Assembly (NCBI GenBank): GCA_005788145.1
Contig: SXYY01000127.1
Span: forward strand, 1-45,654
Direction: 5' to 3'
Length of the DNA: 45,654 nucleotides
Source of the DNA: Bacteroidota bacterium
GTDB lineage: Bacteria > Bacteroidota > Bacteroidia > NS11-12g > UBA955
Shown here: positions 1-45,654 of the stretch, one piece after another
Position numbering within the stretch: position 1 is the first letter of the stretch
How the letters are laid out: each line of letters begins with the position of its first letter
Notes under the pieces: model-generated
Told to the model about the DNA's origin: nothing
Databases searched by the model: none
What the model saw: only the letters and a program-made list of their open reading frames with translations
Position numbers and translations under genes: made by a program

Positions 1-583
1 AAATAAATGTAGAGAGATCCGTTTTCTCAACTGCCGCAAACCGTGCTTCAATCGCTGCTGCGTGCTTTTCGCGAAGTGCTTGTCCTTCAACCCGCACAGA
101 AGAAAAATCGGTATACAATGCGCCGCTCTCCAAATCTGATGGCATACAAACCACCTTCATCACCGTGTTACAGTCCGATTGTACTTTCTTAAACTTCTTC
201 AACAAGAAGGCATTGCCAACGAACAAAACTTTAGAACCACTATCATTCAAGATATAAGCGGTTTCTTCATGGGTCAACGTAGGGTAAATGGATACGTTTA
301 CCAATCCAAGTTTCTGGAGTGTTTGATCAATAAAATAGTATTCGGGACAGTTATCCAAGACCATCGCCACGCGATCGCCTTTTTCCAACCCCAATTCCAT
401 CAGCCATGACCCAATTTGGGCCACTGCATCCAAAACATCTTGATAGGTATATTTCTCCCAAACGCCCTTTTCTTTCGCGAACATCACCGGGTGGTCCAAC
501 GAATGGATTTTGGTGGCCGCATTTACATAAAATTCATGAAGAGATTTGAAATTGGGATCTTGCTTTTGTATTAACTGGGACAT
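1..583 (-). CDS. AMP-dependent synthetase / long-chain acyl-CoA ligase (FadD-like); N-terminal 194 codons only, gene continues past the left edge
   Basis: Not in the ORF track because there is no stop in the window. My minus-strand translation from the ATG (cat at 581-583) is MSQLIQKQDPNFKSLHEFYVNAATKIHSLDHPVMFAKEKGVWEKYTYQDVLDAVAQIGSWLMELGLEKGDRVAMVLDNCPEYYFIDQTLQKLGLVNVSIYPTLTHEETAYILNDSGSKVLFVGN... It stays open to position 1. The layout is typical of long-chain fatty-acid-CoA ligase N-termini. Confidence 0.7.
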   Translation of the reverse strand, partial: MSQLIQKQDPNFKSLHEFYVNAATKIHSLDHPVMFAKEKGVWEKYTYQDVLDAVAQIGSWLMELGLEKGDRVAMVLDNCPEYYFIDQTLQKLGLVNVSIYPTLTHEETAYILNDSGSKVLFVGNAFLLKKFKKVQSDCNTVMKVVCMPSDLESGALYTDFSSVRVEGQALREKHAAAIEARFAAVEKTDLSTFI

Positions 584-692
584 AGTCGATTTTGCTTTCT
601 AACGATAAAAAGCAAATATGTCTGAAAATTGTGTGATTCCCAAGCACTTTGCAAAAATTCAATGTGCCGAAAACCTTTTGGCAATTATCGCA

Positions 693-1265
693 TTAAACTG
701 CTTCTGCCTCAACGGCAACCACTTCTGGCACCATGCGCTTCAACAAATTCTCAATGCCCGCCTTTAAGGTCATGGTACTACTCGGACAGCCACTGCAGCT
801 ACCTTTCATTTGAACGGTAACAACGCCGTCCACAAAACTCTTGAAATCAATGGCTCCACCGTCCATCTCAACGGCAGGACGAACATGGTCTTCCAACAAT
901 TGGCGGATCTTCCGTTCGATTTCGGTTTCTTGCTCTGGGGTAAGTTGGGTCTTGGGCGATACGATTTCTTTCCCTTGTTCGATCCACTCTGTAAAGAAAT
1001 TGCGCAAGTCAGGAATCAAATCAAACCATTCGTAGTCTTCGTTCTTGGTAATACTTACAAAATTGTTCATGATGAACACCCCTTTTACGAAAGGCATCTC
1101 AAACAACGCTTTCACCAATGCCCCACCTTCTTCGGCATTTTCAGCATTTCTGAAATCTGCACTGTCGTTTGGCAACAACATTTTGTTGCACACAAACTTC
1201 ATGCTTTCAGGGTTGGGCGTAGCTTCCGCATAGATGGTGACGATGTCGTTTAAGCTTTTTTCCAT
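693..1265 (-). CDS. NifU/Nfu-type Fe-S cluster assembly scaffold protein
   Basis: 190-aa ORF. The N-terminal Nfu-N-like region is 'IYAEATPNPESMKF'. The C-terminal NifU-like domain has a CxxC motif in 'VQMKGSCSGCPSSTMTLK'. Confidence 0.85.
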   Translation of the reverse strand: MEKSLNDIVTIYAEATPNPESMKFVCNKMLLPNDSADFRNAENAEEGGALVKALFEMPFVKGVFIMNNFVSITKNEDYEWFDLIPDLRNFFTEWIEQGKEIVSPKTQLTPEQETEIERKIRQLLEDHVRPAVEMDGGAIDFKSFVDGVVTVQMKGSCSGCPSSTMTLKAGIENLLKRMVPEVVAVEAEAV

Positions 1266-1385
1266 AACACCACAAAATTAACAAAACTTTCACCGAATTT
1301 CCCACCTTATTTAGATTGTTTCTAAAACAAATTTCATCCCCTTACTGCATCTTTGTAAATTCCCAAATCCATAGATTCAATCGCC

Positions 1386-2741
1386 ATGACCAAAGCCAAA
1401 ACCACCTTTTTCTGCAAATCATGCGGATTCGAAAGTCCCAAATGGATCGGCAAATGTCCGGGCTGTAGCGAATGGAACACCTTCATCGAAGAAATCAAGC
1501 CCACCAAGCAAACCACAGCTTGGAAGAAAAGCGGTCGCAAAATCGCGGAACCCAAAGCCATGCGTGCCATAGAAGCAAGCGAATCGGCGAGATTGATTCT
1601 TCCAGACGACGAGCTAAATTTGGTATTGGGCGGTGGATTGGTACCCGGCGCGGTCATCCTGCTTGGCGGTGAACCCGGCATCGGAAAGAGTACTCTGTTG
1701 CTGCAAATCGCCCTGCAAACCAGCGCCAAAACCCTTTACGTCTCGGGCGAAGAAAGTGAAACGCAAATCAAACTGCGGGCAGAGCGACTGGGCCTTGGCG
1801 AAAGCGATTGCGAGGTACTTACTGAAACCCTCCTTGAGAACATCAAAAACGTACTCGACAACGACACCCCCGAGCTGCTCATCATCGATTCGATACAGAC
1901 CCTGTACACAGACCAACTCGATGCCACACCAGGCAGCGTATCGCAAATACGAGAATGTGCCGGTCAACTACTGCAATTTGCCAAAGAGCATGACGTACCC
2001 GTTTTTTTGGTGGGACATATCACCAAAGATGGCAACCTCGCCGGTCCAAAAATCTTGGAACACATGGTCGATACCGTTCTTCAATTCGAGGGCGACAGAC
2101 ACCATGCATACCGCATCATCCGAACCCTGAAAAACCGATTTGGCAGCACCCAAGAATTGGGCATCTATGAAATGCATGGCGGCGGATTGAAAGGCGTGAA
2201 AAACCCGTCAGAAATTTGGTTGGCGCAGCGCGAAGAAGTACTATCGGGCATCGGTATTGCAGCCGTTTTGGAGGGCGTTCGTCCATTGCTATTAGAAACC
2301 CAAGCCTTGGTAAGCACCGCGGTGTATGGTACGCCCCAGCGCTCGGCTACGGGTTACGACTTGCGAAGGCTGAATATGCTTTTGGCTGTTTTGGAAAAGC
2401 GATGTGGTTTCAAACTGGGCCAGCAGGATGTCTTTGTGAATTTGGCTGGCGGACTGCGTTTGGAAGATCCCGCATTGGACCTTGCTTTGATGGCGGCGAT
2501 CATGAGCAGCTTCTACTCAGAGCCCCTGCCAACAAAATGCGTTTTCTCGGCTGAAATTGGGTTGAGCGGCGAAGTAAGGGCGGTTCAACGTGTGGAACAG
2601 CGCATCGCCGAGGCGGAAAAATTGGGATTCACCGATATAGTCATTTCCAAATACAACAAATTCAACCAAGAACTCACGGGGAAAATCAAGGTGCATAGCT
2701 TTGGAAGGATCGATGAAGTTTTTGGATGGTTGTTTGGTTAA
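1386..2741 (+). CDS. radA: DNA repair protein RadA
   Basis: 451 aa. Zinc ribbon 'CKSCGFESPKWIGKCPGCSEWNTF', Walker A 'GGEPGIGKSTLLLQ', the RadA-specific 'LKNRFGSTQELG', and a Lon-protease-like C-terminal domain. Confidence 0.95.
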   Translation: MTKAKTTFFCKSCGFESPKWIGKCPGCSEWNTFIEEIKPTKQTTAWKKSGRKIAEPKAMRAIEASESARLILPDDELNLVLGGGLVPGAVILLGGEPGIGKSTLLLQIALQTSAKTLYVSGEESETQIKLRAERLGLGESDCEVLTETLLENIKNVLDNDTPELLIIDSIQTLYTDQLDATPGSVSQIRECAGQLLQFAKEHDVPVFLVGHITKDGNLAGPKILEHMVDTVLQFEGDRHHAYRIIRTLKNRFGSTQELGIYEMHGGGLKGVKNPSEIWLAQREEVLSGIGIAAVLEGVRPLLLETQALVSTAVYGTPQRSATGYDLRRLNMLLAVLEKRCGFKLGQQDVFVNLAGGLRLEDPALDLALMAAIMSSFYSEPLPTKCVFSAEIGLSGEVRAVQRVEQRIAEAEKLGFTDIVISKYNKFNQELTGKIKVHSFGRIDEVFGWLFG

Positions 2742-2807
2742 ACCAACTGCAACTGGGCAAGTGCAAATTGTGATGGCGCAAAACTGGCGCTCAAACCAAT
2801 CTTACGC

Positions 2808-3647
2808 TTAGGCACTCATCCATTTCTCGCGAACGAAGCTCTTCGCCAACAATGCGATTTTTTGGGAGTTGGGTATGCGCACACGGCTTTCCAAAATGTC
2901 AACTGCGGTGGTGCGTTCGATCTTTTCCAACAATTTCAGGTAGTAGATATAGGCTGTGTAAACACCCAACCTGCAACCCACGGGCAACTGAACGATGCCC
3001 TTGTAGGCGTGTGAAAAATCTTTTTTCACATCCTGGATGATTTCATATTTATCGGCATCAGTGAATTTATTAAAATCTACACCGGGAAAATAAACACGTC
3101 CGCGTTCGTCGACATCTGACCGGATATCGCGCAGGAAATTCACCTTTTGGAATGCCGCTCCCAAACTGCGGGCGAATGGAACCAACTGTTCGTATTGCGC
3201 ATCGTTACCATTGCAAAACACCTTCAAACACATCAAACCAACCACTTCGGCGCTGCCGTAGATGTATTCCGAGTAACTCGTTGCGTTGTGACTGCTGGTA
3301 TCCAAGTCTTCTTCCATGGAATTGAAGAACGGCTCAATCAAATCTTTACCAATACCAAACTGATTGGCTGCCAATTGAAATGCATGCAATACGGGATTGG
3401 TACTTATGCATTCCTCCATGGACTGGTAGGTTTGGGCTTTAAAATCAGCCAACAGACGCTCTTTGTTGAATCCGTGAAAGGTATCCACAATTTCATCTGC
3501 TACGCGCACGAAACCGTAAATAGAAAATACAGCCCAACGACTGTCTTTCGACAACAAACGAATCCCCAAAGAGAAACTGGTGCTGTAATTCAGCGCCAAT
3601 TTGCGGCTCATCGCGATGGCGGTATCGTCAAACAATTTAATGCTCAT
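2808..3647 (-). CDS. crtB: Phytoene synthase
   Basis: 279 aa of the squalene/phytoene synthase family. Asp-rich motifs are 'FVRVADEIVD' and 'NFLRDIRSDVD'. It overlaps the crtI stop by 11 nt, so it is in the same operon. Confidence 0.9.
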   Translation of the reverse strand: MSIKLFDDTAIAMSRKLALNYSTSFSLGIRLLSKDSRWAVFSIYGFVRVADEIVDTFHGFNKERLLADFKAQTYQSMEECISTNPVLHAFQLAANQFGIGKDLIEPFFNSMEEDLDTSSHNATSYSEYIYGSAEVVGLMCLKVFCNGNDAQYEQLVPFARSLGAAFQKVNFLRDIRSDVDERGRVYFPGVDFNKFTDADKYEIIQDVKKDFSHAYKGIVQLPVGCRLGVYTAYIYYLKLLEKIERTTAVDILESRVRIPNSQKIALLAKSFVREKWMSA

Positions 3648-5109
3648 TTACTATCCTTTCTGTTACTAAGCGCGACCCGATGACCACAATGGGCAAACCT
3701 GTTCCGGGGTGAGTACTTGCTCCAACATAATATACATTGTTGAGCTTCTCGTCTTTGTTGGCTGGCCTCAGTGCACCGATTTGGTTTAATCCGTGCGCCA
3801 ATCCTAACCCACTACCCTTGTACAAGTTAAACATCTTTTGCCACTCGTTGGGTGTGTAAACAACTTGCGTAAGAATATTGTTTTTGATGTCGAAATTCAC
3901 ACGATTTCCCAAGTCCTCGATGATTTCATCCACCAATTTTGTTGCGTCGCTCCAATCGGGTTTCACACGCAAATCAGGCACGGGACAAAGGATGAACAAA
4001 TTCTCACAGCCTTCTGGCGCGCAATCCGGGTTGCTCTTACTCGCTACATTCACATAGTAGTAAGGCTTTTCTGGGGCCACTGTACTTCTAAAGATGGTAT
4101 CGGCGTAGGCACGGAAATTATCACCCAAGTAGTAATTGTGGTGATGAATCCCGGGAATGGTGCCCTTCACACCCAAATAAATGGTAAACGGGGCCAAAGT
4201 CCACTCCATTTTGTCGAGTTTTTCCTCGGTGAATTTGGCGCGGTTCAAGAACTTTCCACGGAACCAGGCCGCATCGGCATTGATGACAAACAAATCAGCA
4301 CGGTAAACCTGTCCGTTCGAATCTGTCACAGAAACCATTTTGCCTGCACTGTGCTGAACCGACATAATTTCTGTGTTGTAAATCATTTTTACGCCCTTTT
4401 TCTCGAGCAACCCCATGATGCCTTCCACAATTTTGTACATGCCACCTTTGACATTCCAATAACCATCGTGCTGCAATTCTGTATAATTCAACAGGTTGTA
4501 AACGCTTGGGGTATTAAACGGCGTTGCACCCAAGAAAAAAGCCACCAATGAGAAGATGATTTTCACCTCTTCACTTTCAAAATGTCTTTCCAACTCAGCC
4601 CAAAACGTGCGGAACATTTTTGGTAAGTGCTTCATTGGCACCGTGGCCATGCTCAGCGCATAAGACACGATGTTATCGAAGTTCCGCTTGATGATCTTGT
4701 ATTCCGTATCATGAAAAATTTCTTTGGCCCCTTTCAGGTATCCACGCACTTTGGTTTCGAAATCACTTTCGATGCCCTTGAACTCCTCGGCCAATCGATC
4801 CAAATCCTTGTAAATCTGAAAAACGCGGTTACTACCAGCCATGTTCACCGTATACAGCGGATTGAGTTCGTTCAATTCGAACGGAATGGGCTCACCAATG
4901 GAATCAAAGAGTTCCTTGAACTCATAACTCATCGAGAAAAATGAGGGTCCCACATCAAAGGTGAATCCATCTTTCTTCAACAAATGAAGCCTTCCACCGG
5001 GGATGTCCTGCTTTTCAATCATGGTTACTTGGTAACCTTTACAACTCAATCGCAGGGCCGTTGACAAGCCACCCAAGCCTGCACCCACAACTATAACCGA
5101 CTTAGTCAC
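3637..5109 (-). CDS. crtI: Phytoene desaturase (CrtI family)
   Basis: 490 aa. N-terminal dinucleotide-binding fold 'VIVVGAGLGGLSTALRL...EKQDIPGGR' and C-terminal 'VYYVGASTHPGTGLP', typical of the CrtI family. It lies between crtZ and crtB. Confidence 0.85.
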   Translation of the reverse strand: MTKSVIVVGAGLGGLSTALRLSCKGYQVTMIEKQDIPGGRLHLLKKDGFTFDVGPSFFSMSYEFKELFDSIGEPIPFELNELNPLYTVNMAGSNRVFQIYKDLDRLAEEFKGIESDFETKVRGYLKGAKEIFHDTEYKIIKRNFDNIVSYALSMATVPMKHLPKMFRTFWAELERHFESEEVKIIFSLVAFFLGATPFNTPSVYNLLNYTELQHDGYWNVKGGMYKIVEGIMGLLEKKGVKMIYNTEIMSVQHSAGKMVSVTDSNGQVYRADLFVINADAAWFRGKFLNRAKFTEEKLDKMEWTLAPFTIYLGVKGTIPGIHHHNYYLGDNFRAYADTIFRSTVAPEKPYYYVNVASKSNPDCAPEGCENLFILCPVPDLRVKPDWSDATKLVDEIIEDLGNRVNFDIKNNILTQVVYTPNEWQKMFNLYKGSGLGLAHGLNQIGALRPANKDEKLNNVYYVGASTHPGTGLPIVVIGSRLVTERIVNEH

Positions 5110-5548
5110 GACCGTATTTATTTATATATCTTTTTGGAACAAACAAAAATCCAAAGGCTTCTGCACCTTCTTTGGAATGCACTTCATGGTGCAAATGATG
5201 GGTTCTGCGCATCGCTTTGAAATAGCGAGAGCGGGCCACACGCAACCATTTTACGCGTTGGTGAACAAACACATCGTGCACCAAAAAATAGGCTAAACCA
5301 TATAGGGCGATGCCAATACCTGCGAAAAATCGCCAATCGTACGCCTCAGCACCCAAAACGATAAGCCAAGCCGATGGGATGGCAAACATGAATCCGAACA
5401 AATCGTTCAGTTCGAAAGTGCCCTTGCGCGGTCTGTGGTGGCTTTCATGCCAAAACCACATGAAGCCATGCATCACGTATTTGTGGGAAAACCAAGCCAC
5501 AAATTCCATGAAAAAGAAAAATAGAATTACTACTAAAAGGTTAACCAT
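5102..5548 (-). CDS. crtZ: Beta-carotene 3-hydroxylase
   Basis: 148-aa membrane protein with fatty-acid-hydroxylase His boxes 'HESHH', 'HDVFVHQR' and 'HHLHH'. It overlaps the crtI start by 8 nt. Confidence 0.85.
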   Translation of the reverse strand: MVNLLVVILFFFFMEFVAWFSHKYVMHGFMWFWHESHHRPRKGTFELNDLFGFMFAIPSAWLIVLGAEAYDWRFFAGIGIALYGLAYFLVHDVFVHQRVKWLRVARSRYFKAMRRTHHLHHEVHSKEGAEAFGFLFVPKRYINKYGRD

Positions 5549-5645
5549 GTTGTTGACTATTCATTTTTTAACACGCCAACATAATAAAGGTTCTGTGTAA
5601 TTAAATGATTTTTTCGAGAAAAAAGATTAAACAAAATATTTTTTA

Positions 5646-6830
5646 TCATTTTGGTAATATGCCTTTGGGTTTGGGCGCATCCAAGCGATACGTTATACCC
5701 AAGGAGATGAGATAGTCGGCAAATGCAGCATCACCATTCCGGGCGACACCAGTGGCGCTCTGTACTTCTTTATCGGTAACAGATTGTTTGCGAATGCGAT
5801 AAAGCGCAATAGGCATATTTAAATTGAAAGTGGTTTTATCTTTCATGTAAGTAACACCTGGTTCTGCAGCAATCGTGTATCCAGGTCTGCGGAAACCAAG
5901 ACTTTCTCCAAGCAAATCCCTCACTGGAACACCTTCCAATCGTGCGCCCCATGAAAAAGACAAACCATGCAACTGCGATTGCCACAAAAAGCCCAGCCGA
6001 ACGGCATATTGATCAGCAACCGAGCACATGTATTCATTTGTAAAAACCTGCGGCACCGGATTTCCGGGTATTGTAATGCTCGTTCTCCTGTTGGTATATG
6101 TTCCGTTCACCCCGCGTGGATTCAGTATGTAAAAGGCATTCCCATACGCAAATACCCCCTCAGCCATTTCCCAAAAACCTTGCATTTCTAGAGACAAACC
6201 AAGGCCACCATCGCCCAATTGGATACTCTGGTCTACCGGACGGTAAAGGGTTTGTCGTGAAGAAGTCCCTGTCACCGGATCTGTCACCAACACATTGTAA
6301 AAACTGTCCTGCACATTCCAATTTCCCGTGGGCAATTTCAAACCCACGCCCAACATCAAATTGCTTTTGGTATGGGAAACAGGATTCCAAAGCCATGTGC
6401 TGATTCCTATTCGTGCATCGCCAATCCCAGCCGATGTGGATGTTTTTCGGGCACCGGGAAATGTTGCAGTTTGCCCACCGTGCTCATAATAACTCGAGCG
6501 GTCTGTGTATGATACTGGCAAACTCACGTTCAATTGTGTGCGCAATGTCAACCCCATTGAGGCGGACAAATCCAGGGTATTGGAATAATTGATTACTTGG
6601 GTTTGTTTTACCAAGCGATCGTATTGTTCTTCATCGCCTTTGAAATGGCGGAACGATTTAAAATAACGATAATTGGCACCTACTTGCCATTGTTTTGGGG
6701 CGAGGGCAAGGCCCGAGCCTCCCGCAACACCGCAACCACCAAATCCGCGAACAGCCACACAGCCTTGGGCGTTGGCGTTCGAAACAGACAAAAACAGAAA
6801 CGCTAAAATGATAAATTTTATGGTTTTCAT
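5646..6830 (-). CDS. Putative outer-membrane beta-barrel protein, function unknown
   Basis: 394 aa. Signal peptide 'MKTIKFIILAFLFLSVSNANAQ', followed by alternating amphipathic Gly/Tyr-rich strands typical of OM barrels. I recognise no family motif. Confidence 0.5.
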   Translation of the reverse strand: MKTIKFIILAFLFLSVSNANAQGCVAVRGFGGCGVAGGSGLALAPKQWQVGANYRYFKSFRHFKGDEEQYDRLVKQTQVINYSNTLDLSASMGLTLRTQLNVSLPVSYTDRSSYYEHGGQTATFPGARKTSTSAGIGDARIGISTWLWNPVSHTKSNLMLGVGLKLPTGNWNVQDSFYNVLVTDPVTGTSSRQTLYRPVDQSIQLGDGGLGLSLEMQGFWEMAEGVFAYGNAFYILNPRGVNGTYTNRRTSITIPGNPVPQVFTNEYMCSVADQYAVRLGFLWQSQLHGLSFSWGARLEGVPVRDLLGESLGFRRPGYTIAAEPGVTYMKDKTTFNLNMPIALYRIRKQSVTDKEVQSATGVARNGDAAFADYLISLGITYRLDAPKPKGILPK

Positions 6831-6924
6831 AATATTACAAATTCTGCCAAAGTTAATCCAAAACCATCGTACTTTGCGTAAAAATTAGATAAAACTGGTC
6901 GGCTAATCCCAACAACCGCGCATC

Positions 6925-7950
6925 GTGACAGTATTCAACCACACCAAAACCCAGTCGTTAAAGGCATTGAACACCTTCGGATTTGATGTCGTTGCGCACC
7001 ATTACTTACCCATTGAATCGCCAGAAGATCTTAGCGCTTTGTTTCTTGCGAAAGCCTTCGAAAATCAACCCTATGGCATTTTGGGCGGGGGCAGCAACAT
7101 CACCTTTACCCAAGATTATTCGGGATTACTGTTGCATAACCGCATCAAAGGTTGCCACAGTGTTGAGGAGAATGCCGATGATGTGATTGTGGAATTTGGC
7201 AGTGGCGAAAACTGGCACGAGACCGTATTGTATACGCTCGAAAAAGGTTGGGGCGGATTGGAAAATTTAAGCCTTATCCCTGGCACAGTGGGCGCATCTC
7301 CCATCCAGAACATTGGCGCCTATGGCGTGGAGATCAAAGATACGTTTCACGCGCTGACGGCATTCCACATTCCAACGGGCAACTTTCATACACTAACTGC
7401 CAACGATTGTGCCTTTGATTATCGCGATAGTGTATTCAAAAGCGAAAAAAGAGGACAGTATTTTATCACTGCCGTTCAATTCAGATTGAGCAAAAATCCG
7501 GCAATCAAAACCCAGTATGGCGACATCCAAGCCACGCTAGACGGATGGGGCATTGCGGAACCGTCCATCCGAGATATTAGCAATGCGGTGATTCACATCC
7601 GACAGAGCAAATTGCCAAACCCCGCCGAAATTGGCAATTGTGGTAGCTTTTTCAAAAACCCCATCGTGGATTCTGAAATCATTCCTGCATTAACTGCCCA
7701 ATACCCCGATCTCAAAACGTTTCCTGCGGGCGAAGGCCTCACCAAAGTGCCAGCGGGATGGCTGATTGAAAAAGCTGGATGGAAAGGATTCAAACGCAAT
7801 CACATCGGCGTTCATGACAAGCAAGCTTTGGTTTTGGTGAATTATGGTGGCGGAACAGGTGCAGAAATCATCGAGCTCGCCAGAGAAATCCAAGCCGACA
7901 TCCTACAAAAGTTCGGCATCCAATTGGAAATGGAAGTCAACGCCTGGTAG
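6925..7950 (+). CDS. murB: UDP-N-acetylenolpyruvoylglucosamine reductase
   Basis: 341 aa with a GTG start. FAD-binding region 'GILGGGSNITF'. MurB C-terminal motifs 'CGSFFKNP' and 'VPAGWLIEKAGWKG'. Confidence 0.93.
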   Translation: MTVFNHTKTQSLKALNTFGFDVVAHHYLPIESPEDLSALFLAKAFENQPYGILGGGSNITFTQDYSGLLLHNRIKGCHSVEENADDVIVEFGSGENWHETVLYTLEKGWGGLENLSLIPGTVGASPIQNIGAYGVEIKDTFHALTAFHIPTGNFHTLTANDCAFDYRDSVFKSEKRGQYFITAVQFRLSKNPAIKTQYGDIQATLDGWGIAEPSIRDISNAVIHIRQSKLPNPAEIGNCGSFFKNPIVDSEIIPALTAQYPDLKTFPAGEGLTKVPAGWLIEKAGWKGFKRNHIGVHDKQALVLVNYGGGTGAEIIELAREIQADILQKFGIQLEMEVNAW

Positions 7951-7994
7951 TTTTCAGGTATCGGCGTTCCCATTTTTTCCGTAAATTGCACTCA

Positions 7995-10049
7995 ATGAAA
8001 CGCCTTCTCATTTTTGTCGCTTCGGCCCTCCTATTCCCATGCATTCAGGCACAAACAGGCCCTTCGGTTGATATCATCCGCAACCATAAAACTGCACTGT
8101 CGCACATTTTCGATCCCTCGACGTCGCCCGATGCTTTTTTGCTACCCATCGACAAAGCCGGAGAAATGCCCATGCCCACTGGCATCAACGAATTGTTGCG
8201 CAAACAAGTGGATGCAGCGCGTACGGCAAGACTCAATCAGAAGAACCTTGAAAATCGCGGAATCATCAATGACAAAGCCACACCAGGCGATGCCATCACC
8301 ACACTTTCACAACGCGGCACGGATGTACCTCCGGGCGCAGGTACACCCAACGACAACCACATCGCGGTGGGAAACGACGGTAAAATAGTGAGTGTGATGA
8401 ACACAGTGATTCGCGTTCACAATGATACCGGCAAAGTCATCAAAGCCTTTACGCTGGAGAACTTTGCCCTGAACCCAAACATCAAAAAAGATCCCATCCC
8501 CACACTCAATCGCACATACGATCCAAGGGTGGTTTACGACCCATACACCGATCGCTACATCGTATTGTACATGCATGGCACAACCGACAAGACCAGTTTT
8601 ATTGTCGTGGGATTTTCCAGCAGCAATGACCCAACCAAACCGTGGTACGTTTACAAGGTCCCTGGCACGCCCATCCAAGACAGTGTTTGGAGCGATTATC
8701 CCATCGTGAGTCAAACCAAAGAAGACCTCTTTTTCACCGTGACCCTTTTGCACAATGGCAGTTCTTGGGAAGAGGGATTCGTGGAGGCGGTGATTTGGCA
8801 ATTGAACAAGGACGACGGCTACCGTGGCGATACCTTGAACAAGAATTTCTTTCACAACATCAAATACGACGGCGTTTCCATCTGGAGTATTTGCGCCATT
8901 CAGAACGGACCGATGCCTGGTGGGGTCGATAACTACTTCCTCAGTGTGCGTCCTTATGCCCAACAGAACGACACGGTTTTCGTTCACCGAATCACCAACA
9001 CATTGCGAAGCGGACAGGCGAATTACGAATTGGGGGTATTCAAGAGTCCGATCAAATACGGCTTCCCAGCCAGCGCTCTCGTTCCAGACACAGCGTTCCG
9101 ATTGCGCACGAACGATGCCCGCGTTCTGAGTGGAGTTCGAATGGGATCGCAATTGCATTACTTTCAAAACTGCATGAATTTCAACACCATGCAGGCGCAC
9201 ATCATGCATGGAAGCATTTATAATTTGACCCTCCCCAGTGGGAAGATGGCCCCGTTTAGCACACCGATCAAAACAGGCAAAGTGGGAATGCACGCAACGG
9301 CACCAAAAAAATGGAACGAGGGCGGTGCTTCATTAAAGGCCCACTTGTACACGAATGACAGTTTGGACTTCGGTTACCCTGCTGTGGCTGCTGCGGGGAT
9401 GGAACCCAACAGCGAAAGTGACCCATTGGACCCCTCCATGCTGGTTACTTCGGTATTTTCGGGACGAAAATATTTTCCAGGCACTGGCGCCTTTTACATC
9501 AATCGGTACGGTGAGCACAGCGATTACCAGATTCTGAAAAAAGGCCAATCTATCATCAATTACACCTTCATCAAACCGGCGGAACAACGCTGGGGCGATT
9601 ACGAGGGGGTCCAGGCCAAATTCAACGAAAAAGGCGTATTTTATTTGGTCGGCTCATGGGGTAAAACCAACAGCATGTTTGCCTACGTTGCACGTGTAAA
9701 ATTGAAGGACACGGTCTACGACAATCCCATTGCGGAAGTGCGGGTATTCCCTGTTCCAACCACGGAAAATTTGCAAGTGGAGATTCAAAATGGCTCCGCC
9801 GCCAGCATCAAAGGACAGATTTATGCCATGGATGGGAAATTGATCTCTGCAAAATCACCAAGCGCCAATCAAATATTGGCCATCCCTGGCGATGAAAGTT
9901 TCAGCCTATCGATTGAGCCCGGTACCCACCGCTATGCGCTGCATACCTTGGGCTTACCCAAAGGCGTATACATCTTGCGTTTGCAATTAACAGCCGGTAC
10001 TTGGAGTGCAGCAACCGATACGCAAACATTCAAATTCATCGTACAATAA
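7995..10049 (+). CDS. Secreted protein of unknown function with a T9SS C-terminal sorting domain
   Basis: The ORF opens at TTG 7986, but ATG 7995 gives the signal peptide 'MKRLLIFVASALLFPCIQAQ'. The last ~80 aa ('VRVFPVPTTENLQVEI...IYAMDGKLI...LPKGVYILRLQ...FKFIVQ') look like a Por/T9SS CTD of the TIGR04183 type. I do not recognise the body of the protein. Confidence 0.6.
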   Translation: MKRLLIFVASALLFPCIQAQTGPSVDIIRNHKTALSHIFDPSTSPDAFLLPIDKAGEMPMPTGINELLRKQVDAARTARLNQKNLENRGIINDKATPGDAITTLSQRGTDVPPGAGTPNDNHIAVGNDGKIVSVMNTVIRVHNDTGKVIKAFTLENFALNPNIKKDPIPTLNRTYDPRVVYDPYTDRYIVLYMHGTTDKTSFIVVGFSSSNDPTKPWYVYKVPGTPIQDSVWSDYPIVSQTKEDLFFTVTLLHNGSSWEEGFVEAVIWQLNKDDGYRGDTLNKNFFHNIKYDGVSIWSICAIQNGPMPGGVDNYFLSVRPYAQQNDTVFVHRITNTLRSGQANYELGVFKSPIKYGFPASALVPDTAFRLRTNDARVLSGVRMGSQLHYFQNCMNFNTMQAHIMHGSIYNLTLPSGKMAPFSTPIKTGKVGMHATAPKKWNEGGASLKAHLYTNDSLDFGYPAVAAAGMEPNSESDPLDPSMLVTSVFSGRKYFPGTGAFYINRYGEHSDYQILKKGQSIINYTFIKPAEQRWGDYEGVQAKFNEKGVFYLVGSWGKTNSMFAYVARVKLKDTVYDNPIAEVRVFPVPTTENLQVEIQNGSAASIKGQIYAMDGKLISAKSPSANQILAIPGDESFSLSIEPGTHRYALHTLGLPKGVYILRLQLTAGTWSAATDTQTFKFIVQ

Positions 10050-10056
10050 ACCACCC

Positions 10057-10764
10057 ATGCAGGAAAACCCAAACCCCAATGCCCGTCCCAAAGGCGAGAT
10101 TCTCTTGATCAACAAACCTTACGGATGGTCGTCATTTCAGGCGGTTAAAAAGGTGAGATACATTACCCGGGCTAAAAAGGTTGGACATGCGGGCACATTG
10201 GATCCATTGGCTAGCGGATTGCTGATCATATGCACCGAACAGCAAACCAAAGGGATTCAGGTCATTCAGGATGCGGAAAAGGAGTACGAAGGAACAATCA
10301 CATTGGGGGCAACCACACCCAGTTACGACATGGAAACGGAGCCCAACGCCCACTTCCCCACCGAACACATTACCCAAGATCTCATATACGCCACCACAAA
10401 ACAATTTTTGGGTGAAATTTCCCAAATCCCACCTTTGTTTTCAGCCATCAAAGTCGATGGAAAACGAGCCTACACATTGGCGAGACAGGGCGATGCCACG
10501 ATACTCAAATCGCGTAACATCACCCTTTATGAATTTGAAATTACCCGCATCGAAATGCCAGAAGTTGACTTCAGGGTGCGATGCAGCAAGGGCACATACA
10601 TCCGTTCTTTGGCCTATGATTTTGGAAAAGCCTTGAACTCGGGCGGTTATCTGTCGCGGTTGGTTCGCACCAAAATTGGCGAACACCACCTCGAGAATGC
10701 AGTACTGCCCAACGATTTTGAATTGTTATGGAAAGCAAAAAATCCAAAGCCCGACGGCGTTTAA
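10057..10764 (+). CDS. truB: tRNA pseudouridine(55) synthase
   Basis: The ORF opens at 10006 inside the upstream gene, so I prefer ATG 10057 (MQENPNP...). Catalytic-Asp motif 'VGHAGTLDPLASGLL', plus 'KVDGKRAY' and 'CSKGTYIRSL'. Confidence 0.92.
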   Translation: MQENPNPNARPKGEILLINKPYGWSSFQAVKKVRYITRAKKVGHAGTLDPLASGLLIICTEQQTKGIQVIQDAEKEYEGTITLGATTPSYDMETEPNAHFPTEHITQDLIYATTKQFLGEISQIPPLFSAIKVDGKRAYTLARQGDATILKSRNITLYEFEITRIEMPEVDFRVRCSKGTYIRSLAYDFGKALNSGGYLSRLVRTKIGEHHLENAVLPNDFELLWKAKNPKPDGV

Positions 10765-10810
10765 CCAAGACCTAAAAAATTTGGGCCGATTTTTGCTACC
10801 TTTGGAAAAC

Positions 10811-12028
10811 ATGCGCACGATGAAAAGCACTCTACGCTCAATGGGACTTTTGGTCCTCTCTTTGGTATTGGTTCAATGTTCCGATTTGAACGCTGAAAAG
10901 GTTAAAAAAGATGTAAATACTTGGTTCACAGACCTAATCACACCCCGTTCCTCTTCACTTGAATTGGCAAACGAAGGGTTTACAGTCAAAGGCAACCTGA
11001 AAAACAAACCCAACCACAAATTGGCTTTGTATGAAATGACACCGGAGAATCTCATTTTCATCGACAGTGTATTAACCGATAAAAAAGGCGATTTTACACT
11101 CAAGGGCAGCACCAAGGAACTTATTTTCTGCGCCTTGGCCGTCAGCGAAAAACAGATGATTTATTTGGCGCTTGACAACAGCACCGAAATAAACGTCATG
11201 GCTGATGCTACCGTGAGCAGTTTGAGTTATTCATTGTCGGGCAAAAACATTGAAGAAAGTGTTGCTTTGAAAGATCTGCTCAAATTGAATGAGGGCTATA
11301 TCAACAAGATCAAATCATTGGAAACGGAAGCAAGCAGTTTGAATCCGAACACCGATGCTGGATTCCAAAGAATGTCTCAGTTGCAAAACGACTACTATGC
11401 AACCATGACTGCGCGAAATGCGGACATTCTAAAATTCGCCCAATCAAAAACCGCCAGCTTTATTCCTTTCTTTATTCTGCAGTTCAATGTGGTTCAAGAG
11501 CCCACCATTGAATTATTGACGGTGGCAAAAGACGCGGCAACCAAAGCCAACCCCAACAGCAAATACACAGAGGCCATCATACAGCGATTCAACGAGGAGG
11601 CACGCTTGATGATTGGGGGTATGGCACCTGAAATCAACTTGGCACAGCCCGAGGGTGGCAACCTGGCATTGAGTTCGTTCAGGGGCAAATATGTACTGAT
11701 CGATTTCTGGGCTAGTTGGTGCGGTCCCTGCAGAAAAGAAAATCCCAATAACGTGATTATGTACAACAAGTACAAAGACAAAGGATTTGAGATTTACGCG
11801 GTTTCATTGGACCAAGATCCCCTGCGCTGGAAAAAGGCGATTGAAACAGATGGCTTGACATGGAAACATGTGAGCGATTTGAAAGGCTGGAGCAGTTCGG
11901 CTGGACAGACCTATAACATCAAAAGCATACCTGCAACCGTTTTGTTGGATCCTGCTGGCAAAATTATCGCCAAGGGTTTGCGTGGCGAAGAACTCGATGC
12001 AAAGCTTGCCGAAATCTTTAAACAATAA
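10811..12028 (+). CDS. TlpA-family thiol:disulfide oxidoreductase (thioredoxin fold, AhpC/TSA-like)
   Basis: The ORF opens at 10676 overlapping truB. ATG 10811 gives the signal sequence 'MRTMKSTLRSMGLLVLSLVLVQC'. The C-terminal thioredoxin domain has 'FWASWCGPCRKE'. Confidence 0.85.
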   Translation: MRTMKSTLRSMGLLVLSLVLVQCSDLNAEKVKKDVNTWFTDLITPRSSSLELANEGFTVKGNLKNKPNHKLALYEMTPENLIFIDSVLTDKKGDFTLKGSTKELIFCALAVSEKQMIYLALDNSTEINVMADATVSSLSYSLSGKNIEESVALKDLLKLNEGYINKIKSLETEASSLNPNTDAGFQRMSQLQNDYYATMTARNADILKFAQSKTASFIPFFILQFNVVQEPTIELLTVAKDAATKANPNSKYTEAIIQRFNEEARLMIGGMAPEINLAQPEGGNLALSSFRGKYVLIDFWASWCGPCRKENPNNVIMYNKYKDKGFEIYAVSLDQDPLRWKKAIETDGLTWKHVSDLKGWSSSAGQTYNIKSIPATVLLDPAGKIIAKGLRGEELDAKLAEIFKQ

Positions 12029-12124
12029 AACGCTATCGCCCAACCTTATATTAGGGTTTAGTTAATAGAAACTTAATACAAAGCGAGGTGATAATTAACA
12101 TCAAATCAATTCCTTTGTAACACA

Positions 12125-12811
12125 ATGATTAAAGGAATGCCTAAAGTTTTAGTAGTTGATGATGAGCAAGATATTCTCGAACTCATTCGGCATTCGTTGG
12201 CAAAAGAGGGGTTCGAAGTTCACGTTGCAGCCAACGGCGCACAAGCCCTCGAACAAGCCCGAAAAGTGAAGCCCGAAATCATCATTATGGATGTCATGAT
12301 GCCTGTGATGGATGGTATGGAAGCCTGCCGACAGCTCAAAGACAACCCAGAAACCAAAAACATCCCTGTCATCTTCCTCACCGCACGTTCAGAGGAATTT
12401 GCTGAATTGGCTGGATTTGAAGCCGGCGCTGATGATTACATTGCGAAACCCGTTAGAAACCGCGTTTTGTTGAGTCGGGTGAAAGCCATTTTGCGCCGCG
12501 GCAATGCCATACAAACACCAGAACCAGAGAAATACGATTTCGGCACCATCAAAATCGACCGGGAACGTTTCGTGGTCGAATACAACGAAAAGGCATTGCA
12601 ATTACCCCGGAAAGAATTTGAATTGTTGGCCTTCTTGGCTTCTCGCCCAAGCAGAGTATTCAGTCGTGACGAAATCCTCGAGAATGTATGGGGCAACGAG
12701 GTATTGGTTGTGGATCGCACGATCGATGTACACGTTCGCAAGATTCGCGAAAAACTCGACGACAAATTCATTTACACCGTCAAAGGTGTTGGCTACAAAT
12801 TCGAGCCTTAA
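12125..12811 (+). CDS. OmpR/PhoB-type response regulator (receiver + winged helix)
   Basis: 228 aa. Receiver acidic pocket 'VLVVDDE', phospho-acceptor 'IIIMDVMMPVMDG' and 'DDYIAKP'. C-terminal wHTH 'VDVHVRKIREKL...TVKGVGYKF'. No histidine kinase is adjacent. Confidence 0.9.
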   Translation: MIKGMPKVLVVDDEQDILELIRHSLAKEGFEVHVAANGAQALEQARKVKPEIIIMDVMMPVMDGMEACRQLKDNPETKNIPVIFLTARSEEFAELAGFEAGADDYIAKPVRNRVLLSRVKAILRRGNAIQTPEPEKYDFGTIKIDRERFVVEYNEKALQLPRKEFELLAFLASRPSRVFSRDEILENVWGNEVLVVDRTIDVHVRKIREKLDDKFIYTVKGVGYKFEP

Positions 12812-14085
12812 CCAAAAATCGAAAGCACTGTTGCTGCTTTATCCAGACATTCCTGGTATTCTTCTGTTGCGTTGCTATCAATGGTGATGGCCCCACCCAC
12901 CGCATAAGAGAGTCTTTTTTGGGATGCATCGTACAACAAGGACCGGATAACCACGTTCATATCCATTGTCCCTTGCATCACATAGCCCACACTGCCCGAA
13001 TACAATCCACGGCAAAAGTTCTCCAATTGTTCGGTGTGTTGCATCACAGCAATTTTCGGCGCACCCGTCATACTGCCCATTGGAAACGTGGCGTGCACCA
13101 CTTCCTTCAATCCAACCCCCAATTCTGGCTTACCCGAAACCGTGGAAATCATCTGATGGACATGAGAATAGGTGTACACTTCACACAATTCGGGCACCTT
13201 CACTGAACCCGGCTCACAAACCCTCGACAAATCATTGCGCACCAAATCAACGATCATGATGTTTTCTGCGCGATCTTTTTCCGAATGCTTCAATGACACT
13301 GCCTCCTGAGTATCCAATTGCGCCTGCGCTAACGCCCCAGTTTTCTGTCGCTTCCGGGTGCCCTTAATGGGTTGCGAAATCAAGTGGCTGTTGCGGAGCG
13401 ACATATATCTTTCCGGACTGGCACACAGCAAATATTGATCAACGTCCTTGACGAAACACGCAAAGGGCGCGGGTGATTTTTTGTTCAAGGCAGCAAAAGT
13501 TTGATACGGATCAATTGCGGCTTGGGCAGAAAAAGCAATGCAATGATTCATCTCGTAAAAATCACCTTCTCGGATGTGGTTTTGAATTTGGGCGATGTGC
13601 TCCAAGTAGGCTTCTCGCTGGGTATGGGCATGCCACTGAAGATGCGGCAACGCTACCCCTTCCGCAAGCTCTGTAGTGGTTGATCCAGGTCCATGGCCTT
13701 TGTCCTGATTGTGCAGCATGGTTTCCCAAAACGACAAACCACGACCATTCCCATGCAACACACCATCTCGATCGAGTCCTATCCATGTTTGGGGCTGCAC
13801 AAACTTGATCAGTGAAAACTTCGATAGCGCATCGTGTCGACTTTGCAACATGGGTTCAATGGCGTTTTTATAGTCGTAGGATATGTAGCCAAACCACGGG
13901 GTATCCGACATCCAATCCACCTCGGAAAGTTCATGGGTTGACGCAGCGATACCATAGCCCACCAAATACTGCCAACGTCCGTGAGGATCACTAAAGTCGT
14001 TACTCAAACAGATACATGAAAATGCCTCATTTCGGGCTTTTTCAAGCAAACATCTTAGTATGTATGTACTTGTATCCTTTTGCAT
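12808..14085 (-). CDS. pabB: Aminodeoxychorismate synthase component I
   Basis: 425-aa chorismate-binding enzyme. It has 'PIKGT', with the Lys characteristic of PabB where TrpE has Ala. Other motifs are 'SEKDRAENIMIVDLVRND', 'PMGSMTGAPK' and 'RGLYSGSVGY'. Confidence 0.85.
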   Translation of the reverse strand: MQKDTSTYILRCLLEKARNEAFSCICLSNDFSDPHGRWQYLVGYGIAASTHELSEVDWMSDTPWFGYISYDYKNAIEPMLQSRHDALSKFSLIKFVQPQTWIGLDRDGVLHGNGRGLSFWETMLHNQDKGHGPGSTTTELAEGVALPHLQWHAHTQREAYLEHIAQIQNHIREGDFYEMNHCIAFSAQAAIDPYQTFAALNKKSPAPFACFVKDVDQYLLCASPERYMSLRNSHLISQPIKGTRKRQKTGALAQAQLDTQEAVSLKHSEKDRAENIMIVDLVRNDLSRVCEPGSVKVPELCEVYTYSHVHQMISTVSGKPELGVGLKEVVHATFPMGSMTGAPKIAVMQHTEQLENFCRGLYSGSVGYVMQGTMDMNVVIRSLLYDASQKRLSYAVGGAITIDSNATEEYQECLDKAATVLSIFG

Positions 14086-14097
14086 ATCAACAACCTA

Positions 14098-15927
14098 TCA
14101 CAAAACCACTGTTTCATCACTGTCTGAGACGATTCCTTGATAAAAATCCACAATCACCTTGGCTTTCGCACGACCAACCACCCCCGCGAGGGTGTCGACA
14201 CTGGCTTCTTTGACCCGAGTAACACTCTTAAAATGCTTGAGCAAGGCACGTGCGGTTTCCTCCCCTACGCCGGGTACTTCTGTGAGGGCCGTTCTTAGTG
14301 TTCCTTTATCGCGACGGCTCCTATGGTGCGTAATCCCAAAACGGTGGGCTTCATCGCGCATGTGCTGAATCACCTTCAGGGTTTCCGATTTCTTATCGAT
14401 GTACATCGGCAAGGGATCTCCGGGGTAATAAATTTCTTCCAATCGCTTGGCGATACCCACCACAGCCAATTTCCCGTACACGCCAATGGCTTTGAGTGCT
14501 TCCACGGCGGCGCTCAGCTGTCCTTTACCACCATCAACCACAATCAATTGCGGCAGCGGCTTCTGCTCCTCCAATAATCGGGTATACCTTCTGGTGAGGG
14601 CTTCTTTCATGGTGGCGAAATCATCGGGGCCTTCCACAGTGCGCACATTAAAATGTCGGTACTCGTTTTTGGCCGGTTTGCCATTTTTAAACACCACGCA
14701 TGCACTCACCGGATAAGTTCCTTGAAAATTGGAGTTATCAAAACACTCGATGTGTTTGGGCATTTCGCTCAAACGAAGATCTTTCTTCATTTGCTCCATC
14801 AACCGGTCGACCCGAAGCTCGGGATTGAGTTTTTCGTACTGCGATAGTTTCTCTTGTTTGTAAAGGAGGGTATTCTTCATACTCAACTCAAGCAACCGTC
14901 TTTTATCGCCCAGTTTGGGTACCGTGATTCCCACGCCATCGAGTTCCAAATCCAGGGGCTGACTCAGGACAATTTCTTTGCAATTATCACCGTACTGGGC
15001 GCGCATCTCAGCCACAGCGGCTTCTAGGAGTTCGGCGTCTGACTCATCCAATTTCTTGCGAATTTCTACGTTCCTACTCACCACAATCAACCCTTGGCTT
15101 ACGCGTAAAAAGTTCACGAAGGCAACCTTTTCGGTGCTGCTGATGCTGAATACTTCAAGGTCGCCAAGGGTGGTGCTAACCACGGTGCTTTTCGATTGGT
15201 ATCGCTCTAGGGAATCCAATTTCTCTTTGTAGTCTTGGGCCTCTTCAAAAAGCAAATCATTGGCCGCGCGCAACATCATGCCTTTGAGGTGCTGCTTTAC
15301 TTCGCCCAGGTGTCCGCGCAGCAAATATTTGATGTGGGCGATGTCTTCGTTGTAAGCGGATTCGGATTGATAGCCTTCACAGGGTCCTTTGCAATTGCCC
15401 AGTTGGTATTCCATGCAAATTTTGTGTTTGCCGGCGGCTACGCTCGCCGGCGACATTACCAAATTGCAATTGCGGGTGGGGTATAATTTCTTCACCAAAT
15501 CAAGCACTGTGTGCATGACTTTGACGTTGGCGTATGGACCGAAATACTCGGAGCCGTCGCGCACCGGATTCCGGGTAGGAAATACCTTGGGAAAGCGCTC
15601 GGCCGTAACCCGAATATACGGATAGGTTTTATCGTCTTTGAGGGAGATGTTGTACCGCGGCTGAAACTCCTTGATCAAACTGTTTTCCAGGAGCAAAGCA
15701 TCCATCTCGGTATCCACCACCGTGAATTCGATTCGCTGAATTTTGCTAACGAGGATGGCCGTTTTACGGTTTTCGTGGTGCTGTTTTGAAAAGTAACTGC
15801 TGACCCGTTTTTTTAAGTCTTTGGCTTTACCCACATAAATAATGACATCTTCGGCATCAAAGTATTTGTATACTCCAGGTTTGTGCGGAAGCGTCTTCAA
15901 TACATCGGTAAGATGTGTGGGCTGCAT
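14098..15927 (-). CDS. uvrC: Excinuclease ABC subunit C
   Basis: 609 aa. GIY-YIG N-terminus 'PGVYKYFD...IIYVGKAKDLKKRV', a UVR domain, an RNase H-like endonuclease domain, and a C-terminal HhH region 'LTEVPGVGEETARALLKHF'. Confidence 0.95.
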   Translation of the reverse strand: MQPTHLTDVLKTLPHKPGVYKYFDAEDVIIYVGKAKDLKKRVSSYFSKQHHENRKTAILVSKIQRIEFTVVDTEMDALLLENSLIKEFQPRYNISLKDDKTYPYIRVTAERFPKVFPTRNPVRDGSEYFGPYANVKVMHTVLDLVKKLYPTRNCNLVMSPASVAAGKHKICMEYQLGNCKGPCEGYQSESAYNEDIAHIKYLLRGHLGEVKQHLKGMMLRAANDLLFEEAQDYKEKLDSLERYQSKSTVVSTTLGDLEVFSISSTEKVAFVNFLRVSQGLIVVSRNVEIRKKLDESDAELLEAAVAEMRAQYGDNCKEIVLSQPLDLELDGVGITVPKLGDKRRLLELSMKNTLLYKQEKLSQYEKLNPELRVDRLMEQMKKDLRLSEMPKHIECFDNSNFQGTYPVSACVVFKNGKPAKNEYRHFNVRTVEGPDDFATMKEALTRRYTRLLEEQKPLPQLIVVDGGKGQLSAAVEALKAIGVYGKLAVVGIAKRLEEIYYPGDPLPMYIDKKSETLKVIQHMRDEAHRFGITHHRSRRDKGTLRTALTEVPGVGEETARALLKHFKSVTRVKEASVDTLAGVVGRAKAKVIVDFYQGIVSDSDETVVL

Positions 15928-15954
15928 ACAACAAAATTAAGGGGGAATGGCCAA

Positions 15955-16803
15955 TCAAAGGTGACCAATTTCCACATGTTGGGCATGAATGGTTTCGCCA
16001 AAAAAGAGCGATGCTTGAATCTCAAAGGTTTGGGCGTCATCGGTGGTGACAAATTTCCGGGAACCGGCGCGCCGAAGGCGCGCCTCCATCTCGGGATGAC
16101 GACCCAAATAATCCACCAAACGCTCCGCTACCAATCCCCCCTGTGAAATCAATTTCACCCCCTTGGGCAAAAACTTCTCAATCGTCTCCCTCAACAAAGG
16201 ATAATGCGTACATGCCAATAACAATGTATCAATCCTTCCGTTGCGCGAAAAAATCCGATCCAAATGCTGCTTTACAAAATAATCAGCCCCCTCTCCCGTG
16301 CGCTGGTTGTGCTCAACCAAATAGACCCACATCGGACAGGCCTCCTGCTCCACCACCACCTCCGGGAAAAACTTTGCAATCTCTATCGGGTAAGACCCCG
16401 ACCTCACCGTTCCCTCCGTACCCATCACCCCAACAACACCCGTTTCCGTGATGCTGCCAATTTGCTCGGTGGTAGGACGAATCACCCCCAATAACCGCTT
16501 GTGGTCGCCACGCTTGGGCAAATCAACCTGCTGAATTTGTCGCAATGCCTTCGCCGATGCCGTATTGCATGCCAAAATCACCAAATCACAACCCGAATCG
16601 AACAACCAGTTCACACACTCCAACGTATATTGATACACCGTTTCAAAAGAGCGATTGCCGTATGGCGCCCGCGCATTGTCGCCCAAATACAAATAATCGT
16701 ATTGAGGCAATACTTCCACAATACTCCGCATCACGGTTAATCCACCATAACCCGAATCAAAAATTCCGATTTTGCCTGCTGCTGAGCTGTTCCCTGTTGT
16801 CAA
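15955..16803 (-). CDS. murI: Glutamate racemase
   Basis: Motifs 'KIGIFDSGYGGLTV', 'ILACNTASA' and 'LLACTHYPL'. The tracked ORF runs to 16944, but that extension overlaps skp and its terminator hairpin. The probable start is TTG 16803 (MTTGNSSAAGKIGIF...). Exact start uncertain. Confidence 0.85.
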   Translation of the reverse strand: MTTGNSSAAGKIGIFDSGYGGLTVMRSIVEVLPQYDYLYLGDNARAPYGNRSFETVYQYTLECVNWLFDSGCDLVILACNTASAKALRQIQQVDLPKRGDHKRLLGVIRPTTEQIGSITETGVVGVMGTEGTVRSGSYPIEIAKFFPEVVVEQEACPMWVYLVEHNQRTGEGADYFVKQHLDRIFSRNGRIDTLLLACTHYPLLRETIEKFLPKGVKLISQGGLVAERLVDYLGRHPEMEARLRRAGSRKFVTTDDAQTFEIQASLFFGETIHAQHVEIGHL

Positions 16804-16824
16804 TGCTTTGTTCCGAATTGCGGG

Positions 16825-16859
16825 TAAAAGAAAAGGACTGCTGTGTTCACAGCAGTCCT
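16825..16859 (-). terminator. Rho-independent terminator downstream of the skp/ompH pair
   Basis: In minus-strand sense the sequence is AGGACTGCTGTG-AA-CACAGCAGTCCT (perfect 12-nt arms, 16834-16859) followed by TTTTCTTTT. It starts 21 nt after the skp stop. Confidence 0.75.
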
Positions 16860-16880
16860 CAAATATAAGGTCTTCGCCAA

Positions 16881-17393
16881 TTATTTCTTCAACATGGCTG
16901 CAATGACAGCACCGGTGATGTCGTCGGCCGCATTCGCACTCCAAACAACTGAACCCGTTGAATTGTCGATCACGTGGGCATAACCCTTGGCTTTGGCTAC
17001 TTCGCCCGTTGCCTTTTTCACAGCGTCCAAAATGGGCTGATACAATTTTGCTTGCTCTGTTTGAATCTCAGACTTATAAGCCTCTTGGGTTTCTTGAGCC
17101 TCTTGTTGCAAACGCTGAAAGCTCTTTTGAATCAACTCCAACTGAGCAGGAGATGCCTTCATGGCCAATTTGGCCTGATAGTCCTTCTCCTTGTTCTGCA
17201 TTTCCATTTCCAGATCCTGCAAGCGCATGGCATAGCCCTGCTCTATTCTGGCCAACTGTGCCAATGCAGAATCCTTTTCAGGAAGTGTATCTACCACCTT
17301 GGCAGTGTTGATGGTAGCAATTTTTTGTGCCTGAGCCACAGAGCCCAAAGCAACAAGCATGGTCATGGCGATAAAAAGAATGGTTTTTTTCAT
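16881..17393 (-). CDS. OmpH/Skp-family periplasmic chaperone
   Basis: The ORF opens at 17480. ATG 17393 gives the signal peptide 'MKKTILFIAMTMLVALGSVAQA'. The body is coiled-coil-like and Gln/Glu/Lys-rich, typical of Skp. A second skp paralogue lies immediately upstream. Confidence 0.75.
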   Translation of the reverse strand: MKKTILFIAMTMLVALGSVAQAQKIATINTAKVVDTLPEKDSALAQLARIEQGYAMRLQDLEMEMQNKEKDYQAKLAMKASPAQLELIQKSFQRLQQEAQETQEAYKSEIQTEQAKLYQPILDAVKKATGEVAKAKGYAHVIDNSTGSVVWSANAADDITGAVIAAMLKK

Positions 17394-17418
17394 GTATCCT
17401 GTAATTATTGTTTTTTGA

Positions 17419-18057
17419 TTAGTTCCCATCAGGTGTTTCGGCATTTCCTCCGTTTGTTCCACCATCAGGTTTGGGCACATTGCCCCTGTTCTGGGTATTG
17501 GGCTTGGCTGGGGTTGGTGTAGCGCCAGGCATGTCCTCCGTTGGGATACCCAAAGCTTCCATCACCTCCAAGGTTTTGTCGTATTTCTGGTCGGCGTACA
17601 ACATCAAAGCACCGCCACTTTTGTCGAAAATGTAAGCGTATCCCTCTTTCTTTGCCACGTTTTGAACGGCGTCGTACACCTTGTCTTGTAGCGGCTTGAT
17701 CAAACGAGCACGCTCTTGGTATAATTCACCGGTGGGACCGAATTTCGATTCCCTGTATTGAATGAGGTCGGCTTCTTTCGAAGCGATGGCCTCCTTTTTC
17801 TGACGGCGTTGATCGGCGGTCAACAAGATTTCTTCGCTTTGAAAATCACGGATCATCTGATCCAGTGCTGTTTGCATCTGCTGTGCCTCACCTTGAAATT
17901 TCGCGCCCAAATCATCCAAATCTTTTTGGGCTGCTCTGTATTCTGGCATCTTGGCCAAAATCACATCCGAATCCACGAATCCAATATCCTTCGACTTCTG
18001 AGCACCCAAGGCGCCCACCATCATCGCACAGCACAATATTAAAAATCGTTTCATCAT
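17419..18057 (-). CDS. OmpH/Skp-family periplasmic chaperone (second paralogue) with a low-complexity Pro/Gly/Asn tail
   Basis: Start at MMKRFLILCCAMMVGALGAQ (ORF opens at 18081). 'IGFVDSDVILAKMPEYRAAQKDLD' is Skp-like. The C-terminal tail is 'PGATPTPAKPNTQNRGNVPKPDGGTNGGNAETPDGN'. Confidence 0.7.
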   Translation of the reverse strand: MMKRFLILCCAMMVGALGAQKSKDIGFVDSDVILAKMPEYRAAQKDLDDLGAKFQGEAQQMQTALDQMIRDFQSEEILLTADQRRQKKEAIASKEADLIQYRESKFGPTGELYQERARLIKPLQDKVYDAVQNVAKKEGYAYIFDKSGGALMLYADQKYDKTLEVMEALGIPTEDMPGATPTPAKPNTQNRGNVPKPDGGTNGGNAETPDGN

Positions 18058-18124
18058 TTGTAGGGATTTGTCAAACTGCATGCCAAAAACCTTTGAACCA
18101 CGAAAATATCAAATTAAATTGGAT

Positions 18125-18661
18125 TTATGGGTGTTGCAAAAAAATTGGGGGTGTTATGATTTTATTGCTCCGATGAAGGGCTCTATCGATCAGTTGAACC
18201 TCATACCGAACAGAATCCCCACGGTATTGATACGGCCGCGCAGGAATCACCACTGTGAGGTTGCCATGAATGCTTTTATTCCTACCCGCGGGCGTCATGT
18301 TCTTCAGTCTTTGGTGCAGGACAAGGGTATCTTTCGCACCCAACAACGGATTCAACGGATACTGCCAAAGGCCATTTTTCTTGTCCTGATAGTACACCAA
18401 CAAATTGAAATGTGCCGGATCGTTTTTGCCAAACGGAAACAAAGTATCCGAATCCTCAAGTCCGATATCGCCATCTGCATCTGAAAATACCACCTCAACC
18501 TCCACAAAACTGTCGTATCCAAAACCGCTGTTAAACGGGTAAATCCCTTTTAACGCCAACGTGGGCGGAGAAGGAATTGTATCTTTGCCCCCGTTACAGG
18601 ATAGTATCAACCCCAAAACGCCCAACATGAATAGGCCCGATATCAGTGATTTGTTCCGCAT
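18125..18661 (-). CDS. Hypothetical lipoprotein
   Basis: The internal start 'MRNKSLISGLFMLGVLGLILSC' is a lipoprotein signal with a lipobox Cys (ORF opens at 18697). I recognise no family motif. Confidence 0.45.
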   Translation of the reverse strand: MRNKSLISGLFMLGVLGLILSCNGGKDTIPSPPTLALKGIYPFNSGFGYDSFVEVEVVFSDADGDIGLEDSDTLFPFGKNDPAHFNLLVYYQDKKNGLWQYPLNPLLGAKDTLVLHQRLKNMTPAGRNKSIHGNLTVVIPARPYQYRGDSVRYEVQLIDRALHRSNKIITPPIFLQHP

Positions 18662-19610
18662 CTCCAATGCCAAATTTACGGAATGGGCCACTACCATCCA
18701 CGACTATCAACGAAAAAACAATCCCGTTTTTAATCAATGGTGTGGGCAGTTCCCTACAGAGGGTTTCAATTTCTTGCCGATTTCCTTTTTCAAGAGCCAT
18801 CGCATCGTCACCCAAAACCCAGAGACTATCAATCCATCAGCCAGCGTATCGCCAACCATATTCACGAGTTCAGGCACCAGCCAGCAAACACCCTCCCAAC
18901 ACATTGTATCCAACATCGCCCTTTACGAACAGAGTTTTGTATCGGGCTTTGAGCTTCAATATGGCCGAATGGACCGGTATTGTGTGATTGGACTCTTACC
19001 GAGTTATTTGGAGCGGACCGGTTCGTCGCTCATCTACATGGTCGATCACATGATACAGCACGGGAAACCTGGCAGCGGTTTCTATCTCAACCAATACGAA
19101 GAAGTGGCGCAAATCATCGCACAAAACGAAAAAAACGGAACCCCCACCCTGTTATTTGGTGTCACATTTGCCCTGTTGGCCATGGCTGAATTCCTGCCTG
19201 TGCAGCAGTGGCAAAATACCATCATCATGGAGACAGGGGGAATGAAAGGAAGGGGACCGGAAATTACGCGGGATGAATTGCACAATCGCTTGATGGCCAA
19301 ATTCCAGGGCGCAAGCATCCATTCAGAATATGGAATGACGGAATTGCTCAGTCAGGCCTATGCAGCGAACGGACATCGATTCAACTGTCCGCCTTGGATG
19401 CAAGTTCATATTCAAGATCCGGGCGATCCAAAGCATTGGTTGCCCAACGGAAAAACCGGACGCTTGTGCGTGGTTGACCTCGCCAACATCGACAGCTGCA
19501 GTTTTATTGCAACGGATGACCTGGCCAAACGGTTCGATGATGGCAGTTTTGAGGTAATGGGCCGATTGGATTTCACAGACCTGAGGGGCTGTAACCAATT
19601 GGTGATTTGA
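18627..19610 (+). CDS. LuxE/PaaK-like adenylate-forming acyl ligase ('acyl-protein synthetase' family)
   Basis: Preferred start 'MNRPDISDLFRI...' (ORF opens at 18561, antisense to the lipoprotein gene). AMP-binding signature 'FTSSGTSQQ', plus 'METGGMKGRG' and 'SEYGMTEL', resembling the LuxE (PF04443) family. Confidence 0.6.
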   Translation: MNRPDISDLFRISNAKFTEWATTIHDYQRKNNPVFNQWCGQFPTEGFNFLPISFFKSHRIVTQNPETINPSASVSPTIFTSSGTSQQTPSQHIVSNIALYEQSFVSGFELQYGRMDRYCVIGLLPSYLERTGSSLIYMVDHMIQHGKPGSGFYLNQYEEVAQIIAQNEKNGTPTLLFGVTFALLAMAEFLPVQQWQNTIIMETGGMKGRGPEITRDELHNRLMAKFQGASIHSEYGMTELLSQAYAANGHRFNCPPWMQVHIQDPGDPKHWLPNGKTGRLCVVDLANIDSCSFIATDDLAKRFDDGSFEVMGRLDFTDLRGCNQLVI

Positions 19611-19620
19611 AATTAGTCGA

Positions 19621-21984
19621 TTAATCTTCGTTCTCGTCGGGCAGTTCCAACACCTGCTCAGACAATTCCTCTTTGGGATTCAACGTTTTTTCCAAAGACA
19701 AAATCAACGCTGGCAACAAGAACAAGTTTGCCGCCATCCCGGTAAGCAATGTGAGGCCCGTGAGCCATCCCAACGCTTGGGTGCCTTGGAAACTGGAGAA
19801 CGTAAAGATCATGAAGCCCGCACAAATGGCCACCATACTGTAAATCATCGACACACCCACTTCTACAATGGTTTCGTTGAGGGCTTCGCGGACCGGACGA
19901 TTATGCTTCACGAGTTCTCTGCGGAAGGTGATAATGAAGTGAATGGTTGCGTCAACTGTAATACCGAAGGCGATACTAAACACGAGGATGGTGGATGGCT
20001 TCAATGGAACATCAAAGTACCCCATCATACCGGCGGTCACCAACAATGGAATGATGTTGGGAATCACAGCGATCAAAATCATGCGGATCGAGGGAAACAA
20101 GAATCCCATGGTAATGGTAATGATCAACAAGGACCAAAATGTGGCACTGCCCAAACTACCATAGAGGTATGAATTGCCTTTCAAGAAGACAGGCACAGAA
20201 CCGGTGATCTCGGTGGTAAATTCTTCGGGGGGAAATACGCGGTCGAGAATTTTATAAACCTCTTTGTTGATGCTGTCCATGCGAATGGAGCCCACATCGC
20301 GCACTTGATAACTGATGCGCAAAGTTGTACGGGTACTATCCATCAAACCGCGAACAATGGTATTCTGCATGCTGCCCGCTTTTGCGTTGGCTTCGGGCAT
20401 TCTACCCGCGATATCGCTCATGTTTAAAGCATTCGGCAACCGGTAAAAGGCAGGGTCACCGTCATTCACAACTTGGTTTCCATAGCACAATACTTCGACC
20501 AACGAGGTAGGTTTTGCAAATTCAGGAAACTTCTTCAATGCCTTCTGCAAGCGGTTGGCCTTATCAAGAACATCGAAATTGGTTACTTCACTCTCGTCAT
20601 GCGTGCGAATCAATATTTCATAGGGAAGAATGCCTTTGAAGTTGTCTTGGAAGTACTGCATGTCTTTGTACATCTTGGAACTCTTGGGCACATCATCAAC
20701 CATGAACGCCAGGGGATGTAGTTTGAAAACAAAGGTGGCGGCCAATACCGTGATTGCGATAAACCAAAAATAAATGCGGCGTTTGCGGTTGAACACCAAA
20801 AACTTCACCCAGCTCAAAAACTTGTTGATACCACCATTGTCGAGGTGCGCAACCTGTTTGTCGGATGGCACCGGCAAGAAACTATACAATGCCGGGATAC
20901 CGATGATATTGATGAAGAAAACGAGGTTGATGGTAATGAACGACACCACACCATATTGCTCCAAAATTTGGGTTTTGGTGAAGTAAAAAGTTCCAAAACC
21001 AACGGCGGTGGTAAAGTTGATCAAGAAAGTGGCCACACCCACACGGGAGATGATGCGCGACAGGGCTTTGGCTTTGTTGCCGTGTTTTCGGTATTCCTCG
21101 TGGTATTTATTGATGAGATACACGGCATTTTGCACGCCTATCACCACCAACAACGGGGGCAATGTACCGGTGAGCAAGTTGATTTTATAGCCCAAAAATC
21201 CGCTCACACCAAACATCACGATCACACCAATGGCAATGAACAGGATGGCGATGGCAAGGGTACTAAAGCTTCGGAAAAAAACGAGAATCAGGATGGCGGT
21301 AATCAAGAAAGCCACAACGGTAAACATCACCAATTCGGCTTTCACACTCGTGGCCATTTCGGTACGAACAAAAGGCAGACCACCCATATGGGCTTCGGTA
21401 CCAACCTCTTCACCAAATTGCTCTGCCCTGCGCTGAATATCTTTGATTAACGTGATGCGCTGCTCTGAATCCATGACTTTATCATCGAGCGCAACCACCA
21501 TCAGCGATGCATTGGTATTGGCATTGTAGAGAAGCCCTTGATAGAACTTCATGTCGAGGAACATTGTTTCTAGGCTATCCACTTCGGCTTGGGTGGTGGG
21601 AGCGTTCTCTGCGAAGCGGTTCATTTGGAACTTCCCAGCGGTGTCCAGTGCCAAATTATAGAGATGTGTGGGCGACAACAGCGATTTAACGCCGTGAATT
21701 TTGGCGATCGAATCGCACATCTGCTTGTATTGGATGAAATGCTTTAACTCGAATAACTTATCGGTTGAGAATCCGATAACCACTTTGTTGTGGTCCATCC
21801 CAAAGGTTTGTTGGAATTTGTTGTAGGCTATGAGATCTGGATCGTTTTTGGGGGCAAGTCGCTGCAATTGGTATTCCAACTGAACTTTGGTGGCATAGTA
21901 GCCCATGATACCCGTAAATGCCAAGATGGCAATCAGGAACAGGGTGCGTTGTTTTAAAATGAAGGTGGCTATTTTATCCCACAT
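19621..21984 (-). CDS. MMPL/RND-superfamily membrane exporter
   Basis: 787 aa. Two repeats of one TM helix, a large periplasmic loop and a five-TM bundle, which is the RND/MMPL/SSD topology. The second TM bundle has the typical 'VFSIAFGITVDATIHF'. Confidence 0.75.
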   Translation of the reverse strand: MWDKIATFILKQRTLFLIAILAFTGIMGYYATKVQLEYQLQRLAPKNDPDLIAYNKFQQTFGMDHNKVVIGFSTDKLFELKHFIQYKQMCDSIAKIHGVKSLLSPTHLYNLALDTAGKFQMNRFAENAPTTQAEVDSLETMFLDMKFYQGLLYNANTNASLMVVALDDKVMDSEQRITLIKDIQRRAEQFGEEVGTEAHMGGLPFVRTEMATSVKAELVMFTVVAFLITAILILVFFRSFSTLAIAILFIAIGVIVMFGVSGFLGYKINLLTGTLPPLLVVIGVQNAVYLINKYHEEYRKHGNKAKALSRIISRVGVATFLINFTTAVGFGTFYFTKTQILEQYGVVSFITINLVFFINIIGIPALYSFLPVPSDKQVAHLDNGGINKFLSWVKFLVFNRKRRIYFWFIAITVLAATFVFKLHPLAFMVDDVPKSSKMYKDMQYFQDNFKGILPYEILIRTHDESEVTNFDVLDKANRLQKALKKFPEFAKPTSLVEVLCYGNQVVNDGDPAFYRLPNALNMSDIAGRMPEANAKAGSMQNTIVRGLMDSTRTTLRISYQVRDVGSIRMDSINKEVYKILDRVFPPEEFTTEITGSVPVFLKGNSYLYGSLGSATFWSLLIITITMGFLFPSIRMILIAVIPNIIPLLVTAGMMGYFDVPLKPSTILVFSIAFGITVDATIHFIITFRRELVKHNRPVREALNETIVEVGVSMIYSMVAICAGFMIFTFSSFQGTQALGWLTGLTLLTGMAANLFLLPALILSLEKTLNPKEELSEQVLELPDENED

Positions 21985-22002
21985 GGTGTCGGCAAAGGTA
22001 CT

Positions 22003-22040
22003 TATAAAAAGACAAAGGTCGCCCCATAGGGCGACCTTTG
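22003..22040 (-). terminator. Rho-independent terminator of the rpsF-rpsR-rplI operon
   Basis: Perfect 12-bp arms caaaggtcgccc (22013-22024) and gggcgacctttg (22029-22040) with a 4-nt loop. In minus-strand sense they are followed by TCTTTTTAT. The hairpin begins 19 nt after the rplI stop. Confidence 0.85.
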
Positions 22041-22058
22041 CACAAGGTGTTCAGTATA

Positions 22059-22499
22059 TTACTCAGCGATTACTTCGAGGGTAATGCTGGCATTGATGTC
22101 TTTGAACAGGTTGATGTTGGCCTCGTAAGAACCTACATTTTTGATGTCATCGAAAACAATTTTGCGACGGTCAACGTCGAAACCTTTGTCTTTCAATACA
22201 TTGGCAACTTGCAAACTGGTTACTGATCCGAAGATTTTACCAGATGCACCGGCTTTAGCAACCATGTTGATGGTAGAACCATTCAACTTTTCTGCCAAGG
22301 CTTCGGCGTCTTTGCGCAATTTGTCCATTTTGAACGCACGCTGACGCATGTCTTCTGCCAACATTTTCAATGCACCTTCATTGGCCAATTTGGCTTTGCC
22401 AGTTGGGATCAAGAAGTTTCTTGCATATCCATCTTTCACGTTCACAACATCGTCTTTGTGACCGAGATTTTTCACGTCTTGGGTGAGAATGATTTTCAT
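22059..22499 (-). CDS. rplI: 50S ribosomal protein L9
   Basis: 146 aa, 'MKIILTQDVKNLGHKDDVVNVKDGYARNFLIPTGKA'. Last gene of the S6-S18-L9 operon. Confidence 0.95.
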   Translation of the reverse strand: MKIILTQDVKNLGHKDDVVNVKDGYARNFLIPTGKAKLANEGALKMLAEDMRQRAFKMDKLRKDAEALAEKLNGSTINMVAKAGASGKIFGSVTSLQVANVLKDKGFDVDRRKIVFDDIKNVGSYEANINLFKDINASITLEVIAE

Positions 22500-22514
22500 G
22501 TGTCTATCTCCTTC

Positions 22515-22778
22515 TTATTTTAAACCGTCGGCCAAGAAAGGCAACAACGCCAGGTGGCGTGCTCTTTTGATGGCAACAGAAATTTTACGTTGATATTTCA
22601 AAGAAGTACCGGTGATACGACGTGGCAGGATTTTACCTTGCTCATTCACGAACTTCAACAAAAACTCAGCGTCTTTGTGATCGATGTAGCGGATACCGTG
22701 TTTTTTGAAGCGACAGTATTTCTTCTTCTGCAGAACCTGAGGGGTTTGGTTGAAGATAAAGTTGGTTTCTTTGCTCAT
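22515..22778 (-). CDS. rpsR: 30S ribosomal protein S18
   Basis: 87 aa with 'KYCRFKK...IDHKD...[42 protein letters not shown]'. Confidence 0.95.
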
Positions 22779-23179
22779 AATTCTTCCTCCTCGATTTCAA
22801 TTTTCTTTTTAACAACAACTTTCTCGCCTTGTGGAGTTACGGTACGAAGTTCACCATTGCGCTTGCGCTGGTTGAAATCCACGCCCCAACGATCCAACTT
22901 CACTGTGAGGTAACGCAAAACGCGTTCGTCACGACGGAAAGCCAATTCGAAAGACTTAATGAATTCTGGATTAGCAGTAAATTCAAACAAGTGATAAAAT
23001 CCCGTGCCTTTTTTCTGGATAGGGTAGGCTAGTTTGGTCAGTCCCCAATTTTCTTCGTGGACTAACTTCCCTCCATTGCCGGTGATCAACTCTCTGTAGC
23101 CTGCAACAGCATCTTTCATCTGTTGTTCAGAGAGCACGGGTGTCAAAATGATCACGGTCTCGTACTGGTTGGTATTCAT
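22775..23179 (-). CDS. rpsF: 30S ribosomal protein S6
   Basis: 134 aa, 'YETVIILTP...', with an acidic C-terminal tail 'EIEEEEL'. It overlaps the rpsR start by 4 nt. Confidence 0.93.
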
Positions 23180-23200
23180 TTGGCTATAAAATTAGGGCTG

Positions 23201-23208
23201 CAAAGATA
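23201..23208 (-). promoter_or_regulatory. Bacteroidota sigma-A -7 box (TAnnTTTG) of the rpsF operon
   Basis: In minus-strand sense the box reads TATCTTTG, followed by CAGCCCT, and sits 22 nt upstream of the rpsF ATG. The same TTTGCAGCCCT 11-mer lies upstream of rpmH. Confidence 0.5.
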
Positions 23209-23294
23209 GTGATTTCCCCTTTCAATAACAAGTATTATCACATTTTAACAGAATTTGACCGCCCCTATACCACCATCAGCTATCCCACTGTCTA

Positions 23295-23579
23295 TCAAGG
23301 CACCGGGTCATAACCGCTCCCACCCCAAGGATGACAGCGGAATATTCGTTTCGCCGTGAGCCAAAAACCCTTGATCGGACCGTATTTCTGCAATGCTTCT
23401 ACCCCGTATTGACTGCATGTTGGCACGAACCGACAACTATTCGGCAAAAGTGGGGAAAGCAAGTATTGATAAACGCGAATGAATGCCATGAGCACACCAC
23501 CCACCAACCTACCCAGCAGTGATCGTTTGGGGCTAGCCGCAGTTTTCGATGTTTCAGGGATTGGGCAATTCGAGCACAT
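23295..23579 (-). CDS. yidD: Membrane protein insertion efficiency factor YidD
   Basis: Motifs '[30 protein letters not shown]...[14 protein letters not shown]'. The start is uncertain. The ORF start overlaps the rnpA 3' end by 26 nt. Confidence 0.88.
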
Positions 23580-23976
23580 CGTAAATCTTTTTCAAAATCA
23601 CTTGGTACGATTTTTCCAGCTGTTTCATTTCGGGAAGATCAGTGCCAGTATACATGAGCGCAATAGCCATTGTGATACCCTTCGCCTCAATGGCTTGGTA
23701 TAAAGGCAATTTGTTTTGTCGATACACCTCACGCAGCCTACGCTTCACAAAATTTCGATCCACCGCCCGCTTAAATTTTCGCTTGCTAGCGGTAAACACC
23801 ACCTGCACAGGCACTCCCGGCACGGGCAACTCCGTGATCAACAAATTGGCGCGAAGTGGATATTTAGAAACAAAAACGCCAGACTGAAACAGTCCGGCGA
23901 TAATTTTTTCACTGTTGAGTTTTTCGGATTTCCCGAAAGCCTGTCCCAAACGATATGGCAACACCTCTGAAGCCAT
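23554..23976 (-). CDS. rnpA: Ribonuclease P protein component
   Basis: 140-aa basic protein with '[17 protein letters not shown]' and '[18 protein letters not shown]' (the RNR-like motif). It sits in the conserved rpmH-rnpA-yidD order. Confidence 0.85.
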
Positions 23977-24002
23977 TGCCTTGCTTGCACAGACAAAGGC
24001 AA

Positions 24003-24164
24003 TTAGCCCTTGTGACTGCGCTCGTGAGATACAGTGAGACTAGCACGACCGCGTTTGCGGCGAGCAGCCAAAACCCTACGGCCATTGCTTGTAGCCATGC
24101 GCTCACGGAATCCGTGACGGTTTTTACGTTTTCTTGTAGAGGGTTGGTAGGTGCGTTTAGTCAT
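24003..24164 (-). CDS. rpmH: 50S ribosomal protein L34
   Basis: Below the ORF-track length cut-off. My translation from the ATG (cat 24162-24164) is [53 protein letters not shown], ending at a TAA stop at 24003-24005. This is the classic L34 sequence, located upstream of rnpA. Confidence 0.92.
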
Positions 24165-24188
24165 GATTGAAAATGCTTAAAAGGGCTG

Positions 24189-24196
24189 CAAATATA
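24189..24196 (-). promoter_or_regulatory. Bacteroidota sigma-A -7 box (TAnnTTTG) of the rpmH-rnpA-yidD operon
   Basis: In minus-strand sense the box reads TATATTTG, followed by CAGCCCT, and sits 25 nt upstream of the rpmH ATG. A possible -33 TTG lies about 20 nt further upstream. Confidence 0.5.
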
Positions 24197-24266
24197 CGAG
24201 GATTGAAATTACTTTGCAACAACACGCGTTCTTTTTTTTCATCGCGCAGTGCTATCTTTGAAATCG

Positions 24267-24770
24267 ATGAACCACCAACCCCAATATTCAGAAAAATCTG
24301 GCTTCCCCAGTTGGATATTTTGGCTCATCGCCCTCCTGCCTGCCTCAATTTTTTTGTACCAACGATTCATCGCAAAAACCATGGAGCCATTTGATTGGGT
24401 TGGATTAATCATCGCTGTGGTGGTGGGTCTATTCATTTTTATCATCAAACTCACTGTCGTCATCCACGCAGAAGGCATTGAATACAGATTTCCACCCTTT
24501 CACAACAAGTACAAACGCATCGCTTGGGAAGAAATTGCATCGGTGGAGTTAATGAGGATCAATCCCCTCAAAGAATTCGGTGGCTGGGGACTTCGCTACG
24601 GCAAGCTCGGCACAGCCTACACCACCCGTGGCCGTTACATCTTGCACATCAAACAAAAAACGGGAAAGTCCATCAACTTAACCATTGCTCAACCTACGAA
24701 ATTCATTGCAGCGGCAACCCAACAGCAGTGGCCCGTGGCACTAAAAACAGCCGTTCAACAGCGCCAATGA
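24267..24770 (+). CDS. Hypothetical membrane protein (two N-terminal TM helices + soluble C-terminal domain)
   Basis: The ORF opens at GTG 24249, but a TATCTTTG box at 24253-24260 argues for ATG 24267. TM segments are 'WIFWLIALLPASIFLY' and 'VGLIIAVVVGLFIFIIKL'. No family recognised. Confidence 0.45.
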   Translation: MNHQPQYSEKSGFPSWIFWLIALLPASIFLYQRFIAKTMEPFDWVGLIIAVVVGLFIFIIKLTVVIHAEGIEYRFPPFHNKYKRIAWEEIASVELMRINPLKEFGGWGLRYGKLGTAYTTRGRYILHIKQKTGKSINLTIAQPTKFIAAATQQQWPVALKTAVQQRQ

Positions 24771-24822
24771 TGCAATCAACCGGACAGCGAAACGGTAAAG
24801 TAAATAATAAATTTACTATCAA

Positions 24823-25524
24823 CTATTTACGTGCTCTCATCAGCCCTGAACTTTTTGGGAAATACGCAATCAGGGGCTGTAAATTTGACAATATCTGAGA
24901 ATATGGCGCTGTGCGCAGCTCGTCATAGGTATTGGCACCTGTAAGCACACCCACGTTCCAGGCGCAACCTGCTGAGAAACCTTCATACAAATCGCTAACT
25001 GTATCACCAACCTTCATGACCAAGTGGGAATATTCCACCCCTGAGCGCTTCATGGCCAATCGAATCATATCGGGTTGTGGTCTACCAGCATCCACTTCAT
25101 CGCTGCCGATGTAGCCATGGATCATTTTTTCCAATGCCAAGTTTCTCACGATGACGTCGGCAACTTGTCGATTAAAACCAGTATTCAAGTATACTTTGGC
25201 CCCACTATTTCTGATGGCTTCGAACAATTCTGCCGCATAAGGCATTAGTTCGATACTGCCTTTGACGCCATACTTCTCAATCAACTGTTGGTTAAAAAAC
25301 CCCACCAACTCATCAATAATATCTGCCGTAACCATAGTTTTGTTCAATGAACAAAGCTGTTCAAAAGCCGTTTTCTTGGGAATACCCATGACTTTGTTGG
25401 CTTGATCCATGGAGATATTAATATTCAACTTCCATTTCATGGCATCAATTGCTGCTTGCTGCACCAATCCAAAATCATTGACAGTTGTACCTGCCATGTC
25501 CATTACTACCAATTGGGGTTTCAT
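24823..25524 (-). CDS. Phosphonatase-like HAD hydrolase (PhnX-like, TIGR03351-type)
   Basis: Preferred start MKPQLVV (ORF opens at 25545). Motif I is DxAGT ('VVMDMAGTTVND') rather than DxDxT. Motif III has Arg ('DAGRPQPDMI') rather than Lys. Motif IV is 'VGDTVSD'. There is a cap-domain Lys in 'MGIPKK'. These are the distinguishing features of phosphonoacetaldehyde hydrolase and its closest relatives. Confidence 0.75.
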   Translation of the reverse strand: MKPQLVVMDMAGTTVNDFGLVQQAAIDAMKWKLNINISMDQANKVMGIPKKTAFEQLCSLNKTMVTADIIDELVGFFNQQLIEKYGVKGSIELMPYAAELFEAIRNSGAKVYLNTGFNRQVADVIVRNLALEKMIHGYIGSDEVDAGRPQPDMIRLAMKRSGVEYSHLVMKVGDTVSDLYEGFSAGCAWNVGVLTGANTYDELRTAPYSQILSNLQPLIAYFPKSSGLMRARK

Positions 25525-25647
25525 GAACGCAAAGGAACCGTGCAATTAAGAATTTAAAATTAAATCTCTGTTAAATACCACAATCACGAAAAAGGGTAAC
25601 ATCGATGTAACAATCAAGCCAAATCGTGTTGGGTAATTGCGGCCTTT

Positions 25648-26595
25648 ATGAAGATTGCTATTTTGTATGCAGAAAGTCGGTTTACACCTTGGAGAGAAAA
25701 CATCGACACCAACACAGTGATTACACTTCACAAAGCATTACCCAAAAGTGCAAACGGGACCATCATTCACATGACAAAACCCAATGAAGATTTGGTCAAA
25801 TTATTATCTAAATTCGACTTCGTAATCAACTTGTGTTACGGGTACTACCATTTTTCACAAGCCGATGTAGCTGAGTGGCTAGACCAAAACAACATCAAAC
25901 ATTTGAGCAGCGGAGGCACTCAACAACAAATGGCTCAAGACAAATTATATGTAGAGACTATACTTGGCGAATACAAAATCGCAGTTCCCAAGTCCATTCA
26001 ACATTTATCGGAAATATGCCAAGGATTGTACATATCCAAACCCAGAAAAGGGGGCTGTCACCGCGGCATTGAAATTACCGATGCACATACCGCGAGGACA
26101 AAGTTTGATTTGAATTGTACCGAGGACAAACTCACACAGCCCTATCTGATCGGACGTGAATTTAGCGTTGCTATTATTCCCAATGAAGGAGGTACAGGTT
26201 TTGAAACACTCCCACCTTTGGAGGTGATTCCTTACCCCAAAAGAACCATTTACCTGGCGGGGCAATCGCATGGTAAAACAAGAAAAAACTACCACCCCCT
26301 ACTTAGTTTTACCGAAAAAGACAACATCATCGATGCATGTCTAACCGCCCACAAAGCGCTGGGATTAACATTTTACTCAAGGGTAGATGTGCGATTGGTT
26401 GGCGATACCGCTTTCGTCTTGGATGTCAATACCATGCCCAACATGCATCCAACAAAAAGTATGTTGCCGGGACTTTTGAAAACCCACAAAATTGGCATGC
26501 GTGAATTTGTAAAGCGTATAATTTCTATGGGACAGCATATTTACAACACCAACATGGAACCCAAGTTAGCGGAATATATACAAACCACATCGTAA
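25648..26595 (+). CDS. ATP-grasp ligase, D-alanine--D-alanine-ligase-like
   Basis: 315 aa. Ddl-like elements are 'YISKPRKGGCHRGIEI' (compare KP..GSS.G), 'REFSVAII' and the Mg/ATP site 'SRVDVRL...FVLDVNTMPNM' (compare RVDF...EvNT.PG). It lacks the usual Ddl N-terminal motif, so it is divergent. Confidence 0.65.
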   Translation: MKIAILYAESRFTPWRENIDTNTVITLHKALPKSANGTIIHMTKPNEDLVKLLSKFDFVINLCYGYYHFSQADVAEWLDQNNIKHLSSGGTQQQMAQDKLYVETILGEYKIAVPKSIQHLSEICQGLYISKPRKGGCHRGIEITDAHTARTKFDLNCTEDKLTQPYLIGREFSVAIIPNEGGTGFETLPPLEVIPYPKRTIYLAGQSHGKTRKNYHPLLSFTEKDNIIDACLTAHKALGLTFYSRVDVRLVGDTAFVLDVNTMPNMHPTKSMLPGLLKTHKIGMREFVKRIISMGQHIYNTNMEPKLAEYIQTTS

Positions 26596-26666
26596 TGTTC
26601 AGGCAAACAGAATAACAACATTTGCGTAACCCTCAAAAAATGAGCACGTTGTATTATTGAGGATTA

Positions 26667-27410
26667 ATGCGTATGTCAAACACACTACCAAAGCTTGTTA
26701 TATTGCCCCTGGTAGATTTGATAATCGACGAAGCAAAGCCCCTTATTTCTATATACCAGAACACCCTAAAGGCCGAACACATAGCATCTGACGAATGGGC
26801 CTTGGGCGAATTGATAGGCAAGCCAATCGGGGAGGTTGTAAATACGATGTGTCATCGCGGGACATCAAATTTTAGTGAAGAAAATATATCTCGACTGACC
26901 AATAACATCAGTGAGCAATTTACCGTTTTGTTAGGTTCTAAACCAAAAACACCTTACTCAAAAGAAGTGCATGTATTCTTAGATTCAATTAGGTCAAAAG
27001 GGTTAAAAATCGGTGTAACATCCTGGCTGAACAAAGAGACAACGGAAATCGCATTAAAGGCAGCAAATTTATGGGATCGCATCGATGGCCATACGCATGG
27101 CAATTCCGGATATCATCATGGAACATCTCCGGATATTATATTCACCTTGATGCGACAAATTGGCATAGATAATAGCGATCACGTAGCCAATGTGGGCAAA
27201 ACCAAATATGATGTATTGCGTGGTTATCACGCCCAATGTAAATGGAATATTCTAATTGCGAGCGACAAAGATAATACACGATGGAACGCATATCCCCACA
27301 CGGCAATCGTAGGATCCATCAAAGAAGCGGCGTCTGAAATTATGAGTAAATCGGTCGGGTCTGATTTTTTCGATATACTCAACAAAAAAAATCGCAAGAG
27401 GGGAAAATAA
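26667..27410 (+). CDS. HAD-fold protein paralogous to the PhnX-like hydrolase, with catalytic residues substituted (probable pseudo-enzyme or neofunctionalised)
   Basis: By-eye alignment to ORF 24823-25524. 'LVVMDMAGTTVND' aligns with 'LVILPLVDLIIDE', so the nucleophile Asp becomes Pro. 'AIRNSGAKVYLNTGFNR' aligns with 'SIRSKGLKIGVTSWLNK'. 'GRPQPDMIRLAMKRSGV' aligns with 'GTSPDIIFTLMRQIGI', so Arg becomes Thr. 'KVGDTVSDLYEGFSAGC' aligns with 'NVGKTKYDVLRGYHAQC', so Asp becomes Lys. Confidence 0.55.
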   Translation: MRMSNTLPKLVILPLVDLIIDEAKPLISIYQNTLKAEHIASDEWALGELIGKPIGEVVNTMCHRGTSNFSEENISRLTNNISEQFTVLLGSKPKTPYSKEVHVFLDSIRSKGLKIGVTSWLNKETTEIALKAANLWDRIDGHTHGNSGYHHGTSPDIIFTLMRQIGIDNSDHVANVGKTKYDVLRGYHAQCKWNILIASDKDNTRWNAYPHTAIVGSIKEAASEIMSKSVGSDFFDILNKKNRKRGK

Positions 27411-27477
27411 TCTTTACTTAATACCAAGCACCCATTAATCAAACAGTGAAACGATTAATTCGCCAAACAATTTCACT

Positions 27478-28323
27478 GTGAATTTACATACGCATACAGA
27501 CTTCTGCGACGGCAAAAGCTCGCCCGAAGACTTTGTAAAAAAGGCCATTTCTCTTGAGTTTAAATATTTGGGATTCAGCGCGCACGCGCCATTGCCTTTC
27601 CTTTGTGATTGGAGTTTACCCACAGAGCGTTTGGATTCATACTGTGTTGAAATTGCACGCTTGAAAGCGCACTATCAAAAAAAACTACAGATACTTCACG
27701 GCTTTGAAATCGACTTCCTCGAAGGAATGGGTTTTCCATGCTTAACGGAAGATGCCGTTTGCGGGGCTGATTTCTTTATTTGTAGCATACACTTTTTAAA
27801 AACGCCACAATCCGCGATCACATCGCCAAAGTTTGCTGAGATAGACGGAAACTATGCGCAATTTATGTTGGCGATGAAAAGTCATCAATATTCGCTGAAA
27901 AAAATCCTCAGCAACTACCTAAACGCAACCGAACAAATGATCCTCACGCCCCTTGTTGCTGGCATGGTGAAGATCATCGGACATGTTGACAAAATCGTAT
28001 TAAACGCAACGCAACTACCTGAATTTGAAGGACTTAGCGAGTGGTTTTACGAAGAACTATTCAATATTTTAATTCAGCACAGGGGTCATTATCATTCAAT
28101 TGAAATCAACACCAGGGCATTATATAAAAAAGGATTATCACAGCCATATCCGCGCTACAACCTTTTGGAGATGTTGGCAAACCAAAATGTTCCGTTAATC
28201 ATCAACAGCGATGCACACCACCCATCCGAATTAAATGCAGGTTACAAAGAAACCGTTGAAAGGCTAGAATCGCTCACCACAATCAATATCAAAAATCTCC
28301 ATTACAAATGGTTAAAGAAATAA
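27478..28323 (+). CDS. PHP-domain metal-dependent phosphoesterase (HisJ / histidinol-phosphatase family)
   Basis: 281 aa with a GTG start. PHP His/Asp motifs are 'NLHTHTDFCDG', 'GFSAHAP', 'CSIHFL', 'IIGHVDKI', 'IEINT' and 'INSDAHHPSEL'. Confidence 0.75.
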   Translation: MNLHTHTDFCDGKSSPEDFVKKAISLEFKYLGFSAHAPLPFLCDWSLPTERLDSYCVEIARLKAHYQKKLQILHGFEIDFLEGMGFPCLTEDAVCGADFFICSIHFLKTPQSAITSPKFAEIDGNYAQFMLAMKSHQYSLKKILSNYLNATEQMILTPLVAGMVKIIGHVDKIVLNATQLPEFEGLSEWFYEELFNILIQHRGHYHSIEINTRALYKKGLSQPYPRYNLLEMLANQNVPLIINSDAHHPSELNAGYKETVERLESLTTINIKNLHYKWLKK

Positions 28324-29591
28324 ACCAACGGCAACAACTAGTTACTGCAACACTTATTGGATTAACCACATTTTGCCTGTACACTTTTATGTATGCAGTG
28401 CGAAAACCCTTTTCCGCGTTGACATATAACAACATTTTGGTATGGGGTATCAGTGTAAAAATTTGGATGGTACTGTTCCAGCTTCTCGGTTATACCATGA
28501 GCAAATTCTTTGGTATTCGACTACTGGGAAAAATCAAACTTGAGGATCGAAGTATTTACCTCATTTGTATATTGTCACTTGCAACAGTCCCGCTTTTTTT
28601 ACTTCAGCATTTACCCGCCCAATTGTGGCCTGTTTTAATGTTTTTCAACGGATTCCCATTGGGATTGGTTTGGGGAATCGTTTTTTCTTACGTAGAGGGT
28701 AGAAAATATACAGAACTCATTGGGGCGATGTTGGCTTGTACGTTTGTCTTTTCTTCGGGTTGGGTAAAATCGTTTGGTCTTTACTTACAAACTGCCTTGG
28801 AACTAAATATTACCCAAGTACCTTTTTTTACTGCCCTGATTGCACTTATCGCAGCCGCCATAGTGGTATTTGTTTTAGAAAAACTGCCGCCACCCAACAC
28901 TGAGGATAAATTGCTAAGAAACGATAGAAAGCCACTTAATCCTATTGAACAACGACGATTCCTTCAGCTTCATGGTTCCATAATAATTCCCTTTGTCATT
29001 ATTTACGGTATCTTCACCATCATGCGAGACTTCCGCGACAATTTCTCCGCAGAAATGCTGACAGAAAGTGGCGCATATTCTGGCGATGTCTTCATCAATA
29101 TGGAACTGAAAGTATCACTGGTCTTACTATGCCTAGTGCCTTTATTTTCTTGGATTAAAAACCACCGAGTTGCGTTAAATATCACCACCCTATCAATCAT
29201 TGTGGGCATATTCACGGGTCTCACAGCCACATTTTTATTCTTGCAGCACCAAATTTCAATAAAGGGATTGTTAATGTTAACGGGTGGCGGATTTTACTTA
29301 GGATACATTTTAATTAACATCAGCGTAATGGATAGAATCGTCGGTTTTTCAGGAGAATCTGGAAATTCAGGATTCTTGATTTACATCGCCGATAGCGTGG
29401 GTTACTTGTTCTCCTTAATCATTAGCTCATTTGCACTACTCAACAAAATCGACTCGATGAAGTGGACCTCTCTATACATTGATTTAGTCATGGTGGGTTC
29501 TGTTTTCATTGTTATACTCGCGATTACCATACCATATCAACTTAAAAAAACGAAACAATCACACAATGATGCAGAAATTATCAAAGCCTAG
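28308..29591 (+). CDS. 12-TM MFS-like permease (resembles the DUF5690 family seen next to phosphonatase-like genes)
   Basis: 427 aa. I count 6+6 hydrophobic segments split by a charged central loop 'PPPNTEDKLLRNDRKPLNPIEQRR'. It overlaps the PHP gene by 16 nt and the FAD-oxidoreductase gene by 26 nt. The family name is from memory and unverified. Confidence 0.6.
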   Translation: MVKEINQRQQLVTATLIGLTTFCLYTFMYAVRKPFSALTYNNILVWGISVKIWMVLFQLLGYTMSKFFGIRLLGKIKLEDRSIYLICILSLATVPLFLLQHLPAQLWPVLMFFNGFPLGLVWGIVFSYVEGRKYTELIGAMLACTFVFSSGWVKSFGLYLQTALELNITQVPFFTALIALIAAAIVVFVLEKLPPPNTEDKLLRNDRKPLNPIEQRRFLQLHGSIIIPFVIIYGIFTIMRDFRDNFSAEMLTESGAYSGDVFINMELKVSLVLLCLVPLFSWIKNHRVALNITTLSIIVGIFTGLTATFLFLQHQISIKGLLMLTGGGFYLGYILINISVMDRIVGFSGESGNSGFLIYIADSVGYLFSLIISSFALLNKIDSMKWTSLYIDLVMVGSVFIVILAITIPYQLKKTKQSHNDAEIIKA

Positions 29592-30702
29592 GGCCATTGT
29601 AGTTGGGGCTGGCATTTTGGGACTTGCCTATGCGAGATCCCTGAGTCTACGCGGATATGTCGTGGATGTATTTGAGCGATCTGAAAAGGCCAGCGGCTCA
29701 TCGATCAGAAATTTCGGCATGGTATGGCCAATTGGTCAGCCGAATGGCAAGTTTCTTAATCGCGCAATGAAGTCCCGAGAAATTTGGATTGAATTATGCA
29801 AGTCTGCCAAAATTTGGCATAAACAAACAGGTAGTTTACAACTCCTTTCCAACGAATTGGAATATGAAATGGGAAAAGAATTTATGGAACGAGAATCTAC
29901 GCACCGTCCTAAACTTCAGCTGCTCGACAAACAGCAAACGAAAGCCATATTTCCATTGGCCCACAAAAACAATCGAGGTGCCATTTTTAGTGGAACGGAG
30001 GTTATTGTTGAGGCACGGGAAGCAATCCGACTTATTCCAGCGTACCTAGAAGACCAACACGGTGTGAAATTTCATTTTAACACGCCGGTGGTTGAGATTG
30101 CGAATGGATTTATTTGCACGGCTAAAAAACACCGTTTCGAAGCAGACATAATCATATTGTGCAGTGGTTATGAAACCAACTTATTATACCCAGAGGTCTA
30201 CGAGTCGGCCCCCATTACAATCAGCCATCTGAACATGTTAAGAAGCCATCGGTTATCGCACACGATTCCGGCAATTTGTGCTGGATTGAGTTTTTTGCAT
30301 TATGGCAGTTACGACAGACTACCCTCTTCGGCTATTTACAAAAAATGGGCTACAGACAATTACCCCAAACAAGTATATCACGGGATTCATCTTCTAATAA
30401 GCCAAAATTACAACAATCAACTAACCATTGGCGACAGTCATGATTATGGAATGCATCACGACCCTTTCCAAAAAGATGATGTTGATCAATTGATTTTGGA
30501 TTACATGAATGATGTAATGGAAATTCCCAATCTGCAAATTTCACAGAGATGGACTGGCCAATATCTAAAAATGCAGAACGGACAGAGTGAGTGGTTTGAG
30601 GAAATAGCATCGGGGGTATATTTGGCAAACGGTCCTGGTGGCGCTGGCATGACATTGGGTTTCGGCATGGCCGAAGACACCATTAGTCAAATGATCGGTT
30701 AA
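29566..30702 (+). CDS. DAO-family FAD-dependent oxidoreductase (TIGR03364-type, phosphonate-associated amine oxidase)
   Basis: Preferred start MMQKLSKPR (ORF opens at 29509 inside the permease gene). Rossmann motif 'AIVVGAGILGLAYARSL...VFERSEKASGSSIRNFG' and a C-terminal 'GPGGAGMTLGFG' typical of DAO/PF01266 enzymes. The phosphonate context is the known partnership of TIGR03364 with TIGR03351. Confidence 0.72.
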   Translation: MMQKLSKPRAIVVGAGILGLAYARSLSLRGYVVDVFERSEKASGSSIRNFGMVWPIGQPNGKFLNRAMKSREIWIELCKSAKIWHKQTGSLQLLSNELEYEMGKEFMERESTHRPKLQLLDKQQTKAIFPLAHKNNRGAIFSGTEVIVEAREAIRLIPAYLEDQHGVKFHFNTPVVEIANGFICTAKKHRFEADIIILCSGYETNLLYPEVYESAPITISHLNMLRSHRLSHTIPAICAGLSFLHYGSYDRLPSSAIYKKWATDNYPKQVYHGIHLLISQNYNNQLTIGDSHDYGMHHDPFQKDDVDQLILDYMNDVMEIPNLQISQRWTGQYLKMQNGQSEWFEEIASGVYLANGPGGAGMTLGFGMAEDTISQMIG

Positions 30703-31234
30703 CCATCAAACATTCGGCCAAATCGGCCCAAACGCTTTCAGGAATTTCCGTATCCAAATCAATGCGTTTACCCGTATCATCCCATCTGCGCAAATTGAGC
30801 GCCTGGTGAAAACAAGGGTGTTTTCTGGCTTCCGCAACCTCATCGTCTGACATCAGTCCACCTTGCAGCTGAAAGCTCTTCAAGCTTGCAGCAGTAAGGC
30901 GGTTGATGTAATATGGTTCACAACTCACCAAATATCGCTTCGCCCAAACATGGCTAGCCACCATACTTGATACCTTTTCCCCGAAACCCCATTCCAACAA
31001 CAAAGCCGCCCCTATCTCTTCGTGTTTCATATCTTGGGAGTACCCATCTATTTCCTGATAGGCCAAGTGTCCAACATCATGTAAAAACGCAGCCACCCGC
31101 AATTCCAATTCGGCGTGTGCTTCTAAGGCTAACAGGTAACACTGAACTGCATGTTCCTGTTGGGTCACGTCTTCGCCATAGGTATGCTGCCCATGATCGC
31201 TGAATAAGGCTTTGATTTTCTCTATGATTTCCAT
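30683..31234 (-). CDS. phnZ: PhnZ-like HD-domain (di-iron) phosphonate oxygenase
   Basis: 183 aa. The ligand pattern 'QQEHAVQC', 'FLHDVGH', 'HEEIGA', 'ASHVWAKRYLV' and 'LRRWDDTGK', plus 'LQGGLMSDDE', matches what I remember of PhnZ / TIGR03276. Its 3' end overlaps the convergent FAD-oxidoreductase gene by 20 nt. Confidence 0.68.
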   Translation of the reverse strand: MEIIEKIKALFSDHGQHTYGEDVTQQEHAVQCYLLALEAHAELELRVAAFLHDVGHLAYQEIDGYSQDMKHEEIGAALLLEWGFGEKVSSMVASHVWAKRYLVSCEPYYINRLTAASLKSFQLQGGLMSDDEVAEARKHPCFHQALNLRRWDDTGKRIDLDTEIPESVWADLAECLMVNRSFD

Positions 31235-31244
31235 TTGATTTATT

Positions 31245-31277
31245 TAAAAAAGGGGAGTAGAATTAACCACTCCCCCT
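31245..31277 (-). terminator. Terminator-like hairpin between susD-like and phnZ-like genes
   Basis: In minus-strand sense the sequence is GGGGAGT-(10 nt)-ACTCCCC (31252-31258 and 31269-31275), followed by TTTTTT and then only 11 nt before the phnZ-like ATG. It starts 34 nt after the susD stop. Confidence 0.55.
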
Positions 31278-31309
31278 TACTAACTATTAAACCAATTCAA
31301 CTACTTTGA

Positions 31310-32896
31310 TTATTTCAAAATCCACATATCTGCATTGATCTCGTCTTTTCCACCGAATTGACGATCCAAAGCCGCTTGCCAGTTTGCCGCATTGTTTGTT
31401 CTCTCACCCGTAGGATATTGGTATCTTTTTGGGATAAGACCACTATTTCCCGTTCCTGGGCCATTGGCTGAAAAAGTAGGATAATTTGTCCTACGGTTAT
31501 TGTAATACCCTTCCAAGCCACTATTCTGGAAGAAAGACAAATACTTTTGTGTTATGATTTGTCTCAAACCATTTTCGCCCGCACCTGCATATTTCACCGA
31601 AACCTGATTAAAGTAGGCTGCTTCATCAAAGATATACGTATTCTTGATGTAATCGGCGGCATTTGTTGGTGTACCACCATTTCTGAAAGCATACACGTCC
31701 ATTGCCCCATTTTTTACACCGAAGAAATCAAAACTTGCTTTAATCCCTTTTTCGTACCATGTAGAGGCGTTTTCAGAAATCCAACCGCGGTGAGCTGCCT
31801 CAGCGATATTGAAACACATTTCTGAATAGCCAATTTGAATACCAGGCTCAGCGGTGAAAGTTCTGTAGTAACGGTAACGATTGTACAATGAATATTCTCC
31901 ATTCAAGAAATTACCACCGTTAGACACCTGCATTTTCGTAGACATATCAGCCAAATCCTGATTGGCATCCGCACCCACAAAAGAAGCAAAATCAGTGTAT
32001 CCAGAACCAGCCTTTAATTTGGCACCTGCAGGCTCTGCGATAACAAATACGCGGGGATCCTTCAAGTAAGTCAATACAGACAAATTGGTAGACGACATGT
32101 TGTAACGCAAAGCATCAAAACCATAATTGTCTGGACTTACAGGATACTTATTCAAAGTGCTGTTATATACGAACTGCATATTATCGGCATTTGAAGTAAA
32201 AATTGGATATTTACCGGGATTGGTAACAATGTTGGCAAACTTGCCTTTCACGTTCAAATCCCCGTCTGACTCCTTTTTACTCAAAGCGATCAGCACACGC
32301 AACGCGAAAGTGTTGTTTGCTTTTTGCCAAGCAGCCAAATTATTATTGAAATAAATATCACCCGCAAATGAACTATTACCACTTGCAATCAACGTTGCCA
32401 TGTCTGTGTTGGCTTCTTCCAACCAAGCCAAAATCTGCATAAACACCTCCTTTTGAGAATCGTATTTTGGCAGAAAATTGTCGGCCTTCAATGCCTCTGA
32501 CATTGGCACATCACCGGTCAACATGGTCATTTGATAAAACAAATAAGCACGCATGAATTTACCCAAGGCAGAATATGGGTTCACGGCTGGACTTCCAACG
32601 CGCTTTGCCTCCTCTTCCATCTTGATTACGTTCTTCAGTGTAGTGAAGCTCCATGCACCACCACCCCAATTGTATTCGTTGTTGCCGTAGTAGTTGTAGT
32701 TACACAAATTGTACTGACAAATCCTTGCGTCACCACCCCAAGGTCTTTGATTTATGTTGAAGCAAATCCCGTTTAAAACCAAATCGGGGGTAACTTGCGT
32801 AGGACGGTTTGGATCTTTATCGATGCCGTCTACTGAACAACCATTCATCACCAACAAGGTTAAAGCGGCGATGGATGCGAAAAATATGTTTTTCAT
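31310..32896 (-). CDS. SusD/RagB-family outer-membrane lipoprotein
   Basis: 528 aa. Lipoprotein signal 'LTLLVMNGC', TPR-like N-terminal half ('FMRAYLFYQMTMLTGDVP'), and a position immediately downstream of a SusC-type gene. Confidence 0.85.
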   Translation of the reverse strand: MKNIFFASIAALTLLVMNGCSVDGIDKDPNRPTQVTPDLVLNGICFNINQRPWGGDARICQYNLCNYNYYGNNEYNWGGGAWSFTTLKNVIKMEEEAKRVGSPAVNPYSALGKFMRAYLFYQMTMLTGDVPMSEALKADNFLPKYDSQKEVFMQILAWLEEANTDMATLIASGNSSFAGDIYFNNNLAAWQKANNTFALRVLIALSKKESDGDLNVKGKFANIVTNPGKYPIFTSNADNMQFVYNSTLNKYPVSPDNYGFDALRYNMSSTNLSVLTYLKDPRVFVIAEPAGAKLKAGSGYTDFASFVGADANQDLADMSTKMQVSNGGNFLNGEYSLYNRYRYYRTFTAEPGIQIGYSEMCFNIAEAAHRGWISENASTWYEKGIKASFDFFGVKNGAMDVYAFRNGGTPTNAADYIKNTYIFDEAAYFNQVSVKYAGAGENGLRQIITQKYLSFFQNSGLEGYYNNRRTNYPTFSANGPGTGNSGLIPKRYQYPTGERTNNAANWQAALDRQFGGKDEINADMWILK

Positions 32897-32923
32897 GTTT
32901 TTATTTTTTAGAAATTATTTAAA

Positions 32924-35900
32924 TCAGAAAGTCAAATTAATGTTAACACCGTATCTTCTCATGGTTGGCGACTGCAATGCAGAGTAACCTGTCATTCCGG
33001 GGAATTGATCCAAATCCAAATCATCCAAACCTTTGGCGAAATACAACAAGTTTCTTCCTACCAAGGACACTGAAGCACCTTTGAAGGTCTTACCCAATTT
33101 GGATGCAGGCAAGTTGTAGGTGATGGTTACTTCACGCAACTTCATGTAATCCTTATTCATGATGTTTGGTCCAAATTGACCGTAATAGCGACTGATATAA
33201 TCCTGCAAGTATGTTGGCGTTTCATTTTTCTTGAAAGTCAATTCACCGTAATTGGTGATTTCACCAGTCAAAGGATCATACTTAATGGTTCCACCAGCAA
33301 GCTGTGCACCTTCACCCAACCAAGTCTTTTTGCCTTCTGTATCCGCTTCACGTGCAGAGGCCATTGTATTACCGTTGGCATCAACGATGTTTCCTTGAAC
33401 TGTTTCGATATGTCTACCACCGCGGTATGTCTGACGTTGAATTTGGTTCACAATCAAACCACCCACACGGCCATCGAATTGTACACCGATTGTCCAATTT
33501 TTCACCTTTACCTGGTTGTAGAGGCCAATCACCAAATCAGGCAAAGTATACCCTTGGAATTGTCCTTTTGGCAATACAATAGGACGTCCACCCGCGTCAT
33601 TGATCAACTGTCCGTCAGGGGTTCTTGCAAAATCATTGGTATACAAAGCATCGATACGATCACCCACTTTCAAAAACCGGTTACTAGAGTTATCCGTCAC
33701 GAAATAGTTCGCAGAAATCTGGTTCACATCTCCATAGACGGCTGTCAAGAATTCGCGGTAACGAGACAAGTTCAACATGCTATTCCAAGTTACACCACCT
33801 TTGGTTTTTGCCTTGATCACATCACCTTTGAAGCTCACTTCCCAACCTTTACGCTGTGTTTCAATACCGTTTACGATTTGATTGGTGTAACCAGTTGCTT
33901 CTGAAATGGTTCTTGAGAAGATACCTGGTCCGTCGTTGTAGATATAGTAAGTACCCTCTACACTCAAACGGTTTTTGAATAAACGAACTTCTGATCCAAA
34001 CTCAACATCGGTACGTTGGAATGGGGCCAAACTTGCATTTGGCAATACGTTGGTAAAGTTTGCAGAAGGACGGCCATTGTACAACAAAGGTGTGTTGTAA
34101 ATCCCTGAATTCACGTAAGCAGGTCCTTCGTAAGGTGATGAGTAATTACTGCCATAACCCAAGGTACTTCCTGCTTGAGAAATCAACGGGGTTGTCAAAC
34201 CACCTTTCACTTGAGCAAATGAAGCGCGAAGCTTCCAGAAATTGAAGTTTTTGCTTTTCAAATTTTCAAACATATCCATCGGCAAAATAGAAACCGAGGC
34301 AGAAGGGTAAACAAATGAGTTGTTTCCAGCAGGCATTGTAGACAGTTGGTCCATACGGGCACCCAAGTTCAAATACAAGAACTTTGATCCAATATCTGCC
34401 AAAGCATACAATGAATTTACCGCCATTTTCGAATTAAAGTTGAATACACGAACAGGGTTTGCGCTGTTGGCGAAGTTGTACACTTCAGGTACATTCAAAT
34501 AGTCTGTGGTCGCCCAGCTGCTGTTGTAGTTGAAATCTCTGCGGTTTCCTCCGATGCTAGCATGAACATCCAAACCGCCCAACTTCTTTTTGTAATCCAA
34601 CAAAAATTCGTTGTTGATTTCGAACATCGCTCTGCGGTCCTCGCGGTAATCACCACGTCCTTCCTCACGGCCATAGGGGTGAGCAGAAAATGGCATTTTT
34701 TCAGTACGCAACAAATCATACGTGGTTGCAGATGTTCTTACCATCAAGTTGATATTTTTGGTAACATCCCAATCAAAGCTGGTGTATCCATACAAATCAT
34801 TCTTGTAGTGACCTCTCAACCACTTTTCGGCCACGAACCAAGGGTTTTGATAGCGCTTATATTCAGAGTGAAGTGATTGAACACCTTCCTTACCCGGCTG
34901 CCAAATACCACGAATATCATCGCTCATCACATCCCAGTCAGCACCTTGCCAAATAACCACATTGTAAATCAATGAGTTTGGACCATAAACCACATCATTG
35001 ATGTTGTCTGTAGACTGACGGTTATAGTTCACGTTTGCATTCATTCTGAATTTATCAGAGAAACGCACAGTGTTAGAAATATTGAATGTATTGCTGTTCA
35101 ATCCTGTATTTGGTACGATACCACGTTGATTCAAATTGCTAAATGAAAAACGCACATCCATCTTCTCAGTAGAAGAAGCAATACTGAAGTTGTTGGTATT
35201 CAACAAACCCGCTTGCAAAAAGCGCTGAAGGTTGTTTTTACCTCTTGCAACAAAGGGTGTAGGAATGCGCTTACCGGTAACTGGATCGATAGGACTGTCA
35301 TATTGTGCGATCAATTGTCCGTTCAATTTCGGACCCCAAACATCATAGTCACCATCGTTATCGCCACCACCCAAACCATCAACAAATGAATAGTTACCAT
35401 GGTCACCAGGACCGTATTCGTCTTGCACCTTAGGAATGGTCAAGAAACCATTTTCCATGATGGTAGACGAGTTAAAGTCAATAGAAACACCTTTGCCCTT
35501 GCTGCCTTTTTTGGTTGTAATTACTATCGCACCGTTCTGACCTCTGTAACCATATAATGCAGCTGCCGCAGGACCCATCAATACCGATACCTTGTCGATA
35601 TCATCAGGAGACAAGTTATAAGCATCTGAGTTAATGGGAATACCATCAATCACGTACAACACTGATTGTCCACGACGCAGATCACTTCCACGAAGCACGA
35701 TTTGTGGGTTTCCCAACAACTCAGCACTTTGTCCGATCGTTAAACCTGCTACCTTACCCACCAAGTTGTCGATGACGTTCGTTTCACGCGCTTTTACCAA
35801 TGTTGCTCCATCCACTTCAGCAATCGCAAAACCCAACTTCTTTTTTTCCTTTTTGATACCCAAGGCGGTAACAACGACCTCTCCCACACGCGCCGTGTCG

Positions 35901-36001
35901 GTATCGTTGTTCGCTTGTTGTGCGAGAGAAGCATTGGCAGCCATGGCCAACGCAACCGTCACAAACATGCGATTGGTTGATAAAATGTTTTTCGTTTTCA
36001 T
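32924..36001 (-). CDS. SusC/RagA-family TonB-dependent outer-membrane transporter
   Basis: 1025 aa. After the signal peptide comes 'VVVTALGIKKEKKKLGFAIAEVDG' (SusC TonB-box/plug signature), then 'VLRGSDLRRGQSVLYVIDGIPI'. The C-terminus is 'RRYGVNINLTF'. No N-terminal carboxypeptidase-regulatory or STN domain is visible. Confidence 0.9.
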   Translation of the reverse strand: MKTKNILSTNRMFVTVALAMAANASLAQQANNDTDTARVGEVVVTALGIKKEKKKLGFAIAEVDGATLVKARETNVIDNLVGKVAGLTIGQSAELLGNPQIVLRGSDLRRGQSVLYVIDGIPINSDAYNLSPDDIDKVSVLMGPAAAALYGYRGQNGAIVITTKKGSKGKGVSIDFNSSTIMENGFLTIPKVQDEYGPGDHGNYSFVDGLGGGDNDGDYDVWGPKLNGQLIAQYDSPIDPVTGKRIPTPFVARGKNNLQRFLQAGLLNTNNFSIASSTEKMDVRFSFSNLNQRGIVPNTGLNSNTFNISNTVRFSDKFRMNANVNYNRQSTDNINDVVYGPNSLIYNVVIWQGADWDVMSDDIRGIWQPGKEGVQSLHSEYKRYQNPWFVAEKWLRGHYKNDLYGYTSFDWDVTKNINLMVRTSATTYDLLRTEKMPFSAHPYGREEGRGDYREDRRAMFEINNEFLLDYKKKLGGLDVHASIGGNRRDFNYNSSWATTDYLNVPEVYNFANSANPVRVFNFNSKMAVNSLYALADIGSKFLYLNLGARMDQLSTMPAGNNSFVYPSASVSILPMDMFENLKSKNFNFWKLRASFAQVKGGLTTPLISQAGSTLGYGSNYSSPYEGPAYVNSGIYNTPLLYNGRPSANFTNVLPNASLAPFQRTDVEFGSEVRLFKNRLSVEGTYYIYNDGPGIFSRTISEATGYTNQIVNGIETQRKGWEVSFKGDVIKAKTKGGVTWNSMLNLSRYREFLTAVYGDVNQISANYFVTDNSSNRFLKVGDRIDALYTNDFARTPDGQLINDAGGRPIVLPKGQFQGYTLPDLVIGLYNQVKVKNWTIGVQFDGRVGGLIVNQIQRQTYRGGRHIETVQGNIVDANGNTMASAREADTEGKKTWLGEGAQLAGGTIKYDPLTGEITNYGELTFKKNETPTYLQDYISRYYGQFGPNIMNKDYMKLREVTITYNLPASKLGKTFKGASVSLVGRNLLYFAKGLDDLDLDQFPGMTGYSALQSPTMRRYGVNINLTF

Positions 36002-36356
36002 AGGCTATATTTTGAGCCAAAACAACGCGAACAATATTATGGCAATCCTCCATATCAGTTACTGAATCATAAACAAGAATTATTTAATATCTACATCAAA
36101 CTAAATCAACATAAAATTTTCCAATTTTTAAAACAACTTATTGAATATCAATTTGTTGAATTTCAAAAAATGATTCATAAAAACATCAAGTTAATGTAAA
36201 CACATTGCTCTTTGAATCAAATCATTGTCAGAGCTAATCATTCATAAACACAACCGTTACATTTAAAATAAAAAACAAAAACACAAGATTCATCGCACAA
36301 TGGCTTTACACAAACAATGCGTCGAACACAATAAAAATTTACACGGTGGTAATGCA

Positions 36357-38483
36357 CTAAAATCCAATTAACAATTGGAATGCTCTTCCAGGCATAAACA
36401 CCCCAGATCCGTGGGTTTTGTATAGTTGATTGCCCACATTGGTCATGGCAAAATCTACATACACTCCCCGCTGTTGATACCTGCAACGCAGATCGCCAGT
36501 AACATAGCCCGGCGTACCCGCTGCGCCAATTCTATTGTCTTGAATATCGCCCTTGGCCAAACGCTGTTGTGACTTCGCGCCGTACATCGCCAATACAAAT
36601 TGCCATTGTTTATTGGGTCTATAAACCCACTCTGCATGTAACATGGCGGGTGGAATTCTTCGCATGGGCTCTTGCATCGTGTGATTATCTCCTACCGTGA
36701 AAAAGGCCCCAGCCTTTACTTGTGTCTTTTTCCCAATCAGCATTTGAAGATCGCATTCCGCCCCCAAAATTTCCGACTCCCCCACATTTTGTTTAGAATA
36801 AACCGGATAGCCCTGTAAACTGTCTGTGGGCGACTTCACGCGGGAGATTAAACCAGACAGTTGGTTGTGATAAGCACACACAGTGGCCATCGCTCGATCC
36901 GATTTCCATTTGATCCCCAGCTCTTTATTCAAACTATATTCTGGCTCTAGACCGTATTGAGGCAACTCAAACCGAAAATCCACAATGCCCAGAGTGCCCA
37001 AATCATCTACATTCGGACTCCGAAAACTGCTACCTATGTTGCCGTACACATATAAATGGTTGCTCAATTTCCTAGAAGCCGCAACATCAAAAACCACCGC
37101 CTCATTGTTATCTACCACCTCGCCCAACTCAACGGTGGGAATGCGCACCTGTGTACCACTGTATCTCAGCCCAGCCCTCAAAAGTCCGCATTTCCATGAT
37201 TGCGTGGCATATATAAAAGCAGATGTTTGGTTATTGGTGGCGTTGTTCGGATACAAAGCCCTGAGTTCTTTTGCGGTGGCAGTGGTGTGATTGAAATCGG
37301 ACCTTTGAGAAAAAACCCGGTCCACGTAACCGTCAACCCCCATCACATATTGAAAACCCCGTTTTTGCACCCCAAAGATTTTCACCGTAACCAAACGCGT
37401 ATCTACCGAATCTCTTTCGCGCCGCGATGTTACCGCCGCATTCTTTTGAAATGATCGCCATTCGCTCTGACTTTGCTGTCCGCCCACAATCTCCACTTTC
37501 TCAAATATTCCTAGAACATTTGCCCATTCCTTTTTAACATAGGTCAACGAACGCAATTGCAAATCCATGTTGTAATAGGCGTGGTTTTCCAGCACCACTT
37601 TGTGATACACCGGTACATCAAACTGATTGTGGTTCTGGTGTGCAAACGTCCACTTTCCTTGCTTCCCATATACCTGAAACTTCCCATCAAAATTCCGCTC
37701 ACTATAGCCAGTTGGTGTGAGTTGTGCTTGATCACCCCCCGCAACGATGTTCCCAAAATTCCGTAAGGTACCGCCCAAGGTCAAACCAAATTTGGCCGTC
37801 GCATAATCAATGGATCCGCGGGCAGAAAGTTCTTGTTGGCCAGACATGCCCCTGACAAAAAAATGGGGCACCCACCGATTGAGATTTTTGGTTTCGGGTT
37901 CGTGAAATTTGGCCAAAATCACACCGCCCATCGCATCGGAACCATATTGCACAGCGCCATTGCCAAACAATACCTCCAGCTGATCCAAGCCAAATGCATC
38001 CACCGTATTTAAATACTGATTGGGCCCATACCGAAAAATGGAGTTGTTCAAGCGAATCCCATCCACCATCATCAACGTTTGATTACCCTGAAGTCCGCGC
38101 AGCGTGGGAGAGCCACCGCCGTGGTTGGTTTTTTGTACCAATACCCCAGTTTGATGCATCAGCAACTCTGGGGTAGTTCTGGTTTCACTGCCCGAAACAG
38201 CGCCAATTTTCTTTATATCGGTGCGATATGGCTGCCTTTCCCAAGCCGTTGCCCGCAACAATGTAGCCTCAACCCTCACCTCAGCAAGTTTTTCCGCACG
38301 AAGCGAATCGCCCAGAATAGCCACCTCTTTCATGGCCTCTACAAGGGGCCGAGCCACAAAAATCGAAGAATCAATACTACTATTCGACAAGACCAATGAG
38401 GGACACACAAAAAGCCATCCCCCAAAAAATCCCATGAATAATTTTCTTTTCATCGACATCCTCTGTAGTCGGGAATTAGTCAA
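36357..38483 (-). CDS. TonB-dependent receptor (plug + 22-strand barrel type)
   Basis: 708 aa. Plug motifs 'NHGGGSPTLRGLQGNQTLMMVDGIRLNN' and 'VLFGNGAVQYGSDAMGGVI'. C-terminal 'RAFQLLIGF'. Its start overlaps the upstream phosphoesterase stop by 8 nt. Confidence 0.85.
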   Translation of the reverse strand: MTNSRLQRMSMKRKLFMGFFGGWLFVCPSLVLSNSSIDSSIFVARPLVEAMKEVAILGDSLRAEKLAEVRVEATLLRATAWERQPYRTDIKKIGAVSGSETRTTPELLMHQTGVLVQKTNHGGGSPTLRGLQGNQTLMMVDGIRLNNSIFRYGPNQYLNTVDAFGLDQLEVLFGNGAVQYGSDAMGGVILAKFHEPETKNLNRWVPHFFVRGMSGQQELSARGSIDYATAKFGLTLGGTLRNFGNIVAGGDQAQLTPTGYSERNFDGKFQVYGKQGKWTFAHQNHNQFDVPVYHKVVLENHAYYNMDLQLRSLTYVKKEWANVLGIFEKVEIVGGQQSQSEWRSFQKNAAVTSRRERDSVDTRLVTVKIFGVQKRGFQYVMGVDGYVDRVFSQRSDFNHTTATAKELRALYPNNATNNQTSAFIYATQSWKCGLLRAGLRYSGTQVRIPTVELGEVVDNNEAVVFDVAASRKLSNHLYVYGNIGSSFRSPNVDDLGTLGIVDFRFELPQYGLEPEYSLNKELGIKWKSDRAMATVCAYHNQLSGLISRVKSPTDSLQGYPVYSKQNVGESEILGAECDLQMLIGKKTQVKAGAFFTVGDNHTMQEPMRRIPPAMLHAEWVYRPNKQWQFVLAMYGAKSQQRLAKGDIQDNRIGAAGTPGYVTGDLRCRYQQRGVYVDFAMTNVGNQLYKTHGSGVFMPGRAFQLLIGF

Positions 38484-40917
38484 TATCCATGGCCTTCACC
38501 CAAGGGGCCTGCCTCAACGTGGGCAATTTGGCTCGCTCTCCCTTCACGTACTTCCACAATATTTCATTCATGAGTTGTTCGTTGGCACGATCTTCACGCG
38601 ACAAATCCAATTTCTCGCTCATGCGCATCAAATACGAGGTGGCTTTGGGATTGGAGGCAGAATTCACCTCGTTCAAGTCAACCTCAGCGGCTACAAAATT
38701 GAATCCTTTCCGATTCACCGTATCTGAAAAACATCGCCACATGGGCTCGGCGCCCGCATCGTACTGACTCATAGGCGGCATACCCAAAATCAACTCCATG
38801 GTACGCAGCATCGAACTCGTGCTGTACTTGGTGTGATCCACAAACCCTCTTTTCACCATGCCCCCGGCAACATAGGCCGTGGAGCGATGCGCATCGATGT
38901 GATCCGCGCCGTTCTGTGCATCGTCTTCCAAAATGAATACCACACTCTCGCTCCAAATGGGCGACTTCGACAAATAATCTACAAACAATCCCACCGCCAA
39001 GTCGTTATCTGCCACATGGGCAAATGGCGTAGGCCTTCCCTTCCTAACCCCTTCGGTGTGGTCATTGATAAAACGCAAAGTATTCAGTGCAGGGACCTCA
39101 TTGATCGCCAACAAACTATCGAAATCGCGACGCCATTGGTGAAACCTAATGCTATCTTTCACGGACTCATCCCATGATGTAAAATATGTGCAATGCTGAT
39201 TTTCGAGTACTGGGATGTTGGGCTTGTAATCGTCAACAAACTCTCCATAGCTACGAAAAGAAATACCTGCGCGCTTGGCATAATCCCATAGATACCCTTT
39301 TTGTGGAGCCGCAACAGCAGATTGCCCTTCGTAAACATATTCGCCGCCCCTTCCACCGTAATACGTCGGCCATGTTTTTTCGGTGTAATCGTTGGCATAC
39401 GCGCCTGTGCTCCACATGTGTCCATCCGCACTCACTTCGGCATCCACGTAAAAATGATCAAGTAAGACAAACTCCTCACACAATTTATGTTGATTTGGGG
39501 TAATGTCTCTCCCAAATAATAACAAAGACGTATCACCATCGCCGCCAGCCAAATCAGACAATACTTGGTCGTAGGTTCGATTTTCTTTGATAATATAAAA
39601 CACATGTTTGATGGGCGATGAATCCCCCACGCGGTTCGGTATGGGATTTTCTTCGGGAATATCCAAGATGCGGCCCTGAGCGCTAGCGAGGGGAGTATTG
39701 GCATAGACCTTCGCAGTATTTTCTGCGAGCAATTGTATTTCTATGACTTGCTCGATATTCATTAGTTGCAAACCACCCCGAAACAAACTACCGATGTATT
39801 CTACCTTATCCACATACTCCACTTTGATAGTGGACCCTTGGCCTTGCTGATACACTGTCCGGGTCTTTTTCTGCGCGGGATTTGGACCTTTCGGATTTGC
39901 TTGTGATCCAAACCCCTTGCCATTGGCAACCACCAGTTGATCGCCCCAAACCGCTACCTGGGTGGGATACCATCCGGTAGGTACGAACCCTTTGAGTCTA
40001 TATTTTCCGTAGGTTTTCACATCAAATACCGCCAATGCATTGTTATCGGCATTGGCCGCCAAAAGAATCCCTTTGTTCTGCATCAAACACAGTGCATTGG
40101 TACCGCTACCCGTTAGACTCGTTCCAAACAACCCCGCCGCAAGAACCTCCACCGCGTTGCCTTTTTTCAGATGAATAACATGTACAGAATTATCGTCGGA
40201 ACAAGCCACAAACAATCGCTTCCCTTTGGTATCGTATATCATTTCATTGGGATTATCACCCACCACAATTTTGGGTTCCCACTGATTTAATCGCGCATTG
40301 AAAACACCCACAGAAGCATCGCCCCAGTGACTTACGAAAACTTTATCGCCGCCATCGCCTGTAACACCATAGCCTGCAGAAGGCAATTTCCATTTTTGAC
40401 GCTGACTCACTTCGTTCAAAGAAATTTGATAGAAGCTGGAATCTTCCTTGGTCGCCACATACAATATCCGACGTTTCTCATCTATGTACAATCCCGTGGG
40501 CGAGATGCGCACAGGCCACTGATCTCCCAAATGAATGGAATCGATGTACTTCAACTTGCCGTTGGAAAACTGGTATCTGCCAATCACATTCAAATTGGCG
40601 CCCGTTGAAAACAATTGATTGGTTAAGCCGTCAAACGCCAAACCATAAAAAGTGGCTTTCACCGGTAAACTGTCTGTCATTAATCGCTGCTGCATATCAA
40701 AAACCATCAGCGAATGATCGCTTTGGCCAGCATTGGCGATGATCAAATAGCGATTCGATGGATCCAAAATCATATGCATTGGCAAATCACCCAGAGCATA
40801 TTTATCTCCCCCAGGAGTCAAACGCCAACCGTTGGGCAAATCAGTTTGTGCCTTTAAAGGCGAAAACATTGATGCTAGCAAGACCAGCACTCCGAGCAGT
40901 TTATTTGTGATTTTCAT
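38476..40917 (-). CDS. Secreted fusion protein: N-terminal YncE/YVTN-like beta-propeller + C-terminal phosphoesterase-family (PLC/AcpA, PF04185-type) domain
   Basis: Start MKITNKLLGVLVLLASMFSPLKAQ, which is a signal peptide (ORF opens at 40947). The propeller half has repeats such as 'LYVATKEDSSFYQI', 'LFVACSDDNSVHVI' and 'ILLAANADNNALAVFD'. The phosphoesterase half has 'IKHVFYIIKENRTYDQV', 'DAEVSADGHMWS' and 'ILEDDAQNGADHIDAHRS'. Confidence 0.8.
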   Translation of the reverse strand: MKITNKLLGVLVLLASMFSPLKAQTDLPNGWRLTPGGDKYALGDLPMHMILDPSNRYLIIANAGQSDHSLMVFDMQQRLMTDSLPVKATFYGLAFDGLTNQLFSTGANLNVIGRYQFSNGKLKYIDSIHLGDQWPVRISPTGLYIDEKRRILYVATKEDSSFYQISLNEVSQRQKWKLPSAGYGVTGDGGDKVFVSHWGDASVGVFNARLNQWEPKIVVGDNPNEMIYDTKGKRLFVACSDDNSVHVIHLKKGNAVEVLAAGLFGTSLTGSGTNALCLMQNKGILLAANADNNALAVFDVKTYGKYRLKGFVPTGWYPTQVAVWGDQLVVANGKGFGSQANPKGPNPAQKKTRTVYQQGQGSTIKVEYVDKVEYIGSLFRGGLQLMNIEQVIEIQLLAENTAKVYANTPLASAQGRILDIPEENPIPNRVGDSSPIKHVFYIIKENRTYDQVLSDLAGGDGDTSLLLFGRDITPNQHKLCEEFVLLDHFYVDAEVSADGHMWSTGAYANDYTEKTWPTYYGGRGGEYVYEGQSAVAAPQKGYLWDYAKRAGISFRSYGEFVDDYKPNIPVLENQHCTYFTSWDESVKDSIRFHQWRRDFDSLLAINEVPALNTLRFINDHTEGVRKGRPTPFAHVADNDLAVGLFVDYLSKSPIWSESVVFILEDDAQNGADHIDAHRSTAYVAGGMVKRGFVDHTKYSTSSMLRTMELILGMPPMSQYDAGAEPMWRCFSDTVNRKGFNFVAAEVDLNEVNSASNPKATSYLMRMSEKLDLSREDRANEQLMNEILWKYVKGERAKLPTLRQAPWVKAMDID

Positions 40918-43681
40918 AAAAGTCTTTTCTTTGTTGGTTCTCATCATCCATTAGATCCGGCATCTTCAACTCACGCCAAGGGATGCTGCGATTGTATTTT
41001 TTCAGGGCAACAGCAGGATCAAACACCCGCAAATCGCTAGGCTCCAAAGTATAGGGCCTAAAATCGGCTACTGGCGTGAAATAATCAGATAGGTCTGAAG
41101 CAGTGATGTCGAAATGATTCACCCCAGGAATACCCATTGTATTGTAAATCAACTTAATGATCGACCCAAAATTGGCATGCGTGTGCGATACATAATTGCG
41201 TTTCACATAAGGCCCTGCCATCAGCAAAATGCTTCGATGCGCATCGATGTGATCCACCCCACCCTGTGGATCATCTTCCGTAACAATCACCAATGTGCTC
41301 TTCCAATAGGGTGTGTGGGATAAAAAATGCAACATCCTGCCCAAGGCCAAATCGTTGTCTGCCACATAACTGTGAACGAATGGATAACCATCGGCCGGTC
41401 GCGGCTTTGAAGTATGGTCGTTTGGTAATTGGATGGTAATTAAGTTGGGCATGGAATCAGTACCCATCAGCCACTTTTGGGTAAATTCTGTTTCAAACTG
41501 TTCTACCCTAAATTGATCCGGTATGCTGGTATTGTAACCCGCGTAATTTCTCGATGTATATGAATAAATGGCCGATGGCATAGGGAAGGCAACGGCAATA
41601 CCGGTACCATTCAACGTATCGTACCAATCTTCCCTCACACCTTGATATTCATTGGCTTCTCCAAAATTGTAAATCGTTTTTCCCGATCGCTGCACAGCTT
41701 CCCATAAACCACCAATCTGATTATAATCTTCTGGATCCATCGCCCCAGTGGTCTTTGGCATCCGTCGGCCCGGCGCAGGAGATAACACCCGAAAATCACC
41801 GTCGTTGGCCGCATTGGTCTCCACATATTCATTGGGCATGGTACCCATCATCCAATGATGACCGTGAATGGAAGCATCAGAATCGCAATAAAAATTGTCG
41901 CTGTAAGAAAAACTCTTCGCCAATTTGTGGTGGTTCGGAGTGATTTTCAATTGCTTCATGCGCGCCTCTATCTCCTCTTTTTTCAGGGTATCCACCCCAT
42001 AATCCCAGAGTTGATCGTTGTGAATCATTTGCAATTGACCCTTGATGGTGTATTCGCAGTTCACGCCGAAACGACTCAAACTGGAATCGCCATTGGCCTC
42101 GGTCAATTGTCCAAAAACTTCATCGTATGTGCGATTTTCCTTGGTAATATAAACGATGTGTTTGATGGGTGAATTTGGGCCAAAAAATTGACCATGTATG
42201 GCTGTTGCTGGTGAGGTTTGATAAGTATAATCAAGCACGAGTTGTTTCGAAACAGCCAATTCTTCGTTTGAAAGCATTTTTACGCGCTGCAAACTACCCA
42301 ACTGAATATCACCTATATAGGTTCCTTGTATCGGGGCCTTGAAATTTTTACCGCCATTGGGACCGGCACCCAATCCGCGGGCCGAAGTGATCAACACAGC
42401 ACCAGAACTGGGCAAACATTTTACACGCGTAGCACCCCAACCCGCTGGAATCATCCCCAAGTTCTTCCCCGATTTTGCATCCAAAACTGCCACCGCATTG
42501 AAACCCAACAAAGCCACATACAAACGATTGGCTTTTCTATCAAGATCAATTCCATAAGGCATATATCCCCTAGATTGATCCAAAAAAGTTTCTGTTTTGA
42601 TGGGCCAAGTACCTTTCAATCGGTTCGATTTCAAATCAATCACGGCTATATCATCGCTGCCTGCTTGCGACACATAAGCATATTTTTCATTGCACACGAT
42701 ACTATTGGGATGCGCCCCACCCACAATTTCGGCATCCTCCAAAAATTCACCGATGCGTTTCCCCGTTTTGATTTTCGAAACCACCGAATTGGTGCGGGTA
42801 TCTATCACCCAAACACTCATCGATTGGTCATCGTTGGGATCGCCCAGCCCGGGAATAAACCGTCCTTCAAACTCAACACCCTCGCGAGATTCTTTGCTAT
42901 GAGCACCGTATGGAGGAAAATGCAACAAAAAGGAATCTTTCGTTTTTTCATTCACCCCTGGAACCACCGGATAGGCGTACATACCTACGTTGGCAACAAA
43001 TAATTTATGCTGTTTCGGGGCGATGGCAATGCCAAATGGAATGCGACCCGTAGGAATACTCGCCTTAATTTGATGGGTCTTCAATGAAAAGCGATGCAAC
43101 TGAAACCAAGCGCGATCCAACACCCATAAATCATCGTTCACTTCATCCAAAACCAAATCCGTGGCAAACGCTTCCTTATTTGATTCAGGATGTGCCTGGT
43201 TTAAATCAAAACTATCAACCAACGATTTTGCAACCACATCAAAAACCCATACCTTGCCTTTGTCGCCCCCGCTCAAAAACACCCGACGGTTATCGCTCGC
43301 AAAACAAGCCCCAATGAAGGAGGCATTTTTAATCACATCAGGGTTTTTCCCATCATAAGAAGGAAAACGTGAAACTTGAAGAGGACTGCTCATCAAATCC
43401 ACCACCGATATGGCGTTGCTATGCAATACAACCGCTGTTTTTTCATCGTTAGAAATGGCTAAACCATAGGGAGCACGCGTAATCAACTTCAACTCACCCG
43501 CTGGCTTTACAAACCTTCCGCTTGGTAAAACAGAAATGCCATCCTCCTTGATTTCTGCAAATTTATCTTTTCCAGGAACCTCTACATGTTGAGCAACCAA
43601 GATCGATTGAATGAACAAATAAACAACAACAGCAATGGGGCGTTTGAATCTGAAAAAAGACATAAGCGAACATATATTCAT
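40901..43681 (-). CDS. Secreted fusion protein, paralogue of 38476-40917: beta-propeller + phosphoesterase-family domain
   Basis: 926 aa. An alternative start at 43663 gives the signal 'MSFFRFKRPIAVVVYLFIQSILVAQ'. Motifs parallel to the paralogue are 'IKHIVYITKENRTYDEV', 'DSDASIHGHHWM' and 'VTEDDPQGGVDHIDAHRS'. Propeller repeats include 'VFLSGGDKGKVWVFD', 'LFVANVGMYAY' and 'LYVALLGFNAVAVLD'. Confidence 0.8.
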   Translation of the reverse strand: MNICSLMSFFRFKRPIAVVVYLFIQSILVAQHVEVPGKDKFAEIKEDGISVLPSGRFVKPAGELKLITRAPYGLAISNDEKTAVVLHSNAISVVDLMSSPLQVSRFPSYDGKNPDVIKNASFIGACFASDNRRVFLSGGDKGKVWVFDVVAKSLVDSFDLNQAHPESNKEAFATDLVLDEVNDDLWVLDRAWFQLHRFSLKTHQIKASIPTGRIPFGIAIAPKQHKLFVANVGMYAYPVVPGVNEKTKDSFLLHFPPYGAHSKESREGVEFEGRFIPGLGDPNDDQSMSVWVIDTRTNSVVSKIKTGKRIGEFLEDAEIVGGAHPNSIVCNEKYAYVSQAGSDDIAVIDLKSNRLKGTWPIKTETFLDQSRGYMPYGIDLDRKANRLYVALLGFNAVAVLDAKSGKNLGMIPAGWGATRVKCLPSSGAVLITSARGLGAGPNGGKNFKAPIQGTYIGDIQLGSLQRVKMLSNEELAVSKQLVLDYTYQTSPATAIHGQFFGPNSPIKHIVYITKENRTYDEVFGQLTEANGDSSLSRFGVNCEYTIKGQLQMIHNDQLWDYGVDTLKKEEIEARMKQLKITPNHHKLAKSFSYSDNFYCDSDASIHGHHWMMGTMPNEYVETNAANDGDFRVLSPAPGRRMPKTTGAMDPEDYNQIGGLWEAVQRSGKTIYNFGEANEYQGVREDWYDTLNGTGIAVAFPMPSAIYSYTSRNYAGYNTSIPDQFRVEQFETEFTQKWLMGTDSMPNLITIQLPNDHTSKPRPADGYPFVHSYVADNDLALGRMLHFLSHTPYWKSTLVIVTEDDPQGGVDHIDAHRSILLMAGPYVKRNYVSHTHANFGSIIKLIYNTMGIPGVNHFDITASDLSDYFTPVADFRPYTLEPSDLRVFDPAVALKKYNRSIPWRELKMPDLMDDENQQRKDFYENHK

Positions 43682-44103
43682 TAGGTTGGCAGGAGATTAT
43701 GAAGTTGTGAAGGAATCAATAATCCCTCGATGCTAAAATCGTTAGGCCTTAATCATTTAACAATAAAATACTCATCTAGGTGTATCAATCGACACTGAAT
43801 TTTGTAAAAAAATGTCACGATCAAAATCTGAGGTTCGTCTGAATGGTTGGCTTCAAACGATATGGCCAAGTCAACTTCCACCACTGAGTGTGCGGGAAAT
43901 TCATTGGTTAATTTTCACATTCCCAATTCCGTTTTGGTCCATTTTATTCATGCTATTTATAGTGGTAAAATTCATAAAAAGCCGCATTATTTGCAATCAC
44001 AAACAAGGTTAAATCCCGTTTTGCAAAGCACTTTGTTAATAATTCATTAACAATTAAACCATCTCCGTTTTGTTATTTCGCTTACTACTAACAACCTATA
44101 GAA

Positions 44104-45654
44104 ATGAAAAAACTCCTATCAACCGTCATTTGCGCCATCTTCCTATCAGGGAGCGCATTGGCACAGGTCACCACGGCTTTCTTGAGCGGTGTTGTGACCA
44201 ATGGAAACACTGCTGTTGAGAACGCAACCATCAAAGCGGTCTTGACAACAACCAACGCATCCTACACAGCAAACTCTCGTTCCGGGGGCGTGTACGACAT
44301 CTCTAACTTAAATGCCGGTGGGCCATACACCGTTAGCATTTCTGCACCTGGCATGAAGGACATCGTATTTACCGATGTATTCTTGACATTGGGTGAAAAC
44401 TTCAAACTAGACGCCGACTTCACCACCGAGAAAATTGGTGGCGTGGTTGTGAGTGTTTCTCGTAATGCCACCAAAACCGGTAGCAACCTGAACATCAACA
44501 GTCGTACCTTGAACACCCTGCCTACCATCTCTCGTTCTATCAACGACTTCACCCGCTTAACTCCCCAAGCCGGTAGCGGTAGCAGTTTCAACGGTCGCGA
44601 CGGTCGTTTCAACAACATCACCATCGACGGTGCCAACTTCAACAACAACTTTGGTTTGAGCGATAAAAACTTGCCTGGTGGCGATGCACAGCCCATTTCT
44701 CTCGATGCGATCGAAGCCGTTCAAGTGAACATCTCTCCTTTCGATGTGCGCCAATCAAACTTCACCGGTGCCGGTATTAACGCCATTACCAAGAGCGGCT
44801 CAAATACCACAACCGCATCCGTTTACACTTTGATGCGCAACGAATCTTTCAACGGCACCAAAGTAGATACTTTTGATTTGGGTGAGCAAAAGAAAACCTC
44901 TTCAAACATCTTAGGCTTTCGCCTAGGCGGCGCCTTGGTAAAAGACAAGATTTTCTACTTCGTCAACTACGAAAACGAAAAAACATCACTTCCGGGACTG
45001 CAGTGGAAAGCTTCTCGTCCAGGCACAGGCCAAAGTGCTTCTGATCCAAATTTGTCGCGCACATTGGCGTCGGACTTGGATTTGGTTCGCACCCATTTGA
45101 AAGAAAAATACGGTTACGAAACCGGCGACTACGAAAACTTGGGCAATTTCAATACTGCCAACCAAAAATTCTTGGCGCGCTTAGATTGGAACATTTCTGA
45201 AAAGCACAAATTCAGTTTGCGTTACAATTCAGTGCACAATACAAACGACCAAGTATTGAACGGCACGTCTGCCCCTAACCCACGTTCTTCTTCAAACCGT
45301 TGGTCGAACAACTCGATGAGCTTTGCCAATTCAAACTACTCTTTCGACAATAAAGTATGGTCAGTAGCTGGGGAATTGAAGAGCAACCTCAGCAAAAAGG
45401 TAAGCAATCAATTGTTGTTGACCTACACAAGCATCACCGATGCCCGTGGAACCAACAGTACTCCTTTCCCCTTCGTGGATATCAAAAAAGGTGGCGACAA
45501 CTACATCAGCTTCGGCTATGAGTTATTCAGCTACAACAACAAAGTAAATAACAACACATTGTCGTTCATCGACAACATCACTTACAACCTAAACAAACAC
45601 ACCATCACCGCGGGTGTAGCATACGATCAAATGTATGTGGGTAACGCTTTCCAA
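44104..45654 (+). CDS. TonB-dependent receptor with N-terminal carboxypeptidase-regulatory-like domain (Oar-like); 5' part only, continues past the right edge
   Basis: Not in the ORF track because there is no stop. My translation from ATG 44104 is MKKLLSTVICAIFLSGSALAQVTTAFLSGVVTNGNTAVENATIKAVLTTTNASYTANSRSGGVYDISNLNAGGPYTVSISAPGMKD...SRSINDFTRLTPQAGSGSSFNGRDGRFNNITIDGANFNNNFGL...ISLDAIEAVQVNISPFDVRQSNFTGAGINAITKSG... This gives 517 codons, in frame to the window end. Confidence 0.8.
   Translation, partial: MKKLLSTVICAIFLSGSALAQVTTAFLSGVVTNGNTAVENATIKAVLTTTNASYTANSRSGGVYDISNLNAGGPYTVSISAPGMKDIVFTDVFLTLGENFKLDADFTTEKIGGVVVSVSRNATKTGSNLNINSRTLNTLPTISRSINDFTRLTPQAGSGSSFNGRDGRFNNITIDGANFNNNFGLSDKNLPGGDAQPISLDAIEAVQVNISPFDVRQSNFTGAGINAITKSGSNTTTASVYTLMRNESFNGTKVDTFDLGEQKKTSSNILGFRLGGALVKDKIFYFVNYENEKTSLPGLQWKASRPGTGQSASDPNLSRTLASDLDLVRTHLKEKYGYETGDYENLGNFNTANQKFLARLDWNISEKHKFSLRYNSVHNTNDQVLNGTSAPNPRSSSNRWSNNSMSFANSNYSFDNKVWSVAGELKSNLSKKVSNQLLLTYTSITDARGTNSTPFPFVDIKKGGDNYISFGYELFSYNNKVNNNTLSFIDNITYNLNKHTITAGVAYDQMYVGNAFQ

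What the first reader, a model, noticed from the sequence alone, without database searches (positions are those of the whole stretch)
24823..45654. Non-glycan SusCD locus: a ~21-kb phosphonate/organophosphorus acquisition island
From 24.8 kb to the right edge, every gene fits phosphorus scavenging. The genes are a PhnX-like HAD hydrolase (DxAGT motif, Arg in motif III), a DAO-family FAD oxidoreductase, a 12-TM permease, a PhnZ-like HD oxygenase and a PHP phosphoesterase. There is also a SusC/SusD pair and a second TonB-dependent receptor translationally coupled to two signal-peptide-bearing beta-propeller+PLC/AcpA-type phosphoesterase fusions. A third, Oar-like receptor sits at the edge. The locus has none of the glycoside hydrolases, lyases, HTCS or ECF/anti-sigma genes that define classical PULs. 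It also has none of the canonical phosphonate genes (PhnCDE, C-P lyase, PhnW, PhnY, PepM). My inference is an outer-membrane-to-cytoplasm route for phosphonate- or phosphate-ester-bearing macromolecules such as phosphonolipids or phosphonoglycans. PLC-type cleavage of the ester bond of a phosphonolipid would release a free 2-aminoethylphosphonate-type head group. The permease would import that head group and the cassette would mineralise it. I recall SusCD-like pairs induced by phosphate starvation being reported in Flavobacterium (as 'Pus' systems, from memory). I do not know of a direct physical link between a SusCD pair and C-P bond-cleaving enzymes.
Basis: partly seen in the sequence, partly recalled or inferred. 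Interest (0 to 1): 0.78.

Follow-up and report, generated by a model that had tools for sequence, protein, structure and literature searches.

The report
SusCD-linked aminophosphonate scavenging locus
This is a real gene cluster, conserved across Bacteroidota, that joins outer-membrane SusCD/TonB importers and periplasmic phosphoesterases to an inner-membrane permease and carbon-phosphorus-bond-cleaving enzymes; the same kind of cluster has already been reported in Flavobacterium as a 'Pus' locus, so it is a good example, not a discovery.

Summary
HMMs place the key enzymes in the predicted families: PbfD/TIGR03364 above its cut-off; PhnX-like HAD and PhnZ-like HD as best hits with catalytic residues intact; PF04185 in both propeller fusions; SusD-like_2/SusC; a DUF5690 permease.

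The neighbourhood is not chance. Among 51 Bacteroidota loci with full flanks around a PbfD homologue, 49 carry DUF5690, 46 the HAD, 40 the HD and 38 an orthologous SusCD pair, with a median gap of 183 bp. They are often one operon. In some lineages the TBDR plus propeller-phosphoesterase module replaces or joins SusCD.

The best model has five steps:
- TonB-powered outer-membrane uptake of an aminophosphonate or its head-group ester.
- Periplasmic ester cleavage.
- Import by an MFS-fold DUF5690 permease.
- PbfD plus PhnX-like hydrolysis of 2-AEP and N-methyl-AEP.
- PhnZ-like oxidation of 1-hydroxy-AEP.

The novelty claim fails. Lidbury et al. (2019 preprint, 2020) and Connolly et al. (2026) already report PusCD pairs co-localised with phosphonatases (phnX, dao). 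The PbfD-PhnX-PhnZ cluster type is also published.

The ligand, Pi control and transporter function remain untested. This is a new member of a known kind, of moderate interest.

The parts
24823..25545 (-). PhnX-like HAD hydrolase (probable phosphonoacetaldehyde hydrolase); the likely true start is the ATG at about 25524
   Evidence: The best NCBIfam hit is TIGR03351 (154 bits, below cut-off), followed by TIGR01422. Alignment to B. cereus PhnX 1RQL (E 1.5e-16) conserves Asp12 (DMAGT), Met49, the Schiff-base Lys53, Arg160, Asp186 and Asp190. Cys22, His56 and Tyr128 are replaced. A homologue is present in 46 of 51 full-flank related loci.
25648..26595 (+). Ddl-like ATP-grasp ligase; lineage-specific accessory of unknown role
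   Evidence: It hits PF07478 and PF02655 and gives weak D-Ala-D-Ala ligase hits. It occurs only in the closest relatives L001, L002 and L004 and, independently, in L083 between the HD and the HAD.
26667..27410 (+). Degenerate second HAD (probable pseudo-enzyme)
   Evidence: It gives weak hits to TIGR03351 (37 bits) and HAD_2. The sequence reads LPLVD where the nucleophile motif DxAGT should be, and it lacks the motif III Arg and the first motif IV Asp. It is only 67% identical in L001/L002, where neighbouring genes are 84-98% identical.
27478..28323 (+). Cytoplasmic PHP-domain phosphatase, HisJ family
   Evidence: It scores 128.7 bits against TIGR01856, above the 90.2 cut-off, and hits PF02811. 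It matches the PDB histidinol phosphatase 3DCP at E 1e-12. It is present in only 6 of 80 related loci.
28308..29591 (+). DUF5690 inner-membrane permease with an MFS fold; candidate aminophosphonate importer
   Evidence: It scores 342 bits against PF18943. No PDB relative was found by sequence profile. The AF2 model has pLDDT 87 and pTM 0.87. Its best folds are G6PT1/SLC37 organophosphate:Pi antiporters, with GlpT also matched (TM 0.60-0.68). It lies between the HAD and PbfD in 49 of 51 full-flank loci.
29566..30702 (+). PbfD-type FAD amine oxidase (AEP / N-methyl-AEP to phosphonoacetaldehyde)
   Evidence: It scores 352.4 bits against TIGR03364, above the 285.1 cut-off. PbfD enzymes carry the TIGR03364 annotation and were characterised biochemically (PMC10590968). 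The ORF overlaps the 3' end of the DUF5690 gene.
30683..31234 (-). PhnZ/TmpB-family HD-domain diiron oxygenase (C-P cleavage of a 1-hydroxy-phosphonate)
   Evidence: It scores 172.5 bits against TIGR03276, below the cut-off. It matches PhnZ 4MLM and TmpB 6NPA at E ~5e-28. The Fe ligands H34, H58, D59, H80, H104 and D161, plus E27, H62 and K108, are all conserved. It is present in 40 of 51 full-flank loci.
31310..32896 (-). SusD-like_2 surface lipoprotein (lid of the SusC transporter)
   Evidence: It scores 224.9 bits against PF12771. It has a lipobox...VMNGC. Orthologues are 45-98% identical in 51 related loci. Three of three independent SusD-anchored contexts carry the phosphonate cassette.
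32924..36001 (-). SusC/RagA-type TonB-dependent transporter lacking the usual N-terminal CarboxypepD_reg extension
   Evidence: It scores 350 bits against TIGR04056, against a cut-off of 368, with a Plug domain. The N-terminal domain is absent in the window clade and present in orthologues of other families.
36357..38483 (-). Second, non-SusC TonB-dependent receptor (TBDR2)
   Evidence: It has Plug and TonB_dep_Rec_b-barrel domains. In L012, L015 and L078 it forms the operon PropPE-PropPE-TBDR2-(HD)-HAD-DUF5690-PbfD (the HD is absent in L012). L082, L086 and L088 also carry SusCD with the same genes; L088 lacks the HD and in L086 the HAD-PbfD-DUF5690 genes lie on the opposite strand.
38476..40947 (-). 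Secreted (Sec signal, probably periplasmic) YVTN beta-propeller + PF04185 phosphoesterase, ~805-aa subtype
   Evidence: It scores 36.5 bits against PF04185. The family profile hits the YVTN propeller 1L0Q (E 3e-45) and AcpA 2D1G (E 1e-9). The motifs KENRTYD, S-x-x-G-H, NDH and EDDxQxGxDHxDAHR are invariant. The AF2 model of the C-terminal domain matches AcpA, GPE ethanolaminephosphodiesterase, PlcN and NPC (E ~1e-9).
40901..43681 (-). Secreted YVTN beta-propeller + PF04185 phosphoesterase, ~905-927-aa subtype
   Evidence: It scores 30.8 bits against PF04185 over the whole profile, and hits the TIGR02276 repeats. It shares the same invariant motifs as the shorter paralogue. It is paired with that paralogue in L012, L015, L078, L082, L086 and L088.
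44104..45654 (+). Oar-like TonB-dependent receptor (5' part; runs off the window); membership of the system is uncertain
   Evidence: It hits PF13620 and PF25183. The full-length gene (1077-1078 aa) is conserved at the same position in the close relatives L084 and L085. There it is followed by a T9SS Big_5 (+ choice_anch_I in L084) protein and, in L085, by ppk1-ppx.

Best explanation
The island is a Bacteroidota phosphate-utilisation ('Pus'-type) locus specialised for 2-aminoethylphosphonate-type compounds. The proposed route has six steps.

1. (Inferred) The SusD-like lipoprotein and SusC, and in parallel the second TonB-dependent receptor, capture a small aminophosphonate solute at the cell surface and import it with TonB energy. 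The solute would be free AEP, N-methyl-AEP or 1-hydroxy-AEP, or a water-soluble head-group ester such as a glycerol or sugar ester of AEP.
2. (Inferred) In the periplasm, the two Sec-exported propeller-PF04185 phosphoesterases cleave the C-O-P ester and free the aminophosphonate. Other lineages have a canonical PLC or an alkaline-phosphatase-superfamily enzyme in this role.
3. (Inferred from context and fold) The MFS-fold DUF5690 permease carries the aminophosphonate across the inner membrane. It would take the place of the PhnCDE, AepXVW or AepP transporters that the locus lacks.
4. (Family function shown elsewhere; membership shown here) PbfD oxidatively deaminates AEP or N-methyl-AEP to phosphonoacetaldehyde. 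The PhnX-like HAD then hydrolyses this to acetaldehyde and phosphate.
5. (Family function shown elsewhere; catalytic residues shown here) The PhnZ-like HD oxygenase cleaves 1-hydroxy-2-AEP to glycine and phosphate. No PhnY* is needed, because the hydroxylated compound occurs naturally.
6. The ATP-grasp, the dead HAD and the PHP phosphatase are lineage-specific additions of unknown role.

Expression is probably tied to phosphorus status, or to the substrate in lineages that carry an XRE-cupin regulator.
For: Catalytic residues are conserved:
- PhnX-like HAD: nucleophile Asp, Schiff-base Lys, Arg and motif IV Asps.
- HD: all six Fe ligands plus Glu27, His62 and Lys108. A Y-G-E motif is conserved in more than 90% of HD orthologues.
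- PF04185 domain: metal-binding motifs are invariant across two subfamilies that are only 26% identical.

Conservation of the neighbourhood:
- The 80 best PbfD loci are nearly all labelled Bacteroidota.
- In 51 loci with at least 8 kb on both sides, the counts are DUF5690 49, HAD 46, HD 40, SusCD 38, SusC or TBDR2 40, and a secreted phosphoesterase 38. The median gap between SusCD and the cassette is 183 bp.
- Single co-directional operons SusC-SusD-(AP-superfamily)-HD-HAD-DUF5690-PbfD occur in L054, L014, L024 and L081.
- SusC-SusD-PropPE-PropPE-TBDR2-HD-HAD-DUF5690-PbfD occurs as one co-directional operon in L082; L086 (Flavihumibacter stibioxidans) has the same genes, but HAD-PbfD-DUF5690 lie on the opposite strand.
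- Roseivirga and some Saprospiraceae carry a different SusCD family (29-34% identity) next to the same cassette. This points to independent recruitment.

DUF5690 model: MFS fold, with best hits to the organophosphate:Pi antiporters G6PT and SLC37.

PropPE C-terminal model: matches AcpA, glycerophosphoethanolamine ethanolaminephosphodiesterase, PlcN and plant NPC.

Phosphorus context in relatives: PhoBR-like two-component genes, PlcP-like Metallophos plus GT lipid-remodelling pairs, PhoX plus MauG, Na/Pi cotransporter, PHO4 and ppk1/ppx are adjacent.

Literature:
- PusCD clusters with phnX and dao were detected in Pi-deplete Flavobacterium exoproteomes (10.1101/719427; PMC8115612).
- PusCD1/2 import phospholipid head groups, with periplasmic PLC (10.64898/2026.09.03.749221).
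- PbfD makes phosphonoacetaldehyde and clusters with phnX and phnZ (PMC10590968).
Against: - No experiment links this SusCD clade, TBDR2, DUF5690 or the propeller-phosphoesterases to any phosphonate.
- The HAD and the HD both score below their curated NCBIfam cut-offs. The HAD also replaces Cys22, His56 and Tyr128 of PhnX.
- The PF04185 nucleophile could not be placed with certainty. MAFFT gaps the S-x-x-G-H segment against canonical PLC, and AF2 confidence there is below 50.
- AEP is small enough to cross porins, so a TonB importer is not strictly required.
- Propeller-phosphoesterases also occur far from any phosphonate gene (L087, L089).
- The window has no regulator gene, and Pho-box-like repeats are not enriched in it (6 observed versus 7.3 expected).
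- The fold match of DUF5690 to the organophosphate antiporter family is only marginally better than its match to other MFS proteins.
Confidence: 0.62

Rival explanations
1. The locus holds co-regulated but separate modules. SusCD, TBDR2 and the propeller-phosphoesterases scavenge ordinary phosphate esters such as phospholipid head groups (e.g. glycerophosphoethanolamine) and nucleic-acid fragments. The HAD-DUF5690-PbfD-HD cassette independently mineralises free aminophosphonates that enter through porins. On this reading, adjacency reflects a shared Pho-type regulon and not one substrate route.
For: - The propeller-phosphoesterase family is very large (at least 7801 hits) and is also found as an orphan.
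- Related loci sit among generic Pho genes: PhoX, PlcP-like, Na/Pi and PHO4.
- The best structural neighbours of the esterase act on phosphate esters.
- The characterised PusCD1/2 import phosphate esters.
- About a quarter of PbfD loci have no SusCD within 8-10 kb.
Against: - The SusCD genes sit inside the same co-directional operon as the C-P enzymes, with gaps of tens to hundreds of bp, in several orders.
- The SusD clade is unusually conserved (45-98% identity), and all three SusD-anchored look-ups returned the cassette.
- Two unrelated SusCD families have been recruited to the same cassette.
Confidence: 0.22
2. Surface or extracellular PLC-type enzymes cleave intact phosphonolipids or phosphonoglycans, or SusCD imports such macromolecules as a PUL imports glycans. 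The free head group is then taken up.
For: - PF04185 enzymes, including canonical PlcN-like PLC, recur next to the cassette.
- The SusCD architecture is the one used for polymers.
Against: - Both propeller fusions have type-I signal peptides, with no lipoprotein Cys and no T9SS C-terminal domain. They are therefore not predicted to be surface-exposed.
- The Pedobacter PLC carries a Tat-type leader (MDNRREFIKK...), typical of a periplasmic or exported soluble enzyme.
- No surface glycan-binding protein, CAZyme or lipase is conserved in the loci.
- The characterised Pus1 system places its PLC in the periplasm and imports head groups.
Confidence: 0.12
3. The locus is mainly a nitrogen or carbon catabolic system. 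It would be induced by the aminophosphonate substrate itself and be insensitive to Pi, like AepXVW/AepP-PhnWAY in Proteobacteria, and so would not be a phosphate-starvation system.
For: - An XRE-HTH plus cupin (small-molecule-sensing) regulator lies between the HD and the HAD in 25 of 51 full-flank loci. In Sphingobacteriaceae a conserved double palindrome lies upstream of SusC.
- The window has no Pho-box enrichment.
- Pi-insensitive AEP catabolism is documented (PMC8316502).
Against: - PhoBR-like genes and Pho-regulon neighbours are present in other lineages.
- Pho-box-like TTHAMH-N5-TTHAM repeats are enriched upstream of core genes across loci: 60 observed against 13.3 +/- 4.5 in shuffles. 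This was a post-hoc pattern and the loci are related to one another.
- The Flavobacterium phnX/dao PusCD clusters were found in Pi-deplete exoproteomes.
Confidence: 0.2
4. The adjacency of unrelated genes is due to chance.
For: None beyond the mosaic GC profile (0.40-0.43 at 25-37 kb against 0.45-0.49 on the flanks).
Against: The same genes recur together across Sphingobacteriaceae, Chitinophagaceae, Saprospiraceae, Cyclobacteriaceae, Roseivirga and Flavobacteriales MAGs.
Confidence: 0.01

Closest known systems
Pus (phosphate utilisation system) loci of Flavobacterium, especially the pusCD4/5/6 clusters with phnX and dao (Lidbury et al., bioRxiv 10.1101/719427; ISME J 2020, PMC8115612)
   Same: Both have a SusCD-like pair next to phosphoesterases, a phosphonoacetaldehyde-hydrolase-type HAD, a DAO-family oxidoreductase and an inner-membrane transporter. 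Both lack CAZymes. They are proposed to import organophosphorus across the outer membrane.
   Different: Sequence orthology between the window's SusD and PusD4/5/6 could not be tested here. The window adds a second TBDR with two propeller-PF04185 enzymes, a PhnZ-like HD oxygenase, an ATP-grasp, a dead HAD and a PHP. It has no FecR/ECF or PhoBR gene. The window's organism is not a Flavobacterium: its closest relatives are unclassified freshwater Bacteroidota/Flavobacteriales MAGs.
PusCD1/Pus1 of Flavobacterium johnsoniae (Connolly et al. 2026, bioRxiv 10.64898/2026.09.03.749221)
   Same: Both follow the same logic: a TonB-dependent SusCD-like importer, a PLC-type enzyme predicted to be periplasmic, and a phospholipid head group as cargo. 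PusCD1 is the only such system with genetics and a cryo-EM structure.
   Different: The PusCD1 ligand is inositol phosphate or glycerophosphoinositol, bound by Trp stacking. PusD1 is a PF07980/PF14322-type SusD, while the window protein is SusD-like_2 (PF12771). The Pus1 PLC is a PI-PLC/calcineurin type, not PF04185. Pus1 has no C-P-cleaving enzymes.
PbfD-PhnX(-PhnZ) hydrolytic AEP pathway (Zangelmi et al. 2023, PMC10590968; Mariniblastus fucicola, Sphingopyxis)
   Same: Both have a TIGR03364 oxidase, a PhnX-type hydrolase and a PhnZ homologue in one cluster, with no PhnW.
   Different: Here the HAD belongs to the TIGR03351-like branch and lacks Cys22, His56 and Tyr128 of PhnX. The cluster is fused to outer-membrane import machinery and a DUF5690 permease. 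Neither of these is described in that work.
PhnY*/PhnZ oxidative pathway and TmpA/TmpB
   Same: The HD-domain mixed-valent diiron oxygenase has all of its metal ligands.
   Different: There is no partner 2-oxoglutarate dioxygenase (PhnY*/TmpA) in the window or recurrently in the related loci. The N-terminal substrate motif is Y-G-E instead of Y-x-G-E.
AepP / GlpT / G6PT organophosphate:Pi antiporter MFS transporters
   Same: Both have a 12-helix MFS fold, and the best structural matches of the DUF5690 model are G6PT/SLC37 and GlpT. Like AepP, the gene sits next to AEP catabolic genes.
   Different: There is no detectable sequence similarity to any solved MFS protein. DUF5690 is a separate Pfam family with no characterised member.
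PF04185 enzymes: AcpA, PlcH/PlcN, plant NPC, Streptomyces glycerophosphoethanolamine ethanolaminephosphodiesterase
   Same: Both share the ENR(S/T)(F/Y)D and DDxxxGxDH metal motifs and the overall fold.
   Different: The window enzymes are N-terminally fused to a 7-bladed YVTN/YncE propeller. The nucleophile segment reads S-x-x-G-H instead of T-x-P-N-R, and its alignment is uncertain. PGAP already names the family 'bifunctional YncE family protein/alkaline phosphatase family protein', but no member has been characterised.

Membership tests
Pus-type (PusCD) organophosphorus utilisation locus | SusC/SusD-like TBDT-lipoprotein pair | tested here: met
   SusD scores 225 bits against PF12771 and has a lipobox. 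SusC scores 350 bits against TIGR04056, marginally below its cut-off, and has a Plug domain.
Pus-type (PusCD) organophosphorus utilisation locus | Co-localised with phosphatases, phosphodiesterases or phosphonatases and a Po transporter instead of CAZymes | tested here: met
   Searches show no CAZyme in the island. The same pattern recurs in related loci.
Pus-type (PusCD) organophosphorus utilisation locus | Induced by phosphate depletion (PhoBR-dependent) | not testable with these tools
   The evidence is indirect only: PhoBR-like genes and Pho-regulon neighbours in relatives, and Pho-box-like repeats enriched across loci but not in the window.
Pus-type (PusCD) organophosphorus utilisation locus | Required for growth on an organophosphorus source | not testable with these tools
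   This needs genetics in a cultured carrier.
Classical polysaccharide utilisation locus (PUL) | SusCD pair plus glycoside hydrolases or lyases and an HTCS or ECF/anti-sigma regulator | tested here: not met
   No CAZyme or such regulator was found among the island ORFs, and no recurrent CAZyme cluster was found in the 80 loci.
PbfD (TIGR03364) aminophosphonate oxidase | Score above the curated family cut-off | tested here: met
   It scores 352.4 bits against a cut-off of 285.1, matching the full-length model.
PbfD (TIGR03364) aminophosphonate oxidase | Clusters with phnX or phnYA | tested here: met
   A PhnX-like HAD lies within 5 kb in the window and in 46 of 51 full-flank loci.
Phosphonoacetaldehyde hydrolase PhnX (TIGR01422) / PhnX-like (TIGR03351) | Score above the curated cut-off | tested here: not met
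   It scores 100.6 bits against TIGR01422 (cut-off 220) and 154.4 bits against TIGR03351 (cut-off 218.9).
Phosphonoacetaldehyde hydrolase PhnX (TIGR01422) / PhnX-like (TIGR03351) | DxAGT nucleophile motif, cap-domain Schiff-base Lys53, Arg160, motif IV Asps | tested here: met
   These residues align to 1RQL. Cys22, His56 and Tyr128 are not conserved.
PhnZ-type HD diiron oxygenase (TIGR03276) | Score above the curated cut-off | tested here: not met
   It scores 172.5 bits against a cut-off of 214.6. This is still the best-scoring family.
PhnZ-type HD diiron oxygenase (TIGR03276) | Six Fe ligands (H34, H58, D59, H80, H104, D161) and substrate residues E27, H62, K108 | tested here: met
   All are conserved in alignments to 4MLM, 4N71 and 6NPA.
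PhnY*/PhnZ two-step oxidative AEP pathway | Partner 2-oxoglutarate dioxygenase PhnY* | tested here: not met
   No such ORF was found in the window, and none is recurrent in related loci.
PF04185 phosphoesterase (PLC/AcpA) | Pfam gathering score and metal-binding motifs | tested here: met
   The two proteins score 36.5 and 30.8 bits against a gathering score of 23. The ENRTYD and EDDxQxGxDH motifs are invariant. The fold matches AcpA, PlcN and NPC.
PF04185 phosphoesterase (PLC/AcpA) | Ser/Thr nucleophile in the T-x-P-N-R/H segment | tested here: inconclusive
   An invariant S-x-x-G-H is the candidate. However, MAFFT gaps this segment against PLC, and the AF2 model is of low confidence there.
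Major facilitator superfamily, organophosphate:Pi antiporter-like | 12-TM MFS fold | tested here: met
   The AF2 model has pLDDT 87. Foldseek gives TM 0.60-0.68 to G6PT1, SLC37A2 and GlpT, and also to other MFS proteins.
Major facilitator superfamily, organophosphate:Pi antiporter-like | Sequence membership of the OPA family or AepP | tested here: not met
   The family profile finds no PDB sequence even at E<=10. Only some homologues hit PF07690.

The most novel reading that the evidence does not exclude
This SusD-like_2/SusC clade, together with the alternative TBDR2, would be the first TonB-dependent outer-membrane importers dedicated to aminophosphonates or their head-group esters. DUF5690 would be a previously unrecognised family of inner-membrane aminophosphonate transporters that replaces PhnCDE, AepXVW and AepP throughout Bacteroidota. 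The propeller-PF04185 fusions would be periplasmic phosphonate-ester (glycero-AEP-type) hydrolases. Together these would define how a whole phylum gains access to phosphonolipid-derived phosphorus.
Probability: 0.4. Interest if true: 0.6.

Novelty: new member of a known kind. Interest (0 to 1): 0.42.

Why it matters
Phosphonates are a substantial share of organic phosphorus in soils, fresh water and the sea. Bacteroidota generally lack the ABC importers (PhnCDE, AepXVW) that other phyla use for them.

If this locus works as proposed, it would explain how Bacteroidota take up and mineralise aminophosphonates. It would also give a function to DUF5690 and to a family of thousands of propeller-phosphoesterases, and it would extend SusCD biology beyond glycans and inositol phosphates.

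The comparative data name cultured carriers in which the model can be tested directly: Flavihumibacter stibioxidans, Cnuella takakiae, Pedobacter and Mucilaginibacter species. However, the basic idea, a PusCD pair next to a phosphonatase, is already in print. The gain is therefore refinement and breadth, not discovery.

Tried and rejected
- **Sigma-70 promoter and terminator scan**. Counts equal the shuffled expectation. The scan is uninformative because Bacteroidota promoters differ from the sigma-70 consensus.
- **Pho-box-like repeat TTHAMH-N5-TTHAM in the window**. There were 6 matches against 7.3 expected, so no support. The enrichment across related loci came from a pattern chosen after seeing the sequences, and many loci are closely related. 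I treat it as weak.
- **Sequence-profile search of DUF5690 against the PDB**. Nothing was found; the fold had to come from AF2 plus Foldseek.
- **phmmer of a single propeller-phosphoesterase against the PDB**. Only the propeller matched. The AcpA link needed a family profile.
- **MAFFT alignment with canonical PLC to place the nucleophile**. The result was ambiguous. The AF2 model of the C-terminal domain has pLDDT below 50 over residues 74-118 and 247-257, exactly the catalytic loops. No structural confirmation of the active site was therefore possible.
- **Rfam scan and tRNA scan of the window.** Nothing was found, so there is no riboswitch or integration signature.
- **Search of the window for APsf, XRE-cupin, canonical PLC, PlcP-like, GT and PhoX homologues seen in relatives**. 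None was found.
- **Link between the propeller-phosphoesterase and the Pi-induced F. johnsoniae 'putative phosphatase' Fjoh_3414** (propeller InterPro signatures; no phosphatase activity in a heterologous test).
- **Biosynthetic reading of the locus.** Rejected: there is no PepM or Ppd.

Full report
**1. What is in the window**

ORF listing and translation and HMM scans split the window in two.

Positions 1-24.8 kb are housekeeping genes: NifU, RadA, carotenoid genes, murB, truB, pabB, uvrC, murI, an HAE3/MMPL transporter, rplI and rnpA.

From 24.8 kb onward the map is:

| Coordinates (strand) | Gene |
|---|---|
| 24823-25545 (-) | PhnX-like HAD |
| 25648-26595 (+) | Ddl-like ATP-grasp |
| 26667-27410 (+) | degenerate second HAD |
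| 27478-28323 (+) | HisJ-family PHP phosphatase |
| 28308-29591 (+) | DUF5690 permease |
| ~29566-30702 (+) | TIGR03364 FAD oxidase |
| 30683-31234 (-) | PhnZ-family HD protein |
| 31310-32896 (-) | SusD-like_2 lipoprotein |
| 32924-36001 (-) | SusC |
| 36357-38483 (-) | second TonB-dependent receptor (TBDR2) |
| 38476-40947 (-) and 40901-43681 (-) | two Sec-exported YVTN-propeller + PF04185 proteins |
| 44104 to window edge (+) | Oar-like receptor, divergent |

The apparent transcription units are:
- the HAD alone;
- ATP-grasp, HAD2, PHP, DUF5690 and PbfD, with gaps of 71 and 67 nt and overlaps of 16 and about 26 nt;
- Prop2, Prop1, TBDR2, then a 355-nt gap, SusC, SusD, a 75-nt gap, and the HD;
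- the Oar-like receptor.

No CAZyme, HTCS, ECF/anti-sigma, PhnCDE, C-P lyase, PhnW, PhnY or PepM was detected.

**2. Are the enzymes what they seem?**

*FAD oxidase.* It scores 352 bits against TIGR03364, above the cut-off of 285. Zangelmi et al. showed that the TIGR03364-annotated PbfD enzymes oxidise N-methyl-AEP to phosphonoacetaldehyde, and that PbfD2 also oxidises AEP. They also showed that pbfD clusters with phnX and phnZ in Mariniblastus fucicola and Sphingopyxis (PMC10590968).

*HAD.* It scores below the TIGR03351 and TIGR01422 cut-offs. Against B. cereus PhnX it keeps the Asp nucleophile in DMAGT, Met49, the Schiff-base Lys53, Arg160 and the motif IV aspartates. It loses Cys22, His56 and Tyr128.

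*HD protein.* It is also below its cut-off, but it keeps all six iron ligands and Glu27, His62 and Lys108 of PhnZ. Its orthologues share a Y-G-E variant of the Y-x-G-E motif.

*Propeller fusions.* They form two subfamilies, of about 805 aa and about 905-927 aa, that are 26% identical. The motifs KENRTYD, S-x-x-G-H, NDH and EDDxQxGxDHxDAHR are invariant in both. A family profile hits the YVTN propeller 1L0Q and AcpA 2D1G. An AF2 model of the C-terminal domain has pLDDT 74, with the catalytic loops of low confidence. Its best matches are AcpA, Streptomyces glycerophosphoethanolamine ethanolaminephosphodiesterase, PlcN, fungal and plant non-specific PLCs, and PlcH. The nucleophile assignment remains unproven.

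*DUF5690.* It has no sequence relative in the PDB. Its model is confident (pLDDT 87) and has an MFS fold. The best matches are the organophosphate:Pi antiporters G6PT1 and SLC37A2, and GlpT is also matched. Other MFS proteins score nearly as well.

**3. Is the neighbourhood conserved?**

A genome-collection scan with the PbfD protein returned 578 relatives. The 80 best are almost all Bacteroidota: Pedobacter, Mucilaginibacter, Chitinophagaceae, Saprospiraceae, Cyclobacteriaceae, Roseivirga and Flavobacteriales MAGs.

tblastn and ORF clustering gave these counts for the 51 loci with at least 8 kb on each side:

| Gene | Loci (of 51) |
|---|---|
| DUF5690 | 49 |
| HAD | 46 |
| HD | 40 |
| SusC + SusD | 38 |
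| SusC or TBDR2 | 40 |
| a secreted phosphoesterase | 38 |
| XRE-HTH + cupin regulator | 25 |

The secreted phosphoesterase is a propeller-PF04185 fusion, a canonical PLC or an AP-superfamily enzyme. The median distance between SusCD and the cassette is 183 bp.

Typical arrangements are:
- SusC-SusD-(AP-superfamily)-HD-HAD-DUF5690-PbfD as a single co-directional operon;
- PropPE-PropPE-TBDR2-(HD)-HAD-DUF5690-PbfD, where TBDR2 takes the place of SusCD (the HD is absent in L012);
- the Sphingobacteriaceae form, SusD-SusC-HD, then the XRE-cupin gene, then HAD-DUF5690-PbfD-PLC-TBDR.

I then started independently from SusD homologues. The search gave 2493 hits, and the top 120 are all at least 55% identical. 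All three contexts looked up contained the cassette. One of them (L082) holds every component of the window in a single operon.

Starting from the propeller-phosphoesterase, four of six contexts carried the cassette. These include two syntenic close relatives and the cultured Flavihumibacter stibioxidans. The other two were orphans.

Roseivirga and some Saprospiraceae have a different SusCD family (29-34% identity) next to the same cassette. This suggests independent recruitment.

Neighbours in relatives include PhoBR-like two-component genes, PlcP-like phosphoesterase plus glycosyltransferase pairs, PhoX with MauG, a Na/Pi cotransporter, PHO4 and ppk1/ppx. Chance adjacency is excluded.

**4. 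Mechanism**

The evidence best fits a Pus-type 'selfish' route:
1. TonB-powered import of a small aminophosphonate solute or head-group ester by SusCD and/or TBDR2.
2. Periplasmic hydrolysis of the C-O-P ester by the PF04185 enzymes.
3. Transfer across the inner membrane by DUF5690.
4. C-P cleavage by two complementary branches. PbfD plus the PhnX-like HAD handles AEP and N-methyl-AEP. The PhnZ-like oxygenase handles naturally occurring 1-hydroxy-AEP.

The status of each step differs. Steps 1 to 3 are inferred from operon structure, localisation signals and fold. The chemistry of step 4 is established for the families, and membership or catalytic competence is supported here.

The periplasmic placement of the esterases rests on type-I signal peptides with no lipobox and no T9SS domain. 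It also parallels the characterised Pus1 system.

Regulation is unresolved. The window has no regulator gene and no Pho-box enrichment. Relatives carry either PhoBR-like genes or an XRE-cupin regulator. A post-hoc Pho-box-like repeat is enriched upstream of core genes across loci.

**5. Comparison with what is known**

- The 2019 preprint lists phnX and dao in these neighbourhoods. It states that pusCD4/5/6 lie in operons with phosphonatases.
- Connolly et al. (2026) showed that PusCD1/2 import glycerophosphoinositol or inositol phosphate. They note that other pusCD-like pairs frequently co-localise with aminophosphonate-hydrolysing genes, whose binding mechanism 'should be explored'.
- The PbfD-PhnX-PhnZ cluster type is also published.

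The following points do not appear in the papers I could read:
- the phylum-wide conservation figures;
- the alternative TBDR2 + propeller-phosphoesterase module;
- the near-invariant HAD-DUF5690-PbfD core, which nominates DUF5690 as the transporter;
- the structural affinity of the esterase domain to a head-group phosphodiesterase.

**6. Verdict**

The finding is real, conserved and functionally coherent. It is a new member of a known kind, and none of its specific steps has been tested experimentally.
- Interest: 0.42.
- Confidence in the overall model: about 0.6.
- Probability that the outer-membrane transporters and DUF5690 are truly phosphonate-specific: about 0.4.

Noticed in passing
window 25648-28323: A three-gene insert lies between the HAD and DUF5690: a Ddl-like ATP-grasp ligase, a HAD paralogue lacking the nucleophile Asp, and a HisJ-family PHP phosphatase. 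A ligase is odd in a catabolic locus. The ATP-grasp recurs independently in L083 (HD-ATPgrasp-HAD-DUF5690-PbfD). The PHP might dephosphorylate an amino-alcohol phosphate such as phosphoethanolamine, but this is speculation.
   Followed up: partly
window 32924-36001 (N-terminus near 36001): The SusC of the window clade (L001-L010, 1011-1025 aa) lacks the ~75-aa N-terminal CarboxypepD_reg-like extension. That extension is present in orthologues from other families (1066-1116 aa) and is typical of SusC proteins.
   Followed up: partly
window 44104-45654; L084:3581-6814 and 1-3347; L085:1-7042: In close relatives, the Oar-like receptor at the window edge is a 1077-1078-aa gene followed by a T9SS-secreted Big_5 protein (which also carries a choice-of-anchor-I domain in L084). 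In L085, polyphosphate kinase 1 and Ppx-GppA come next. This suggests a larger phosphorus-related neighbourhood beyond the window.
   Followed up: partly
L026:6446-6477 and the equivalent sites in L028, L029, L032, L033, L035, L041, L047, L051, L074: A conserved ~55-nt element lies just upstream of SusC in Mucilaginibacter and Pedobacter loci. It has two perfect palindromes, TAAAC-N3-GTTTA, 20 nt apart. All of these loci carry the divergent XRE-HTH + cupin regulator, so the element is a candidate operator. It is absent from the window.
   Followed up: partly
L019, L042 (Roseivirga); L022, L045 (Saprospiraceae): A SusCD pair only 29-34% identical to the window's pair lies beside the HAD-DUF5690-PbfD cassette, directly after PbfD in the two Roseivirga loci. 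Two different SusCD lineages therefore appear to have been recruited to the same cassette.
   Followed up: partly
window 25000-37000 versus the flanks: G+C is 0.40-0.43 across the HAD-to-SusC part. It is 0.45-0.49 in the housekeeping flank and 0.48 across the TBDR2/propeller genes. The profile hints at a mosaic origin of the two modules.
   Followed up: no
window 30683-31234 and HD orthologues in 55 loci: The Bacteroidota HD oxygenases share Y-G-E, where PhnZ and TmpB have Y-x-G-E. This one-residue deletion falls in the segment that binds the substrate amino group in PhnZ and could mark a different substrate preference.
   Followed up: partly
L087:10001-12445, L089:10001-12412: Propeller-PF04185 proteins more than 50% identical to the window's occur as orphans, with no phosphonate or transporter genes nearby. 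The family has at least 7801 members and PGAP names it 'bifunctional YncE family protein/alkaline phosphatase family protein'. No member has been characterised.
   Followed up: partly
L088:17791-19161 (and cluster c18 in L024, L065): In a few loci, a class-III aminotransferase (Aminotran_3) lies within or next to the cassette (directly after PbfD in L088). It may be an alternative or extra deamination route.
   Followed up: no
window 2808-5548 and 7986-10049: A carotenoid gene set (phytoene synthase, desaturase, hydroxylase-like) and a 687-aa protein with a weak T9SS C-terminal sorting domain lie in the housekeeping half. They are unrelated to the finding.
   Followed up: no

Follow-up and report, generated by a model that had tools for sequence, protein, structure and literature searches.

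The window, that is, the whole stretch of 45,654 nucleotides analysed here (contig SXYY01000127.1, Bacteroidota bacterium), contains three accessory genes within a phosphonate-catabolic cassette (Table 1). The genes of a Ddl-like ATP-grasp ligase, a dead HAD protein and a PHP phosphoesterase sit upstream of those of a DUF5690 permease and a PbfD-type oxidase. The ATP-grasp and HAD genes are separated by 71 nt and the HAD and PHP genes by 67 nt, and no terminator-like site was found in either gap. The PHP and permease genes overlap by 16 nt, and the permease and oxidase genes by 26 nt, assuming that the oxidase starts with the ATG at 29566. These distances were exactly those of a preliminary description of the locus, whose identification of the three genes was borne out by profile matches. 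The phosphonate-catabolic setting that it proposed was also confirmed. The true start of the PhnX-like gene is probably the ATG at 25524 (MKPQLVV...), and its orthologues begin with MKPQ or MNPK in the alignment.

Compared with locus L001, the ATP-grasp, HAD and PHP genes of the window are all under purifying selection. The dN/dS was 0.08 for the ATP-grasp gene and 0.12 for the PHP gene; the dead HAD gene had a dN of 0.205 with saturated dS.

Table 1. Genes and regulatory features discussed in the text, with their positions in the window.
Feature	Position	Strand	Remarks
PhoB-type response regulator gene (12125-12811) with upstream half-sites	12062-12811	+	
PhnX-like HAD hydrolase, TIGR03351 type	24823-25545	-	DxAGT motif; 154 bits, best match, below cut-off of 218.9
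Second Pho-box-like tandem, TTTAACAgagaTTTAAT	25559-25573	-	points toward the divergent PhnX-like gene
Pho-box-like direct repeat, GTAACAtcgatGTAACA	25596-25612	+	11-bp period; 52 nt before the ATP-grasp ATG
ATP-grasp ligase, Ddl-like	25648-26595	+	315 aa; uncharacterised Bacteroidota family
Dead HAD	26667-27410	+	247 aa; PhnX-like paralogue, basic C-terminal tail, clade-restricted
PHP metallo-phosphoesterase, HisJ-family	27478-28323	+	281 aa, GTG start; metal ligands all intact
DUF5690 inner-membrane permease	28308-29591	+	DUF5690 4e-102; 6+6 helix topology
FAD amine oxidase, TIGR03364 (PbfD-type)	29566-30702	+	352.7 bits; cut-off 285.1
PhnZ-like HD-domain oxygenase	30683-31234	-	TIGR03276 172.5 bits, below cut-off
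Outer-membrane uptake pair, PusCD type: SusD-like (31310-32896) and SusC-like (32924-36001)	31310-36001	-	
TonB-dependent receptor	36357-38483	-	within the 36357-43681 block
Two large beta-propeller + PF04185 phosphoesterases	38476-40947 and 40901-43681	-	

The phosphonate-scavenging core

The core of the locus is already known. In the PusCD loci of Flavobacterium, genes of SusCD-like and TonB-dependent transporters are found with phosphoesterases, phosphonate enzymes and an inner-membrane transporter and are linked to Pi starvation (Lidbury et al. 2021, PMC8115612). The SusC/SusD pair of the window also has phosphoesterases, phosphonate enzymes and an inner-membrane transporter beside it, but Pi-starvation control is predicted here from a motif. 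The TIGR03364 oxidase and the DxAGT PhnX-like hydrolase correspond to the hydrolytic AEP pathway of PbfD and PhnX (Zangelmi et al. 2023, PMC10590968), in which PbfD-type oxidases take free AEP or N-methyl-AEP. We found no PhnW gene in the window cassette, which matches this route of oxidase plus phosphonatase. Unlike in the published pathway, the pair is joined in the window to the DUF5690 permease, the PhnZ-like oxygenase, SusCD-type uptake and the three accessory genes; PMC10590968 mentions neither ATP-grasp, histidinol, a permease nor DUF5690.

The DUF5690 permease is the hallmark transporter of the cassette. Among 78 further DUF5690 loci, PbfD-like genes were present in 55, PhnX-like in 49, PhnZ-like in 46 and SusC in 43. 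Substrates would cross the outer membrane through the SusCD-like and TonB-dependent proteins, which are accompanied by secreted PF04185 phosphoesterases, and the inner membrane through the permease. The oxidase would then convert AEP or N-methyl-AEP to phosphonoacetaldehyde. The PhnX-like protein, a probable phosphonoacetaldehyde hydrolase, would release acetaldehyde and Pi, and the PhnZ-like oxygenase may cleave 1-hydroxyalkylphosphonates. None of the known AEP routes needs the ATP-grasp, HAD or PHP protein, as had been remarked before; these three are add-ons to the core.

The dead HAD protein

The dead HAD matched HAD_2 (1.2e-8) and scored 37.5 bits with TIGR03351, against a cut-off of 218.9. 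Motif I, which is DMAGT in the adjacent PhnX-like protein, is PLVDL here, with Pro in place of the nucleophilic Asp. The Arg of motif III is lost, and motif IV changed from GDTVSD to GKTKYD. These replacements upheld the catalytic deadness claimed previously. The gene is a recent, fast-evolving duplicate of the adjacent PhnX-like gene in which the nucleophile and the Mg ligands are gone. It is missing from L004 and L005, close relatives that retained everything else, and from most loci of the ATP-grasp family. It is dispensable in these sister lineages. At most, the protein might act as a ligand-binding or regulatory pseudoenzyme.

The PHP phosphoesterase and its permease

The PHP protein scored 128.7 bits with the HisJ-family model TIGR01856 (cut-off 90.2) and matched PDB 3dcp at 5e-30. 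Its metal ligands H4, H6, D11, H36, E77, H105, H169, D245 and H247 are invariant, and by this ligand set it is an intact trinuclear-metal phosphoesterase. By score and ligands it belongs to the HisJ-family phosphatases (TIGR01856; PDB 3dcp, 2yxo and 4gc3), but it lies outside a histidine-biosynthesis context. Neither in the window nor in the related loci that we inspected did any his genes adjoin it; it is linked instead to DUF5690, inside phosphonate cassettes or apart from them. Related PHP proteins with 30-38% identity occur in housekeeping contexts.

The PHP gene lay directly 5′ of the DUF5690 gene in 13 of the 78 further DUF5690 loci and was missing from 63. It is also directly upstream of DUF5690 in L082 and L083. 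Some of the pairs have no other phosphonate gene near them, and pairs standing alone among unrelated neighbours were found at L095, L102, L119 and L134. In terms of gene order, PHP travels with the permease as a two-gene module.

Histidinol phosphate, the HisJ-family substrate, is itself a substituted 2-aminoethyl phosphate. The PHP substrate is probably an amino-alcohol phosphate other than histidinol phosphate. The enzyme might hydrolyse phosphate-ester congeners of the aminoalkyl-phosph(on)ate cargo of the permease, such as phosphoethanolamine or phosphocholine, a proposal that we regard as plausible but rather doubtful. Removal of a phospho- or phosphono-ester by PHP, which had been put forward as part of a role for the whole trio, fits the pairing with the permease if imported cargo carries the ester, and was kept as a hypothesis for PHP alone.

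The ATP-grasp ligase

The ATP-grasp gene is the most interesting of the three. Its product matched ATP-grasp_3 and, at 1.4e-8, Dala_Dala_lig_C. Among the Ddl models of NCBIfam, NF011169 scored highest, with 70.1 bits (cut-off 404), and TIGR01205 gave 37.4 bits (cut-off 245.65); the cut-offs of the Ddl models span 243-404. The AF2 model had a pLDDT of 90.4, and its top 50 PDB fold matches were all of Ddl/VanA type (TM 0.68-0.77). The window protein shares with the Ddl/VanA family the three-domain fold and the residues for ATP, Mg and catalysis (Arg/Ser), but identity is about 20%, the scores are far under the family cut-offs, the D-Ala1 site is replaced and the genomic setting is of Pho type rather than cell-wall type.

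Residues were mapped onto an E. coli DdlB reference that had all landmark residues at their canonical numbers. The ATP/Mg and catalytic residues are kept (Ddl K97, K144, E187 and R255 as K99, K131, E171 and R245), and so are D257, E270, N272 and S281 (as D247, D259, N261 and S271). Replaced are H63 (Y64), S150 (C137), S151 (H138), K215 (G205) and Y216 (Q206), and the HGxxGEDG motif of Ddl is absent from the family in the hhalign alignment. In the D-Ala1 triad E15-S150-Y216, the latter two were thus replaced, and E15 fell outside that alignment; an invariant E17 of the family may or may not be its equivalent. The family has extra conserved basic residues (R133, H138, R139 and R170) that have no Ddl counterpart at the aligned positions, and the signature motifs NLCYG(F/Y), KPRxGxCHR and LDVN(T/A)MPN. 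The protein is predicted to be an active Ddl-like ligase that forms an acyl phosphate, and its substrate site differs from the one in Ddl.

The family is small and belongs to Bacteroidota; clustering at 50% identity gives it some 20-25 core clusters in a set of 1.84 billion representatives. No member was found in any named Flavobacterium genome scanned. We compared 80 ATP-grasp loci, and the gene order of the window was kept only in the closest clade. At least one gene of phosphate-starvation type lay within 10 kb in 52 of them, including phosphonate genes (22 loci), phosphatases, phytase or PLC-like genes (18), PhoH2 (15), PHP (13), OlsF, PlcP-like or GT genes (13) and PhoB-like genes (9). 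No recognisable P gene was present within this distance in 28 loci, and no phosphonate gene in 58; among the neighbours of the latter are PhoH2, PhoB-like regulator, lipid-remodelling and phosphatase genes. In MAG CANKVM01, PhoH2 and ATP-grasp share one contig (L026), and PhnX-like, PHP, DUF5690 and PbfD genes are on another (L083).

HAD proteins made up 17 of the 118 immediate neighbours of ATP-grasp and were mostly PhnX-like. The ligase gene is divergent from a PhnX-like gene in the window clade, in L029, L032 and L038 and in L047, and stands at the end of a phosphonate cassette in Saprospiraceae (L046 and L058). As these arrangements beside the cassette are several and apparently independent, a phosphonate-related substrate is possible. 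Conversely, none of the 78 further DUF5690 loci had an ATP-grasp gene within 8 kb.

Pho-box-like motifs

The repeat GTAACAtcgatGTAACA has its sole exact match in the window before the ATP-grasp gene. In L001-L005, its half-sites are conserved and the spacer is variable. Of 65 non-redundant ATP-grasp upstream regions, 24 have TAAC...TAA[CT] with a spacing of exactly 11 bp and 21 with one of 22 bp; every other spacing was found in 1-5. Comparatively, the 11-bp motif was carried by 7% of control upstream regions, and dinucleotide shuffles averaged 2.0 (sd 1.3, maximum 6) against the 24 observed. Both a P gene and the motif were lacking at 16 of the 65 non-redundant loci. The 11-bp motif also precedes PhoH2, PhnX-like, OlsF, PAP2, TonB-receptor and Exo_endo_phos genes, and the TAAC motif precedes 5 of 12 leaders of PHP operons that have no ATP-grasp gene. 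The PhoB-like gene of the window has phased TTAAT/TTAAC/GTAAC half-sites at -62, -51, -29 and -7.

The cyanobacterial Pho box is PyTTAAPyPy(T/A), which the TAAC repeats presumably resemble. As in PhoB regulation, the direct repeats are strictly phased at 11 or 22 bp and stand before many P-acquisition genes and a PhoB-like gene. The half-site consensus in the ATP-grasp family is (T/G)TAAC(A), for which we found no experimental definition in the Bacteroidota literature. The motif is low in information; from its architecture and the genes downstream, we infer that it is a PhoB site. The repeat at 25596-25612 probably serves as the activator site for the ATP-grasp/HAD/PHP/DUF5690/PbfD operon, and all five plus-strand genes would probably be expressed from this one promoter. 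Runella zeae, Runella aurantiaca and Arcicella spp. are cultured carriers of the operon. It appears that the uncharacterised ATP-grasp family is induced by phosphate starvation.

Origin and roles of the accessory genes

The window seems to be a Pho-type phosphate-starvation scavenging locus of a freshwater Bacteroidota, in which the trio are independently acquired accessories and not one pathway; we hold this reading with moderate confidence. The trio had been described as a single unit that extends AEP catabolism. This was not supported, given the lack of ATP-grasp in all 78 further DUF5690 loci and of PHP in most of them, the distance of most ATP-grasp loci from phosphonate genes, and the absence of the dead HAD from close relatives. 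In the preferred reading, ATP-grasp would stand outside AEP breakdown. The chance is about even that PhoB controls it and that it acts as a carboxylate-amine ligase of amino-acid type, making a small amide needed under P starvation.

A bolder reading, which we consider unlikely, is that ATP-grasp represents a new Pho-box-controlled Ddl-like family with a previously unknown phosphate-starvation reaction, the dead PhnX-like paralogue is its phosphonate-binding partner, and PHP-DUF5690 is a new module that imports amino-alcohol phosphates and dephosphorylates them. If this were true, ATP-grasp might ligate an amino acid to an aminophosphonate or phosphoamine head group, for instance AEP or phosphoethanolamine, or alternatively make a P-free amide that replaces a phosphorylated metabolite.

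It is also possible, although quite improbable, that the trio processes a phosphonate or phosphate head group conjugated through an ester, acyl or peptidyl link, with PHP removing a phospho- or phosphono-ester. The PHP-family enzymes include diesterases, the pairing of PHP with DUF5690 is conserved, and the secreted PF04185 phosphoesterases and SusCD uptake suggest substrates of lipid-head-group type. However, ligases make bonds and do not break them, therefore ATP-grasp has no obvious part in deconjugation. Neither it nor the dead HAD co-varies with PHP, and the stand-alone PHP-DUF5690 pairs suggest that import followed by Pi release is self-sufficient.

The probability seems low that ATP-grasp uses an aminophosphonate or phosphoamine (AEP, phosphoethanolamine) as nucleophile or acyl substrate and, when starved of P, the cell makes an aminoacyl-AEP-type phosphono-dipeptide that serves retention, storage or antagonism, with the dead HAD as a phosphonate-binding partner. 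Aminophosphonates are classical ligands of the Ddl site. The extra basic residues of the family, the repeated adjacency of the ligase to PhnX-like genes and the dead paralogue directly 3′ of it in the window clade are consistent with such a product, but most members of the family are far from phosphonate genes and most have no dead HAD.

Steps like those of the Puu pathway, in which ATP-grasp would mask the amine of AEP, the DAO-family oxidase would act and a hydrolase, PHP or a HAD, would finish, are very improbable. The genes are indeed co-oriented and tightly packed with ATP-grasp first, and phosphonate genes are near the ligase in 22 of 80 loci and in more than one arrangement. However, the substrate in Puu is a diamine, of which one amine is masked and the other left for oxidation. 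AEP has one amine only, and masking would therefore block the oxidase. The analogy thus seems to fail on chemistry, as the substrates of PbfD enzymes are AEP and N-methyl-AEP in their free form (PMC10590968). In addition, the cassette does without the ligase in every further DUF5690 locus, most ligase homologues are away from phosphonate genes, the HAD is catalytically dead, and there is neither a PuuA-type enzyme of glutamine-synthetase fold, the ligase being an ATP-grasp, nor a PuuD-type amidohydrolase.

Finally, it is scarcely credible that ATP-grasp is a D-Ala-D-Ala ligase isozyme, either ordinary or specific to stress, and PHP a true histidinol-phosphatase, both here by chance: the only solved relatives are Ddl/VanA and HisJ-type histidinol phosphatases and several database sources use those names, but the Ddl models score 70 bits or less, S150, Y216, K215 and the HGxxGEDG motif are not conserved, the PHP gene has a permease beside it in many lineages and no his genes, the ATP-grasp loci examined have Pho-type and not cell-wall neighbours, and the Pho-box periodicity disfavours a chance placement of ATP-grasp.

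Gene content of the locus

Comparison among genomes showed that the ATP-grasp, dead HAD and PHP genes are independent of one another. Their open reading frames, the gaps between them (71 and 67 nt) and the overlaps farther downstream (16 nt between PHP and permease, 26 nt between permease and oxidase) agreed exactly with the preliminary description, and profile searches bore out the three protein identities. No terminator-like site was found in either gap, and an Rfam scan over the whole window returned no matches. The surrounding cassette is of a known kind. The TIGR03364 oxidase represents the PbfD group, which oxidatively deaminates N-methyl-AEP and 2-aminoethylphosphonate (AEP), giving phosphonoacetaldehyde; clusters of pbfD with phnX in which phnW is missing are on record (PMC10590968).

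Features of the locus and its surroundings in the window
Feature	Position	Strand	Evidence or remark
PhoB-type regulator	12125-12811		TIGR02154 223 bits; Bacteroidetes PhoB model NF053854 223 bits; both below cut-off
PhnX-like hydrolase			divergent to the ATP-grasp operon
Putative PhoB-activated promoter	~25596-25612		
ATP-grasp, distantly Ddl-like	25648-26595	+	Pfam 1.4e-8; best NCBIfam Ddl model 70 bits, cut-off 404
Dead HAD	26667-27410	+	weak HAD_2 match
Lys/Arg-rich tail of dead HAD	27380-27410	+	…ILNKKNRKRGK
PHP, HisJ family	27478-28323	+	128.7, above cut-off of 90.2
DUF5690 permease	28308-29591	+	4e-102
TIGR03364 oxidase	from 29566	+	352.7, cut-off 285.1
PhnZ-like oxygenase			convergent with the oxidase side of the operon
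Hairpin and T-run AAGGGGGAGTggttaattcTACTCCCCTTTTTT	31235-31309	-	strong; between SusD and PhnZ-like genes
SusD, SusC, TonB-dependent receptor	farther along	-	
Two large beta-propeller/PF04185 phosphoesterases	38476-43681	-	paralogous, ~820-930 aa
Palindromic TGTTAATGAATTATTAACA	44035-44051		~355 nt upstream of the first PF04185 gene

The DUF5690 permease marks the PbfD/PhnX-like phosphonate cassette. An alignment scan revealed at least 597 genomic loci with DUF5690, and 78 newly fetched ones were used for neighbour counts. A PbfD-like oxidase stood alongside in 55 of the 78, a PhnX-like hydrolase in 49, a PhnZ-like oxygenase in 46 and SusC in 43, usually in the order PhnZ-like, PhnX-like, DUF5690, PbfD. 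None of the 78 carried the ATP-grasp gene within 8 kb. The dead HAD gene is not present in two relatives of the window (L004 and L005), where the ATP-grasp gene runs straight into PHP. Thus, the earlier proposal that the trio works as one unit was not supported. The permease has a topology of 6+6 helices. Sequence searches against the PDB and, with relaxed thresholds, against Pfam brought up no match other than DUF5690 itself; kinship with GlpT/AepP-type transporters is conceivable.

Alphaproteobacterial loci (Caulobacter, Novosphingobium and Sphingobium; L209, L211 and L224) also had DUF5690 with PhnZ-like or FAD-oxidase neighbours, so the module extends beyond Bacteroidota. In a second cassette architecture, a conserved ORF of ~195 aa lies between DUF5690 and the PhnX-like gene (L101 3440-4027, L104 6228-6818, L125 12388-12981). 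The single example scanned, that of L101, had no Pfam match. This ORF may be a further uncharacterised component of the cassette.

PHP and its pairing with the permease

The PHP-permease module is conserved. In the window clade PHP directly precedes DUF5690, as it does in L082/L083 and L164-L166, where neither ATP-grasp nor dead HAD is present; 13 of the 78 further loci show this order. The pair also occurs in a second architecture (PbfD-like/PHP/DUF5690 ... PhnX-like/PhnZ-like), stands alone among unrelated neighbours at L095, L102, L119 and L134, and once adjoins a PhnW-like aminotransferase (L123). From this recurrent position before DUF5690, we concluded that PHP is an accessory of the permease and not of the ligase.

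All PHP/HisJ metal ligands were invariant across the PHP family here, and the solved relatives were HisJ-type histidinol phosphatases only (3dcp, 5e-30; 2yxo; 4gc3). Relatives with at least 40% identity were restricted to these phosphonate loci; those at ~30-35% were mostly generic proteins in housekeeping contexts. Because histidinol phosphate can be viewed as 2-aminoethyl phosphate with a substituent, we infer with modest confidence that the substrates of PHP are phosphate esters resembling AEP (e.g. phosphoethanolamine or phosphocholine) that the same permease imports. The PHP-permease module probably widens the head-group range of the PbfD/PhnX-like cassette.

The ATP-grasp ligase

The ATP-grasp protein belongs to an uncharacterised family that is mis-annotated today as D-Ala-D-Ala ligase. 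A word-indexed protein search returned 105 clusters, all of whose taxon-bearing source names were Bacteroidota. When 1.84 billion representatives were searched exhaustively with the profile, only 67 matches were obtained at E<=1e-30, ~20-25 of them making up the core family. The AlphaFold model had a pLDDT of 90.4, and its best 50 fold matches in the PDB were all Ddl/VanA-type ligases (TM 0.68-0.77, 13-21% identity).

We mapped residues by aligning E. coli DdlB, in which all landmark residues had their canonical numbers, with the profile of the family. ATP/Mg and catalytic residues were kept (DdlB/family: K97/K99, K144/K131, E187/E171, R255/R245, D257/D247, E270/D259, N272/N261 and S281/S271). 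In contrast, the D-Ala1 site was replaced (H63/Y64, S150/C137, S151/H138, K215/G205 and Y216/Q206), and the GEDG motif was absent from the family. Judged from this alignment, the catalytic machinery appears intact and the substrate site unlike that of Ddl. The protein is therefore predicted to be catalytically active as an acyl-phosphate-forming ligase and not to be a D-Ala-D-Ala ligase.

The gene appears to be a phosphate-starvation gene. Across 80 ATP-grasp loci with 10-kb flanks, in which neighbours were clustered and annotated, at least one gene of phosphate-starvation type was found within 10 kb in 52, and a phosphonate gene in only 22. PIN-PhoH2 was directly upstream on the same strand at 15 loci. 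In Arcicella and other Cytophagales, the gene occurred near a PhoB-like regulator, a PlcP-like metallophosphoesterase and a glycosyltransferase. Its neighbours in Saprospiraceae, Runella and Haliscomenobacter included an OlsF-like aminolipid synthase, a purple acid phosphatase, an alkaline-phosphatase-like enzyme, phytase and PF04185 phosphoesterases. Further neighbours (YebC, thiolase and others) were apparently unrelated. The gene order of the window was kept only in its closest clade (L001-L012 and L035, at least 51% identity). One MAG (CANKVM01) carried PhoH2 and ATP-grasp on one contig (L026) and a PhnX-like/PHP/DUF5690/PbfD cluster on another (L083).

The ligase could conceivably act on an aminophosphonate, considering that its gene turns up near the cassette in more than one layout and that it has conserved basic residues (R133, H138, R139 and R170) that align with uncharged residues of Ddl. 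The preliminary description suggested, as a speculative analogy, a Puu-like scheme in which the ligase masks the amine ahead of the oxidase. This scheme is unlikely because AEP has a single amine, PbfD acts on that amine in its free form, and most genomes have a complete cassette with no ligase in it; a pathway proposal that was appealing yet lacked support is corrected here. Two other roles were rejected. Synthesis of the serine-glycine lipid flavolipin, prompted by adjacent OlsF/GlsA-B-like genes, conflicts with the restriction of the family to a small number of freshwater lineages and its absence from well-known flavolipin producers. A role like that of RimK in modifying ribosomal protein S6, prompted by an S6 gene 2.5 kb away, conflicts with S6 synteny in the closest clade only and with fold matches that are exclusively Ddl-type.

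A distant sister family scored 120-200 bits and shared the motifs NLxYGY, KPRFGxCHR and LDVNALPNL. Only three of its genome loci were found, in unrelated contexts. In a gammaproteobacterial MAG (L243 4913-8900), the sister gene shares sequence with the 3′ end of a gene for an NRPS A-T-C module by overlap, and a PhyH-type dioxygenase is encoded nearby; the other members had glycosyltransferase neighbours (L256) or a Ser/Thr kinase with TPR repeats (L242). These contexts hint at biosynthesis.

A candidate Pho box

The motif upstream of the ATP-grasp gene is phased. In the 102-nt divergent intergenic region, GTAACAtcgatGTAACA, which has a single exact match within the window, sits 52 nt before the ATP-grasp ATG, and a second tandem on the opposite strand faces the PhnX-like gene. 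The half-sites of GTAACAtcgatGTAACA are kept upstream of ATP-grasp in L001-L005, with a variable spacer. As exact GTAACA-N5-GTAACA was limited to the closest clade, we adopted a test of phasing between degenerate half-sites (TAAC/TAA[CT], a motif of low information content) in 65 non-redundant ATP-grasp upstream regions. Half-sites were spaced by exactly 11 bp in 24 regions and by 22 bp in 21, whereas any other spacing from 6 to 21 bp was seen in one to five. Comparatively, dinucleotide shuffles gave 2.0 ± 1.3 regions at 11 bp (maximum 6), and the 11-bp spacing occurred at 14% on the opposite strand and 7% in other upstream regions of the same loci. The control genes with the motif were of phosphate-starvation type: PhoH2, PhnX-like, OlsF-like, PAP2, TonB receptors, an Exo_endo_phos nuclease or phosphatase, and a glycosyltransferase. 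The motif was also upstream of five of 12 PHP-operon leaders without ATP-grasp.

In the window, a phased TTAAT/TTAAC/GTAAC array precedes the start of the PhoB-type regulator gene at -62, -51, -29 and -7. There is no histidine kinase gene beside this regulator; the next gene is pabB-like, on the opposite strand. The putative element has the same architecture as PhoB/OmpR-family sites, and we take it to resemble the cyanobacterial PyTTAAPyPy boxes. The palindromic TGTTAATGAATTATTAACA has the half-site motif on both strands and lies unusually far from, or close to, a start codon for this motif.

The dead HAD protein

The HAD protein is catalytically dead, as had been proposed from the sequence, and it clusters with the neighbouring PhnX-like protein. 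In the window clade, Pro stands in place of the nucleophilic Asp, and both the motif III Arg and the acidic residues of motif IV are gone. The L007-L012 clade retains the Asp, and its motifs III and IV are degenerate. The Lys/Arg-rich C-terminal tail is conserved in all orthologues and is lacking in the active PhnX-like paralogue. Homologues formed only seven clusters among 5.8 billion proteins. The protein evolved 2-8 times faster than its neighbours, although not neutrally (dN 0.205, dS saturated). We regard it as a young pseudoenzyme that is dispensable for the locus.

In the 51-54% identity clade (L007, L009-L012), ~780-870 nt separate ATP-grasp from dead HAD (e.g. L009 10913-11696), compared with 71 nt in the window. 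The sole ORF in this spacer is antisense, ~149 aa long and without a Pfam match.

A model of the locus and its neighbourhood

Under phosphate starvation, PhoB would activate the putative promoter and thereby ATP-grasp, dead HAD, PHP, DUF5690 and PbfD. Head groups may be released and imported by the PF04185 enzymes and SusCD/TonB systems, and aminoalkyl-phosph(on)ates would enter the cytoplasm through DUF5690. C-P compounds would then be cleaved by PbfD with the PhnX-like enzyme, and by the PhnZ-like enzyme, and their P-O congeners by PHP. The ATP-grasp ligase might supply an amide product needed when phosphorus is scarce.

In soils and fresh waters, Bacteroidota rank among the main groups that mineralise organic phosphorus, and to our knowledge a large part of their Pho regulon is functionally unassigned. 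In the literature searched, we found nothing relevant on DUF5690, on ATP-grasp or PHP proteins in phosphonate catabolism, or on an ATP-grasp in the Bacteroidota Pho regulon. Four leads emerge: the candidate Pho box, the ligase family, the PHP-permease module and the DUF5690 marker. Each is open to direct experiment, since some carriers are available in culture, namely Runella zeae DSM 19591, Runella aurantiaca YX9 and several Arcicella species. The phased (T/G)TAACA box could predict Pho regulons in Cytophagia, Saprospiria, Chitinophagia and Flavobacteriia.

Considering the hairpin and T-run, the PhnZ-like gene may be transcribed apart from the SusCD unit. The two PF04185 genes overlap by 47 nt and encode YncE/beta-propeller repeats with a PLC/AcpA-type PF04185 domain; in Runella and Haliscomenobacter (L050, L052 and L057), homologues are immediate neighbours of the ATP-grasp gene. 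Between the window and its closest relative, L001, dS was uneven within 24823-31234: 0.29 for the PhnX-like gene, 0.64 for PHP and PbfD, 1.0-1.2 for DUF5690 and ATP-grasp, 1.9 for the PhnZ-like gene and saturated for dead HAD. These gene-to-gene differences suggest a recombination mosaic.
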